56,074 bases of DNA from Psammoneis japonica. Its lineage: Eukaryota. Location: NCBI GenBank assembly GCA_008632985.1, contig QPGO01000078.1:310001-366074 (forward strand). The letters run 5' to 3'. The notes beneath the pieces were generated by a model. That model saw only the letters and a list, made by a program, of their open reading frames with translations, was not told the origin of the DNA and ran no database searches. Positions within the stretch are counted from its first letter, which is position 1; the number at the start of each line of letters is the position of its first letter. The translations under genes were made by a program, and so were the position numbers. Positions 1 to 56,074 of this stretch are shown here, one piece after another.

Positions 1-656
1 TCGTCCCCTTTCTCCATTCCCTTCCGGTCACTCTCTTCGCTCCTTTCGCCTGCACATTTCTACGCCCCTTCCACTGGTCCCCAGTTTCCACGATTGCCAA
101 CTGCCCTTCCAACTGCTCACTCCATTGCCCTTTCATTCTTCCTCACTCCCTTTCTTCATCCCAACAACTGCCCTCTGCCATTTCCCTTTCTGCTCTTCCT
201 TGTGCCCTCTCTCCTTCTCTGCCTCGTTCGATCCTTTTCCCTGTGGCCCCTCTTTGCCCCCTGACCCCTTCCCCACTTCCTCCTCTGGCAACCCCTTCAA
301 TTGCCCCCCTTCCTCCCATGACTCCCTTCACGCTTTTAGTTGTGACTCCTCTCCTGTCATTCCACATGCCTTTCTACGCCCCTCCAAACACGATTGCTTC
401 CGCACTCCTCTGCAGCTTCCCCCACCCTTCAGCCCTCTCTGCTGCCCCTTTCTCTTCCATGACTCCCTTTGCGCTTCTGCTTGTGCCTTCCCCCCCATGT
501 TTCTGTGCGCCTTCTACGATCATTCGTGTGCGATTGCCCACGTCATGCCTTCACCTTCCCTCCTCCTACCTTTCTACGCGTTCTGTGACCTTGTCGCTGT
601 TTTTGGCGATCCGCACACAACAACGACTCTCTGCAACTTTCTCTTTTCGTTTGACC

Positions 657-2335
657 ATGTCTGCTCTCGCCTCCACTCCTCCTGCTGACGTCAAGCTTTT
701 AGCTCAGGTCCTTCATCCCACTGACCTGCCTGATGTGCCTGCTGTTGCTCTTACGTCTGATGTCATTCGCGACATCGTTCTCAAGACGCCAGAGCATCGT
801 GGCCGGCGTGTCTCTCCGCTCCTCCTCACTCTTGGCTCTGTGACGCTTGCTGAAACCAAGAAACGCTCCTGCCCCCACCAGAATCAGTGGGCGTCTTACT
901 TTCACGTTGCTCTTCACCCGGTGACGCCCGATGGCACCACCTTTACCTTCGAATCCTTCCGCAGCCAAGCGCTCTCTTTTCTCCTTCAGAAATGGCATCT
1001 GCACCCTGCGTCGCACTTCACCCCCTTCCGCTCCGCTGGCTCCCCTTCCAATTTTCTCCACCCTGACTTCTCTCCGGTTTCGGCTGTGGACAATCCTTGG
1101 GCTGACACTGCACCTTTATGATCCCGGCCTGCAACTCTTTCGATGAAAAGGCTCATGGCATCCTTGCTGCCCCCTCCCCAACCCTCTGCGGTTCTTCTCG
1201 ACGTGCTTCTGAGTTTCTCCCATCCCGCCTTTGTTCCTTCCTTGTTGGCAAGATTTCCAGCACTGCGACCAATCCCATTCTTCAATCCTTCTGAGACTGT
1301 CCCACCTTTCTTAATCTCATTGGAATTCGTCCTTCGCAACACCCTGCTAACTCGGCCCAAGCGCGACGCCGTTCTCTTCCGGTTTTTTACATTTCTGCTG
1401 CCTCCGATGCCGTCTGGAACACCCCACTTCATGTCACCAATCCATCCAATGCGCCACCTGCCTCCTTCTCCATCCTGGGGACATCCACTGCCATCATTCC
1501 CTTCCCAGCCCCGGCCAACTTTGCTTCTACCTACAACGCCCTCTCCGAGCTCATTTCGCATCAGAGCAACATGAAAGTGGTTGTCTCTGACCGTCTTCTC
1601 CTTCCTCTCACCCAACCTGGCATCAGTCGTCTCCTTGCTGCAACCAATCTTCGCTCCCTTGTCCCCATCTTCTCTGCTCATGACTCCCTCCCAATCAAGT
1701 GCAAGCTGCTCTTTTTCCCGTCTCCATGCACAATTGCTCTTGTGGATGCCAACCTGCACAACTGTCCCGGCTTTCCCTTGGATCTCCTTGCCTCTGCGGC
1801 GGAATCTACCCATGACGACAGCATGGCTTCCCCATCCTACGCCTCTGCTGCTCTTCAGCCGCCTGCCCCCTCTCGAGATTCTTTCTTGTGTCGTGCCCTT
1901 GAGCTGCTTGCTCAAGACTGGCATCTCCCCAAACCCCAAGATCCGCTCCCTGCTGCTGCATCTCCCTCCTCTCATCCTCCCCAAGCCCGCTCCCTCACCA
2001 CCGAGCCTCCTCCCTCCAAGCGTCCCCACTCTTCTCCCGACACTTTCTCTCCGCCCCCTGCCATTCCCACCGTAGTTGTGCAGACCTCTCCGCCCCCCAC
2101 CACTCCCGATGCAATTGTGCAGACCGAATCTGATGACTCGGTTTCTCCTCAGCAGTCCCAGCGCGAGATGGAACTCTTGGATGTCCTTGATGCCTTCGTA
2201 GGTGCTTGCTGCCCGGCCCGCCTTTCCACCTGGCAACCTTTCTATGAAGAAGCCATCCGGGCTGCAGCCCCTGATGTCGACTCCCTCCGCGATCTCATCG
2301 CCTCGTGGAACCCACCGAAGCCCGTGCCCCGCTGA
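657..2335 (+). pseudogene. Frameshifted N-terminal coding region (ORF1 or 5' part of the polyprotein) of the CRE-like element
   Basis: Three consecutive or overlapping ORFs in different frames (657-1121, 1143-1574, 1571-2335) run directly into the RT ORF and share its composition. No recognisable domain. Confidence 0.45.
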
Positions 2336-5300
2336 CCTGCCCCTTCTGCTCCTGGTCCCCTCCTTCCATTGATGCACCATCTCTTCCCACCACCACATGC
2401 AGCCATCTTCGCCAGGAGCATCCCTGCCTCTCCCTTTCTCATGCACCTGCGTCCTTCTTCGATGCCGCTGGTTTGCATGTCTGCAGGCATTGCAATCACA
2501 GCCAATGCACCTGCCTGTCTGCCACCCACCTCCGCAATCACTTGCAGAACAAGCACTTTGCTCCTCGCTCTTCCCTCAACACTGACACTGTTCTCTCGTC
2601 CTTCCACAATCCAGGTGACTGGGGCCCCTTGCTACAATGGCTCCATGCTCTTGCACTCAAGCCTCCGCCTTTCCGAGCTTCCTGTCACCGCAAGCTCTCG
2701 TCCTCTGCCCGCAAGGAACTCTGCTCCGCTCTCCATCATGTGACAAGCTGGGCACTGGCCGCCTCCCAGCCCCTGTCTGACCCCTCCCATCTCATTCCTA
2801 CATGGCAACGTGACTCTGCTCCCTTCTGGAAGCTTCTCTCACTCTTTGAAGCTCTCATCCTTGCTCCTGTCCCGCCACGCTCCAAGTTTGGCCCTGCCAT
2901 TGCCTCCCGCTTGTCCCTCTTCCGCCGTGGCTGCATTCGCCAACTCTGCCACGAAGCCCACTCCCATGCGCCGCACCTCTCCTCATCTTCCCCCGACTTT
3001 TCTGCTTCCACCCATTGCTGTTCCGCTCAAGTCTGCGCCGACGAAGACAACTTTCACTCGGCCCACTCCAAGCTCACCTCTGCGCTTCCTGTTGCTGCCG
3101 TTGCTCCTGAGTGCCTTCCTGCCATCCTCAAGCTTCACCCTCCTCGCCTGCATCCCTCCGACCTGCCCAATCCTCCTTCAACTCGCTCGGCCTCCTCCCT
3201 TCATAACGAGCCCATTGAGCTCTCCTCCGACGCTCTTCTTTCTGCTCTCTCCAAATGTAAGCCTGGGACTGCTGCCGGTGTCTTTGCTGATTCTACCAAC
3301 CTCTTCAAGTCCTGCGCCCTTTGTTCCACCAAAACCCCAACAGGAGTTGCCCAACGTCCCTGCTTGTCATCCTTCCGTGAGCTTGTCCTTCTCCTGCTCC
3401 ATGGCTCCATTCCTCCCTCCGTCCATTCCTTGTTTGCTTCAAACTGCTTTGTCGCTCTGCGTGAAGATGCCAGCGACCTCAACAAGCTTCGCCCCATTGG
3501 CGTCGGTGCTGCTCTCCGTCGCATTGCCGGCTCCGTCGTCATGACTCTCTTTGGCTCTGCATTTGCCGAATGCCTCCTCCCAGATGGCCAATTTGGCATT
3601 GGTGTCAAAGGTGGCCTTGATTATCTCATTCACTCTGCTCTTGCCAACATCGAACGACATCTTTCTTCCGCCGACTCTGCCAAGGTTCTTCTTCTTCTTG
3701 ACCTCACCAACATGTTCAACGAAGCATCCCGAGATGCCTGTCAACACGTTCTCACCTCCACCCCTGCCTTCCATCCTCTGCTTCCTTTTTTTGACCTTCT
3801 GTGTCAAAGTTCCAATGCATGTTGGTGTCGCCGACCTGATTCTTCCTGGGGCTCCTTTCTTCAAGAAGAGGGATTTGCCCAAGGATGCCCTCTCGGCCCT
3901 GTCTTCGCCAGCCTGGTCCTCTCTCTGGTTCTCCATCCAATCAACCGAGAGCTTCAAGAACGAATCCCTGGCCGTTCCTCTGTCTCAGTTGGCTCCTGCA
4001 TTGATGATGCTCACGCTTTCCTTCCCCATTCCGCACTCCCATGGTTCCTTGAACGCTTCTCCGCCCTCGGCGCTCCCTGCGGGATCTCCCTCAACCTCCA
4101 TAAAACCAAGATCCTCACCTCCATTGCCAGTGTTAGCCCCATCCCTGCTCTTCCCCCTTCCCGTGCCGATTCTCTCCATGCTGCACTTTCCTTCTTAAAC
4201 CCCACCAATGACCCCTCTTGCAACCCCGAACTCACCTCTGGCGTTCGCTTCCTCGGACAGCCCCTCGGCTCCCACGACTTCGCCACCTCCTTCCTTTCCG
4301 ACACTTCCTCTGCTCTCTCCGATGAAGTTGACATGCTTCTCACCCGTCTTCATGATGAACAAACCCAGGCTCAACTCTTCAAGCACTGTTTTGTTCCATC
4401 CTCTGCTCACCTCCTTGGAGCTGACTTCTGCTGCAACTTCGACCCCGATGATCCTCCCGACCCCTTTCTCTGGACCTCTCCGTTTCAAGATTTCCTCCTC
4501 ACCGTCACTCACCGCTTTCTTCACTACGTCACTTCCTTCGCCGCTCCTTTTCCTGACCATTCTATTGCCATCGCCTTCCTTCCTGCCTCCTTGGGCGGGT
4601 TTGGTCTCCGGGATCCAACAGCTGCTGCCATTCCTTCCTTCTTGGTGTCACTTCTCCGCTCGTTCCGCTTTGCTTCGCACGGTGTCAGCCTGCCATCTGG
4701 CGCTTCTGTTTCCCTTCCGCGCTGCTTCCGGCTCTCCCCATCTTCCTGGTCCAACCCTCGCTCTTCCCTGCGACTCCATACGCTCTTCCGCCATCATGCT
4801 CCTGTTCTGGCTTCCGCCTCTGCCCTTTCCTCTTCTTCCTTGGCTGCCCTGGTTAAATCGGCCACTCTCCCTGGCCTGGCTCGTCGCCTCTGCCATGAAC
4901 ATCAGCAACAAGCAGCAACCTCCATCCTTGCTAACTCATCTTACGACGTGCAATCTTCGCTCCCTTCATTGCTGTCTCCGCTCGCAAGCCTCCCTCTTCA
5001 TTCCTTCTCCCGTCGCTTCCCAAGCTCCCGCCTTTCTTCGGACGTCTGCGTCATTGCCGCCCTTCGCAAGCTTCATCTCCCCATCCTTCCTCCGTCCCTT
5101 GTCAACACTCCCTGTCCCTGTGGCCATGCCATCCTGGATGCCTGTGGTGATCATGCCTTTTCTTGCCGCCGTGCTCACAAGTCCAAGCTCTCCAATGGTC
5201 TCCGTGATGCTGTTTTCATCCTGGCCCAAACTTTGGGTCCTCTTGCAGAGTTCTGTCGATCCCCCAATGACGTTCATCTCGAACCCACCAACCTGCTCCC

Positions 5301-6036
5301 CACCCGCCCGCTCCTCCGTCCCGCCGATGTCGGCATTTTAGTCCCCCCTCCCGCCTCCCTTTCCGCTCCCTCCCGCCACCACTGCATTGCAGTGGATGTT
5401 GCCATCCCCCAAGCTTCCTCTCGCCCTCCTCCAGGTCTGCCTGCCCCCTCTTCTCCCATCTTAACTGAGGCACACCACTCGAGCGCGAGATTGAAGTTTC
5501 TTGGCCCCTCTACTTCCTCCACCGATGGATCCCTTGTTGTTTCTTCGCTCAACAACAATGGCATCTTTCTGCTCCCCTTCACTGTAGATCACCTTGGTGG
5601 TCTCGGCTGCTTTGCCCACCGCTTGCTCTTTGGTTCTACATCCTCCTCCGTCTGCTCTCAGCCCAAGCCACCCTGGTCCTCTTCCTCCGACTTTCGTCAC
5701 TCCGATGCCTCCTACTCCGCCTTCCTCTACGCTTTATCGTCTCCGTCTGCAATCCTTCCCTCTGCTGACTTCGCATGGCGTCGCCTGTCCGCCGACCGCT
5801 TTGGGAACACCTACCGCACAGCCAACCCATCCCAGTGGGCCACCCAAACTCTTGGCTACAACGTCGTTCTTCACCTTTCTACGCACATCCTCCGATTCAC
5901 TTCCTCCCTCCCTGCCCCCTCCTCACCCATACCATCCTCAAAACGCCCTTCGTCTTGCGTCCTTCGACCCTTCTACTCTACCGTCTCTACAGCTACCTCC
6001 GTGCCTCCTTCTGCTGTTCCCTTCCGCTCTACATAG
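2305..6036 (+). pseudogene. Zn-finger / reverse transcriptase / RLE polyprotein, inactivated by Tyr->Cys/His changes
   Basis: N-terminal C2H2-like motifs (CPFC..HLRQEH, CRHC..HLQNKH). RT motifs KLRPIGVG, QFGIG, LDLTNMFN, GFAQGCPLGP, CIDD (expected YxDD; 3997-4008), GISLNLHKT, FLGQPLG, LPASLGGFGL. C-terminal CPCG..DHAFSC knuckle and RPAD..AVDV RLE motif. Confidence 0.88.
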
Positions 6037-6215
6037 GCTCCCTTAATCTTCTATTTTAAACGGCAAACAGCAAGAAACAAAAAACATAGGAAACAGGAGC
6101 GGTTGAGTCAGTGGCATTTTCATCTGACTGCCTTTCATCGGACGCAATCATGCAACATGGTATGCTACTTTGAGCTGCGTTGCTGTAGACACGTAGAAGC
6201 TTTGATGAAGCTCTT

Positions 6216-9200
6216 ATGTTTGGGCTAATCACCACCTCATTGGCCTTGTTGCTTTTTCCTTTCGAGCTTTCTTTTTCCTTCGTTTCATCCCGGTCCGTTG
6301 TACAACAACAACGACAGAATATCTTGAGAGAGATGTCAAGCGGAATGGCTGACGATAATTCTCAAGCCCGCTCGTCTATGAACAGACTCACTTCCTTGTT
6401 GAAACGACATCAGATTGAGTACCAAATTATTTTGGTTTCTTCGAGCGGACAAGAAACCGCAACAAAAAGTTCGAGCAGTGTCATCTCGATAAAGACACTT
6501 GTCTGGGAAGCTTCACCTCAAGAAATCAACAATGGAGACTTTTCTCTTCAAGCGCCATTTTACTTTGTGACTGCCATAGAGAGCTCGAAGAGAGTAAATG
6601 AGAAGGTCCTGACAGAGATTATTGAATCAACATCAAGTAGTACCGGCACCAAGATGAATGTAGCACTGGCTGAAACGGCTACCGCCGAAAGATTGACGGG
6701 ATGTGTGAAAGGAACAATTCCTCCATTTGGCCATGTAGTTCCTATGATGAACCTGTACATTGATGAGTCAATTATTCATTCCGAAGTTTCTCATGTAAGC
6801 GTTGGGTCAGGAGATGTCGGGTACGATTTGGTGATATCAAAGGCAGATATGCTGCAGCTATGCGATAAAACAACACGTGTCAAAATCTATCCCATATCTA
6901 ATGGTAGCGAAGCCTCCAGTGTGATTCATGAAATACCAATACCCAAGCCAACAAAGAGAGCCAGTAAGCAACAACGTCCGTTGAAAAAACCAGTCAGAAA
7001 TTTGGGGAAACGATTACGTGACGCTGCAGGAAAACGAGGAAAGGGTGACGAAGTGCGAGAAATTATAGAGGAAATGGGCGACGACTTTCCAGCGTTCCTC
7101 AGCGTGGGTGCGGATGGGAACTTTACAAAAAATGCGTTGCATTTGGCAGCTTGGAAAGGTGACCTGGAATCTATTCAACTGATCGCAGACACGGGCAAAT
7201 CCTTTGGACTCGACTTGGTCAACGAGATAAGCACCGGCCAAGGTAACTACGGGAAAACCCCGGTTTTCTATTCCATGACTCAGTGCCGAGATGATGCTGT
7301 AAGGCTATTGGTGGAGCTTGGATCCGATTTACTTATCGTTAACAACAAGGGGCAGACACCTTGTAGTATGGCACCAAGTCATATGAATCGTACAACTTGT
7401 GAATACCTCTACAACATGGAGGCGAGGCAGCTCGATGCGGGTGGCACGTTTGTAAACTATCGTGCCACTCATTCGGATGGACAACAATACGGTGACTTGG
7501 ATCCGCGGTTTCCAATCGACAAGGAAAACATGGGAGCTGACATTTCGGACGAGATTGCAGCCTATCGACAGACTCTTCAGTTGATCAATGGCGACGAACC
7601 GCAAGACATACCACGTGGATCTGGATTCCCACGAAGCCTCCGACAAACCACCAGAGAGTCTCGAGAACAGCGCGGTCTTGGTTATCGAGTGAAAACGATT
7701 CGCGAAGAAACGAAAAAGGACAGAAGCATTGTCCCTCGGGAAGAACGGCAAGAAAGTCCAACACCAAAGCCGTCTGCCGGTCGAAGAAGGAAGAAAACCG
7801 CGGTAGCACCACCGCCGGTGATAGATGTGACGAATTTAGACGTGTTGAGAATAGCAGATGTCTTGAAGGGAGACCCTGTTATAGTTGATAATGATCAGGG
7901 GATAGAAGAACTCTCTCTGTGTATTGATATTTCAGTAGCAATGGATGCCGAGAATCATCCTCACGAGACAACCAAGAAGCACTATCCATCGGATGAGTAT
8001 ATAGCAAAGCATTGCTGGGGGCTCGACTGTGAATGGAAACCAGCATATGAAAAAGGGCAGGACCATCCGGTTGCAACCCTTCAACTAGGTACCCATGACT
8101 TTGCCTTTTTGGTTGACGTACAGCAGCTATGCCAGGCCAATATCAAGACCTCGGACCATGAAATGACTGAAAAAGAAAAGAAGCTATCGAAAACTCTTTC
8201 AAGGCTTTTTGCGGATCCCGACACGACAGTTGCTGGATTCGGGATTCAACAAGACTTGAGCAAACTGGCAATGAGTTTTCCTCACATGCCATGCTTTCGT
8301 TTGTTTCAATCCGTCATTGACATTCAGCTCATATCACGAAATGCTTTTCCAGGAAGTCGCAAGGATTTTATTAGAAGTTTGCAAATAGCTGTTGCAGTGC
8401 TGCTCGAGCAGCGTCTCGACAAAAGCGAACAAATGTCGAATTGGCAACAACGACCGCTTTCAGCCTCGCAAATTGAGTATTCACTCCTCGATGCCATTCT
8501 TAGCTCCTGGTTGTTGACACTCATGGTTGAAAAGATTGCATCACTGGACTTGTGGGAAGGCCACTTTTTCAAAAAGCACTCGCACTTGCGAAGCACCGTT
8601 CGCATTCAGTTTCTAGATTGTCCTGGTGAGAACTCCATCCCAATGGCATATAGAGTCAGCATGGGTTCAGTGAGACAGATACTGTCTCTTCGTTTTGCTC
8701 GGCAAACGTGGCCAACAGGAAGGGAACCCCCGCCACTCCCAAGTCGGATATTGATAGAAGAAGCTGAGCAGCAGCCTCGACGAAATACGAAAGTTGCAAG
8801 CCGCAACCGAGATGCCAGTTCCCCTTTGCGGGCACAATCAAAAAAGAAAAAGGGAGTTCCGCTTTGTACACTTCCCGGAGACCATGATAACCTGCCTCCT
8901 GTCGGAGGGACGCTCGGCTGGACAAAAGATACATGCGTCGAGCGAATCTTGGGTAGGCAAGTCCTAAGTTCCATGCCTGAAGAGTTTAAGCTTCAGTACA
9001 ACCGTTGGGGAGGAGTCATTGAAATGTCAAACTCGTGGTTGCTCTTCATCAACTTTGCGGCTCAGAGGGAAGGATCTAAATATCAAAACAACTTTTCTGA
9101 TGACGGTCGCGAAATAACATTCTCTGTCAATCCCGACCGCCCTCAGGAGCAGGCGTTGGTTGAGTGCCTGACAGGAGATAACCAGAAAAGCGAAAACAAA

Positions 9201-9407
9201 GTTTTCCTCTTTGCCAGACCGGATAATCGTGAAAAGTTTCTGTTTTGTGGAGAGTGCATTTGCAACAAGCACACCCGAACAGAAGTTGGTGTGACTCTTC
9301 ACCTAGAGCTAATTAACCACGATACACTAATGAAAGCTGAAGGCGACCTGTGGAAGAAACTTGTGCAGTGCAACAGAGGCGGGGAGCCACCGGCGTCTCT
9401 CGACTAA
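6216..9407 (+). CDS. Multidomain protein: YbaK/aminoacyl-tRNA editing-like domain + ankyrin repeats + DEDDy 3'-5' exonuclease (EXD3/MUT-7/WRN-like) + C-terminal DUF3427-like domain
   Basis: Intact 1063-aa ORF. YbaK motifs IKTLV and GTIPPFG; ankyrin ALHLAAWKGD and GKTPVFY..LLVELGSD..NNKGQTP; exonuclease motifs GLDCEWKP, GIQQDL, SNWQQRPL..QIEYSLLDA. C-terminal KYQNNF..LFAR..FLFCG resembles DUF3427 (weakest call). Hydrophobic N-terminus. Confidence 0.85.
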   Translation: MFGLITTSLALLLFPFELSFSFVSSRSVVQQQRQNILREMSSGMADDNSQARSSMNRLTSLLKRHQIEYQIILVSSSGQETATKSSSSVISIKTLVWEASPQEINNGDFSLQAPFYFVTAIESSKRVNEKVLTEIIESTSSSTGTKMNVALAETATAERLTGCVKGTIPPFGHVVPMMNLYIDESIIHSEVSHVSVGSGDVGYDLVISKADMLQLCDKTTRVKIYPISNGSEASSVIHEIPIPKPTKRASKQQRPLKKPVRNLGKRLRDAAGKRGKGDEVREIIEEMGDDFPAFLSVGADGNFTKNALHLAAWKGDLESIQLIADTGKSFGLDLVNEISTGQGNYGKTPVFYSMTQCRDDAVRLLVELGSDLLIVNNKGQTPCSMAPSHMNRTTCEYLYNMEARQLDAGGTFVNYRATHSDGQQYGDLDPRFPIDKENMGADISDEIAAYRQTLQLINGDEPQDIPRGSGFPRSLRQTTRESREQRGLGYRVKTIREETKKDRSIVPREERQESPTPKPSAGRRRKKTAVAPPPVIDVTNLDVLRIADVLKGDPVIVDNDQGIEELSLCIDISVAMDAENHPHETTKKHYPSDEYIAKHCWGLDCEWKPAYEKGQDHPVATLQLGTHDFAFLVDVQQLCQANIKTSDHEMTEKEKKLSKTLSRLFADPDTTVAGFGIQQDLSKLAMSFPHMPCFRLFQSVIDIQLISRNAFPGSRKDFIRSLQIAVAVLLEQRLDKSEQMSNWQQRPLSASQIEYSLLDAILSSWLLTLMVEKIASLDLWEGHFFKKHSHLRSTVRIQFLDCPGENSIPMAYRVSMGSVRQILSLRFARQTWPTGREPPPLPSRILIEEAEQQPRRNTKVASRNRDASSPLRAQSKKKKGVPLCTLPGDHDNLPPVGGTLGWTKDTCVERILGRQVLSSMPEEFKLQYNRWGGVIEMSNSWLLFINFAAQREGSKYQNNFSDDGREITFSVNPDRPQEQALVECLTGDNQKSENKVFLFARPDNREKFLFCGECICNKHTRTEVGVTLHLELINHDTLMKAEGDLWKKLVQCNRGGEPPASLD

Positions 9408-9516
9408 CTATTAAAGTAGACGACAGTCGTACCTTAGGTCACAAAAAGTAAAATACTTTTTAATTTTAACAATTCGCAATTTTGACACATACATAGAAAG
9501 GCAGTAACATCATTGG

Positions 9517-11403
9517 CTACACTTCCATTTCCTGTCGAGTTTTGCTCCTCCCTCGTCTGGAAGAAGAAACTGAAGAGTCGTTTCGTCCGGGACTCCGGGG
9601 AGCACTCTTGCTTCTTCGATAAGGACTGCTGGTATCCAGTACGCCCTTGTCACTATTGGTGGCACAACTAAAGGAACTTGCAATCGTTCGAGCCTGTTGG
9701 GCCAAACCACTGCCTAGCGAGGCGACTGAGCCGGGGCCTGACGACCGATTGGTATGCCTGCTGCGAATCGAGTCAATCGTCATTGGGTAGTGCGAGTCAT
9801 CGTCATGAGATCCCTCCAAACCAGAAATGGTGGAACGGGCCTGATCCATGTAGTCTGCGCCTTTTCGAGTTTCTTTCAATTTCATATACTTCTTCTTGAA
9901 AATGTCCGTTTGGTCACGAGAGTTTGTTAACTTTTCCTCCCATTCCTAAGTTACAGTTGTGTACCGGTGATTCAAAAGAGTGAGAAATAGGCAATAGAAG
10001 CAAAATTCGTTCGTTCTTTTACATACCGCACGAGCCATGAGATATTCGCCCTTCAATTCGCCCAAGGCGTGTTCTAGTCTCTCCTCATTCTTTGTCTGAG
10101 CCCTCTGAGCTTCTGAAAGCGCCTCCCAGAATCGTTCCGCCACATTCTGCAGGGGCGTGTCATTGTAAATGGGTGCCGAAAGCACTTCCTTCATTTCCTC
10201 CACCAAACTCGCCAACGCCTCTTCGGAGCTCTGCACCACGCCCGCTTGAGCATGACCATTCATGGAAGGATGCTCCTTTGGCTTGGTAAGGACACAGTCG
10301 CCTCGTTTGGATGGATCGGGCAGAGTGGCACCCGCACGTAGTCCGGATCGTAACACATCATCCATGGCATATCGCAAAATGGCACACGCCCGATCTGGTG
10401 TCATACTTTCTGCTCGAGCAATTGATAACTGGAGACGCCCACGATGATCAGAATCCACGGGCAACAACGCGGATGCCGAATTGCAAGCTTTTTCATACAA
10501 GGCAAAACACTCATCGAACTTGGACGAATCCCGAAGAGGCGCCCCCTCACGAATAGCTTCTGTCAAGACGTCCTTTACGTCTTGATCAATAAATTCCTCG
10601 TGCCGTGTCGGTCCTCCCGGAGACGCCACCACATCCTGCACAGCCGCCGCCGCTGCGTTTTTCTCTTCCGGCTGTGCTGCTTGTTTCCTCAATTGATTCA
10701 TTTCTTCCTCCCGTCTTGACGCTTCAAAGGCGGCACCCTCCATGTGTGCCGCTTCCACCACGTGCTGAAACAATTTCTGAACATCCGCAAAGGCGTCAAT
10801 AATGGCCTCGCCCATGACATCATAACCCGCATCGTAGTGCTCCATGAGGCGTTCGGCAATCGCCAACAAACCATCTTCGTGGCCAGATAGAGCGTCCACC
10901 AAGAGTTCCGGTGTCACGACGGCTGCGTCCTGAATATCATTATTTTTGGGTGGTGATGATTTGACCGTTTTTGGTTTCGAAGTAGGCACTTCTTTTTTAT
11001 TCTGAACAGGAGAACTCATTCTGTTGGGACGCGGTGATGTAACTCGTTCAGAAGAAGTTCTTTTCTGAACTACCTCGTGACGAGGAGACACTACACGCTG
11101 CTGCTGCTGCTCTACTGCTATAACAGGACTCTCGTTTCGCACAGATTGTAGCGCCCGTTCTCGAGTGGATATACGATTGCTCCGTCCGACACTCTTACTG
11201 CGTGGCGATGCGTCTGCGGCAGACGTTGGGCGCTTTCGTTCCAATGATTTCGATCGCTGTCTAGCTCGTTCGTCAATCTGACGATTATACGCTCGTGCAC
11301 GCTCCAAGACAGAAGAACGAGCGGCAGAACGATTGGATTTTTGTGATGTCGTGGACCTAGCTTCGTCAAAATTGTTTGTATCCATAGCAATAACTATATG
11401 CAA
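9517..11403 (-). CDS. Hypothetical coiled-coil protein, 2 exons (11403-10027, 9945-9517)
   Basis: Two minus-strand ORFs are joined in frame by an 81-bp GT-AG intron (10026-9946). The start may instead be the ATG at 11385. Confidence 0.8.
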
Positions 11404-11967
11404 TTGTCGAGTTTCTCAGAAAAAAAATGCCACCGCAACAACAAAAGCTACCTCCTCTTATAGTATGCTGTTGTTGTCTCTGGAGAGAAACGATATGAAT
11501 GAATCTATCGCTTCACCGGGGCGACACTACTCCGACAAGAACCACTCCTCTTGTGTTTAGAAGCAACGAGAGGTTGCACATACATCGCAGACGCGATTCT
11601 TGTTCGCTCGTCTTTGTTGTCGCGACGTTCTGCTCGCTTTGGCCTCTCTCATCACGCGCGCACTCAAGACTGGCAAATGATCAATCTTCGTTGCTTACCT
11701 TTATATATATTAAATAATTTTTATATGATCTGCAAATGTTAAAGTTATAATTAGGAGTTAACGGTCACGGATCATTGGTGAAGAGCGAGGGACAGACGTT
11801 TGATCGGATGGTTCGGGCGGCGGGCGGGCGCGTGGCGCTGCGCTGCGTGCGCGGCCACCCTCCGCGCGTTCTGCAGTTCTCAGGAACGGTAACGGCTCTG
11901 TTCCTCACTTTTTAGTTTTCACCGTCGGGTTGAGCTACTTGTCCCACACGACATCCTTGTCCATTTT

Positions 11968-12729
11968 GTGATGCTTGGCAAAACCAAAGAACGAGAAGCT
12001 ATCTGCACTAAAATGGTAACCAAAGTCTCACACATCACAGTGAGAAATGACCTCATCGCAAAGGTCGACGCGAACGAAACCGCAACCGTCGCACAAATTT
12101 CAAACATGGGTTTCAAATTCAATTCCCATCTCAGAATTAAACCAGAGTCTGAGATGGTATTGAAGTCCAAGGCTCAACCACACTCTGCACAAAATTATTC
12201 CAACAAGCCGAATGAAAGTCGAGAAGCGAGTTGGTACAACGCACATTTGCCAACAAGCAGCGTCGTCGAATCACGTGATCCTCCGGCGCTTGGTCAAATA
12301 AACAAATCGACTGCGTCCATAATGATGCTGACCCAGTCACCATCAAATGTGAGAGCGTTGTCTCAAATGCCCACGTTTTCCGATTCTTCGATTGCATACT
12401 TTCAACAGCATCATCCGGACAGAGAGCTATCCGACGCGGACACGTTTACCAATCAAACGAGTGACTTTCAAAAGCACCATCCCAAAGAGCCCGTGAAAGG
12501 GCCACATGATTGGCAAGCGCTTGGCATGCATGATCAGCAGGAACAGGGTCAAGTTGCTACTGGCCGGCATGGTCCACCACGAAAGTCTCAAAGTCCATGC
12601 AAGAGTGGTCGTACCAACCCAAACAAAGGAAAGAACGCTTCAAAACAATCACGCCGAGGACAACGACACACGTTTACCGACCCAGCAATGCGTTATAATC
12701 AGGAGTATCGTGAAGTGAGTATAACATAA
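11968..12729 (+). CDS. Hypothetical hydrophilic protein
   Basis: 253-codon ORF in non-hypermutated DNA downstream of a GC-rich tract (11810-11870). No domain recognised; start uncertain. Confidence 0.4.
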   Translation: MMLGKTKEREAICTKMVTKVSHITVRNDLIAKVDANETATVAQISNMGFKFNSHLRIKPESEMVLKSKAQPHSAQNYSNKPNESREASWYNAHLPTSSVVESRDPPALGQINKSTASIMMLTQSPSNVRALSQMPTFSDSSIAYFQQHHPDRELSDADTFTNQTSDFQKHHPKEPVKGPHDWQALGMHDQQEQGQVATGRHGPPRKSQSPCKSGRTNPNKGKNASKQSRRGQRHTFTDPAMRYNQEYREVSIT

Positions 12730-13048
12730 TTGTAGTGAATGCACGGGCTGACTCTTGTTTTCGACAAACTTCTGACAATGCGTACATTTTTCAAACAACA
12801 TGTTGTTATCGCAGGCGAGACTCACGTACCGTCGAAAGTATCACCCTGAACTAGATGCGTTCGTTCTCCCCAGTAAAAGTGCGCCTGAATCTCTCAATTG
12901 GAGGCACTACTAAGGCAGAATAGGGAGGAACCGAACTGCAGTTTTGCCGCGCGGACAGTTGCATCGAATTTGGTCTGGGTACAACTTCCAATGGTAGCAA
13001 CAGGGAGATAAGCAACACTTTGAAAATCAAAAGCATTTATACAGTCTA

Positions 13049-14306
13049 TCAAACAGTCTCAACCCAATATCCATCTCGTTTCTTCTTTCGGCTTCGTGTG
13101 TTTCGTTGTCTCGACTTGCGTTCGGAAACCTCCGTCCAGGCATTTAAATTTCTCGCACTCGGGTAACTCCCCGCGTCCGTCATTTCTCGCAGTGCATCCA
13201 CGGCACCCGCCCAATCTCCGTCGGAAACGGCACCCTTGACAAGGAGCGCATACGAAGCCTTGTCACGAGCGCTAATGTCGTGAATGTTGAAGGGGTCGTT
13301 GCCGTTTTCATCTTCGGGGCCAGTGGTGCGCTCCGTCAAGTGCTCCTTGAGCAGTACCGAGGCATCCGAAAGGAGTCCCAACGACTGGTAGGCTGCAGCC
13401 AATGGGTTCAAATAGAGAGCAACCAATGGTAAACCGTGATTTTCCTGTAGTTGGAAGAGCGAGAAAGCAACGCGGTATGAACAAATCAGTGAAGTACTCA
13501 GTTCGTGCTGGTGACTTTGTCTATTGAGTTCTTACCTCAATGTCCAACACAACGTTTCGACAAGCATCCAACGGCACTCGTCGTTCCTCTACAGAATATT
13601 CTCTTCCATCCAATTCCTTACAACCTCGCACACTGGCGCTAATGAGCGACATGATCATGTTGTCTGTTACTTCCACGTTGCTTTCCTTTTTCGTCGCTTG
13701 ATTGACGACATCTCCGTAGATTTCCAATGCCTTTTGCCATTTGGCCAACTTGGCACACGCCAAGAGAGCCCCCTCATAATGTATATTGGATCGAACAATT
13801 TGCAGCGTTCGTTGTTTGCGAGTCTCATCCAATTCCAGTGTCTTCATGCGCTCGTACGTTCGCAAGGCGTGTCGCCACAGACTGGGCTTGTCGCGTTTGC
13901 GAACATTGCGCCATATAATTCCCGCATAGCCCTGATTGTTCATAATGGGTGCCTGTGTACGAAACGATGGATTCACGTCGGAGATACCCGCGTGCGGATG
14001 CCATCGTGGCAAAACATTGTTGGGACTACTGCTCTGCTTTGCAGCTGTTTCCTGCTCGTCCTTGTTGTTGTTGTTCCAAACCATCATTCGTCGAGCCATT
14101 TCAAACAAGAGCCCTTCTCCGCCACCCAACGTTTTTGTCGGTGGATCGTTGTCTGATGATGATTCCAATCCATTGTTGTTGGAAGAAGCTTGCAACGCAA
14201 CACAAGAACGTTGTGTTACAGTGGGTGCAGCGACAAAGGCATTGACGGAAATTCCCAGAGGAGTCGCAAGGATTGCCGCCAATAATGCAAGTTGATTCCA
14301 TCTCAT
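13049..14306 (-). CDS. Putative plastid-targeted PPR-like helical repeat protein, 2 exons (14306-13536, 13444-13049)
   Basis: Signal peptide ending VNA-F. PPR-like segments (HYEGALLACAKLAKWQKALEIY; SYALLVKGAVSDGDWAGAVDALREM). In-frame 91-bp GT-AG intron 13535-13445. Confidence 0.8.
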
Positions 14307-14628
14307 TGTATACCAGCACGAGATAGTTATGAACTGCGGAGAACATTAACAGAGGCAATGACGTTTGAAAAGAGAACAACCCAGCGCAAGTTTCTCGTCA
14401 TGGCCGACCGCGCGCCGCGACGAAAAAAGAAAAACGGCTTGGCGAACTGAGTTGGCACGCACGAGCTCGAAATTGTGCGACCTCGCGACTCTGGAGAAGA
14501 TGAAAAAGAGGTTGCACACCTGCTCTCTCTCTACTCTAGAGTAGGGCCCTAGAGCTAGTAGCTAGAGTAGAGATCTACTTCTAGAGACAAAGGGTGAACA
14601 CCTAGTATTTTTTATACATTGCTCTTTC

Positions 14629-15852
14629 TTACAGCGCCACACTTTCGCCCGTTCCTGGTAATAGCCCGTTCCCAGCACTCGCAAAGGGCAAATCGCTTGC
14701 CAATTCGTCATGAATGCTGCCCAGCGTGTACTTGCCAATATAATCGGGACGCAAGTTTGGCTTGTGTGCCAACTTTTTCTCCGCCTTTGGGTTGCGAAAG
14801 GTCACATTCAACAACAGACGCAGCGCTCCATTCTTTAATTGATTTTCCAATCCGGCATGGAGCGTGCGCATATCAAACACCACCGCGTCACCGGCTTGCA
14901 ACATGGTGTATTGAGGTTTGGACGCTCGCAGCATGGCATCCCTACTTTCGCCCATGTCATCAAACTGCTTCCGCTCTGCATTTTCCACATGAGTTCCAGG
15001 AAAAAACATGGTCCCGCCCATTTCAAACGAAACATCCTGCAGAGCGATAAAGGCGGAAAAGAGACCGGGTGTTTCTTGAAAGGGTGTGTCGGAATGCACC
15101 ACTTGCCGACCGGCCCCGGGTTGGGTACGAAGCGCACAAAAGTCATATAATTGCGAGTCGTTGCCATCGCACATGGTTCCAAACAAATCGTTGAGTTGCG
15201 AGCCGGGTTGTAAGAGCTCGCGAGCGGCTTGTACAATTGGGCCGTTCGTGTATTCATTACCATCTTTTTTCTCCTCCTTGTCGTCGTCAACAGAATCACG
15301 CAAGGGCAGCAGCACGTATCCTCTTGGTGTTGAAAAGTGTATATCGGCAGGAACATAAAAGAGACTAACCGAAAGGGATGGATCCTTACGAATGGCCGTC
15401 CGCATGAGTTCCAATTCGTGAAGCACCGCTTTTCGACACGCCGCCGCCGTTTCTTTTGATAAAACTCCAGGAACCAGCACGACGCCTTGTTCTTTTAAAT
15501 TTGTAGCTAGCAATTGTGTTGCAGGATTTAATTTGATTTCAGAAGATGATGATTTTTTGTTCTTGGTCGAGCCTCCACCAAATCCCGTTCCTGCTGCCGA
15601 ACTGCGCTGCTTTTTCTTCTTCTTTGCTTGTTTCATTTCCTTCATTCTAGGATCCAATATTCGTTTTTCCTCTTCGGCTTGTTGTACAAGGCTACGATGT
15701 TGATCGTCAAAGAGCATGGCACGTGCCGCGTCCAGGCCGTCGCTGGAACTGTAGAGAGAAGTTGTTGTTGTTGTTGTTTTGGTTGGAACATTTCGAGTGT
15801 TGCCGCCCACAGCGATCCAAGCCAGCGTTTGGGCTGGCTTTAAAAATAGCAT
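14629..15852 (-). CDS. Phytanoyl-CoA dioxygenase (PhyH)-family 2OG-Fe(II) oxygenase
   Basis: 407-aa ORF with GVVLVPGVLS, Q..HSD, IALQDV...GGT and AGDAVVFDMRTLHAG...R motifs. Confidence 0.85.
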   Translation of the reverse strand: MLFLKPAQTLAWIAVGGNTRNVPTKTTTTTTSLYSSSDGLDAARAMLFDDQHRSLVQQAEEEKRILDPRMKEMKQAKKKKKQRSSAAGTGFGGGSTKNKKSSSSEIKLNPATQLLATNLKEQGVVLVPGVLSKETAAACRKAVLHELELMRTAIRKDPSLSVSLFYVPADIHFSTPRGYVLLPLRDSVDDDKEEKKDGNEYTNGPIVQAARELLQPGSQLNDLFGTMCDGNDSQLYDFCALRTQPGAGRQVVHSDTPFQETPGLFSAFIALQDVSFEMGGTMFFPGTHVENAERKQFDDMGESRDAMLRASKPQYTMLQAGDAVVFDMRTLHAGLENQLKNGALRLLLNVTFRNPKAEKKLAHKPNLRPDYIGKYTLGSIHDELASDLPFASAGNGLLPGTGESVAL

Positions 15853-15956
15853 GAGCTTTTATATAATATCCTATCGAACGAATATACTCCTCTTTTAGGC
15901 CCTACATTTCGTGGTTGACAAGTGCAATTCAAGTCAGCGGTTGCGAGTTGCGACCG

Positions 15957-16244
15957 AGTCACGAGTCAACAACCGAGTCTGATTCACGGATGACGCTTCC
16001 GGTCATGGATCTCTTCTTCCGGAAGAAATGTCCGTTGAGTCTACTAGCGATAGTAATCGGAGTGACACACACGACCGTTAGGTCATAATGTCATCTCCAA
16101 TCCCTCGTGAGATCTTCTCACAATTCGTATCTTTAGCGTATCTTATTGTCCCAAACCCACTTCTTATCATCCTCTGTTGTATTGTACAACCTCAAGAGAG
16201 TCCTGAACTCTCCATCCTACACAGTGTGTTGTTGTGTCCCAAGT
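15957..16244 (+). repeat. 5' LTR
   Basis: Ungapped direct repeat of 22912-23199 with 18 substitutions by manual alignment. Confidence 0.95.
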
Positions 16245-16256
16245 GGTTACGACCCC
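16245..16256 (+). other. Putative primer-binding site (GGTTACGACCCC)
   Basis: Lies directly 3' of the 5' LTR and resembles the GGTTATG-type PBS of copia elements primed by a tRNA fragment. The cognate tRNA was not verified. Confidence 0.5.
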
Positions 16257-19200
16257 AATCTGCGCACCGGCATCAACTCGCAGCGGAGTTGCTGCCACTC
16301 GTTCGTCTCGTTACAGACGACATCCCATCCAACGGCGATCTTCTATGTCGCAATCCAACGGCAATCATCTACATTGCAATCCCTGCCTGCTAATCGATCC
16401 TCTATGTCGAATCATCCATGACCATGTCCATGGATCCTGATGCCGTCAAGATGTTTGCTGAGGCCTTCGCCAAGATGCAAACCTCGACCAACCCTCCTGC
16501 GATCCCCACGCCGCTTCGCGGCGGCATCCACCACTCTCATGGAGTGCATCTGGGTGGTTTGGCTCTGAACAACAAGTGCGAGCAGACCGACACCCGCACC
16601 TGCTGTTTTGCCTCGCAACGTCGCCATCCAAAGGCTGTCGACTCTATCGAGCGATCTCTCAGAGATCAACTCGCTTCGGCAACCACATCCAAGTTCAACG
16701 GCCAGATTGAGTCATCCAACGGTTCCAGTGCTGAACTGGACAAAGACCACTTCGTCAAGACCATTCAGGACTTGATCGAGTCGCACGGACAAGAAACCTT
16801 CTGCCATCTCAAGAAAGTCGACGGCAAGGTCGTGTGCCTTTTTGATCATCTTCACGCCTTCACTGTCAAAGACCTTGAGAAGGAACATGAGACCCGTGTG
16901 GCGGCCACAGGTGACGAAGGCTACGATCAGCATGAAATCGATGACATCGGCTTGTCACAACTCATCGTCAAGTCACGCATCACCGAAACCTTCCGTGAAA
17001 AGATTGAAACCAAGTTCAATCACTTGAAGAACTACAAGGATCTTCCGGGGTCTGTCTCATTTATGATGGCTCTGGACACCTGCAACGCCAGTGCTCTGGT
17101 TGACGTCAAGGCCGCCAAGGAAAAGTTGAACAACTTAACTCTGGATGACCACCCTGGCGAAGACTGCACCGAGCTGGCAACCGAAGCTCTGCGCCTGCTC
17201 AAGATCATGCAGACGGACCATGCGTTGCCAGTTGAAACTGGGTCTGCCATTTTGTCCAAGGCATCAAAGACATCCTCCGAGTTTTTCAATCGTCAAGTTT
17301 TTGCCAAGCTCGACTCCGTCAAGCGCTTGGAGCGCAAATGTCGCTTGCGTGACCCGGCAGAAGTCCCCAAGGATGCCGACTGTGCGGATCTTGGACCTGT
17401 TGGCCTTGTTGGCTGGATCACCAAGACCCATGGCGAACTCGTTGGCGATGAAGATTGGCCTGCCTCAGCAGCCAAGCTCCCGGAATCCAACCTCGCCAAG
17501 GACAACTCGGAAAAGCATTGCTGTGGCTGTGGCAAGGTTGGGTGCACCAAACGCACGTGTCCCGCCTGCAAGGAGCAATGCAAGAAGGACAAAAAGGGCA
17601 CGGCGGACAAGTCCAAGGATGACCCTCCGGATGTCCGGAAGACCAACCCTTCCAAGAAACCACCCAAGCCGGCCTGGCGTTTCGTTCACAAAGGTGCCAC
17701 TGTCACCGACGAGAAAGGCACGACCTGGCACTGGTGCGACAAGTGTGTGAACAAGGAAACGGGCAAGAAGGGCATGCATCAAGGCCACTCCTCCGCTCAA
17801 CACACCGGGAAACCGTCTGTCAACACCGAAACCACCGCTGCGGCAAATTTATCTGCTGTGTCGGACCCCTCTTTGGGCATTCCTTTTGGTCCTCCCGAGC
17901 AGACGACGTCTCCGCCTGCAGACAAACCCTCTGACCCTGACGAGCTGGTTTGTTGCGGCATGTGGTGTGCACCTGTGGACGACTCTTTGAGTTCGACTCC
18001 AGTGACTACGACCGTCTCGTTCACTCCTGCTCCATCGGCCGAGAGGGAGACTACCGTGGCCAAACCCGCTCCCATCTTGGTTGAAACGGTTGACCCCGAA
18101 GACGCTGACGATCACTCCGAGCACTCCGACGCTCACTCCTCTTTTGACTCCCTACCGTCAGCTGTCGAGCTATTTCCGGCCTGTGCCATGCATGAGATTC
18201 AAAATCCGGACGTGTTTTATGACACGATCGCAACTCACGTGGAAGGTCTGTCCGACGACGTGTCAGACGATCTCGTTTCCGGGGCAAGCATCCCACCTTT
18301 CGAAGACAGCTACGAGCACTTACCTCCAAGCACCCAGTGTCGTGGTTTCGAATTTTACGATCCCGAACCCCAAGATGTTGATTGTGGCGTCGAGGAGGCA
18401 ACGCCGAGCTCTCGTCTTGAGCTTTTCTGGAACTTCTTGAAGCTCCGAGTTTTCTGGCTGTTTGCTGTGTTCTGGGAAACGGTGCTGCACATTTGCTGTG
18501 CGCCGATTCCTGTCTCACCTCGTCGTGTGCGCCGTAAGGCATTCATCCCAACCATTCACGGTTTCCCCTCTACCTGGATGGTGCTGACTGGAGCCATCAT
18601 GGTCTGGGCGTCTGTTTTCAACGGTCAGCTTCCCACGCATCCATTCTCCAATGTCCCCTCTCGCTTCTCCAAAGCTGGCTCTCAGGTCCACTCGATCATT
18701 GAAGAACTGGACGACAAGATAGTGTTGGATCCGGGCAGTTTGGTGGAATGCAACAAGATCAAGGCGCGACAAGTGCTTGCCGAATTTGTGGAGCGCGATC
18801 CGGACCATCATCTGAGCAAGAAATTCACGCAGCTCTGGGAGAACGACGTATGCTCTTCCCCAGGCCGCTGTGTCCCTCCAGCTCTAGAAGACCCCGAGTC
18901 CTACTTCGACACCTGTGATTCAGAGGAAGCCCTCGGCCCGCTCCCGACCGAGCCGAGCCACTACTTTGACACGGTTGAGGAGCTCTCTCCGGACTATTTT
19001 CGTTTCGACGAGCTGTCCACCAAGTTTGGTTTCGTGGACACCACTCCATGGCAAGACCCTGTGAAGCTTCTCCAGGCAGCTGCTGACGGAACCGAAGCCC
19101 ATCCCACTCACACCTCTGTGCAGGTGTTGACAGGCCAACGTTCTTTAGCACAACTCGCCGCCGACCCGCAAGCTTTGCTGAGCCTGGCACATGAGCGCCA

Positions 19201-20225
19201 CACCGTCACATGCGATGCTGGTGCATCCTCAGCCATCACTTACGATGAAAACGACTTTGTCGGACCCCCAACGATCCCTGATGGCCCATTGAAGCTTGGG
19301 GGTCTAGCAAATGGCTTAACCATCGCCGGCATCGGACCCGTCTCCTGGGTTTTCCACAACGAGGACAGCTCTGAGCTCGTCGTCAAGACGATGGCGCACC
19401 ATGTGCCTCAGGCCGGACAACGTCTTCTATCCCCACAACGCCTCTACAGCAAGGAACATGGCGTGACAGGAAAACATGAGGGAGACGAGGACTCATTTCG
19501 AGTGCACATTGATGGCGTCGGTTCGCTCAAAGTCGCGCACGCGTCAAATCACTTGCCGGTTGCGTCTGTGACCAACGGGGTGGCACCCGCTCCTCAAGTC
19601 AATCTGTCTGTGTTGCACGAGGACAACCAGAACCTCACCACCGGTCAGAAGCTCCTTCAAGAATGGCACTTCAGGTTTGGTCACCTGAACATGCCACGCA
19701 TCCAAGGCCTGCTTCGGGCCGAACCTTTTCTCCGACCCAAATTCAAGCATGCTTCGCGTTGCGACATTCCGCGGTGCGAGGTGTGCGAATGTGCCAAAGG
19801 ACATCGCCGAACCCTCAAGTCTGCCAAACATGCGGCTACTCCAGAGCGTGAGGGTGCTCTTCGAGCCGAGCATCTACGCCCAGGCCAAGCCGTCAGCGTG
19901 GATCACTTCGAATCCCGTCTCCTCGGCCGAACCTGCGACTCCTGCGGGAAGGCCTCGTCCCAGCAATACAAAGGAGGCTGCATTTTTGTGGATCATGCCT
20001 CCGGTTACCTGCACATTGAACACCAACTTGGTTTCTCTGCTGTGGAAACGGTGCGAGCGAAGCAAGCGTTTGAAAAGCACGCGATGGACCACGGCGTCAT
20101 CATCCAAGAATTTCTTGCCAATTCTGGCGCTTTCAAGGCCAATGCTTTTGTGCAACACATGCGACAGCACGAACAACGTCTACGTTTTTGCGGAACCAAC
20201 GCCCACCATCAGAACGGCGTCGCAG

Positions 20226-21125
20226 NNNNNNNNNNNNNNNNNNNNNNNNNNNNNNNNNNNNNNNNNNNNNNNNNNNNNNNNNNNNNNNNNNNNNNNNNNN
20301 NNNNNNNNNNNNNNNNNNNNNNNNNNNNNNNNNNNNNNNNNNNNNNNNNNNNNNNNNNNNNNNNNNNNNNNNNNNNNNNNNNNNNNNNNNNNNNNNNNNN
20401 NNNNNNNNNNNNNNNNNNNNNNNNNNNNNNNNNNNNNNNNNNNNNNNNNNNNNNNNNNNNNNNNNNNNNNNNNNNNNNNNNNNNNNNNNNNNNNNNNNNN
20501 NNNNNNNNNNNNNNNNNNNNNNNNNNNNNNNNNNNNNNNNNNNNNNNNNNNNNNNNNNNNNNNNNNNNNNNNNNNNNNNNNNNNNNNNNNNNNNNNNNNN
20601 NNNNNNNNNNNNNNNNNNNNNNNNNNNNNNNNNNNNNNNNNNNNNNNNNNNNNNNNNNNNNNNNNNNNNNNNNNNNNNNNNNNNNNNNNNNNNNNNNNNN
20701 NNNNNNNNNNNNNNNNNNNNNNNNNNNNNNNNNNNNNNNNNNNNNNNNNNNNNNNNNNNNNNNNNNNNNNNNNNNNNNNNNNNNNNNNNNNNNNNNNNNN
20801 NNNNNNNNNNNNNNNNNNNNNNNNNNNNNNNNNNNNNNNNNNNNNNNNNNNNNNNNNNNNNNNNNNNNNNNNNNNNNNNNNNNNNNNNNNNNNNNNNNNN
20901 NNNNNNNNNNNNNNNNNNNNNNNNNNNNNNNNNNNNNNNNNNNNNNNNNNNNNNNNNNNNNNNNNNNNNNNNNNNNNNNNNNNNNNNNNNNNNNNNNNNN
21001 NNNNNNNNNNNNNNNNNNNNNNNNNNNNNNNNNNNNNNNNNNNNNNNNNNNNNNNNNNNNNNNNNNNNNNNNNNNNNNNNNNNNNNNNNNNNNNNNNNNN
21101 NNNNNNNNNNNNNNNNNNNNNNNNN
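20226..21125. other. Assembly gap (N run)
   Basis: Run of N. Confidence 1.
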
Positions 21126-22214
21126 GCATTGACACCTGTCTCGAGACGGAAACCTACAATGTCAACGATCCCAGGGTATGTGCAACTGCTAAAAAGCAAA
21201 AAGATCCCGATGTGCCTTCTTTGCACGAGGCCATGCGCAGCGATGAATCCGAAGAGTGGGCCAAAGCCATGAAAATCGAAACCAACGTGCTGCTCCACCG
21301 ACGTGCATGGGAAATGGTGCCAAGAACGGCAGATGTGAATGTGCCACCCGGCACATGGGCTTTCAAACTCAAACGACTCCCGGATGGTGCGCCCTTGAAG
21401 TGCAAGGCACGACATTGCGTTCGCGGCGATTTGCAGAAACACGGGATCGATTTTTTCGAGACCTGCGCGCGGCAGTGCAATGGTCGTCCATGCGCCTTCT
21501 CCTCACCACGGCACTCAAGGAAGGTTGGACTGCACGTCAAGTGGACTGTGCCACAGCCTTCTGCCAAGCTGACATCAAGGAGAAGGTCTGTGTGGAGCCT
21601 CCCAAGGGTTTCCAACCAAAATCGGGCGCCGATCTGGTGCCAAAATTGTTGAAAGGCCCACACGGCCTACGCCAGTCTCCCAAGTGCTTCCATGAAAAGC
21701 TGAGGGACGGATTGCTCGAAAGAGGATGGATTCAATCCGCCATTGACCCTTGTCTTTATTTCAAAAAGGGTGTGTCATGTGTGGCACATGTTGATGACAC
21801 CGTGTTCGCCGGCGCATCGGCCCAAGCCTTGGAAGCAGAGATTGCCAAGTTGGGCATTTCCAACGATGAGCAACGCCATGTCTTTGATCTACGTGATGAA
21901 GGCGAAGTCGGCAACTTTCTGGGTGTCAAGATTCAAAAGCTCGAAGACGGCCGATTCCTCCTGACCCAACCCGGCCTAATTGAGAAAGTTCTCCGAACCG
22001 CACAGATGACTGAGTGCAACGGCGCACCCACTCCTGCCTTGCCTGCTCCTGCTGGCAGCGATGCCGACGGGCCACCGTTCGAAGAGCCTTATGACCACCG
22101 TTCCGTGGTCGGCATGCTGATGCATCTAGCATCCAACAGCCGCCCGGACATTGCTTGCGCGACCCATCAAGTCGCACGGTTCTCCTGCGCACCCAAGGCC
22201 TCCCACGCTGCGGC

Positions 22215-22560
22215 NNNNNNNNNNNNNNNNNNNNNNNNNNNNNNNNNNNNNNNNNNNNNNNNNNNNNNNNNNNNNNNNNNNNNNNNNNNNNNNNNNNNNN
22301 NNNNNNNNNNNNNNNNNNNNNNNNNNNNNNNNNNNNNNNNNNNNNNNNNNNNNNNNNNNNNNNNNNNNNNNNNNNNNNNNNNNNNNNNNNNNNNNNNNNN
22401 NNNNNNNNNNNNNNNNNNNNNNNNNNNNNNNNNNNNNNNNNNNNNNNNNNNNNNNNNNNNNNNNNNNNNNNNNNNNNNNNNNNNNNNNNNNNNNNNNNNN
22501 NNNNNNNNNNNNNNNNNNNNNNNNNNNNNNNNNNNNNNNNNNNNNNNNNNNNNNNNNNNN
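22215..22560. other. Assembly gap (N run)
   Basis: Run of N. Confidence 1.
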
Positions 22561-22902
22561 GACATTTCGACACATTCGAAGGCTTTCCGACACGCCAACG
22601 ACGGAACTGAGGATTCTCCCATTGACTCTGCTGACCTCCCAGCATCCGTTGTGTGTGAAGACAATGCTGCCTGCCTCCAACTCGCCCGCATGCCAAAATC
22701 ATCCCCACGAACCAAGCACATCGGCATTCCCTGCCATTGGTTTCGCACTGAAGTTGAGGCTTTGGAGATCAAAATTGAGCCTGTGAGCTCAGCTGCACAG
22801 CTTGCTGACCAGTTTGCTAAAGGATTGACTGTTGATCTATTCCGCACTGGTCGTAAAGCCCTCATGGGCTGGTGACTGATGGCTCTCCTTCTCTTTTCGG
22901 TT

Positions 22903-22911
22903 GAGAGGGAG
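22903..22911 (+). other. Polypurine tract (GAGAGGGAG)
   Basis: Purine run abutting the 3' LTR. Confidence 0.85.
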
Positions 22912-23199
22912 AGTCACGAGTCAACAACCGAGTCTGATTCACGGATGACGCTTCCGGTCATGGATCTCTTCTTCCGGAAGAAATGTCCGTTGAGTCCACT
23001 AGCGACAGCAATCGGAGTGACACACACGACCGTCAGGTCACAATGTCATCTCCAATCCCTCGTGAGATCTTCTCACAATTCGCATCTTTGGCGCATCTCA
23101 TTGTCCCAAACCTGCTTCTCATCATCCTCTGTTGCACTGCACAACCTCAAGAGAGTCCTGAACTCTCCATCCTACACAGTGTATTGTTGCATCCCAAGT
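22912..23199 (+). repeat. 3' LTR
   Basis: Direct repeat of 15957-16244, followed by the TSD GACCG. Confidence 0.95.
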
Positions 23200-23425
23200 G
23201 ACCGAATCGATGATGTCTGATGTCGTGTCAAAACCAAAATAATGCGCTTGCGCAGAAAGACACTGCTCCAGTGCGGATCGGTCGCCGCAAAAGCGCGTGG
23301 ATACTTCTTCTACATAGATAGATGCACTCCCAACTGGGAGGTCTGTAAGTGGTACGGAAGAGAGAAGGAGAAGACCTCCCACGGATCGTACGTACCGGTA
23401 TGGTACCGTAGACCTAATCTAACTA

Positions 23426-23923
23426 TGAGGCTACGACTAGCATAAACGTACCTGTTATACCGGTCAGACATTTTGTATTGGATTTTATGTATCCCTTTAT
23501 TTAACGATAACGGTTGATGCCAAAATAAATAGCAGGTTTTACATGTGTTACATATACAAATGTCTCACAAAAGTCCATACTTTTCAACTATTTAGATGTT
23601 TTTGTAGATGTTACAAATTCAACCGTCGATACTCCGTTTGTCAACTCCGTCTTTGAATAATACTTCATATATGCTCGTATGTTTGATAAAATGGCGTGGC
23701 GGGCGTGGGCATGACCTTCATTTGAATTCGTACTTAAGAATAGTCATTCTATGTATTGCCTCAGCATTTTGTTCGTTAAGTGCGTAGAACAGTACAAATC
23801 TTACACAAAAAGTCATATGCAGTCATTCAACATTCTTGTATATACGTCATTATTATATCATATCAATGTTTTTTATGTGTCAATGATTATATCATATTGC
23901 ATTTTATGCTAGTCGTAGCCCCA
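23426..23923. mobile_element. MITE with TA target duplication (Tc1/mariner-type), about 498 bp
   Basis: TIR TG(A/G)GGCTACGACTAGCATAAA, 21 bp with 1 mismatch (23426-23446 and 23903-23923). Flanked by TA at 23424-25 and 23924-25. AT-rich non-coding interior. Confidence 0.85.
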
Positions 23924-24299
23924 TACTTCTACCAGGCTGAAACTTGCACGGCTTAAAAAAATCGCAACGTGCGATTTTTTTGGATCCTGGTACAAAAACG
24001 AAAAATTCTACGCAGAATTTGCGTAGCCACCATGGCGAATTTGCGTCGCGTCCACCGTCGTTGTCACCGTTTTTCACAAGGTGAGTCACTCAGGACATTG
24101 TCGATATTTGTCTGCAGCACCATTACGTGTTGGCTCAATTTTGACAAGTGCCACTCCGCGCAAGAATATCGATTTCGATTCCTTCGGTGTATAAGTCTGC
24201 TGCTGTTGTCGTCATTCCGGTATGTTTCGTCGAGTTTGTTGTTGTTTCCTTCCTCTCATCCCTTGACCTATGAATCATTCGTTTCATAATAAATATAGA

Positions 24300-24930
24300 T
24301 AAGAGGTGATGATGTGTGGGACTCCTTCGGGGTGTTTGAGGCGAGCTCTGGACGTCGCGGCTAGTGGTTGGTGTGTTTCCAACAGACGACAGCGGTCCGG
24401 CACTTATTATGTTTGTTTCTCGGTCCGCACGCAGATTCTCCCCCACGAAAGGGCTTCATGCTTTACTTTATGGAATGTGTTGATGATACAAGCAGTGGTG
24501 TTCATGGATCATTTATTAACACGGTGTGTGAGTTCTCCTCTCTGGCAAACTAGACTAGGTGGCCTTCCAAGAAATTCCTTAAAGACCTCTCTGCATCCGA
24601 CAACATTATGGACACCCTGATCTATTTGACAACCGGGAAAACATGGAATCATCAGGAGCTCAAACGACATCAATCTCTTTTAGGACATCTTTGCAGGTAA
24701 CAACAACATCATTCGTGGTGGATCAGTTGGTTTCAAGGAGTGTTTGCAGGTGGGAAAAGGACGTGTGCGTGGTTACGCTGGCAATGTTTGATTCGGAAAA
24801 GATTTGTGACAGAAACATCACTCCCATGGGAACTGTTCAGATTCTGTTGGGAGGGCTTTATTCTTGTCGGAGGTGCAAAGTATCGTGCGAGTGCGATTGG
24901 CCTGGGTTTTGTTACTCAGCTCACTCCATG
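24300..24930 (+). pseudogene. Possible highly decayed PIF/Harbinger-like transposase fragment
   Basis: Short peptides in different frames (HLLCLFL, FDNR, NDINLF, GY) occur in an order similar to the transposase family at 26.6-27.5 kb. Weak evidence. Confidence 0.3.
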
Positions 24931-25268
24931 CCATGAGCAGTGTCGATTTTTTGCATCGAGTCACCTTTGTCTCGGAATCGAGCAGGAATCTTTTCAAAGT
25001 TTTAATATAACTCTCTTAGCTTTTTATTTGTTTTATTTTTTGGACCTCATTTTGACTTCAATCTGGCCGTGTCGACGACTCGACCCGAGTTTCCTGATTC
25101 GTCACACTTCACATTATGCTGGCATTCCTACAGTCAAGAGAGTAAAAGTTCTGAAAGAGATGTTTCTTGACTCTTCTGTCAATCAACTTTCCAGTTGAAA
25201 GAGATGCACTCGTATGTTTTGGACTGGTGGTGAGTACTACTAGACGGGGTGCTGAATGAAGTTCAAAA

Positions 25269-25324
25269 GCATGAAGAATCGAACCTCTTGCATGAAGAAT
25301 CGAACCTGAAGAATCGAACCTCTT
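25269..25324 (+). repeat. Short tandem repeat, 3 x GAAGAATCGAACCT
   Basis: Copies at 25273, 25294 and 25308. Confidence 0.8.
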
Positions 25325-25631
25325 GAAATACGCGGGAGTTACCATTGGGGTGGAGGGCAGACGTTTTGTACTATTACCGCTACGTGATTCGTACGAGGTA
25401 CGTAGAAATCACGTAGAAATCTGTCTGTGCGCCAGTTAGAATGTGTTACGCACGATCCGCGGGAGTGACATAGATGATGTTCCAAGGTGTCAAAACCGCA
25501 ATGTTATAAGCACGCCACGGAGATGCAGTGCGCGGCGCATGCTGCACATGCGTGATGTGGTGGGGATGGAGGAGGGGTTCGCTTTTGCTCGCGATCAACT
25601 CACGAGAGCGTTGCATCAACCATGAGATTAA

Positions 25632-26570
25632 CCCTTTGACACATGAAATTGCTCATTTGGGGCCAGGCCCCAAATGAGAATTTAACGGTCAGACATTTTG
25701 TCTGACGAAATCTTGACGACCACGATTTGAGCACGACGCCTGCTCTTGCGAACGGGAACCACGACGACTCGACAATGGCGGTTTCAGGACGCGAGACCCC
25801 ATTCACTCTCCATTCTGACAGGTCTTCACAGCACAAACTCTGTGCATTTATGTGTGTCTGTTTGGCCAATGCTTTAGCCACACAACTGTTTTCCATCCGA
25901 ATCAACGGTGTGTCAATCACAGACGAGTGACAACACGGCAAATCAGGGGGAAATTGACAATGTCAGGTTAGCGACACGGCGACCACCTTGTCGTTGTCTG
26001 AGACAAGTGAAAACAACACGATCAAAACAACCATGCTCAATTCAATCTAAATCGCAACTTTCATGTTGATTGTTGGTCATTTTGGTGCCGTAAGATTTGA
26101 CTTTGCGTCAACCAGCAAAAACAAGAATCGAACTTATGGTGGTTTGACATTTGTTGCCATGTGGCACTTTCAACCATTCCTTTTCATTTTTTGTTTCCAC
26201 CAACAAACAATTCTGAAATCTGAGATTCCTGCGTGACGGTTGCAGCTTTCCCGCCATTTTCTCCGGCCGCCGAAATGGCGGTCGAGTCGCCATCTTTGGA
26301 CGCTGTTGCGGAGGCAAAAAATCTCGTTTTCTCGTCTGATTTTTCGCGTGTGATCGCTCAACACACCAGTGCAACAATCGACGTAAACAGCCATGAAAAT
26401 CTTTCAATGCCTCGAGCACATTGTCACTCGAACCTTGTTTGGGGCCAGGCCCCAAGCGATTTAGCCGTTGTTTTCCCGCCAAAATTTGCTTGTGGATTTG
26501 TTTGTTTAGACCAATCAGGATGGCGCATTGTTTGGGGCCAGGCCCCAAACAGTGGCCATGTGTCAAAGGG
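25632..26570. mobile_element. piggyBac-type non-autonomous DNA transposon (939 bp)
   Basis: Perfect 14-bp TIR CCCTTTGACACATG (25632-25645) / CATGTGTCAAAGGG (26557-26570). TTAA at 25628-31 and TTGA at 26571-74. Subterminal palindromes TTGGGGCC-A-GGCCCCAA centred at 25665, 26447 and 26540. Confidence 0.88.
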
Positions 26571-26627
26571 TTGAGGAACGTTCGCAGCAACATCATCTTG
26601 GCAACGGTGTGCTTTCTGCTGTTAATT

Positions 26628-27480
26628 TCAGTTGTCAAAATGATCCACATCAAATGGTGAGCAACCTGACATGAGGGCCAACTGTGTGATGTTGGCCACA
26701 GCATGAAACACATGGCAATGTGTTTCCTTCGCGTGGTGGCATCTTTGCTTGAGCACTCCAAAATGCTTGGACCATCCATTGACAGCCTCACACCTTGCCC
26801 TTGCTGTTGTTTTCACAGCCTCGTCTGCATTTCTTGAGCCGGATGGAGTCGAGCTGTGCTGCTGGCTCCCGTCGCCGCAGCCACCATGGCTGGATGCATC
26901 TCACTGTCTTCAAGCTCTTCAATGATCCATTTGCAAGCAATGCTCAGATCTGGCAAACCAGCTGGGTGCACCCCATTGACCCAAACAATCCACCCTGTTT
27001 GAGCGCATGTTCCAATTTCATGCCGCAGCCCAGCACCGTGAAATTCATGGGAGAACCACATTGGATCAAATGGTGATGGCTCGTAGATTCTGAAATCATT
27101 GCCATTGAGTGTCGCCAAACATGCACCACCATCATCATCAACGAAGCAGTCTTCCCAGTGAATCTAAGAACAAGGTGTCAGCCCACTTGTTTCATGTGTG
27201 TGAGTCCTGTCTGGAATGGTGCGCACCAAATCCAACTGTCCAATGAGTTGAGTGCCCACCCAAACCCATTTTCTCAGCATGTCTTCATGGATTTTATCAC
27301 AGATGCCAGCAATGGTGACTGTCTCAGACTCACGCAATTTGAGAAAGCAAAGGGTGTGAAGCAGGTGAGTGGGCAAAAATCCTTGTGGCATTTTCCCGTT
27401 GTCAACAAGAAGCCCCCACAACTCAGATGCCACTTCTTCTGGGGTGCAGGAGCATGATGCAAACCAACATTTCCATGCTG
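26628..27480 (-). pseudogene. PIF/Harbinger-like (DDE_Tnp_4-type) transposase relic
   Basis: Frameshifted pieces PTHLLHTLCFLK..RKWVW, NGNDFRIYEPSPFDPMWFSHEFHGAGLRHEIG...TGWIVWVNG..PAG.PDL and ARARCEAVNGWSKHFGVL..VFHAVANITQL. Confidence 0.75.
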
Positions 27481-28102
27481 CACATGACCCTTTTGGCTTC
27501 TGAATGATTGTCTGTGCCAAGTGCTCTGTGGCCTCTTTGGGCAGTCTCATGATTGGCAATTGGCAGCTCACCATTGTGTGTCACTTCAGACTTTTTTGTT
27601 GTGCCGTTTGTGCCAGTCTCTGCCACTGGTGGCTGCTCTCTAGCCAGCTGGCAGCAGTGGTTGTTGTTGACAGTTGTGTTTTGTTGTCTTCACGCAGTTG
27701 GGGTTCTCATCAGAAGAGGCCTTTGGTGAGATTCTGTCATGTTTGAAGAAAATGGGGGAAAAAAAGCGATTTTGGTGTGGTTTCTGAATGGTGACTTCGG
27801 GACGTTCACAAGTGGCAACTTTGGGCATCGTTTTGTCAACCAGAACACGGCAGAACAACCATTCTAATGCATGCTCTTAGCTCAACTGACACAGCAGTCA
27901 ATGAGAACCCTGACAGTGAGTTTTGATTGTCACCACACACATGCATGCATTCAAAACAATTGTGAGTGATGTCACTCTGATGCTGATGTGTGCATTTTCA
28001 TTTTGACCACACCGCTTGCACTGTGTTCTTTTTTTTTCATTGGGCCACAGACACCAACAATGGCAATGAAGAGCTTTTCTCAGGTGGCTTTGACAGCACT
28101 CA

Positions 28103-28999
28103 TTGATGGCATTGGCTCCAGCTCCTGCAAACAACAACGATGCTGCTGCTGTTGTGAATGGAGCTGGTGTTGCTTCTGTGGTGGAGGCACGTGGTGGTGG
28201 GCAAGCCCATGGTTTTGCAAGCCACTTGCAAGGACTCTGTCACCAAGACCTCATGTTGGTCATTGTGGCTCCATCTGGTGTTTGCACCACAGACCTTTCT
28301 GGTGTCCAGCTGTCTGTTGTGAGCAATGGGTGGATGCTCAGTTACGTCTCCCAGTTGCCACAGCACTCCATGGACATGGACGCTCTCCATGCAGTTCTCA
28401 TTGATGAAGCCACTGCCCAAGGGGGGAACCATGGTGGTGATGATGAACTCTGTGATGTCTTTAAGTGCCTTGAAGCTCTTTCAGATGAGCTGTCTTCAAT
28501 GAGGCAGTCTGACTCTGAGGTCCTGTCTTCCACGGCCCTCGTGCCCTTGCCAATCCAGGTCTCCAGGAAAATCAACAAGGTTCATTTGTTGGGTGGTCGC
28601 GATGGGTCCAGGGTCATTCATGTGGACCTCAAGTTGGAAGATTTGACATGCTGCACTGTGGAGAATCCAAAAGTCAAGTTGATTGATGCTGCAGGTGACG
28701 GTGTTGGACTCATTGGCTGCAATCAGGAGCTGGATGCCAGTGGACAGGATGCACGTGCATTTGACACAATGCACAGATTGGGATTTGGGATCACACCCAG
28801 GCCATCCAGCTGTTCCTCCCAGCCAGAAGAAGAAGAGAAAAGGAAAAGAAAGCAAAAAACAAACATCAATGAAGTTTTGACACGGCGCTGCAGTGCCGCA
28901 GCACCCAGTGCAGACGGACGCATGCAGGCACAGATGTGCCACGCACCGGCAGCAAGGGCACGCGCCGTGGCACGACAAGTGGTGGAGGCGGGCCGTTGA
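28103..28999 (+). pseudogene. Decayed ORF, possibly the accessory gene of the adjacent Harbinger-like element
   Basis: Protein-like core (LVIVAPSGV..LHAV..FKCLEAL..VPLPIQV..RVIHVDL) divergent from the transposase and inside the hypermutated block. Ends uncertain. Confidence 0.3.
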
Positions 29000-31399
29000 G
29001 CAACTCGGGAGTGGCAGGGTGCATTGCGCACATCAAATTTGGTGCGAGGTGTCACATGTTTGCGCGCGCAGCAGAAGGACGGGGATTGTCAATGCCTGGA
29101 ACACAGCACACAGCAGCAAGCACACCACCTCATCATCATGATGTCAATGTTGTTGCTTTAGAAACGGCTGAATGGCAGAGGAGAACATCGTTCCATCTGT
29201 CAAAGCAGAGGATGTGACAGCTCTGGAAGTTGCAGCAGATCTCATGGGCGCCAAAGGCATGACTGCAGCGGCAGCAGCCATGACTGCACTCGGCGCCACG
29301 GGAAGTGCCGAGGGTGTGTCCGCCCAGTCCGAACGCGAAAGGATTTCGGAGAAGCCGGCGCAGTCCCAAAGTGAAAATGGGGAGAAAGCCGTGTCGCCAG
29401 AGCCAACCTTTCAAATTTGTGGTTTGAAAGAAGCACAGCAGCTGGGTTGCAACACCGAGCAGCTCATTTTGGCTGGTTGCAAGATTGAGCTTTGGGTGGA
29501 CAGGCCACCATCCTGAAACCGGAGGTTGCATGGACAGAAACAATGGAATGGGCGCAAGTTGCAACCAACTGTTTGGCAAAGACAACCATAAAAATGCGCA
29601 AATTTCGTACACTCAGACTTTCAATTAAGCTGCCGCACCTCGAATTAGACAACACCAACATGCACAGATGAACTCATGAAGCCTCACAGAAGACAGAACG
29701 GTCAGAAGGAAAACAACCAACACCACGCACCACTCTGGCCCCAAACCCCAACGCAAATTAGTCAGGTCGCGTGAGTTGCGCAGAAGTGCGCACTGTGGCA
29801 CCCTGTTTCAAAAAAAACAACCGTCGCACGTTACAATTGATTCGGACGCCCGGCACAAAACTCACTTGACAGATGAAAAATGCAGCAAAATGATTGGTGC
29901 AAGCAATCGTCACGCCTCTGTTTTCTGACAGTGGCAAGGGCGGCAATCCAAAATCTTTTGGTTTCAAACTTTGATGCAGAGGGTTCCACTGAAGAGAGGA
30001 GGAACCAATTGGCAACTGATTGGTGCAACAAAATGTTCTTTCAATGACAGTCTCAGCACAGCTGCCACTGTGGCAGCAGCAGGGCCCGATCTAGACTGTG
30101 GTTTGACTCGGTGATGAACTCGGTGGTGCGAGCAGTGCTCGCTCTTTGGCTTTTTGTTGTTGCATGTGCGTTGCATGTGCAGCATGCTGGCAGTCGTTGC
30201 AATCATCTGCTCTCTTTCTCTGGCAGGTCCAGCACAGTGCGGCACATGCAGCAGCTCTGGCCAGCTGTCCGCGGTGCAGGCTGGTGTCTTTTTGTCGAAA
30301 AAACTCGCAGAACCATGCGGAGACGTTTTTTCTTGCAGCTCCCTGCACCACTGCAGCACACTGCTCCAAGGAAATTGCAGCTGTTGGCATCTTTTATTTG
30401 TCTTGCTTTGTGGATGCAGTCAAGGGTCATCTGTCCACCGACTCTAATTCTCCGTGTGTCTGTTCTTCTGTCAGCTGGAATTCTTGCTGAAATTCTTTTC
30501 ATGCCATGTCACCCCACTTTCAAAGTTGTTGTTTTGGAGATCACAGGCCCATTGCTTTGGAGATCATGGGCAATGGCCACATGTTGGAACTGTTGTGGTT
30601 TGCTTCAGCAGCGTTTGATTGATTGTTTGGTTGAGTGTCGCCCCTGAGACTTGCACTGTCTGCCAGTGCAAGTGCACGGGAAACTCGCCAATTTTGGCAT
30701 TGACAAGATTCAGTTTGGGCAGCTTGTGATTTGGTCACCAGCAGTTTTGTGAAGACCATTGACTGAATGCTCATTGCTGCCAGCCAGTGTGTGCCATCTA
30801 CTCACATTCTGTCCAAGGTGTTGTTTCAGACTGAACATCCAACTGATGCATTGGCCAGGAAGACACTCAGAGCTCTGTGGATGCGCGAGCTTTGACTTGT
30901 CATGTTCACCCAATTGGGGCAACTTAACATGTTCTACACTTCTGTTTGGGGATGCCCAGACTGGAGCAACTGTCTGCAGCTCTGACGCCATCAGGACTTC
31001 CCTCTAAACATGCTCTGTGCCCTTGATGCCAAGTGCAATGCGTGGCCCCATCAGCTGTGCAGCTGGTCCCACCAGAAGGTTCATTGTTGATTCCCATGTG
31101 CCACCATCTCAGGCTCTGCTCCATCCGCCAGTGGCCCTTCTGAGACTCAAGACAGCTCTCCGAGTTTGCATTCACTGGTTGAGAATGTCCCAGATGATTG
31201 GTCTGAGTCCGTTGCTTCAAGCCAATTGATGGACATGGCTGACAACCCCAAGACTTTTGAGGATCAGCCTTCTGTGGCAAAAAAAACTCCACCTCCACAG
31301 GACAGCAAGGACTCAGGCAGATGATGAGTCTGCATCACTTTTGGTGCCATGCCATGACCACAATGATTTGTCTGATGATGAATCTGAAGTGGGAGACTG

Positions 31400-34300
31400 T
31401 GTGAGTCCAGATGAACACCAAGCTGTGCAGGCCATGGCTGCCGTGATGGCAGCAGCAATCCTGAAGATGAAGGTGTTCAAGCCCGAAGCTCCCATCATGG
31501 GGGCAGTTGCTTCTGTTGGTTCTGCTGAGAAGGTGGCTTGGACTGGGAGGAAGCCCAAGGTTGATTGGTCTGGTTTGGATCCATCCGCCTCAACCTCCCC
31601 AACATCTCCTGATCAGCATCACTTGCGCCCCGTCTCCACCACTCAGAAGAGCAAGAGCTGCCATGCTGTTGGACTTTCCACTGAGTTCACAAACAAGAGA
31701 GACCTTGCCACTTTTGAGAAGAGTGTCATGAAGCATTTCAAGGACTGTGGCTTGGATGCAATGACTCACCTCACGGACCCCAAGGACTCCGCCAAGATGA
31801 CATCTTGCATTGAGGGTCATCCCAGGTGCTCCAAGGCAAGTGTGGATTAACTTGTTGTGCCACAGGTCCTCAAGTGGGACATCTGCAATGTTGCCAATGA
31901 CAAGGATGCCACTGCATTCCTCAAGATTTCTCTGGAATTGGGTCTGGCTGTCCAGCTGGACCTGGAGGCAGAAGAGTTGGATGGTTTCCCAAAAGTTTGG
32001 ATGGCCTTGATTGTGATGCTTCAAAGCATGTCAATTGAACACATCAAGCAGCTTGAGAGTCTGAAACCCTCCCAGCTCTCAGGACAGGACCTCTTGGAGC
32101 TGCTGCACAAGTTCAAAATCACTGCTCAGGAGTTGGATGTTGCTGGTCAGTGCAACCACAAGTCAACACTCACCTTGATCAAGTTGTGCCTGGAAGCTGG
32201 TTGGGATGGTGAGAACAGACAGCAGTTCAAGCACTGCCTTTGGACCCTGAAGGAGGACTTGGATGAGGCATCAGTTGAGATTGCACACAAGGACGCTGCC
32301 TTGCTGCTGGGAAACTCACCTGCTCCCAAGTTGTTGCCATGATCCTTGATCATTGTTGCTTGTTCAAGGACATCAATCAGTGGGACTTGGCAAGGCATGC
32401 TGTGCATTCCAAAGCCACTCTCCTCAAGCCTTTGGAAACCCAGCAGCAGATCCCAACATTGCCTGTCAGCCTGTTGGGGTCTCCTTGACTCCTGCACAGT
32501 TCAGTGCTCTTGTCCAGCACAACAGTGATGCCGCCAAGAAGACTCCCAATGACTTGGCATGTCACAGCTGCGGCAAGCTTGGACACTGGAAGTGTGACTG
32601 TCCCAACAAAGCCAACCAAGGAGGCCAACGGGGCAACCATCATGGCACCAACCCAGGTGGTGGCAGCCGTGGTGGGCAAGGCAGGTCTCACAATGGGAAC
32701 AATGGCAACGTTGTACCCAACGGCACTTGTGGCAGCAATGGCATGTGCAAGTGGAAGAAGTTGGACAAGAGCCACAATCTCTCACCTGCTGACAAGGAGT
32801 CACTGAGCTGGCACTTTCATCTTGGACATTTGGGGTTTCAAAAGGTGCAATTTTTGATGAGAACGGGTGTGCCATCCCACTCTGAGGGCACTCATCATCT
32901 GCATGAATGTGCTTGTTGCATTGATTGTCCCCCCTCTTTGTGCTGCACGCCAATGTGGCAAACAAAAATGCCACGCAAGCCCTGAAAAGACTTCTCTTGT
33001 TGTCAAAGATTGAGCTGGAGCCTTGAAAAAGGACAAACTCCTCTTTCCTGGTCACCGTGTGTCCATTGATCATTTTGTTTGTTCCACTTGTGGTCATCTG
33101 AAAAATGCCTTTGGAAAAGAAGATGCAAGGCATTGGCACTCTGAAGGTGCCATCTTTGTGGATCATGCATCAGGCCATGTCAACGTTCAACATCAGACTC
33201 ACCTTCATGCCCATGAGACTCTTGCTGCCAAGAATGATTTTTTGAGGCTTGTTGTCATGATTTTGTTGTTGTTCCTCAAGAACATTTGAGTGACAATGGA
33301 AAGGCATTTACTTTGACCAATCATCATGTTCACTTGGAGTTTTTTGCTCAGATGTTGCAGCAGGCTGGTGTTGGAGCTCACCATCACAACAGGGTTTGTG
33401 AACAAGCAATGCACATTGTTGTGATGTCCATTGCAAGAAGTGTGTTGCTGCGTGCCATGATCCACTGGCCTGATGTTGCAGATGCTTTGCTTTGGCCACT
33501 CACTGTTTGTCATCATGATGTGATGCTGTGCAACACCATGCCCAATCCCTCTGTGGGTCTAAGTCCTCAGGATTGTTTGCCCAGACGCAGTTTCCTCATT
33601 CTTGCTTTCAGAACTGCCACATTTGGGGTTGCCCCCTGTTTGTGTTCTTGACAAGAAAATTGCTCATGGGCAAAAGCTGTCAAAGTGGAAACCCCGATCA
33701 AGTTGGCATGTCTGTGTGGGACTCAGCATCAAGCACACCTCATCTGTCCCGCCAGTGCTGAGTTTTGAAACAGGAGCCATCACTCCACAGTTTCATGTCT
33801 TTTTGATGATTGGTTTGCTGCCATTCCTGCTGATGTGGACTCATCATCATCTGCTGTTGGGTCACCTGAATGGGCTTCTCTCTTCAGTGACAGTGCACAT
33901 CAGTGTGACATGGATGATTCGGAGCAAGCAGGTGCAGATGTGCATTGGAACCACTCCATGCATGAGGCATTTACAAGAGGTTTGCGCAACTGTTGAAACA
34001 TGGTCTCACCTCCCAAGCCTCTTCAGGTGCCTCCTCTGGCTGTCCAGCCACCAGCATCCACATCCAAGTCTCTCTTGAGTCCTCCTGCAGACCGGGTGGG
34101 TCCCACCAGCATGACACCATCACCAATGGACCTTCTGCTGAACCTGTGTCATCACACTCATCTCAGAGGGAGAATGCACCCGCTGCCAATGCAACTCCAT
34201 CACCAAGTCCTCAGAGGGAGCCTCCTGCCCCTCAAAACCTTTTTTGATCTTGGTCAAGAGAGGGAGTCCCCTCCCACTCCTCCAACAAGCGCAAGCTGTC

Positions 34301-34400
34301 CTTCTCCAACACCAGTCCAACACTCTGCTCATGAAAGGTCGGCACCTGATTGCTCAGGTTGTGATGGATCTCAGAGACATGGCCACTTGGCTCACTTTGC
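31400..34400 (+). mobile_element. Second, heavily decayed and internally deleted Ty1/copia relic (gag, pre-integrase, integrase)
   Basis: Gag-like KHFKDCGLD..DPKD; knuckle CHSCGKLGHWKCDC; WHFHLGHLGF; PGHRVSIDHF, IFVDHASG, SDNG, HWP..LWP, WGCP, KWKPRS, TGAITPQFHV. No protease, RT or LTR recognised; limits approximate. Confidence 0.82.
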
Positions 34401-35184
34401 TGATTTCCATCATGTGCACAAGTTCAATCATGGACACAACATGTCCATGACTGCCCCGGCATCAGCACATGAAATCAAGGATCTGACATTGAAGAACTGG
34501 TGAGTGGGGAAGGTCAATGCACCACTGCAGATGGCAGGGAGTCTCTTGGTGCAGCAGCAAATCACACTTGAGAAATTGAGAAAGATGACAGAGCAAAGTC
34601 AGGTGTGGCAGTCAGTTGGCAGATTGCCAGCATTTGCTTTGGTCAGGGGGCTTTGTGCATGATGGAAGATGCCAGAAAACTGATGTGTGCAAAAGTGGGT
34701 TGCAGTGTCACTGGAGCAGCACTGCATGATCTGCAATGCAGTGACAGCTGCAACTTCTGCAGCTGGGTGCCAGATGGAAATTGTGGCAAGATCCTTCCTT
34801 TGTGGCTCAATGCATGCTGGTTTTTACACATGGGTTCGCACCAGTGCACAAAAACAACAACATTTTGACAATGGTGGTCCCTGCTTCTTTGGATGCACCC
34901 ATTCTGTGGCCCTCAACGGTGGAGCACAGCAAGAATTGGCAGTCTTCAGTTCAGCAGCACTGGTTCTCTTGAAAACACAGGCATCGCTAGATTCATCTCA
35001 CACAGCTTGCACTTGGTCAGAAGGATCCTTAGCTGTCGGATCCACACCGATACCTTTTGCAATGATGACGAGAGGTGCTGACAAGAGACGCTTTGTTTTT
35101 CTTAGAATTCATAGACTAGAGCAATGCTAGAGCACTTAGGGTTCTAATTCACCAACAGTGGCGACGATGCGGAGTCTGTTGGCG

Positions 35185-37066
35185 CTAATCAGACCCCTCG
35201 CGACTGCTGACTATTGCGACACGAGTGATCTCCGAAAATTGCTCTTCTGTGGTTGAATCTGGAGATGACGTGTGCTCAAACGTCGTTTCAACATGCTCCT
35301 TTTCAGTGGCCATTCTGTCTGCCAAGAATTTCACATGGGTCTCAACCCAATCACTTTCCTGCGTCCGTTCCAAATCAGCTAGATCATACAAGATAAGGCA
35401 CTTCTCTTCCTCATTCTCATAGGTCCCGATATGACGCCACCGGACATCTTCCTGCCTATACTTGAGGCGCTTCTCGCAAAAGACTTTCTGCAGCACGTCT
35501 CGCACATCATCTAGGGTCGCTTCTCTTTCACCTGTGGCAACGGGGGTGAAGAATGGCATCACAACACAGTGAAATCCACTCAAGACCACATGCTTTACCT
35601 TGCCCTCAAGACATTCGTAGAAATCCAGGAGGGTGGCCACCTCCTTCCTTGTTGCCTGCTCAGCTTGTTTGACAAAATCTTTACTGTCAAGTGTGTTGCC
35701 TTCAGCATCGGTGTTTTTAACGTACATTTTGACAACAACCTCGACGCCATGTACATCAACAGCATGCCACACATTCGCGGTATCCCCACGGCCCAACGGG
35801 CCTATCAAGTAGTACGCTTTATCGTCATGAGGTAGTGCCCGTTGGCACTTTTCGTTTCTGTCTTTCCCTTCTCTCGAGGTGTCTACAAAGCTGCAAATAG
35901 TGAAACCCAGATGTGTAACCAACCTCCCCCAGTTATACCCAGGCTTGCCATTGACAAAACGAAGAACTTTTGGGAATCGATAAGTCTTGTTTGATTGCAA
36001 ATTGTGAACGGATTTCACCTTTGCCATTTGCGTCGTCTTCAAAGCAAGGCCGAGTGTAGTGTAGAGCACGTTCACTAGTTCATGAGCCTTAAATACTCTG
36101 GATCGGCTCAGGTTTCGCTCATGAGTCACAAAGAAACCAAGGTCCTTGTCGTCAACGGAAAAACGTTTGGCGTTTCCAGCTGAGGTGGCGATGCTGAAGT
36201 TGAATTCTGCTGCTGTTTTTTTTTCGACCTGGGTGTCGGCGGACATAAATCGTCTTTACACAGGTTCGCTACTTCGTCATTGAACTTGTCATTCCAACAG
36301 ACACATGTCTCATCCATGCTAGTCAAAACAACAATAGGCAACCGGTGCCCACATGCCTGTTGATGCTCGCCGTAGTCGAACACTTGTCCCAATACTATTG
36401 GTTGCTCGCATAGACTGACTGTGGGCTTCTTCACTTCAACAACGAGCACCGGCAGATCATGTCGTGCAGAACGTACTGCCAGGATATCGGGTCTCCCCGA
36501 AAACAAACTGCGTTCTTGAAACACTGAGAGATCCTCATCTCAGGGTGGAGAATCGTAAGGATTGCAATTGCATCATTGAGAATACGCAGAACCATCGTGG
36601 CAATATCAGCTTCAGTGGTGTATTCAAGTTTTTTGTATATGTGACCACCAGTTGGATCATCCTTCTTTTGATCAATCAGATGCAAAAGGAATTGTGAAAC
36701 AAAGTCCAGTGCAATCCGTTCTTCATTGATTTCTGAAATCGGGAAGAGACGTTCCGTAGCAGTAGCGCTCTCGTAGTCGCCGCTGTTGTGCGAGTAATCA
36801 CTGCCCGCCAGTTTCAGAACAATGTTTCCCTCGTCCAATGCTACGAGAGTGCGAAGACTCCGTCTTTTCGCAATGCGGTCTCTTGCGGCATGTCTTTTCT
36901 CAGATTCTTCTGCTCTTTTCTCAGCTGCTGTCAGACGTGCCTCCAATTCCTCCCGGGTAAGACGCTCGTATGGTTCCCCGTCACCGGGAGCGGACGACTC
37001 GTCACCGCGTTTGAGTCGTTTAGGCTGCCGCTTGCTGGTTTCACTCATATTATATCTAGATTTCAA
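35185..37066 (-). pseudogene. REase (PD-(D/E)xK) + kinase-like protein (Crinkler-like / DUF5898-like) split by two frameshifts
   Basis: Overlapping ORFs 37066-36431, 36524-36126 and 36246-35185. RPDILAV..VVEVKKP..GQVFDY nuclease-like motif; LGRGDTANVW, VVVKMY, VVMPFF, DVRWRHIG, LYDLADL kinase-like motifs. Confidence 0.7.
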
Positions 37067-37276
37067 ATCGGTTGCTATGATATGAAGAGATCACTTTCAA
37101 CTTGCTGTGGGAAGAGTCGTCGTCGCTGCGTTGAGTGTTTTCACAGGCTCAGAAGCCTGTGGTGTTTTGGAGTTTGGCGTGTTGCGGAGCTTGCGGCGCG
37201 GGCAGTCGTTTTATCGCGCACAAAATGCATATAATAGGTACTGTAGAAAATACGTAGAATCACTACCATGCGGTGA

Positions 37277-38190
37277 GTGAAAGTGCATGAGGAGGCCCTC
37301 AAGTCAATCCTTAGGACTCTACCCAACATCAAGGCCAGAGCCATCCAATGTGGCAGCAAGACCAGAGCATGGCCATCAGCTCACCCATCGACACTGAATG
37401 GCCGGGAACTCTCATGCCCTGAGTTCCATGGTGTGCTCTGCTTTGGGCATGGCGGTGCTCCGCCGGGGACCCACCCAAGTGCTGTGATGGATGCAGGCAC
37501 AAATTCTCCGTCAACCATGCCCTTCACTGCAAGAATGGTCCAGCTGTCTCATGACATGATGAAGAAGCACACGTGATGACCCATGTGACCTCGTTGGCGA
37601 GGCTTGCTTGCAAGCCTTCCTGCACTCATGATGGGCCCCTGATTGACCCCGCTGGTCACCTCTCTCAGGAAGCTCAAGCACCTCCAACAGTCAATCAGGC
37701 AGCACTGACTCCAACATGTCTGAGGATGGAGACAATGGAGATCTTCTCCCCTTTGGATTTTAGGACAGAAGGACAGACACCATCATGGACATCTGCACTC
37801 CAGACACAAATGCGACATGGAAGTTGCGCCTGTCGAAGACACCAGAAGAAGTCCTGGCAACCCACAAATGTGAGAAAAAGTGCAAGCACCTCAAGCCCTG
37901 CCTTGAGCAAAGATGTCACTTTGCTCCAATCATTGCATCATGCAATGGGCTGGTTGGCAATGAAGAAGAGGCCAAAGTGGTGCTGTGCACGATCTCTTCT
38001 CACGCAGCTGACAAGTGGCAGAAAAGCCATGTTCAGAGAGGTGTGTGGCTGCGTCAATGCAGAACGTGCATCACGACAGCATGAGCAACTCATCATTGCA
38101 TCAGAAGGTCATGCATCTCCTCATCTTAGATCAGCTCCAGGCATCCCCAGTGGGAAGCAAGATGGTTCTGGTCTGTCACTTTGTTGACAC
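37277..38190 (+). pseudogene. 5'-truncated relic of an RLE-type non-LTR retrotransposon (C-terminal Zn knuckle/endonuclease)
   Basis: Pieces NGRELSCPEF, CDGC..FS..HAL.CK, DLLP/GF and DICTPDTNA..PEEVLA..EKKCKHLKPCLEQRCHFAP..SCNGLVG match the recalled C-terminus EKKRKYL..C...RRHFTP...DG. Confidence 0.7.
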
Positions 38191-39703
38191 CAAACTGCCT
38201 GAGTTGAGCTGGGTCTCCCTCCACAGGATGGAATTCTGACCCCTGATCATCAGCTGTGACCAAAACTGTGCTCCCATGATGGCCACATCCACACCAACAC
38301 AAGAATGGTTGCTGCGCCACAGTCCATGTTTGCTTGACAACTGCCCCTTGCTCACATGACTGCACTGTTGACGGCATGATGCCCAATGTCTCTGCTCATG
38401 CACAGACCCGCTCTGGAGGGGGTCTGTGCACTCTCATGGAAATGTGTGTGTTTTGCACCACGCAAAATGCCCCTTGAACCTTCTCCGCCAAGCAGGCAGG
38501 TGGCAGGTGTGAAAAACATTTCATGTCCAAGAAAGAGTTTGTTGGGGCTGACAAACAGCATTGACCCCTGCAGTGCCGCTGGTGCAAAATCTGCACAAAT
38601 GAAGAGACATGCTCTGGAGCATGTCTGTGCAAATTCAAATTCACAAAAGACAAGCAGAGTCATTCAGTGAATCAAACATTGTCATCATTTCATTCCAATT
38701 GTCTCAAGGTTCAACAAAACAAAACATCTGCCATCACGGAAACAGAGCAACCATCACCAAAAATGGATCCTGCCTTCTTTGCGTGCAAACAACTGAGTGA
38801 CAATGCCCAACAACACCCTGGCAAGCAACGTGAGTGGTGTTCACTGATCTACAAGCCGGGGTTGCAACATGCAATCAAAGTCATTGGATGATGTGCTGCG
38901 TGCTTTCATTTCTGGGTCAAGTTGTTGGTTTCTTCTCATTGCTCATCATCACAGATTTTCCTGCAGGGCATGGCCAGCTGTGTGCTGACCTTGAACCTGA
39001 CATCAGAGGTGGGTTCCATGCAGGTTTGGCACTGATCTGGTGGTGGGGGGGGGGTTCTTTCCTCAAATGCAGGGATGACCCACATTCAATGCAACAAACC
39101 TGCATTTTTTTTGCACAACCCTCCTGGCTGACTCCCTTGGTGCCTGCATGACTCCTGCAGCATGCTGAAATTTAGTTGGTGCTTCCTGGATTTAATTTGT
39201 CCCACTCCGCAGGAAACCAAAACATTCTTCCAAATTCTCCCAGAAGTGCTCTTCCCCATGTGTTTTCCACACAGATGTGCTGCACAAATCACAAGCTTTT
39301 CTGTGTGATGCTCTTTTTTTGTTCCAATTGCCAAAAATGTTGCTTGCAAAAAGAGTGGAAATGTGTGCCCAGGTTCCTTCTGGTGGTCACCAATCACCAT
39401 GGTGTGCTGTTGTGGTGCTGAGTTGGCGAAAAAAGAAATGAGAAACTAGATCAGTTGAGTGCTGTGGCATCATCATGCCAAAAGCAGCCAATGAGAATGT
39501 GCACCCAGGTGGAGGTGCATGATCTGCACATGTTGTCACGTGTGGGACTTCACTTTGTGTGTTTTTGCATGACAAAGCACAACATGTTTCACAGATCAAC
39601 TTGGTGCATGACTGCCCTTTCCCATGTTGTGTCAGAGGGTGTGCCCACCAACATGGGACTTTGGCCCAGGGTGCCCTGGAGCAACACTCAACTTTGCCAC
39701 CAG

Positions 39704-39793
39704 ACTTCATTTGGGGCAAAACTTGACTTTGGGACAAAACTTGGTGTGAAACTCAACTTTGGAGTGAAACTTTGCTTTTGTTCAAAACTTGAC
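39704..39793. repeat. Degenerate ~18-bp tandem repeat (ACTTTGGnnCAAAACTTG-like)
   Basis: Four to five imperfect units visible. Confidence 0.55.
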
Positions 39794-40820
39794 GATGGTG
39801 ACCTGGGGTGCATGAAGCATGTGCAGTGCAGTTGACACATGGACTCATGATGAAAAGCAAGACCCGTCACACTCATGGAAATTGGGGTGCAATTTGGGGG
39901 TGCAAAAACTCACATGTCATGCAAATTTGCACCCCAAAATTACAGGTGATTTTTGCATGAGTGCAAGAGTGTGAAAGTTGACATCTGCAATTCTGCAAGA
40001 AATGGCACATGCATTGGACACAAGCTGCTGAACAATTGTTGACAGCGGAGCAGGCAGGAATGACTCCACACCTCCAATTTTGGTCAACTCATCTGCACGT
40101 GAAGCTGAACATCCCAATGAATGCATCAAAAACACCATGGCATTCAGTGGCTCCGCTGTGACCTTGTGCACATCAAATCATTGTTCTGACAAGTCTGGTT
40201 GATTTGCAACAACATGATTGGCATCACATGTTGCCGTTGCACCCACAGGCAAGGTTTTTTTCAGTGACCACATGATGTGTTTTTCTTTTGAAATGGTGTG
40301 AACTTGCCTTCATTTTGTTGTCCCTTGACGGCAATCTCACTTTCATGAACACGTCACAATGGCTCTCCAGCAACCAGCAACAAGTTTTGCATCTCACATT
40401 GATTGAAGTTCATTGTTGATTGTTGGTTGCCATTGTTGCTTGACATTCTGATGTTTGTTGCCATCACAGATGATGATGCTGATGTGAGTCCATTTTTGTG
40501 CGAAAAATTGCAGGCAAAAATGCATGTCTCTGGTGGCCGATTTGTTGGCTGGAGATTCTGGCAAATCCGTTGAAGCTGTTGCGGGGCCCGCACAGCTTCT
40601 GGAAGGTGCATGTTGGCTTTCTTGATTAATTGACAAATGCATTTTGAATCAAAACGAGCAGTGAAGAAACACAAACAAATGCGTGCGTGGATGTGCACAT
40701 GTTCCATTTGCTCATGCGTGCACACACTCTCTTTGCACAGATCCCATTGCCTGATTTACATTGGTGTCATCCAGCATTGTTGGTTGTGCAACTGGAATTG
40801 AAAAAAGTTAAAACTGCATG

Positions 40821-41158
40821 GTTTCAATGGAAATCTGTTGAAACTAAATCCATTGAAACTGCCAAATCCATTGAAACTGAACATGGCACACAGCATTCAT
40901 GCCCACCACAGGACTGCCCTCCAGCTGGCACTGGCTCTGGCTCTCCAGAGCCTCGCAATTGGTCGTGGCATTGGAAAATCATTGAAAGCACTGAAAATTG
41001 TTTCCACAGTTTCAACGGAAATCTGTTGAAACAAAAAATGTTGAAACCACACAGTTTCAATGGAAATCTGTTGAAACTGTTTCTGTTGTTGAAGCTGAAA
41101 ATGTCGAAACTAAAAACATTGAAACTGTGCAGCTCCAACGGAAATCTGTTGAAACTGC
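40821..41158. repeat. Cluster of palindromic 24-bp repeats GTTTCAAYGGAAATCTGTTGAAAC plus many TTGAAAC half-sites
   Basis: Copies at 40821-40844, 41009-41032, 41054-41077 and 41132-41155. Confidence 0.8.
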
Positions 41159-42417
41159 ACAGGACAAGCAAATTGCTTTCAATCTAAAACACTTGACACT
41201 CAACAAACAACTTGGCATCAATTGACACGCAAGAACACTCTGTGCATTTACCTTGGTTAACTGACAAATGTGTGTGACACTTTAGAGGCTCTCATCAACT
41301 TGTCATTGTGCACCCATTGTGTTAAATTTCACAATTAGCGACAATTGTCTTTGATCATGCAGAGCTTCATAGAAACTTGGCGCACCTTCAACAGCACTCA
41401 GAGATCATCAGAAACATGGGAGTTCCCTCCTTCTCAAGCAGCATGAGTTCCCATGTCAACATGGAATGCCTTGGGTTTGATCTAAGTGAAAAGAGATGCA
41501 TGCCACATGTTGACAATGTTTTAGTTCCAAAACAACAATGATCCTTGGCATGATCATGGCTGGATTCAGTCCTTCCATGACAAGCTGATGGTGGAGAAGG
41601 AAATGGTGTGGCTTGATCTCTGCCACACTCACTTTGCCGCACACAAGTGGATCACAAAACATCCTGAAAGACTGACTGCATGGTTCAAAAAATTTGAGTG
41701 AGGGCCAAAAGTAAAGAAGGCATTGCCTGCCAAGAGGTGCACATCATGCATGAAGGAGACCTCTGCTTGCTTTACTAAATGTGTTAGCAGTGCATGATTG
41801 CCATTCCGCATCATTCATTGCAGCGCCACATGCATTGCGATCATTGAGATGGTGGGCTTGTAGATCAAATGGACAATGACAGATTTGTGGCACCAAGAGT
41901 TGGAAAGTCCGATTTGGACTCTTCGGACCCCTGGTGGGAGGAAGAACATGATGATGAGATGTCGGTATCATTTATAAACTACACCTGGTGCAAGGGTGAA
42001 AACTCTTAAGTACTCGACATGCAGTCGAGTCTCTGCCTCTGGGCAGGCGGCAACGGATCAATAGGACGGCCAGGGAGTGACGCCTTGAACTACATTTCCA
42101 CCGAATAGTGTAGGCGCTCCCACCCGTCAATCCTCGTTCCAAGAACAATATCATACAAGCACTCATCTCACAAAACTGTTCTGTCGGAGTATCACAGCGT
42201 TTTATTTTTACCGCTTGTTAAAAGAATACAATGTTTTTTGGAAGGTATTTCTCTTCGTTCAAGGACGCATTCAGAATATGTTATGTGTCTGACGCTCATG
42301 TCAGTTACTTGCAGAGACATGGATAGACCGCTTTCAAGATCCATTACATCACATGCACGTGCATTCATCAAAGACAATTATCAACAATCAATAATGCAAA
42401 CAAAGGACTAATCATGT

Positions 42418-43074
42418 TCATCCACAGACACAAACGGCACCAATAGGCTGGCCCTGTTGATTGGAATGAGTCGGGTAAAACTCACAACCTGCACCAATGC
42501 AGGCCGCAGCCAGGGTGTTACAAGCATCCGCATCGTTCGTGCACCAACAAAAGTTACCAAGACACCCCAGACTTTCGCTTGATGATTCTGGTGGGACTGG
42601 TGGCGACGGCGCCACAAGCCATCGGGGGGTCTTGATTTGTTCCAATCCCTTGATCCAAAGATAAAGGTCAAGCATGGCTCTTGTTTGTGTCGAGTTATAG
42701 ACGCGCCGGGAATGACCAACCTCCCAACGTTTATTTTCGCTTTGTTTCAATACCGTGTGCCAACGCTTGCCACTACGACCTTGTCCTGGTTGAATCGTGT
42801 GAACAATAGAAGCAACATCATCTCCGCGAGCATTTTTAACAACGGCCGAGTAGGTCCCAGCCCCAATGTTGTGACGTTCGACGAGACGTGTTGCACCGAG
42901 ATCAAGAGGATCTGTGCGGAGCTTGTAGGATGTGGTTCGATGACGTTTTTGGTTTTCTTTTATATCAAGATTCGCAGCATTCTCACAGCAAGCCATTGGC
43001 ATCAACAACAACAACAACAGGAGCAGAATCACCGCCAGTCCAACAATGTTGGTGAAAGAAGGAGGCATCATCAT
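42418..43074 (-). CDS. Putative secreted protein with Cys-rich C-terminus
   Basis: Hydrophobic signal (GLAVILLLLLLLMP); about 218-aa ORF; C-terminal CLGNFCWC..C..C..C..CVC in non-hypermutated DNA. Confidence 0.55.
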   Translation of the reverse strand: MMMPPSFTNIVGLAVILLLLLLLLMPMACCENAANLDIKENQKRHRTTSYKLRTDPLDLGATRLVERHNIGAGTYSAVVKNARGDDVASIVHTIQPGQGRSGKRWHTVLKQSENKRWEVGHSRRVYNSTQTRAMLDLYLWIKGLEQIKTPRWLVAPSPPVPPESSSESLGCLGNFCWCTNDADACNTLAAACIGAGCEFYPTHSNQQGQPIGAVCVCG

Positions 43075-43688
43075 GTCGTCGCATGACAACACAACACAGC
43101 AATGTGTCAAGAACTCATTGGCTGTGACGCGACTTCAACATCTTTTGATGTCAGACTTCTGAGATGGGAAAACAACGGAAGAATGATTCACAGATTCACA
43201 GACACAGACGTCCCGACAAGCCGACAAGCGTTGCAATGACATCAATCGTGCCCATCTTGATTGACCAGGACCAGCATGCTTGACAATCACATTTTTTACA
43301 CGTTACACTTGAAACACGTCGTGGCTCGTTCAACGCAACATCATGAGCAACGAATTTGGTTTTTGCGATCTTTGCCATGTTGATGCAAGATCCACTCACA
43401 CCCAAAAAGTGGCGGGACCAACCTGACGTGGTGCGGCTTACTTATGGAATGACACTCTAATGACGTCATGAATGTCGCACTGCAAACGAAAAAGAACAGA
43501 ACAGATGACGGCGACGTCACGGCGAAAGTTTGGAGGCTTATTTTCTACGTGGATTTTGTACCACGTCCTACGATGAATCAGCCAGAGAGGCTTTTTGCTC
43601 GTGCTCTCGGTGCTCGACACGCCTCAACACATTCCGCCGAGAACAACAGAGAGAAGAACATTGCTGTGAGAATAACACTGAAACGACA

Positions 43689-45071
43689 ATGACAACAATA
43701 ACACACAAGAGATCAAGACGGCTTGTCGTTGCCATTATGGCGCTATCATCAACAGCGTATGCTGCTTTTACGCCAAGCAATCATCCCCGTCGGACAGCGG
43801 CGGTGGCAGTGGCGCCCCAACAAAAGCTTTGTGCTGCCACCGAGTCGTCCGACTTTTTACAAAAACCCGTGTCCTCCACTCTGGCTTCTTCGTCACCGTA
43901 TCGTGCCGATGTAGATGAACAGCGAGAGTTTGAAATGAACATTGGTAAAGCGGTCGATACGCTCAGAAATGATTATCCCGATATTTTGACGGAAAGTCCA
44001 GGTACGGAATAAGGATATTGCCTTATTCAAACTCGTTGTTTGGAATAAGAAAACAGAGTTGGACTGAAGAAAGATTAAATACGCAATTGTGTTTTCATGC
44101 TTTTTCTGACTCACCGCGTGTTGCTTACTACTTGTCTCATGATTGCAGATTTTAGCATTTACCACAAAGACATTGAAGCAGTCGATCCATCGGGAGTTAC
44201 GTTGAATGGCCTAAAGAATTACAAGTATACTTTTCGTTTTCTCCACGGTATTATCAATTTGTTTTATTGCCCAGAACGCTCGGGTTTGACGTTTCGCATG
44301 GTGTACGACAGTGCACATAAAAACATTCGAGTCTCGTGGAATGCCGAAATTATCCCAAAGGCTATTTTTGGTGGACAAAAAACAACCCTTCACGTGGATG
44401 GAATTTCGGTCTACGAGCTCGATCGTGCGTCGGGATTGATCAATCAACACAGGGTCGAGCGGTTGGTGATCAACGATGCTCCGGTTCGACCCAAGATGGG
44501 CATTTTCCACGCTCTCACCAATGACATTGTCGATCCTGATCGTATTCCCGTGTGCAATTCAAACGGAAAGTCGCTCTTGGAATTTCGTTCTTGGAATCCA
44601 CTCGACATGAAAAGAGCGAAGACGTCCTTATTTTCGACAAACACGGACGACTCGTTTGACAAGGAAGCGTTTGAACGAAAAAATGCCTATCGTAAAAAGT
44701 TTGGTCTCGAGCCGTTGACACCGGATCAGTTTGAAGAAGTGGAGGCGCAAGTCCGAGAAATGGACACTCAACAACGCCAGCGACAAGCCGCCGCTGCGGC
44801 AGCCTCGGCAGCGGAGCTGTCCAATAAAAAGAAGGATCCCAACATTTTGCAAAAACTCTTTGGCAATGTCTTGGAGGACACGTGCGAATCCAATTTTGAT
44901 TGTGAACGGCCCGAAGTGTGTTGTGATTTTGGTTTCAAGAAAATGTGCTGCGCGTCCGGAATGAAGGTATCGAACCAACCCGTTCGACGACCGGGTGAAC
45001 GGGCGTTGGTTCCCGTTGTGGCGGGGTACCCGCCTGGAGAAGGTCCCATGGGCGACCCAACCAACTTTTAA
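43689..45071 (+). CDS. Putative plastid-targeted DUF2358/SnoaL-like protein, 2 exons (43689-44001, 44149-45071)
   Basis: Presequence AYAA-F; AVDTLRNDYP..DFSIY..DPSG, IRVSW, VDGISVY..G.I..H motifs; phase-1 GT-AG intron 44002-44148; C-terminal C..DC..CC..CC motif. Confidence 0.85.
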
Positions 45072-45734
45072 AAACGAGTGTGTTTATAATATAGATTGAA
45101 TTTGCTTGCTAGACTTTTACAATCATAAATCAAGAGTTTCGTTTAAGATGATGAATTCTCTCTAGATAGCTTTCAGCGTTGCTATCGATCCGGCTCAGCT
45201 ACATCCTCTTGGATGAGGCTTTGTTTCTTGGTAACCTTGGTTTGTTTCATACCGGGCGGTGCTCTGGAATCATCTTTGCAGAGTGCTTCTTCGTCTACTA
45301 GTAAGTTGGATCAGCGAACACTTGGTTCAATGCTTCAGTAGAATGAGCCGTTGCTGCTGTTGTTAACGCTTTCTTTTTGTTGTTCATGGTGGGAACTCGA
45401 CATGTTTGTGGACAGAGGGATGTTCATGTTCCTGTTTTCAAGGTTTCAATCCTTGTTTCAGGTTTTACGTTCCCTCTATAGAGCTAGCTAGAAGCCAGTT
45501 CTTTGCTCTCATAGTTGGCTACTCTCTGTCATCTTCTCTCTCTACGTCCTACATCGGTACAGGTCGTCGGTAGAGAATTTTTGTGGAACTGGGATGGCGG
45601 AAAGGCAGCTCGGATGTTTTAAGTACCGGTACTACTTTTGAAGTCTTGCGAGATTGAAAGATGTTGCCTTCGTGGTAACAAATGTAGCGAGTCAAATGTA
45701 GCTATAACTTCGCTCCGGGCCAACACGCTCTCCA

Positions 45735-46897
45735 CTAGTTTTTCACCTTCTTAAAAAAAGACCACGCATCCTGTACCCACTTTTCTGTCGTATGATGAAC
45801 TGTTTGGTATCGTTGTCGATTACCTCGAGCAACTTCCTCCTCCTTGGCATTTACCGTTGTGACGGCCGCCACGACCCCACCCGCCAAATGACTTGGACGA
45901 AATCGCAATCCATGAAAATGCGCCATTTTGCCTCCACCCGCACGAGCCAAATCAGGTTGACTGTTCCAAAACATTGGCAACTTGCTTGTAGGTATATTAC
46001 GGGTCGCCGTTGACAAGATCCCTCCCTGTGCATTACTGCAATCGACGCATTGTGGATAAAAACGATACTTTACCTTGAGTCCCAAAATCGTCGCCACAGC
46101 TTTTTATTCATTTGGCTCGCCACCGCCTTGGTGGCATGTGATCTGCAATGAAGCGAGGTGCTTTTCGACGAAACAATTGGTGTGATCCGCACGTGTGACA
46201 ACCCACCAAGCGCCCCAGCCGTTCAATGGCGGGCGTTGGGATGGAGTCGCATACCGTTCTGTGGCGGGTAAGCTGAACCGAGCAAAGGATCCCAAATTGG
46301 TAAAGGACGACGGAGCAATCGACCAGAAACGTCCACCCAGGAGTTTAAATGCAACCATTCCGACTGCGCAACTGATAATGTAGATGAAAAGTGAAATATC
46401 TTGTAAGCAAAATTGATTTCAAATACATGAGAAGATTTATTATGAACTTACATTCTTAGGGCGTGTGCACTGACGTGATAATCACCGACGGAAACCGCTT
46501 GAAGCTCTTGTTGCACCGCCGTCACGAAATTGAATCGTGATCTTGTCTTAAATCTCGAAAGCTGTTGCGTTGTTTCATACGTCCAAATCGAAACCTCATG
46601 ACTGGCCAAGGAAGCTAGTGCGACCGTGGCAATGCCAAGAAGAGTAGGGATGGGTGGCGGTGTGCCGGTCGACACACCCAACACTTTGAGTTGCGCCAAG
46701 GTCGACAAAGCCAATGTCGATCCAAACGCGGCACATCCGGCAAAAATGGGAAGTGTAGTTGGTGGTAAGGAGGATGTGACTAAATCGATCACGGCTGGAA
46801 CGTTCATGGTGGTGATTGATGGATTGATGATGTTGTCGTTGGCATGACTTTTTGCAGAAAGGGAAAACAGCCGTTTGAAATTCAAAAAATTCGCCAA
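45735..46897 (-). CDS. Membrane protein with C-terminal HNH-like Zn-binding domain; three 1-bp frameshifts in this assembly
   Basis: Hydrophobic exon 1 (46897 or 46807 to 46452); 80-bp GT-AG intron 46451-46372; reconstructed GCHTCG..DHMPP..RFYPQCVDCSNAQG. Confidence 0.7.
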
Positions 46898-47257
46898 TGC
46901 GGAATCCGGAATTTCAACGATCGTCTATCGTAGAGTCACTACCAGCTCTTACGTACGTATTCTTCAGTATGTTATGTATGTATGTCAGCATCGTGACATG
47001 GAAAGCACAGAAGCCCATAAAAGAAAATTGTGCGGCTCTTCTGACAACAACACGCAGCTCTAACTTGAAACTTCGTTTCCTATCACTTTCGAGTTCCAAT
47101 GATCGTTTCCAACAGCGTTTTACATATGAATCAATCGGTCGCTGCTTTACTACGTGCTTTTGACGAGAGCTATTGTCAATCATGAAGTCTGTGTCCGGCC
47201 AGCATGAAGGCATGGTTTTTGCACTCTTTCAACATTGCACAACTAGACAACTGAACT

Positions 47258-47833
47258 TTATTCTCTTGTTGAATACTGCACATAACCCACTCCCGCCAAA
47301 CTTCCCGCGGCAGATCCAATGCTGAGCGCTTGCAAGACGCCTCGAGTCCCGGGAGCGAGCTTGAGTGCTGTCGGCCCACCGGCCACTACCAAAGTCCCCG
47401 CCGCCGCTGCGATTCCAATCCACACACTGCGGTCCATGGCACGGACACGAAAATTGTGTTGCACGCCTCTCCAACGATCCTCGATACCCTCATCGTTCCA
47501 AGGACGTTTTTGATGTTCGCCCTTGGCCGCAACTCGCGATATTGCAAACGCTCCCGCCGACATGCCAAATGCCCCACCCATGATTCCAAAATTGCCAACC
47601 TGTTGCAACAGCGTCATAGCACCAAATGGCTTGTAGATTGGATACAGCGCCGTTCCAATCAATCCAAACAGTGGCGTCATGTAATCGTATCCAGATCCCA
47701 TAACGTGGTATGTCATGCCGAGTTTTGGATGCTTGTCAAAAAGATCCGCAACCGTGTTTTTGACGATGGGGCCGTCCATGTAGGATGGATCCAGCAATTT
47801 GTCACTCTCGCCGCTAGCATCATTGGATGACAT
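47258..47833 (-). CDS. Hypothetical small Gly/Ala-rich membrane protein
   Basis: About 191-aa ORF with several hydrophobic Gly/Ala helices and normal composition. Confidence 0.7.
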   Translation of the reverse strand: MSSNDASGESDKLLDPSYMDGPIVKNTVADLFDKHPKLGMTYHVMGSGYDYMTPLFGLIGTALYPIYKPFGAMTLLQQVGNFGIMGGAFGMSAGAFAISRVAAKGEHQKRPWNDEGIEDRWRGVQHNFRVRAMDRSVWIGIAAAAGTLVVAGGPTALKLAPGTRGVLQALSIGSAAGSLAGVGYVQYSTRE

Positions 47834-48182
47834 TGTGATTGGAACAATATAGTCGACCAGCAACTCTTACTATTTCATACACCTATTTTGACTGCAAATC
47901 GCAACAACGAACGCCGCAACGCGAACGCAACGCGAGATGTGATGGGTTGAGATCTTTGTGGAGAACAACATCGAACATCCACAAAACGCAGACACATTTT
48001 GGTATATGAACGACACGGGAACGTTGATTTGATAATTCAAAAGTTTATACAGACAATATGTTTTGGTACTTCTACAAGAAGTCTTCGTAGAATTTCTCGC
48101 ATGTAAATCTCACGTAAAATTCATACCACGCGCTGTGATAAAAACACACAGCAACGGCCAAACAACAACCGCATCACCCACC

Positions 48183-50693
48183 ATGGCAAAAGGCAGCGCT
48201 TTATCTTCTCCTCGCACTACTGCTAGTAGCAAGCGTCCCTCACATCCCCGAGATGCGGATCCCCATCATCGTGCTTTTATGATTCGGAGTTTGGAAAAAA
48301 ACGATAAGGAGCTCTGCGTGTTGCAAAAACTCAATCAACAGCTACACAAAACACGCGATGCGATTCTCACACAGTGTGGCGATGCGGTGTTGTTGGATTT
48401 GGGACTAGGCAAAATTGTACTTGACGATGTTCATGAGGATGAATTACAAGAATCCCCTAGCAATCCAACCGATCCAGCACATGTGGAGCTTTGCGTTTCG
48501 TTCTTGTTGCACATGAAGTTGCGTCGCAAGCTCTTGAATCGCTTGAGCCGGAGGCTGAATCGCGTATCGCATGCCATGGATGGAGAAGACGTGTCACCGC
48601 CCCCGCCTCCCAAATATGGGGATTTGCGGCTGCACTTGAATTTTCATGCCGTGGAGGAATATAAACAGAGGGTGGAACAAGTACGAGAAGCCAAGGAACG
48701 GATTGAACAGAGCCAGAAAAAGAAAGAGGAGGAAGCGGTCGAGAAGAAAATGAATAAAGAGGAGCTTAGCGAGGAGGCAAATAAAGAAGACGGGGAAGGG
48801 AACACTGAACAAGAGCAAGGCGGTACAGAGGAACAAGAGGACAGCAAGGACGTGGACGCCATGGAAACCAGTCCCGAAAAGAAAGAGGAAGAGGATACTG
48901 CTATGCAAGACGCTGAAGGCGAAAAGGACTCGGACAAGCAGCCCGAAACGGTATCTTCCACCCCAACAAAGGCCGAAGAAGAAGAGCTTTCTACGCCAGA
49001 CTCGTTACAGCACGATTATCAAATCGTCAAGGAATTCAAGGACGGCTACAGCAAGGCCAAGTTTGCCAATGGCGATACTCGCTACTTGCTCTTGGATCAA
49101 GACGTGGAGGAGGATTACGTGACGATCAAGTACAGCTCTGGCATTGGCGCGGCGCACCGGTCCATGACCTTTCGGGAAAAGGAATTGGATTACAGGCGGT
49201 GGCAGCATACATTGTTGGCGAAAATTCCAGAGCAACCCACGTTTGCGGACTTGGAATTAGACAAGCGCGTGTTTATGCAAGAGGAACGGCTGAATCTACT
49301 CAAGCGAAAGGACGATGCCACGCCCAAGACGAAAAACAAGAAACAGCGAGTTTCAGGGGATTCTGAGGAAGAAGACTCGGAGGAAGAAGAATTAGAGCCC
49401 ATGGACATGGACGAGGACTCCAACAAGGAGGACGAAACCGAGGACAACGAGGAGGAAGAAACGGAAGAGGATAGCAAGGACGAGGACTTTACCGACGAAG
49501 AAGAAGGAGTGGAAAAGGAGACTGACGATAGTCAAGACAAGGGTCAAGAAGATAACGAGGATGATAGCAAAGAAGAAAAGGACGATGCGGGTTCAAAGTC
49601 TTCTTACGACCACTTGCAGAAGAGAAAGGTCATGTCGCTGTCGGCGGTTCCGTCCTTTTTCGAGCAAGACTTGAGACGAACCCGTCTCATTCACGCTGAG
49701 CTCATGGCCTTTTCAACCCAAGAGCACGCTCGAAATATGATTGTGCAAGCCACCAACGAGTACAATGCCACCTTTCGTCGATCCGGTTCGCTGTACAATC
49801 AGCGCATCAAGGTCCAGACCGAGCTCAATAGCCTCAGGTACGAGTCGCGTGTCGTGCAAAGCAGACGCAACAATGAATACGCCGTTCAAGTGAATGTAGC
49901 GCGAGCACGGTGGCAAACTCAGCAAGACACACTCAAGACACAAAAGCTCGTGGCACTCATGCCTTGCTTTTCGGGTCGAATCGCTGTTGGAACTCCCCTG
50001 ACGGCAAATGCGTCGGAACGGACGGACCTCATCACGTCTCAGGTTGGTATGACGATGGCCAACTTGGTGGATGCGGTCGTGACCATGCAAGAGACGGGAT
50101 GGAAAACCCCGCCCGTTGCACCCTTTGTTCCTCCGCCTCCTCCACCAATGCCAGGGCCGTCGGTCGACCCCATTACGGGCGAATCCATGGAGAAGAAACG
50201 AGAACGCAGAGAAGCGGCGCTTCGTAGGGACGTCAACAACCTTGCGGCGAAACTGAAATCCAGTGAAGAAGAGAGAAAGAAGGCTTGGAAAAAGTTGCAA
50301 AAGACTCGATCGGAAGTTGGTTCCAGTCTCCAATACGCACCAGGACGCAAGAACCGCCGGTCCGAGCCGGTGCTAATTCAGAACACGCCCATGCCAAACC
50401 TCTTGAGCAGTATGCCAGCCGTGCCTCCACCGCCAATTTCCATTTCATCGTCGATTCCAGCCTACATTCCTCCCTTTGGTAAGAATCAGACGCCCACCTT
50501 TTCAACCCCAACGGGTTCGTCCGCGTACGCCAAGTATATCGCCAAGGTCAAGGAACGCATTTCGGCCGATGGCACAGTGGCACCCGTGACGCCGCCCAAA
50601 CGACTCAAGGATGGTTCGTATCAACGTCCCGCCGGACGGACCCGAAAGGGAATGGAGTGGGATGCGGTTCGTGGTATTTGGGTACCAAAGTAA
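48183..50693 (+). CDS. Hypothetical acidic/coiled-coil, probably nuclear protein
   Basis: 836-aa ORF with Asp/Glu tracts, Pro-rich segments and a C-terminal RPAGRTRKGMEWDAVRGIW motif. Confidence 0.8.
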   Translation: MAKGSALSSPRTTASSKRPSHPRDADPHHRAFMIRSLEKNDKELCVLQKLNQQLHKTRDAILTQCGDAVLLDLGLGKIVLDDVHEDELQESPSNPTDPAHVELCVSFLLHMKLRRKLLNRLSRRLNRVSHAMDGEDVSPPPPPKYGDLRLHLNFHAVEEYKQRVEQVREAKERIEQSQKKKEEEAVEKKMNKEELSEEANKEDGEGNTEQEQGGTEEQEDSKDVDAMETSPEKKEEEDTAMQDAEGEKDSDKQPETVSSTPTKAEEEELSTPDSLQHDYQIVKEFKDGYSKAKFANGDTRYLLLDQDVEEDYVTIKYSSGIGAAHRSMTFREKELDYRRWQHTLLAKIPEQPTFADLELDKRVFMQEERLNLLKRKDDATPKTKNKKQRVSGDSEEEDSEEEELEPMDMDEDSNKEDETEDNEEEETEEDSKDEDFTDEEEGVEKETDDSQDKGQEDNEDDSKEEKDDAGSKSSYDHLQKRKVMSLSAVPSFFEQDLRRTRLIHAELMAFSTQEHARNMIVQATNEYNATFRRSGSLYNQRIKVQTELNSLRYESRVVQSRRNNEYAVQVNVARARWQTQQDTLKTQKLVALMPCFSGRIAVGTPLTANASERTDLITSQVGMTMANLVDAVVTMQETGWKTPPVAPFVPPPPPPMPGPSVDPITGESMEKKRERREAALRRDVNNLAAKLKSSEEERKKAWKKLQKTRSEVGSSLQYAPGRKNRRSEPVLIQNTPMPNLLSSMPAVPPPPISISSSIPAYIPPFGKNQTPTFSTPTGSSAYAKYIAKVKERISADGTVAPVTPPKRLKDGSYQRPAGRTRKGMEWDAVRGIWVPK

Positions 50694-51070
50694 GTAGGGA
50701 AAAATGGAATTAGTGACACTGTGTGCGTAGGGGGTGGGTGGCTGTAATTGGAGCTTTGTGAAGCATGAATTCAACCAAACCACGAGTACGGTAAATTTAC
50801 GTGTAGTAACTTATTCTTCTAGAGAGTCCCTTCTGGCGTATTGCTTCCCAGACCTGAGCGAAAGAAACATCAATGTATGTTGGGTCAACTGTTTAGTGAC
50901 AGCATGCACAACAGTAGCCTAGGAAGAAATGCTTTTAAGTTTTGTAAATCATGGTAGTCTGCATTCTTCGGACTAAAGGAACGTAAATGTTTACTTCGGC
51001 GACTAATACTTTAAGCTCATTTCAACAAAACCCGAGTACATCTTAAGTAAAATATAGTAGTCCGTGTCCC

Positions 51071-52445
51071 TTAGCTGAAGTTATCCCCCTCGCTGTCGTC
51101 TTGATTCCCGGAAGGCATTGAAGCCATAAGCTGAGCTTGTTGGAGCAACATCAGCCTACGACGTTGCTCTTCCAGAGACGTCGGCTGCTGCGCAAAGGGT
51201 TGCGAGGGAAATTGCTGTTGCTGTCCCAAAAGTTGCATGGCGCTGAGATTCATATTAGCCCCAGGTTGAAAAAGGCCCGTCGCACCAAGCATGTCAGGAA
51301 TTGGTCCTCCACCACCTGTTGCAGCCCCGGACAACTGTGGTAGGCGTGCTGCATTAAGCTGCTCTTGAACAATAGCGTTGAGCCTCATGTTGCGATTCAT
51401 GGCGAGTTCTGTTTCTCGTTCCCGAAGACGCCTCTGTACTTCGGCGTCAATGGCTACTTCCAGGGAACCAACACCCTGTTGAAGCCTGTTGTGATCTGCT
51501 AGCCGCCTTTGAACCTCGGCATTAATGGCAGCATCAAGAGAACCCATTGCAGCAGGAGCGCTTGGGTTCGTGGAACCCAAATCAGGCATCGGAAGCGATG
51601 CAAACGATGTGATTTGGGACCTGGTACTTTCTTCAGAGTCAGGGAGAAGAAACGATGATACCATTTGACGCTGAGGTGTTGCAGGTGACGCTTGGGCTGG
51701 TGGTGCATGCCTGGCTCGCTTGGCCTTGGGGGGCTTTGGCCTTGGCTCGGCGGTACGTGAAATAGAGGGATGAAACGGGACGGCTTTCTTGCATGACATC
51801 TTCTCCACGAGGTCAGCATTGCCACGTTGAAAGTGTTCGTGGTAGAAGACTTCGGAGCCAAACCAATCGTTTTCAGCTTCCTCGTCGCTCTTCACGCGCT
51901 GAAATCCCCAACGGCTGATCTTTCGCTTGAAACTCGAGTACTTTGCTTCTCGAAAGTACCGTGGTAAGATGTCCTTCTTGAAGACTCTTGGTTTGACAAT
52001 CTTGAAGGACTTTCCATCTGGCATCCATGTAATGACGTCGGCGTGCTCCTTAATGGACAATACTTGCATAAGCTGCGGTAAGAGAGACAACATTCCGTTA
52101 GTCGTGTTGGTGTCACATCAAGAATCAAAAACAAGAATTCTGTTCCCAACTACAGTTACTCACCTTGAGCGGGAAAGACACAGCTTTCTTCCTTCCGTTC
52201 TTTGTATAACGCTCAGGAATCTTGAATACTTCTTCCTCGGCGTCAGCCAGCTTCCCCTCCTGGCCCAAAGATGCACTTTGGGCGCTTGCAGGTGAAGTGC
52301 ATTTTTCACGGCTCGGCTCTCTCCATGCAATCTCTGTCAACTGCTGAGCGCCCACACGATCCATCATTGTACTAGAAGTGGCGGTATTCATTCGCTCCTC
52401 TACGTTCTCTGGCGACCCTTCGTAGGGTTGGTTGGTTGAGTTCAT
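51071..52445 (-). CDS. Heat-shock factor (HSF)-type transcription factor, 2 exons (52445-52164, 52072-51071)
   Basis: SFPLK|LMQVL..ITWMPDGKSF..ILPRYF..KYSSFKRKISRWGF..FYHEHFQRG HSF DNA-binding domain; in-frame 91-bp GT-AG intron; Gln-rich tail. Confidence 0.92.
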
Positions 52446-53279
52446 CCTGCTTCCAAATTGACAACTGATACTTTTGAGATGGCCGCGGATAACGACCATA
52501 GCGATTCTGGTTGCGATGCAAAGGGTGTCTTCGCACTTTTTGCTAAGACCTAACCATGACCGTGACAGTTGACCCATAATTATCCCCTCTTACGAAAATG
52601 ATAATGGCTTCTGGTTTCAAACCCGTTAATTTTGTCTTAGGACAGCATTCTTTTCTTCTTCTTGAGGTGTGTATCTATTCAATAGAAGTGAGTCATTCTA
52701 TGATAATAAGTCCCATCTGTCTGTCTTGTTCGAACAAACTGAAAAAACCCCATACTCGCTCGTCACTTACATGTGCCACCAGACAAAAATTATATAGCCC
52801 ATCTTGAGTCACATATAAAGAATATGTGATGTAACTGAAAGTGTTGTATAAGAAGGAACTAACCGTTGCAGTGGAAACTCGGTCATTAATGTCGCAATAG
52901 TCATTGGAAATTTCTTGGGACATTGTTTTGGGGATCACGGTAACATCGCGTTAGCATACCTGCAACGTCCACTGGACAGATCGGGCAGGGTTAGAATAAC
53001 AATGACGCTCAAGAGACTCCTAAAAGAATTTTCCAATTTATGCCCACCGTATAAGTTAATAATTGATCAACTGATCGTTTTTATCAATTCGCACGATTAC
53101 ATTCTGTCACGCAGTGAGTATAAGTCATCAGTTTTTAGACGAATATGGAAATGACTGTCGGTCGCATTGTACAGAATGAAGCCCAACGGTCACCCCATGA
53201 CACTACTGAGTATCCTACTGAGCCGATACGTACACCGCTATCGAAGGACATCAAACGGCGATGATCGCAAAAATAGCAC

Positions 53280-54474
53280 ATTGAATGACAGATGGACGCA
53301 CGGACGGGAACGTGCAACAGACACGCACCGCACACCGCACGGTGCACATGCTCTCTCGTTCGCTCTCTGGCCAGAGAGCAGTGCTGTCTGCTTCTGCCAC
53401 AGCTGGCAGCTGCTAGCTGCTGAGAGACAGCTGCTGCTTGGGTGGAAGACTGCAGCACAAAGCATGCAGAGAAAGGAGAAAAAATGAAAACATGACAATG
53501 AAGGGCACGGCGCCACAGCATCATGCGCCATTGGAGCATTTGTGAAAAACAAAAAAATGGGCATTTTCCACACAAGCAATTGTGTGCATTCACATGGACA
53601 AGCATGCACATTTTTTGTGCACAGATTTGTCTGACAAACAGCAGGTGGCCTCATCTGACAAGTGCTGTTGAACTCACAAATGTTCAACCAAAAGTTTTCT
53701 CAGGATCAAACAAGAAGCACAGCAACGCCTGGCCTTCTCCCCCCACCACAACAAGGTGCGTTCAATGATGAAAGCAGTTGTGCCATGAAGGCTCTTTTTC
53801 TTGGTTCTCATCACACATTTTTTGTTGCAGCAAAAGAGAAAGGCAGCAATCTCAACACATGCTGCACACACCACACACACACACTTGTTTCATGTTTGAT
53901 GATGCGCAAGTGTGCGCACTGGGGTGGCCAGCATCACAAACAACAGCTTGGCTGCCACAACATCTCACATCAGTGCCACAACAGTGAAACCACATTGTGC
54001 AGAGCAATGCCTTGTTTGTTCAATGTTTTGTCGCAACAGCACAGCTTGCATTTTCTCTCTCTCTCACATTTTTCTTTGTGCTCGCACATGTGCACGTCAC
54101 ACAGCATGGGATGAGAACAGCAGCTGGCGTGGCTCTTCCAGGGGGGCAGCAATGACAACTCAACCAATGTGTCTCAAAGTTGTTGCACCAGTGCCAGTGG
54201 ATCCAGCGGGCATGACAGACTCAAGAACAAAAGATGCGAAAAGGAGCCAAGAGCACATCAAAGAAACTTCTGGGAGAGCCCACCAGAGAGAACAAGAAGG
54301 CAAAAAGAGCACATGAGTGACCTGCAAAAGAGAGGCGCAAGTGTGCAGTGTGTGTGTTTTGCAGCATCACCTTGCACTTTTTTTGTCTCTGAGCAAGTGC
54401 TTTTTTTTCTTCCCCAAAGCACGCCGCAGCAGTGACTCTGCTGTGGATGCTGTGACTTTGGCCTTGGCTTTCTC

Positions 54475-54506
<32 letters not shown>

Positions 54507-56074
54507 GTTGTTGTGCCCACTGCTTTGCCCATTGCTTCATTTTTCTGCCATTCTTTGCAGGTGCATTTGCCTGTGCCCCCTGTTCTGTGACAAAGCACAG
54601 CTGCCAACATTCATCTCACTGGATTGCAGCGATGCTTCCCCACTGTCTTTTGAAGCACCACACATCAAGATGGACATTTTCCCTGCAATTCTGCCACACC
54701 GGTTGGTGCTGTGCTGGGAGTGTGGGTCAATCAAGGCAAGTTTTTGGACACAACAGCACTTGAAACACAGATTTGAGTTGAGTTTGCCTGTGGACTTGCA
54801 CATCTTCTTCAAAACAAGGCAATTTTTGAGTTGTGCAGCTCAACCTGGTCAGGCACTCTCACCTGCTCAAAGTCCAGACAGCTGCTCCAGATGTCAAGAA
54901 CACAGAGTGGAGCTGAGTTCATGGGCAGTGGCAGCATTGTGCCACATTTTAGTGTGCATGTGATTTGATTTGCTGAAGAGTGCAGGGCATCAAAAAAGAA
55001 CAGTTGTTGAGTTTTGTGCATGCATGTGACTGCAGTGACAAAATGTGCATCACACAGCACACACAGATGCACAGGTGAAGAAAACCTTGCAACTTGTCTC
55101 TGAAAAATTCCTTGCAAAGCTGGGTTAAAAACACATTGTGATGTTCAAAACAATGGCAGCAGCAACAGCACAGCAGCACAACAAGATTTATGAATCCCCC
55201 CTCATGTGCAACACTGGCGGCACAGCATGAAATAAAAACATGTGCAGTGGTGCAGACTTTGAGGGAGGCAGGTTGTCAGCAAGTGTGGGATTTCTTGCAC
55301 ATGAGAGAGTGACCTTCTTGCAGAGATGAAAGGCTGTTTTGGTCAAAAGATGAAATGGGCCTCATCACAAGATGTGCGCTTTTTGTGCGCTGCACACAAG
55401 GGAGTGAGAGATGATGAAAAGGTCACTTGTGCTGTCCCTCAAGAAGTGCGATGATGCAAAACACTGCATGGCACACAAGCAACCCTGTCCAACGATGACA
55501 TTTGTTTCTTGGCAGAAGAAAAGTGTTGGCTTGCTCAAGTCAAATGAGCTGCAAAAAAAGAAAAACACCATCAAACACACGGCCTGTTCCAGCTCCAGGT
55601 GCTCCGCTCGGGTTCGATTCCCATCATTTGGCAGTTTGTGCTGCATTTGGCGCAATTGACTTTTTCCAAATCCGTTTTTTGCCAAATCGAAGGGCAAGTG
55701 CACACTTTGCATGTGATTTTGGGTGCACACTCACCTTTCGATTTTTGAAACCATCAAAATTGAAGGAGTTGATTGCACCAAACTGCGCAGAAAATCGGCC
55801 TCTCGTGTGATGAAAAGTGGATCACCTGGAGCTGGAACAGGCCACACTCAAATCAAGGGAGTGCAGCTCAGTGCAAGCAGACCCCTTGGTTTCCTGAATC
55901 TGGCATGGAAACCAGATTGCCGGTGCTGCAAGAAATGTCATTGAGTGTGTTCATGAGCATGTGCTGCCACTCATTTTGTGCTGCCCCTCTCTTCTTGTCA
56001 TTTTGCTGTTTTTTCCCAACTTGTTTGCAGAAAAAGAAATGTCCTCTCAAGTTGAAAGCCACTCTGGTCTGCTC
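53280..56074. other. TpA/CpG-depleted, TG/CA-rich decayed block (probable transposon relics, family not identifiable)
   Basis: Very few TA dinucleotides over about 2.8 kb; composition matches the identified TE relics. Confidence 0.65.
54475..54513 (+). repeat. (GTT)n microsatellite
   Basis: Directly visible, with one interruption. Confidence 0.9.

Follow-up and report, generated by a model that had tools for sequence, protein, structure and literature searches.

The textbook genome defences that work by mutating invaders, fungal RIP and animal APOBEC editing, both deaminate cytosine. The first account of TpA removal by A:T→G:C change dates from 2026 and concerns a single alga, chiefly its viral inserts (Mettrop et al., bioRxiv 10.64898/2026.01.13.699255). 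According to that preprint, integrated viral DNA in mutation-accumulation lines of Bigelowiella natans undergoes TpA→TpG/CpA hypermutation: of 231 de novo mutations across two such regions, 230 are A→G or T→C, and all GC-biased de novo mutations lie at TpA, at about 1000 times the baseline (10.64898/2026.01.13.699255). The main target there is single-copy, an ADAT2-like candidate enzyme is named, TpA-poor coding sequences are enriched for RT and DDE domains, and a preference of ADAR for a 5′ U is cited (10.64898/2026.01.13.699255). A literature search found no TpA hypermutation described in diatoms, or elsewhere beyond this preprint. The initial annotation knew of no description in diatoms; a wider claim that nothing is described would be out of date, given the same signature in a chlorarachniophyte (10.64898/2026.01.13.699255).

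The window, meaning the whole 56,074-bp stretch of DNA that was analysed, carries the same signature at saturation on three transposon classes, in what appears to be another lineage than B. natans. A host process of the same kind as in B. natans probably turns TpA into CpA/TpG here in chromosomally integrated mobile DNA. The A:T→G:C transition at 5′-TA, on either strand and in already integrated elements, has affected LTR, non-LTR and DNA-transposon sequences alike and left neighbouring host genes untouched; after insertion, it has turned nearly all element TA into CA/TG and so ruined the encoded proteins.

TA-poor blocks and the elements within them

The TA-depletion signal in the window is real and striking. 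Dinucleotide counts give a TpA rho (observed/expected) of 0.10 in the pooled mobile-element blocks versus 0.55 in host DNA, which corresponds to 156 TA per 27,112 bp (5.8 per kb) versus 969 per 25,804 bp (37.6 per kb), and a CpA+TpG rho of 1.58 versus 1.17. These values bear out the earlier description of transposable-element blocks as TA-depleted and CA/TG-rich beside normal host DNA, and the pooled blocks pass the window thresholds given in the B. natans preprint (rho TpA ≤0.43, rho CpA+TpG ≥1.52). ApT, ApA and TpT show no depletion in the blocks (AT rho 0.88, AA 1.30, TT 1.14; host DNA AA 1.18, TT 1.22). Because AA and TT are not depleted, the motif is TA and not WA, and GC-biased gene conversion was dropped as an explanation because AT, AA and TT all escape depletion. 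Host DNA is itself moderately TA-poor (the rho of 0.55 above), with values of 0.53–0.71 across four host segments.

TA positions and rho place the TA-poor blocks at 1–5400, 16420–23200, 25400–34900, 37400–41700 and 53400–56074. Their borders are sharp in the TA-position map and coincide with element structure. All five blocks had been recognised by the initial annotation, which opened the first of them at 2305; that block begins at the window edge instead. CpG rho is 0.71–0.90 in the two younger blocks and 0.24–0.38 in the three older blocks, where 5-methylcytosine deamination explains the CpG loss. Comparison of the sequences supports an element identity for 1–6060, 15956–23200, 26631–27562 and 31479–33846.

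The first of these, read on the plus strand, consists of the TA-depleted body of a non-LTR-type retroelement (1..5400; TA rho 0.17, RVT_1 match), whose plus strand is strongly pyrimidine-rich, and of its 3′ end (5401..6060), where TA stands at host level from about 5700 (11 TA in 5701–6000). The RVT_1 ORF (2305–6036, plus strand) carries the RT motif SCIDD at 3997. Genomic copies of this element part ways at 6040–6063, and its 3′ end adjoins the start of the host gene at 6216–9407.

Copia element 1 is flanked by a 5-bp direct repeat, GACCG, at 15952..15956 and 23200..23204 (both plus strand), which the ungapped LTR comparison marks as a putative target-site duplication. From left to right on the plus strand, the element comprises the 5′ LTR (15956..16245), a leader between this LTR and the ORF start (16246..16417) with TA kept at six sites (16248–16403), a polyprotein region with gag, pre-integrase and RVT_2 (16418..22875; Pfam RVT_2 and gag_pre-integrs), and the 3′ LTR (22911..23200). 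The polyprotein region, which includes N gaps at 20226–21125 and 22215–22560, has a TA rho of 0.16–0.18, and its frame is still open despite this depletion. TA depletion is not a trait of the copia lineage: a metagenome scan, which turned up distant copia loci only, gave TA-normal values (observed/expected 0.44–0.88) for 78 of the 80 related loci. The metagenome copia locus L005 was considered as a second case and set aside; its TA value is 0.18, but most of its conserved Tyr are kept, and it makes no clear case.

The composite old block (25400..34900) is depleted in both TA and CpG (TA rho 0.08, CG 0.38, CA 1.78, TG 1.70) and holds two relics. By protein alignment and tblastn span, a PIF/Harbinger-type DDE transposase relic (class II) lies at 26631..27562 on the minus strand. 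It has 961 relatives at E≤1e-3, and six of ten relatives tested match PF13359 DDE_Tnp_4; a repeat scan of the Harbinger pieces at E≤5 gave nothing useful. A second, different copia-type relic with gag, protease and integrase region (31479..33846, plus strand) aligns by tblastx to the metagenome loci L003, L004 and L012 and has weak zf-CCHC and gag_pre-integrs matches. The remaining two blocks, which are the oldest, are unclassified: 37400..41700 (TA rho 0.07, CG rho 0.25), whose left edge is sharp (last TA at 37320, next at 37761), and 53400..56074 (TA rho 0.03, CG rho 0.24), which runs past the window end. Their mobile-element nature is suggested by composition only. A Pfam scan of 53 ORF pieces of 37.4–41.7 and 53.4–56.07 kb returned no meaningful match, a lone SH3_19 match in the 37400..41700 block (E 0.0067, below the curated cutoff) being chance-level, and across all three old blocks, with 126 ORF pieces scanned, there were two weak matches (zf-CCHC and gag_pre-integrs), both on one piece, and one at chance level. 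One public run leaves 668–6003 and 16009–20000 uncovered; a cDNA origin is suggested by its contigs, which jump over 81 and 91 bases within host ORFs, and the run was kept out of the evidence.

Direction of change in the LTR pair and at conserved tyrosines

The LTR pair of copia element 1 establishes that the changes arose after a single insertion event and that their direction is TA→CA/TG. The pair shows 18 differences per 290 bases, all of them transitions, with 17 within the 34 TA-site bases and one, at 16182, among the other 256 (Fisher p 3e-17). The 5′ LTR keeps 14 of 17 ancestral TA sites, and all three mutated sites are within its last 90 bp; the 3′ LTR has lost 14 of the 17, 12 to CA and two to TG. 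All 14 CpGs are identical between both LTRs. With rates estimated indirectly at about 0.22 changes per TA base versus 0.002 per other base, TA change in the pair outpaces background about 100-fold per base and CpG decay by a wide margin, and the pair thereby serves as an internal clock for changes made after insertion. Codon selection was dropped as an explanation, since non-coding LTR sites are affected too.

These patterns also bear on one of the two candidate mechanisms put forward in the initial annotation, in which a Y-family polymerase (Pol eta, WA→WG) is brought to silent chromatin and carries out error-prone repair synthesis. An A→G change after a 5′ T does fall within the WA motif, and the sole non-TA LTR difference, at 16182, is an A→G change after A on the opposite strand. 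However, AA and TT in the blocks (rho 1.30/1.14, versus 1.18/1.22 in host DNA) lack the depletion that a WA motif would bring, and the change in the LTR pair is near-saturating and purely transitional (18/18). Repair synthesis of this kind is therefore disfavoured, and we regard it as very improbable.

In the encoded proteins, Tyr content is 0.6–0.9% in three element ORFs versus 1.9–2.1% in four host ORFs, as expected from the earlier remark that Tyr is normal in host genes, and Cys and His are elevated in the same three element ORFs. Of the altered motifs listed previously, CIDD (3997), HVDD (21787), FETC, PHGL, MHLA, CEDN, CHWFR and LRHEIG are all present, each with Tyr in the relatives. Across four element types, one of 19 consensus-Tyr columns keeps Tyr and 14 of 19 read Cys or His; among all consensus columns of these types, 481 of 633 are kept. 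Copia element 1 keeps Tyr in one of its 11 such columns (210/298 columns kept overall; Fisher p 2.9e-5), and its Tyr→His and Tyr→Cys replacements are interleaved, meaning that both strands were changed. The RVT_1 element reads Cys in 3/3 consensus-Tyr columns, and its relatives (33–47% identity) have Tyr at the sites that read LLC, CWC, SCIDD and LPH. None of three such columns is kept in the Harbinger-type relic, where two are His (LRYE→LRHE), and none of three in the second copia relic. Tyr→His and Tyr→Cys are both found in each retroelement. As TA→CA/TG cannot make in-frame stops, its outcome is a set of long open but crippled frames in which Tyr is now Cys or His.

Protein polarisation relied on relatives at only 30–60% identity. 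Of 152 differences, 65 can be reverted by a single transition and divide into 25 TA-type, 17 CpG-type and 23 other; the 87 that are no single transition, and the 23 unrelated transitions among the 65, result from this distance. Protein searches found no close copies of the window elements, the best matches being at 59%, 53% and 47% identity. Among genomic copies, 422 of 479 variant places are transitions. Within 40 of the 485 variant rows, eight read TA where the window has CA/TG and one row shows the reverse, and four rows represent two TG-versus-CA sites.

It could be supposed that no mutator has acted, and that the pattern stems from native TA avoidance, through selection or base-composition bias, or from an assembly artefact. 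The moderately low TA of host DNA (rho 0.55) and the one TA-poor metagenome relative (L005, 0.18) would agree with this. However, nearly all differences between the two LTRs of a single insertion fall at TA sites, Tyr has been replaced at catalytic and conserved positions, 78/80 relatives are TA-normal, TA stands in other genomic copies where the window has CA/TG, and block borders match element structure; as for an artefact, the host part of the window is matched near-exactly by a public run (share 0.99). An origin without a mutator is scarcely credible. The proposal in the initial annotation that integrated DNA undergoes A→G change at 5′-TA, on either of its strands, and loses conserved residues in this way is upheld by the LTR pair with its target-site duplication, the Tyr columns and the DNA-transposon relic.

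Site context, spared ends and candidate chemistry

RTAY sites are lost first, that is, 5′-TAY on the strand where A becomes G: RTAY accounts for 7 of 156 surviving TAs in the blocks versus 290 of 969 in host DNA, and for 26.7% in relatives. There are also hints of strand-coherent tracts in element DNA. Changes in the 3′ LTR are strand-biased (12 CA vs 2 TG, p 0.013), and a run test on Tyr codons gave a suggestive four runs over 12 sites (p 0.075). By the unpolarised order of CA and TG, a runs test found the blocks no more clustered than host sequence (z between −1.95 and +1.42 in blocks and between −2.06 and +0.11 in host).

Such a strand bias could also arise from editing during retrotransposition, with an adenine deaminase, a counterpart of APOBEC3 on cDNA or of ADAR on RNA or RNA:DNA hybrids, acting on single-stranded minus-strand cDNA, whose damaged copy would then integrate. 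Accordingly, 12 of 14 3′ LTR changes are plus-strand T→C, i.e. minus-strand A→G, and the 5′ LTR and leader are least changed, matching the order in which cDNA becomes double-stranded, an order fixed by the standard reverse-transcription model. Against pre-integration editing, the DNA-transposon relic, which has no RT step, is equally TA-poor and shows Tyr→His; both strands were changed within the copia element, with Tyr→His and Tyr→Cys interleaved; and three changes of the 5′ LTR have no counterpart in the 3′ LTR, a result that such editing does not predict. In B. natans, moreover, the preprint describes the signature as appearing de novo in vegetatively growing lines, within DNA already integrated. 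We hold pre-integration editing to be quite unlikely. Since a DNA-transposon relic was hit, the host process favoured here works on DNA in the chromosome and is not confined to the reverse-transcription step.

All verified targets are multicopy, yet the most repeated parts, the 5′ LTR and the RVT_1 3′ end, are the least mutated. Summed contig depth at these two places is 4380–5808 versus 61 for single-copy DNA, with 5808 in the bin 5337–6003, the RVT_1 element's most repeated part. Because the most repeated element ends, both situated next to the starts of host genes, are spared, the term 'repeat-targeted', which the initial annotation had applied to the process, is unsupported; the main B. 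natans target, as the preprint describes it, is single-copy. Targeting may instead depend on silent chromatin or 'foreignness' rather than on copy number. Ends of elements within the promoter regions of host genes would be protected, as two boundaries suggest.

As for chemistry, we tentatively propose that adenine is deaminated to hypoxanthine in DNA by a TadA/ADAT2-type polynucleotide adenine deaminase; Pfam scans of ORFs found no deaminase gene in the 56,074-bp window. As TA is self-complementary, a T→C change looks the same as A→G on the complementary strand, and the mutated base might be thymine. The thymine of R-T-A would then be modified, for example by TET/JBP-type oxidation to 5-hydroxymethyl- or 5-formyl-uracil, and would mispair with G or be misrepaired, giving T→C. 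The symmetry of the RTAY motif agrees with this, 5-formyluracil is mutagenic towards T→C, and 5hmU is located at TpA in dinoflagellates. On the other side, adenine deamination, put forward in the B. natans preprint, is the sole published proposal for the signature. A thymine origin seems unlikely.

Scope and comparison with known systems

More speculatively, a TpA-directed DNA adenine-deamination defence might be of ancient origin and common across the SAR supergroup, or further afield, rather than peculiar to one chlorarachniophyte and, in a second, diatom-like lineage, might be the main killer of LTR, non-LTR and DNA transposons. It would follow its own rules, with an RTAY motif, strand-coherent tracts some hundreds of bases long, targeting of silent chromatin and not of copy number, and exclusion from host promoters. 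The signature in what seems to be a second lineage suggests a eukaryotic defence that is widely distributed and has so far gone unrecognised. Where it has acted, LTR-divergence dating overestimates insertion ages, gene finders will call the long open frames of hit elements genes, and homology searches miss these elements. If the agent is a natural DNA adenine editor specific for TpA, it would be of interest for base editing.

Fungal RIP, in Neurospora and others, is alike in its dense, context-specific transitions limited to mobile DNA, in inactivation by mutation and not by excision, and in the strand-coherent tracts that are hinted at here. In contrast, RIP turns CpA into TpA and raises TA and AT, whereas the change here runs in reverse, from TA to CA/TG; RIP makes stop codons, which the process in the window cannot make in frame; and RIP needs duplicated sequence, whereas the verified targets here, though multicopy, are least changed where they are most repeated. 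APOBEC3 and ADAR share deaminase-type hypermutation of selfish elements in a dinucleotide context, but their substrate is cDNA or RNA that has yet to integrate, and they change one strand, whereas here a DNA transposon is affected, changes fall on both strands, and a single insertion has two differing LTRs. ADAR, in addition, favours a 3′ G, opposite to the TAY preference seen here. Deamination of 5-methylcytosine at CpG also yields TpG/CpA, but it cannot remove TpA, and in the young copia element 14 of 14 LTR CpGs are intact amid 17 TA events.

The closest match is the B. natans process, as far as the preprint describes it: both show TpA→TpG/CpA only, on foreign DNA only and beside a normal host, with long-term loss of TpA and gain of CpA+TpG. 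The organism is probably another one, and no identical protein turned up in the database searched. The two differ in host TpA frequency (6.0% there, 3.76% here), in the ORFs, which here are long and intron-poor, and in extent, a giant-virus insert there having a rho of 0.45 whereas LTR, non-LTR and DNA transposons here are near saturation. The B. natans process was measured in real time, whereas ours is read from sequence alone. What is new here beyond B. natans is the proof from an LTR pair, the RTAY preference and the spared element ends.

TpA-poor blocks and the elements they contain

Sliding windows and TA position maps over the window resolve five TA-poor blocks (1–5400, 16420–23200, 25400–34900, 37400–41700 and 53400–56074), and several of their borders are sharp, as at 37320, where the final TA is followed by the next only at 37761. 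In the pooled comparison the blocks (27,112 bp) hold 156 TA dinucleotides versus 969 in host DNA (25,804 bp), corresponding to observed/expected ratios (rho) of 0.10 and 0.55, and CA+TG stands at 1.58 versus 1.17, which confirms the TA-depleted, TG/CA-rich blocks of the initial annotation. The ratios of AT (0.88 versus 0.91), AA (1.30 versus 1.18) and TT (1.14 versus 1.22) mark the depletion as TpA-specific, with no general drift from AT to GC. As AA is not depleted, Pol-eta-type WA→WG mutagenesis, one of the two agents initially proposed, is disfavoured and was dropped. CpG is scarce in the three older blocks (rho 0.24–0.38), with no shortage in the two younger elements (0.71–0.90). Long overlapping open frames run on both strands of the blocks because TAA and TAG are lost; therefore an open frame there is no evidence of an intact gene. 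By the genetic code, TA→CA/TG cannot make an in-frame stop codon, and the damaged elements therefore remain open.

The elements belong to several families. A non-LTR-type retroelement (1–6060) has an RVT_1 domain match and relatives at 33–47% identity, and a copia element (15956–23200) has RVT_2 and gag-pre-integrase matches and 290-bp LTRs that are 93.8% identical to each other, with the 5-bp sequence GACCG present on each flank. A PIF/Harbinger-type transposase relic (26631–27562, minus strand) has 961 relatives at E ≤ 1e-3, with a DDE_Tnp_4 match in 6 of the 10 scanned, and at 31479–33846 lie the remains of another copia lineage. Pfam scans gave no convincing match at 53.4–56.07 kb or at 37.4–41.7 kb, where the sole match, SH3_19, is weak and at chance level; composition suggests that both segments are mobile elements. 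One public run carries the host part of the window nearly verbatim (share 0.99), and its contigs reach a summed depth of 576–5808 on the RVT_1 and copia elements versus 61 on single-copy DNA, which makes both families high-copy repeats in the genome concerned.

The RVT_1 element has further peculiarities. Its sense strand is extremely pyrimidine-rich over 1–5700 (300-bp windows: G–C skew −0.27 to −0.64, A–T skew −0.2 to −0.57), which TpA loss alone does not account for, and its ORF is rich in Ser, Leu, Pro and Ala. The sequence 5′ of this ORF (1–2305) is equally low in TA, with open frames on both strands, and a diverged copy of 1–467 (40 differences) occurs in a cDNA-like run, X2. In one X2 contig and one contig of a second run, X1, position 256 is joined to 10862 across an identical 35 other letters, which points either to a second locus or to a transcript in which a piece resembling an element is linked to another copy of the host gene region.

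Direction of the change

The copia LTR pair is the cleanest test of polarity because the two LTRs of a single insertion are identical at the outset. They now differ at 18 of 290 bases; 17 of these differences fall within the 34 bases of 17 TA-derived sites and 1 in the remaining 256 (Fisher p 3e-17), with all 14 CpGs unchanged. Of the 17 TA sites, 14 are gone from the 3′ LTR (12 now CA, 2 now TG) and 3 from the 5′ LTR. Two sites read CA in one LTR and TG in the other, for which a TA ancestor is the sole explanation. The per-base change of ~0.22 at TA bases, versus 0.002 elsewhere, is a roughly hundredfold excess without CpG decay, and we read the process as burst-like hypermutation, not slow erosion. 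Neither GC-biased gene conversion nor codon selection fits a TpA-only change that reaches non-coding LTR sites. The sole LTR difference outside a TA site (16182, T/C; GTATTG versus GCACTG) has a mutated TA site on each side and reads, on the opposite strand, as A→G after A; the event that changed its neighbours may have struck it off target.

At the protein level, the comparison with relatives points in the same TA→CA/TG direction. Among 19 consensus-Tyr columns in four element types (at least 60% agreement among five or more relatives), the window residue is Tyr in 1 and Cys or His in 14; Phe (2), Leu (1) and Arg (1) fill the other four. When every residue is counted, the window matches the consensus in 481 of 633 columns. 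In the copia element by itself, 1 of 11 Tyr columns is conserved, versus 210 of 298 columns in total (p 2.9e-5). The Cys/His motifs CIDD, HVDD, FETC, PHGL, MHLA, CEDN, CHWFR and LRHEIG of the initial annotation are present and align with Tyr in relatives, and its polarised change at TA is upheld by the LTR pair and the Tyr columns together. Single transitions would revert 65 of the 152 differences from consensus (25 TA-type, 17 CpG-type, 23 other); no single transition accounts for the other 87, in line with the 30–60% identity of the relatives. Among 40 listed variants (of 485) between genomic copies, 8 have TA in other copies at positions that are CA or TG in the window, 1 runs in the opposite direction, 4 represent two TG-versus-CA sites, 6 are CpG-type and 21 are other, many of these from a single diverged contig over 1–342.

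As a control, TA observed/expected is 0.44–0.88 in 78 of 80 related metagenome copia loci, so the lineage is not natively TA-poor. The two low loci (L005, 0.18; L023, 0.28) are also low in CpG (0.10 and 0.25), and L005 (1776 bp) retains most conserved Tyr, which makes it a doubtful second case. Four environmental relatives from metagenomes (proteins P0007, P0009, P0235 and P0236) carry His or Cys at conserved Tyr (SLHGL, MLMHL, ACIDD, DATC), and the same kind of damage may, judging from these residues, exist in other organisms.

Site context, sparing and stage of action

Surviving TAs reveal a flanking-base preference. RTAY makes up 7 of 156 in the blocks, whereas its share is 290 of 969 in host DNA and 26.7% among relatives with normal TA, and YTAR is enriched (60 of 156 in the blocks); the imbalance holds in young blocks (RTAY 5 versus YTAR 19, p 2.8e-5) and old ones (2 versus 41, p 9e-16). 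By strand, the preferred site is 5′-TAY for A→G, equal to 5′-RTA for T→C. Tyr codons along the copia element run HH, CC, HHHHH, CCC (p 0.075), and CA accounts for nearly all changes in the 3′ LTR, which is only suggestive of strand-coherent tracts; an unpolarised test of CA/TG order saw no strand coherence.

Host-like TA density is retained in the copia 5′ LTR and leader (15956–16417) and in the final ~350 bp of the RVT_1 element (about 5700–6040). By contig depth these ends are the most repeated portions of their families. Both directly adjoin the start codons of host genes (genes at 14629–15852, minus strand, and 6216–9407, plus strand). With two boundaries only, this sparing is a lead, not a result, but it speaks against a trigger based on copy number, and the "repeat-targeted" label first given to the process is not supported. 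An AT-rich stretch just beyond the 3′ LTR has TA every ~4–7 bases (23300–23500; 35 TAs in 23401–23700) and is fully spared though it touches the mutated LTR.

Differences between the two LTRs of a single insertion are beyond the reach of RNA editing but not of cDNA editing, and the one-sided 3′ LTR (12 CA versus 2 TG, p 0.013) and the little-changed 5′ LTR and leader of the copia element are in favour of the latter. However, the Harbinger relic, which has no reverse-transcription step, shares the TA scarcity of the sequence around it (0 and 3 TA in 26701–27300) with Tyr→His in 2 of 3 Tyr columns, each retroelement is changed internally on both strands, the 5′ LTR has three changes that the 3′ LTR lacks, and genomic copies disagree among themselves at TA sites in the listed variants. 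On these grounds we assign the process to chromosomal DNA.

There, adenine at TpA would be deaminated to hypoxanthine, tentatively by an adenine deaminase of the TadA/ADAT2 type, though this agent is somewhat less than an even prospect. The natural target of such enzymes is A34 of tRNA, which follows the invariant U33. A modified thymine pairing with G remains as an alternative chemistry; because TA is self-complementary, the two are inseparable here. The authors of the single documented parallel likewise propose adenine deamination (10.64898/2026.01.13.699255).

Comparison with Bigelowiella natans

That parallel, a 2026 bioRxiv preprint on Bigelowiella natans, was the one description of the signature found in a full-text literature search, and the initial remark, made for diatoms, that no description was known needs amending in its light. 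In that study, 231 of 302 nuclear point mutations in mutation-accumulation lines lie in two integrated viral regions, 230 of these 231 are A→G or T→C, and every GC-biased mutation there is at TpA (10.64898/2026.01.13.699255). Rates are ~1000x baseline, in some lines only; mutation falls mainly on a single-copy, silent target, RT and DDE domains are over-represented among TpA-poor coding sequences, and an ADAT2-like protein is the named candidate (10.64898/2026.01.13.699255). Its main text mentions neither diatoms nor flanking-base context, and treats strand only through TpG and CpA as two strand outcomes, without strand analysis (10.64898/2026.01.13.699255).

The window probably derives from an organism other than B. 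natans. Its host TpA frequency is 3.76%, versus 6.0% reported there (10.64898/2026.01.13.699255), and its host genes consist of long ORFs free of interruption, of which cDNA-like contigs skip one short stretch at most. Contigs of X2, labelled 'DNA?' and probably cDNA, skip 81 bases (9945–10025) and 91 bases (13444–13534) in host ORFs between perfectly matching flanks; these look like two short introns. For one host protein of the window, the protein collection contains no exact counterpart; the best match there has 63% identity. The signature in the window is real, strong and polarised, and forms a second, apparently independent case of defence-like TpA hypermutation beside B. natans. It extends the process described in 2026 to three transposon classes at saturation, and adds to it a context rule (RTAY) and a targeting clue.

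Follow-up and report, generated by a model that had tools for sequence, protein, structure and literature searches.

A dead Ty1/copia element in a probable diatom genome with an LTR pair that likely records TpA-specific A:T to G:C transitions

A Ty1/copia element in a TpA-poor landscape

The window, i.e., the whole stretch of 56,074 nucleotides that was analysed, carries on its + strand a Ty1/copia element delimited by two direct long terminal repeats (LTRs) of 288 bp, the 5' LTR at 15957-16244 and the 3' LTR at 22912-23199, identified by alignment and recovered as the same pair by a repeat search of the window. The LTRs contain 14 and three TpA dinucleotides, respectively, and are flanked by identical copies of the target-site duplication GACCG (15952-15956 and 23200-23204, read from the flanks), a 5-bp duplication being typical of Ty1/copia. 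Their ends read AGT...AGT, the usual LTR ends being TG...CA. Immediately 3' of the 5' LTR lies TGGTTACGACCCC (16244-16256, + strand), and immediately 5' of the 3' LTR lies GGTTGAGAGGGAG (22899-22911, + strand), which we take, from general knowledge of LTR elements, to be a putative primer-binding site and a putative polypurine tract, respectively.

A gag-protease-integrase open frame (16394-20225, + strand, first ATG at 16418), delimited by frame search and homologue alignment, runs for 1277 codons without a stop into an N run of 900 (20226-21125), across which the frame agrees, with tblastn pieces on both sides. Such an open frame is expected if TAA and TAG codons are destroyed and not created. 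It shares 58-60% identity with diatom copia polyproteins, its relatives including Fragilaria crotonensis, and matches the gag_pre-integrase profile weakly (20.8 bits, under the 28.4 cut-off). The reverse transcriptase (RVT_2, E 7.5e-25; 21126-22214, + strand), identified by profile search and homologue alignment, has an apparent frameshift near 21451-21469, and its catalytic YVDD reads HVDD at 21787-21798. It is followed by an N run of 346 (22215-22560), the frame being retained from 21451 to 22567, and by the polyprotein C-terminal end with the RNase H part (22561-22875, + strand; 57-58% identity to homologue C-termini). The element thus presents the features of Ty1/copia: RVT_2, an integrase upstream of the reverse transcriptase (an order taken from alignment to 61 copia polyproteins), direct LTRs, a 5-bp duplication, and primer-binding-site-like and polypurine-tract-like sequences adjoining the LTRs. 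Self-comparison of the window gave no other copy of the LTR or of the interior.

TpA density is normal in the first 160 bp 3' of the 5' LTR (6 TpA), falls in an abrupt step near 16404, from which point the gag-protease-integrase frame is TpA-poor, and is normal again from the 3' target-site duplication (23200) onward; within the interior, gag has suffered the heaviest TpA loss, with no increase toward the 3' end. TpA-poor transposon blocks amount to about 28 kb of the window (rho TpA 0.04-0.20), and include a block with an RVT_1 frame at 700-5580 (+ strand, 69% pyrimidine on that strand; rho TpA 0.15-0.20, rho CpG 0.7-0.8) as well as relic blocks at 25971-35050 (rho TpA 0.04-0.13, rho CpG 0.16-1.0, rho CpA+TpG 1.4-1.8; copia gag/pre-integrase and integrase remnants at 32764-34122), 37261-41250 (rho TpA 0.05-0.11, rho CpG 0.24-0.38, rho CpA+TpG 1.85-1.88) and 53241-56074, which continues past the window end (rho TpA 0.04, rho CpG 0.29, rho CpA+TpG 1.8-1.9). 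TpA loss is confined to transposon DNA: all five TpA-poor domains contain retroelement remnants or unannotated relics, the host genes between them are normal, and borders are sharp, with 37 TA per kb in host genes between blocks against 3.6 in relics, where rho TpA is about 0.04-0.10 and rho CpA+TpG about 1.7-1.9. Pyrimidine-purine steps number about 240 per kb throughout, CA and TG replacing TA and CG in the TpA-poor blocks. TpA poverty is not a family trait, since all 79 related copia loci examined from metagenomes have a rho TpA of at least 0.34 (0.34-0.88). A runs test on relics, element and host found no strand-coherent CA or TG tracts (z -1.9 to +0.9), so that nothing in the relics points to processive action on a single strand. 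The neighbouring host genes include PhyH and HSF, whose homologues reach at most 63% and at most 56% identity, respectively. Two leads suggest a diatom host: the copia relatives, and Bacillariophyta as the most frequent taxon in the Atlas.

Differences between the LTRs and their polarity

Alignment of the two LTRs with MAFFT, followed by a column-by-column listing, gives 288 columns with 18 differences, all of them transitions, and no gaps. Seventeen of the 18 fit a TpA pattern, being accounted for by 13 sites with TA in one LTR and CA or TG in the other, and two double sites with CA in one and TG in the other (columns 202-203, CA/TG in 5'/3' order, and columns 279-280, TG/CA). At the 12 sites where the 5' LTR has TA, the 3' LTR has CA at 11 and TG at one, and only at columns 271-272 is TA found in the 3' LTR (TG in the 5' LTR). 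The sole T/C difference outside a TA context lies at column 226, and the 14 CpGs of each LTR are all identical, i.e., TpA change has outpaced CpG decay. An earlier reading of the sequence alone had reported the same pattern (17 of 18 differences at TpA, a single T/C exception, neither indels nor transversions, about 14 untouched CpGs), and each of these counts was reproduced.

When 18 random transitions were placed on either LTR (20,000 trials each), a mean of 3.8-4.3 differences fitted the pattern, with a maximum of 13, and no trial reached 17. Among 12 terminal-repeat pairs from related copia loci in metagenomes, two of 25 differences fit the TA pattern. Scans for the LTR pattern in genome contigs and in viral contigs returned no match in either set.

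The LTR pair by itself cannot be polarised, and the direction of change was therefore taken from protein and family comparisons. At columns with at least 60% Tyr among the 61 homologues, the element has three His, one Cys, two Tyr and one Phe in the integrase part (seven columns), and four His, two Cys and no Tyr in the reliable part of the reverse transcriptase (six columns, among them YVDD>HVDD), two more columns having been set aside as they fall in the frameshifted N-terminal part. Thirteen of the 14 conserved His columns and eight of the nine conserved Cys columns keep their residue. Relative to the closest homologue (P0002), 27 of 55 Tyr are replaced by His (15) or Cys (12) and six are kept; the reverse change is absent (His>Tyr 0/48, Cys>Tyr 0/35, together 0/83), and three further homologues show the same asymmetry.

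For the family comparison, same-organism contigs were used, the family state being that of at least about 85% of contig depth, and 33 sites were counted among the 40 listed of 160 variable positions. At these listed positions, the family has TA and this copy CA or TG at 12 sites (five TA>CA, seven TA>TG), and the copy has TA and the family TG at two; the others comprise seven sites with CA in one and TG in the other, six with TG or CA in the copy where the family has CG, one with CG in the copy where the family has CA, and five other changes. Within the 5' LTR, family contigs read A where the copy has G at 16228 (93% of depth) and 16236 (89%). None of the 13 5'-TA LTR sites (12 T/C and one A/G) is among the listed positions at which the family differs at about 85% of depth or more, and a family C would have been listed; the family state at these sites is accordingly presumed to be TA. 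A family consensus of CA/TG at the LTR sites, which would have pointed to classical RIP, does not fit these data. Overall, the sequence comparisons support a direction from TA to CA or TG, the opposite of a RIP-like change from CA to TA. That TpA sites mutate far faster than everything else, as the sequence-only reading had proposed, is borne out by four independent kinds of evidence: protein polarity, family polarity, window-wide erasure and a published precedent.

Mechanism and competing explanations

The best explanation of this locus, and in our view a likely one, is a dead Ty1/copia element in what is probably a diatom genome, in which TpA-specific A:T to G:C transitions in transposon DNA have been recorded by the LTR pair. 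The chemistry would be deamination of an adenine preceded 5' by T, carried out by a candidate deaminase, ADAT2/TadA-like or of another kind, that may be directed to silenced foreign DNA and that would turn TpA into CpA or TpG according to which strand's adenine is struck. With TA as the ancestral state, about 17 TpA would have been present at insertion, of which 14 were lost from the 3' LTR (12 to CA, two to TG) and three from the 5' LTR (columns 202, 271 and 279), nearly all else remaining unchanged. The process, limited as shown above to transposon sequence, would with time convert essentially every TpA, while a slower, methylation-type decay would convert CpG, leaving all pyrimidine-purine steps as CpA or TpG. 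Divergence of the LTRs together with an intact target-site duplication argues for change in integrated DNA, and we infer action on the integrated chromosomal copy, as measured in mutation-accumulation lines of Bigelowiella natans (Mettrop et al., bioRxiv 10.64898/2026.01.13.699255).

Uniform action on an integrated duplex does not predict three features of this copy, namely the inequality of the LTRs (14 against three losses of 17), the normal TpA of the 160-bp stretch that follows the 5' LTR, and the 12:2 strand bias of the 3' LTR changes (two-sided binomial about 0.013), which has no counterpart in the relics by the runs test. Action on both strands, also claimed in the sequence-only reading, stands only if a local bias in the 3' LTR is allowed for. 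These features could reflect editing during reverse transcription, in which a deaminase, or biased polymerase error, acts on single-stranded minus-strand cDNA and leaves the LTRs unequal at integration. During reverse transcription the sequence that will become the 3' LTR is displaced and remains single-stranded up to the completion of plus-strand synthesis, while early plus-strand strong-stop DNA serves as the template for the 5' LTR; the excess of T>C over A>G on the plus strand of the 3' LTR corresponds to minus-strand adenines, and both the 5' LTR and the initial 160 bp past the primer-binding site have largely escaped change. The earlier statement that the pattern excludes reverse-transcription error or RNA editing was thus too strong. 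RNA editing followed by retrotransposition, for its part, cannot make LTRs differ and would affect the sense strand only. We nevertheless consider cDNA editing unlikely: the interior has TA>CA and TA>TG about equally (five against seven sites; Tyr>His 15, Tyr>Cys 12), TpA loss peaks in gag without increasing toward the 3' end, TA>TG changes occur in the 5' LTR too, and relics of other kinds of element lack TpA on both strands and show no strand tracts. We know of no natural adenine deaminase of such a type that acts on single-stranded DNA. The B. natans signature, as its preprint describes it, arises in integrated DNA-virus sequence without reverse transcription. The LTRs might instead have no shared history, the assembly having joined two copies or the 5' LTR region having been converted from a less mutated one. 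The abundance of the family (summed contig depth about 1,200-8,200 against 61 for the flank), short-read contigs that break inside the LTR (the first record ends at 15983), the two N runs and the sudden TpA step near 16404 would suit such a history; however, the same GACCG stands at either end (a match expected by chance about once in 1024), neither N run disturbs the homologue frame, as would be so for exact-length masks in continuous sequence, and the differences would still report the same TpA process. The chimeric assembly that the sequence-only reading had named as a possible undoing of its case is weakened by these observations, and a separate history of the two LTRs appears quite improbable.

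Classical RIP-like C>T change at CpA on the 5' LTR, with ancestral CA/TG kept in the 3' LTR, could draw on the repeated nature of the family and on the RIP-tract-like 12:1 strand bias among sites with TA in the 5' LTR. It is largely refuted and very improbable, as the indices point the opposite way: the usual thresholds are about 0.89 for TpA/ApT and about 1.03 for (CpA+TpG)/(ApC+GpT), and TpA/ApT is here 0-0.5 (0.08-0.5 in the element, 0-0.1 in relics) and (CpA+TpG)/(ApC+GpT) 1.2-2.3 in affected DNA. Moreover, no stops were created in the 1277-codon frame, Tyr>His/Cys stands at 27 against none in reverse, family polarity runs 12 to two in the opposite sense at the listed positions, and no 5'-TA site is among the listed ones at which the family departs from the 5' LTR. 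Selection against UpA (and CpG) in the element RNA would recall many RNA viruses, in which TpA and CpG are jointly suppressed with an excess of CpA/TpG, and TpA is indeed somewhat low in all coding DNA of the window. Yet catalytic residues fall victim to the losses (HVDD), which go furthest in relics with broken frames, are unequal in the two LTRs of a single copy and have no match in related elements elsewhere (rho TpA 0.34-0.88), so that such selection is hardly credible as the cause. A mutated domain corresponding to the transcription unit (U3 of the 3' LTR and U5 of the 5' LTR) agrees with the LTR columns but not with the 6 TpA found in the next 160 bp beyond the 5' LTR, and was rejected. 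APOBEC-type editing, which needs plus-strand G>A only, was likewise discarded, the LTR differences being T/C (12+1) and A/G at TpA, with no G>A excess under the supported polarity.

Returning to TpA-directed deamination of integrated DNA, a broader proposal, to which we give a little less than even credence, is that diatoms (or this one at the least) are equipped with a genome defence that resembles RIP but runs on the opposite chemistry, in which an adenine-deaminating activity would recognise silenced mobile chromosomal DNA and convert every TpA to CpA or TpG, fastest at R-TA-Y and slowest at Y-TA-R, outrunning CpG decay by about a factor of ten.

Implications and relation to known systems

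To date, a single account of a mutational defence that strips TpA from foreign DNA has appeared, a 2026 preprint concerning an unrelated alga, a chlorarachniophyte. If true, the presence of that defence's signature in a probable diatom would make the phenomenon widespread and not a curiosity, and would mean that retrotransposons are targeted as well as integrated viruses, here near completion. It would also offer a comparative route to the enzyme, through genes common to both hosts and missing from diatoms with TpA-retaining elements. Ages estimated from LTR divergence in such genomes can come out about 16-fold too high (18/288 against 1/~254 outside TpA), in agreement with the earlier warning that such dating overestimates age here. 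If its origin is shared with the B. natans system, the defence would be an old one across the SAR supergroup, and LTR dating there would be systematically wrong. The long open frames of dead elements here are accounted for as well, since TAA and TAG codons are lost in the process and no stops arise.

No account of diatom transposons losing TpA emerged from full-text literature searches; Maumus et al. 2009 (PMC2806351) does not use the words dinucleotide, RIP or deamination, and the lone match to "TpA" in PMC4504042 was the word "Tpase-like". In B. natans, TpA hypermutation affects integrated NCLDV and virophage DNA; of 231 mutations that arose de novo in two regions of integrated viral sequence, 230 were A>G or T>C, with all those AT>GC changes falling on TpA according to the text; reverse transcriptase and DDE domains are enriched among low-TpA CDS, and the authors propose an ADAT2 homologue, citing DNA editing by amphioxus and trypanosome ADAT2 (bioRxiv 10.64898/2026.01.13.699255). 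The words "diatom", "retrotransposon" and "LTR" are absent from the main text of that preprint (bioRxiv 10.64898/2026.01.13.699255).

As far as the preprint's text allows comparison, both systems share near-exclusive A>G/T>C change at TpA, giving TpG or CpA by strand, restricted to foreign sequence, and, over the long term, clustered windows depleted in TpA and enriched in CpA+TpG. They differ in that B. natans is a chlorarachniophyte (Rhizaria) in which single-copy integrated DNA viruses are the demonstrated targets, as opposed to LTR and other retroelements in a probable diatom; that its rate was measured in mutation-accumulation lines, whereas the evidence here is historical (LTR pair, relics); and that it has lost TpA to a moderate degree (rho TpA 0.45 for the NCLDV region), whereas here the loss is near complete (0.04-0.10) and accompanied by CpG decay. 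Ascomycete RIP is similar in being a transition-only, dinucleotide-specific chromosomal inactivation of repeated mobile DNA with sharp borders and inflated divergence, but it makes TpA from CpA and leaves AT-rich, stop-filled sequence, in contrast with the change here from TpA to CpA/TpG, which leaves DNA GC-richer and frames open. APOBEC3 is likewise comparable as a deaminase-type hypermutation of retroelements with dinucleotide context, fixable in integrated copies, but it produces plus-strand G>A through minus-strand C deamination, as opposed to A:T>G:C on both strands of the interior. Finally, ADAR and ADAT (TadA-like) convert A to I, read as G, and favour U/T 5' of the target, as would the activity proposed here, but are RNA editors by established function.

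The element and its terminal repeats

The element at 15957-23199 is a Ty1/copia retrotransposon, with an RVT_2 match (E 7.5e-25). Its integrase region (query residues 880-1277) shares 58-60% identity with copia polyproteins; the named ones among these all come from the diatom Fragilaria crotonensis. Both sides carry the 5-bp target-site duplication GACCG; a putative TGG-type primer-binding site follows the 5' LTR, and the 3' LTR is preceded by a purine tract. The adjoining genes are intron-poor and include an HSF-type factor and a PhyH gene, the latter with nearest Atlas clusters that are mostly Bacillariophyta. The protein collections searched contain nothing identical to the window's proteins, and on these leads the host is probably a diatom. 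This copy is dead: its reverse transcriptase has an apparent frameshift near 21451-21469 and its catalytic motif (21787-21798) is HVDD, not YVDD. Its long open frame is no sign of a functional copy, since TAA and TAG codons would be lost through the process proposed below. Across the two N runs inside the element (20226-21125, 900 bases; 22215-22560, 346 bases) the homologue alignments keep their reading frame, which suggests exact-length masking of letters in an uninterrupted sequence, not scaffold gaps.

The LTRs (15957-16244 and 22912-23199, 288 bp each) give a gap-free alignment in which 18 columns differ, 18/18 by transitions, and none of the 14 CpGs per LTR is altered, bearing out the absence of indels and transversions and the CpG identity claimed by the sequence-only reading. 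Twelve sites have TA in the 5' LTR and CA (11) or TG (1) in the 3' LTR, one is reversed (TA in the 3' LTR, TG in the 5' LTR) and two have CA against TG, while column 226 holds the sole T/C difference outside TA; the 5' LTR holds 14 TA in all and the 3' LTR 3. The difference counts of that reading are exact, and lie far beyond chance: 18 random transitions placed on either LTR give a mean of ~4 fitting differences and a maximum of 13 in 20,000 trials. As an external control, 12 terminal-repeat pairs of related metagenomic copia loci showed the TA pattern at only 2 of 25 differences. Neither LTR has a TpA in its first 85 bases (15957-16041 and 22912-22996), which may be due to chance or to loss at an earlier stage of the family.

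Direction of change

The LTR pair by itself cannot tell ancestral from derived TA, but four lines of sequence evidence (protein, family, landscape and non-inheritance) all give TA as ancestral. The protein evidence comes from alignment columns with Tyr in at least 60% of 61 homologues. This copy has His at three, Cys at one, Tyr at two and Phe at one of seven such columns in the integrase part, and His at four, Cys at two and Tyr at none of six in the in-frame reverse transcriptase part, a count that leaves out two more Tyr columns from the frameshifted stretch. Conserved His and Cys are retained at 13/14 and 8/9 columns, respectively. Relative to the closest homologue, 55 Tyr correspond to 6 Tyr, 15 His and 12 Cys, with no change from His to Tyr (0/48) or from Cys to Tyr (0/35); three further homologues show the same asymmetry, and an excess of Leu>Pro via CCA, Ile>Thr via ACA and Ile>Met points the same way as the Tyr loss.

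For the family, i.e., other copies of the element in contigs of the same organism, one contig set carries the window flank with no differences and covers the element at 20- to 130-fold flank depth, so the family is abundant. Among the best 40 of 160 copy-versus-family rows, 33 sites have a family state opposed to this copy at ~85% or more of the summed contig depth. The family has TA and this copy CA or TG at 12 of them, as against two with TA in this copy and TG in the family; seven are double changes (CA or TG in this copy, the other in the family), six have TG or CA for a family CG, one has CG for a family CA, and five are other changes. At 16228 and 16236, where G stands in the 5' LTR, the family has A. 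The best 40 of 160 rows include none of the 13 differing sites at which the 5' LTR carries TA, an absence that would fit many copies keeping T and not a T private to a RIP-mutated 5' LTR. Position 16043, A in both LTRs, is T in ~99% of family contig depth, a transversion confined to the lineage of this copy, which gave rise to the TpA that the 3' LTR has since lost.

With TA ancestral, each LTR would have held about 17 TpA at insertion, of which the 3' LTR lost 14 (12 to CA, 2 to TG) and the 5' LTR 3. These 17 hits on 34 TpA copies compare with one change in the ~254 positions per LTR that lie outside TpA; per nucleotide the rate is in excess by a factor of the order of 100. The apparent divergence is 6.25% as opposed to ~0.4% outside TpA, and the earlier warning that LTR-divergence dating overestimates age here is therefore justified.

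TpA depletion in the window and in related elements

TpA-poor DNA occupies ~28 kb of the 56-kb window. In the copia interior rho is 0.12-0.19 for TpA, 0.83-0.97 for CpG and 1.25-1.41 for CpA+TpG; in the relics, TpA-poor transposon remnants at 26391-35050, 37261-41250 and 53241-56074, the corresponding values are 0.04-0.11, 0.16-0.48 and 1.72-1.94. The relic blocks have 1-7 TpA per kb and low CpG, with CpA/TpG in place of both and sharp borders with host genes; TA per kb is 37 in host genes between blocks versus 3.6 in relics, and open frames within relics have no Tyr. The density of pyrimidine-purine steps remains close to 240 per kb, CA and TG substituting for TA and CG. Copia integrase remnants lie at 32764-34122, within the first relic block. 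All 79 related metagenomic copia loci have rho TpA of 0.34-0.88, so low TpA is not a family-inherited trait. TpA in the element is about one quarter of the level in these loci with CpG nearly intact, while the relics are low in both; TpA loss is clearly faster than CpG loss. Many of the 79 loci combine strong CpG depletion (rho down to 0.06) and CpA+TpG excess with ordinary TpA, and from their composition CpG decay without TpA decay looks to be the usual state of such elements.

Three other stretches stand out. At 25971-26620, rho TpA is 0.13 yet CpG is normal (rho 1.01); this segment, which may be a younger target at a relic-block edge, overlaps a minus-strand open frame (26111-26812) with no Tyr and no Pfam matches. 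TpA-poor positions 1-5580 are ~69% pyrimidine on the plus strand (GC skew ~-0.4, AT skew ~-0.3; per kb, TC 131 and CT 145 versus GA 28 and AG 16) and hold an open frame of 1253 codons that matches RVT_1 weakly and encodes a product with a very high content of Ser, Leu and Pro; this skew cannot arise from transitions alone. A 45-bp direct repeat of 87% identity (40801-40845 and 41034-41078) lies within a relic block.

Candidate process and precedent

The sequence-only reading, that the LTR pair records a TpA-site mutation spectrum, is supported in its main points and its observation is confirmed. Most likely, the adenine 3' of T is deaminated on either strand in silenced mobile DNA, and would be read as G at replication; such an in-chromosome process probably explains the changes in the element. 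A wider sequence preference is hinted at by the 56 TpA surviving in relics, compared with host DNA 1.7 times longer: ATAT (0 in relics, 79 in host) and ATAC (0, 138) are absent and ATAG (1, 104) is nearly so, and the survivors lean strongly to Y-TA-R, with CTAA making up 20 of 56 (60 in host), TTAA 9 of 56 (48 in host) and CTAG 5 of 56. Conversion thus seems most thorough at R-TA-Y and least at Y-TA-R, and the survivors may include new TpA from ordinary mutation. A uniform process on integrated duplex fails to explain three features: TpA is largely spared in the 5' LTR and the following 160 bp, up to a step in TpA density near 16404, changes in the 3' LTR are strand-biased (12 vs 2), and TpA loss peaks in gag with no gradient along the element.

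In minus-strand cDNA the 3' LTR part is single-stranded longest, and editing of this strand during reverse transcription, leaving the LTRs unequal, would account for both the 5' sparing and the 12:2 bias. We nevertheless consider it unlikely, given the balanced strand usage of the element interior, the TA>TG changes that the 5' LTR also shows, relics that are strand-neutral, and the case of Bigelowiella natans, where no reverse transcription takes part (bioRxiv 10.64898/2026.01.13.699255). Unequal LTRs would also result if the 5' end had been gene-converted from a less mutated copy or if the assembly were chimeric; this ranks next and is rather improbable, the chimeric variant being opposed by the matching target-site duplication and by the reading frame kept over the N runs. 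RIP-like CpA>TpA change acting on the LTR, for which we see very little room, is rejected by the four lines of evidence on direction; RIP indices run opposite to its prediction, and no stop codon was made over 1277 codons. Selection against UpA is given almost no credence.

The in-chromosome TpA process has one precedent. In mutation-accumulation lines of B. natans, two integrated viral regions had 231 mutations, of which 230 were A>G or T>C, and according to the text of that 2026 preprint all such AT>GC changes fell on TpA, at a rate ~1000-fold over background and in some lines only. Reverse transcriptase and DDE domains were overrepresented among low-TpA coding sequences, and the agent that its authors propose is an adenine deaminase resembling ADAT2 and directed to foreign DNA (bioRxiv 10.64898/2026.01.13.699255). 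The words 'diatom', 'LTR' and 'retrotransposon' do not occur in the main text of that preprint, and a full-text literature search returned nothing comparable for diatoms. The signature described there is the same, whereas the window represents another lineage, other targets and far more complete erasure, and offers historical evidence from sequence in place of a mutation-accumulation experiment. The window is therefore best placed with B. natans TpA hypermutation, as a real and rare case which, given that one precedent, does not form a category of its own. Its interest is nevertheless high: retrotransposons and a second lineage of major ecological weight are added to the precedent, and the enzyme can be sought by comparison.
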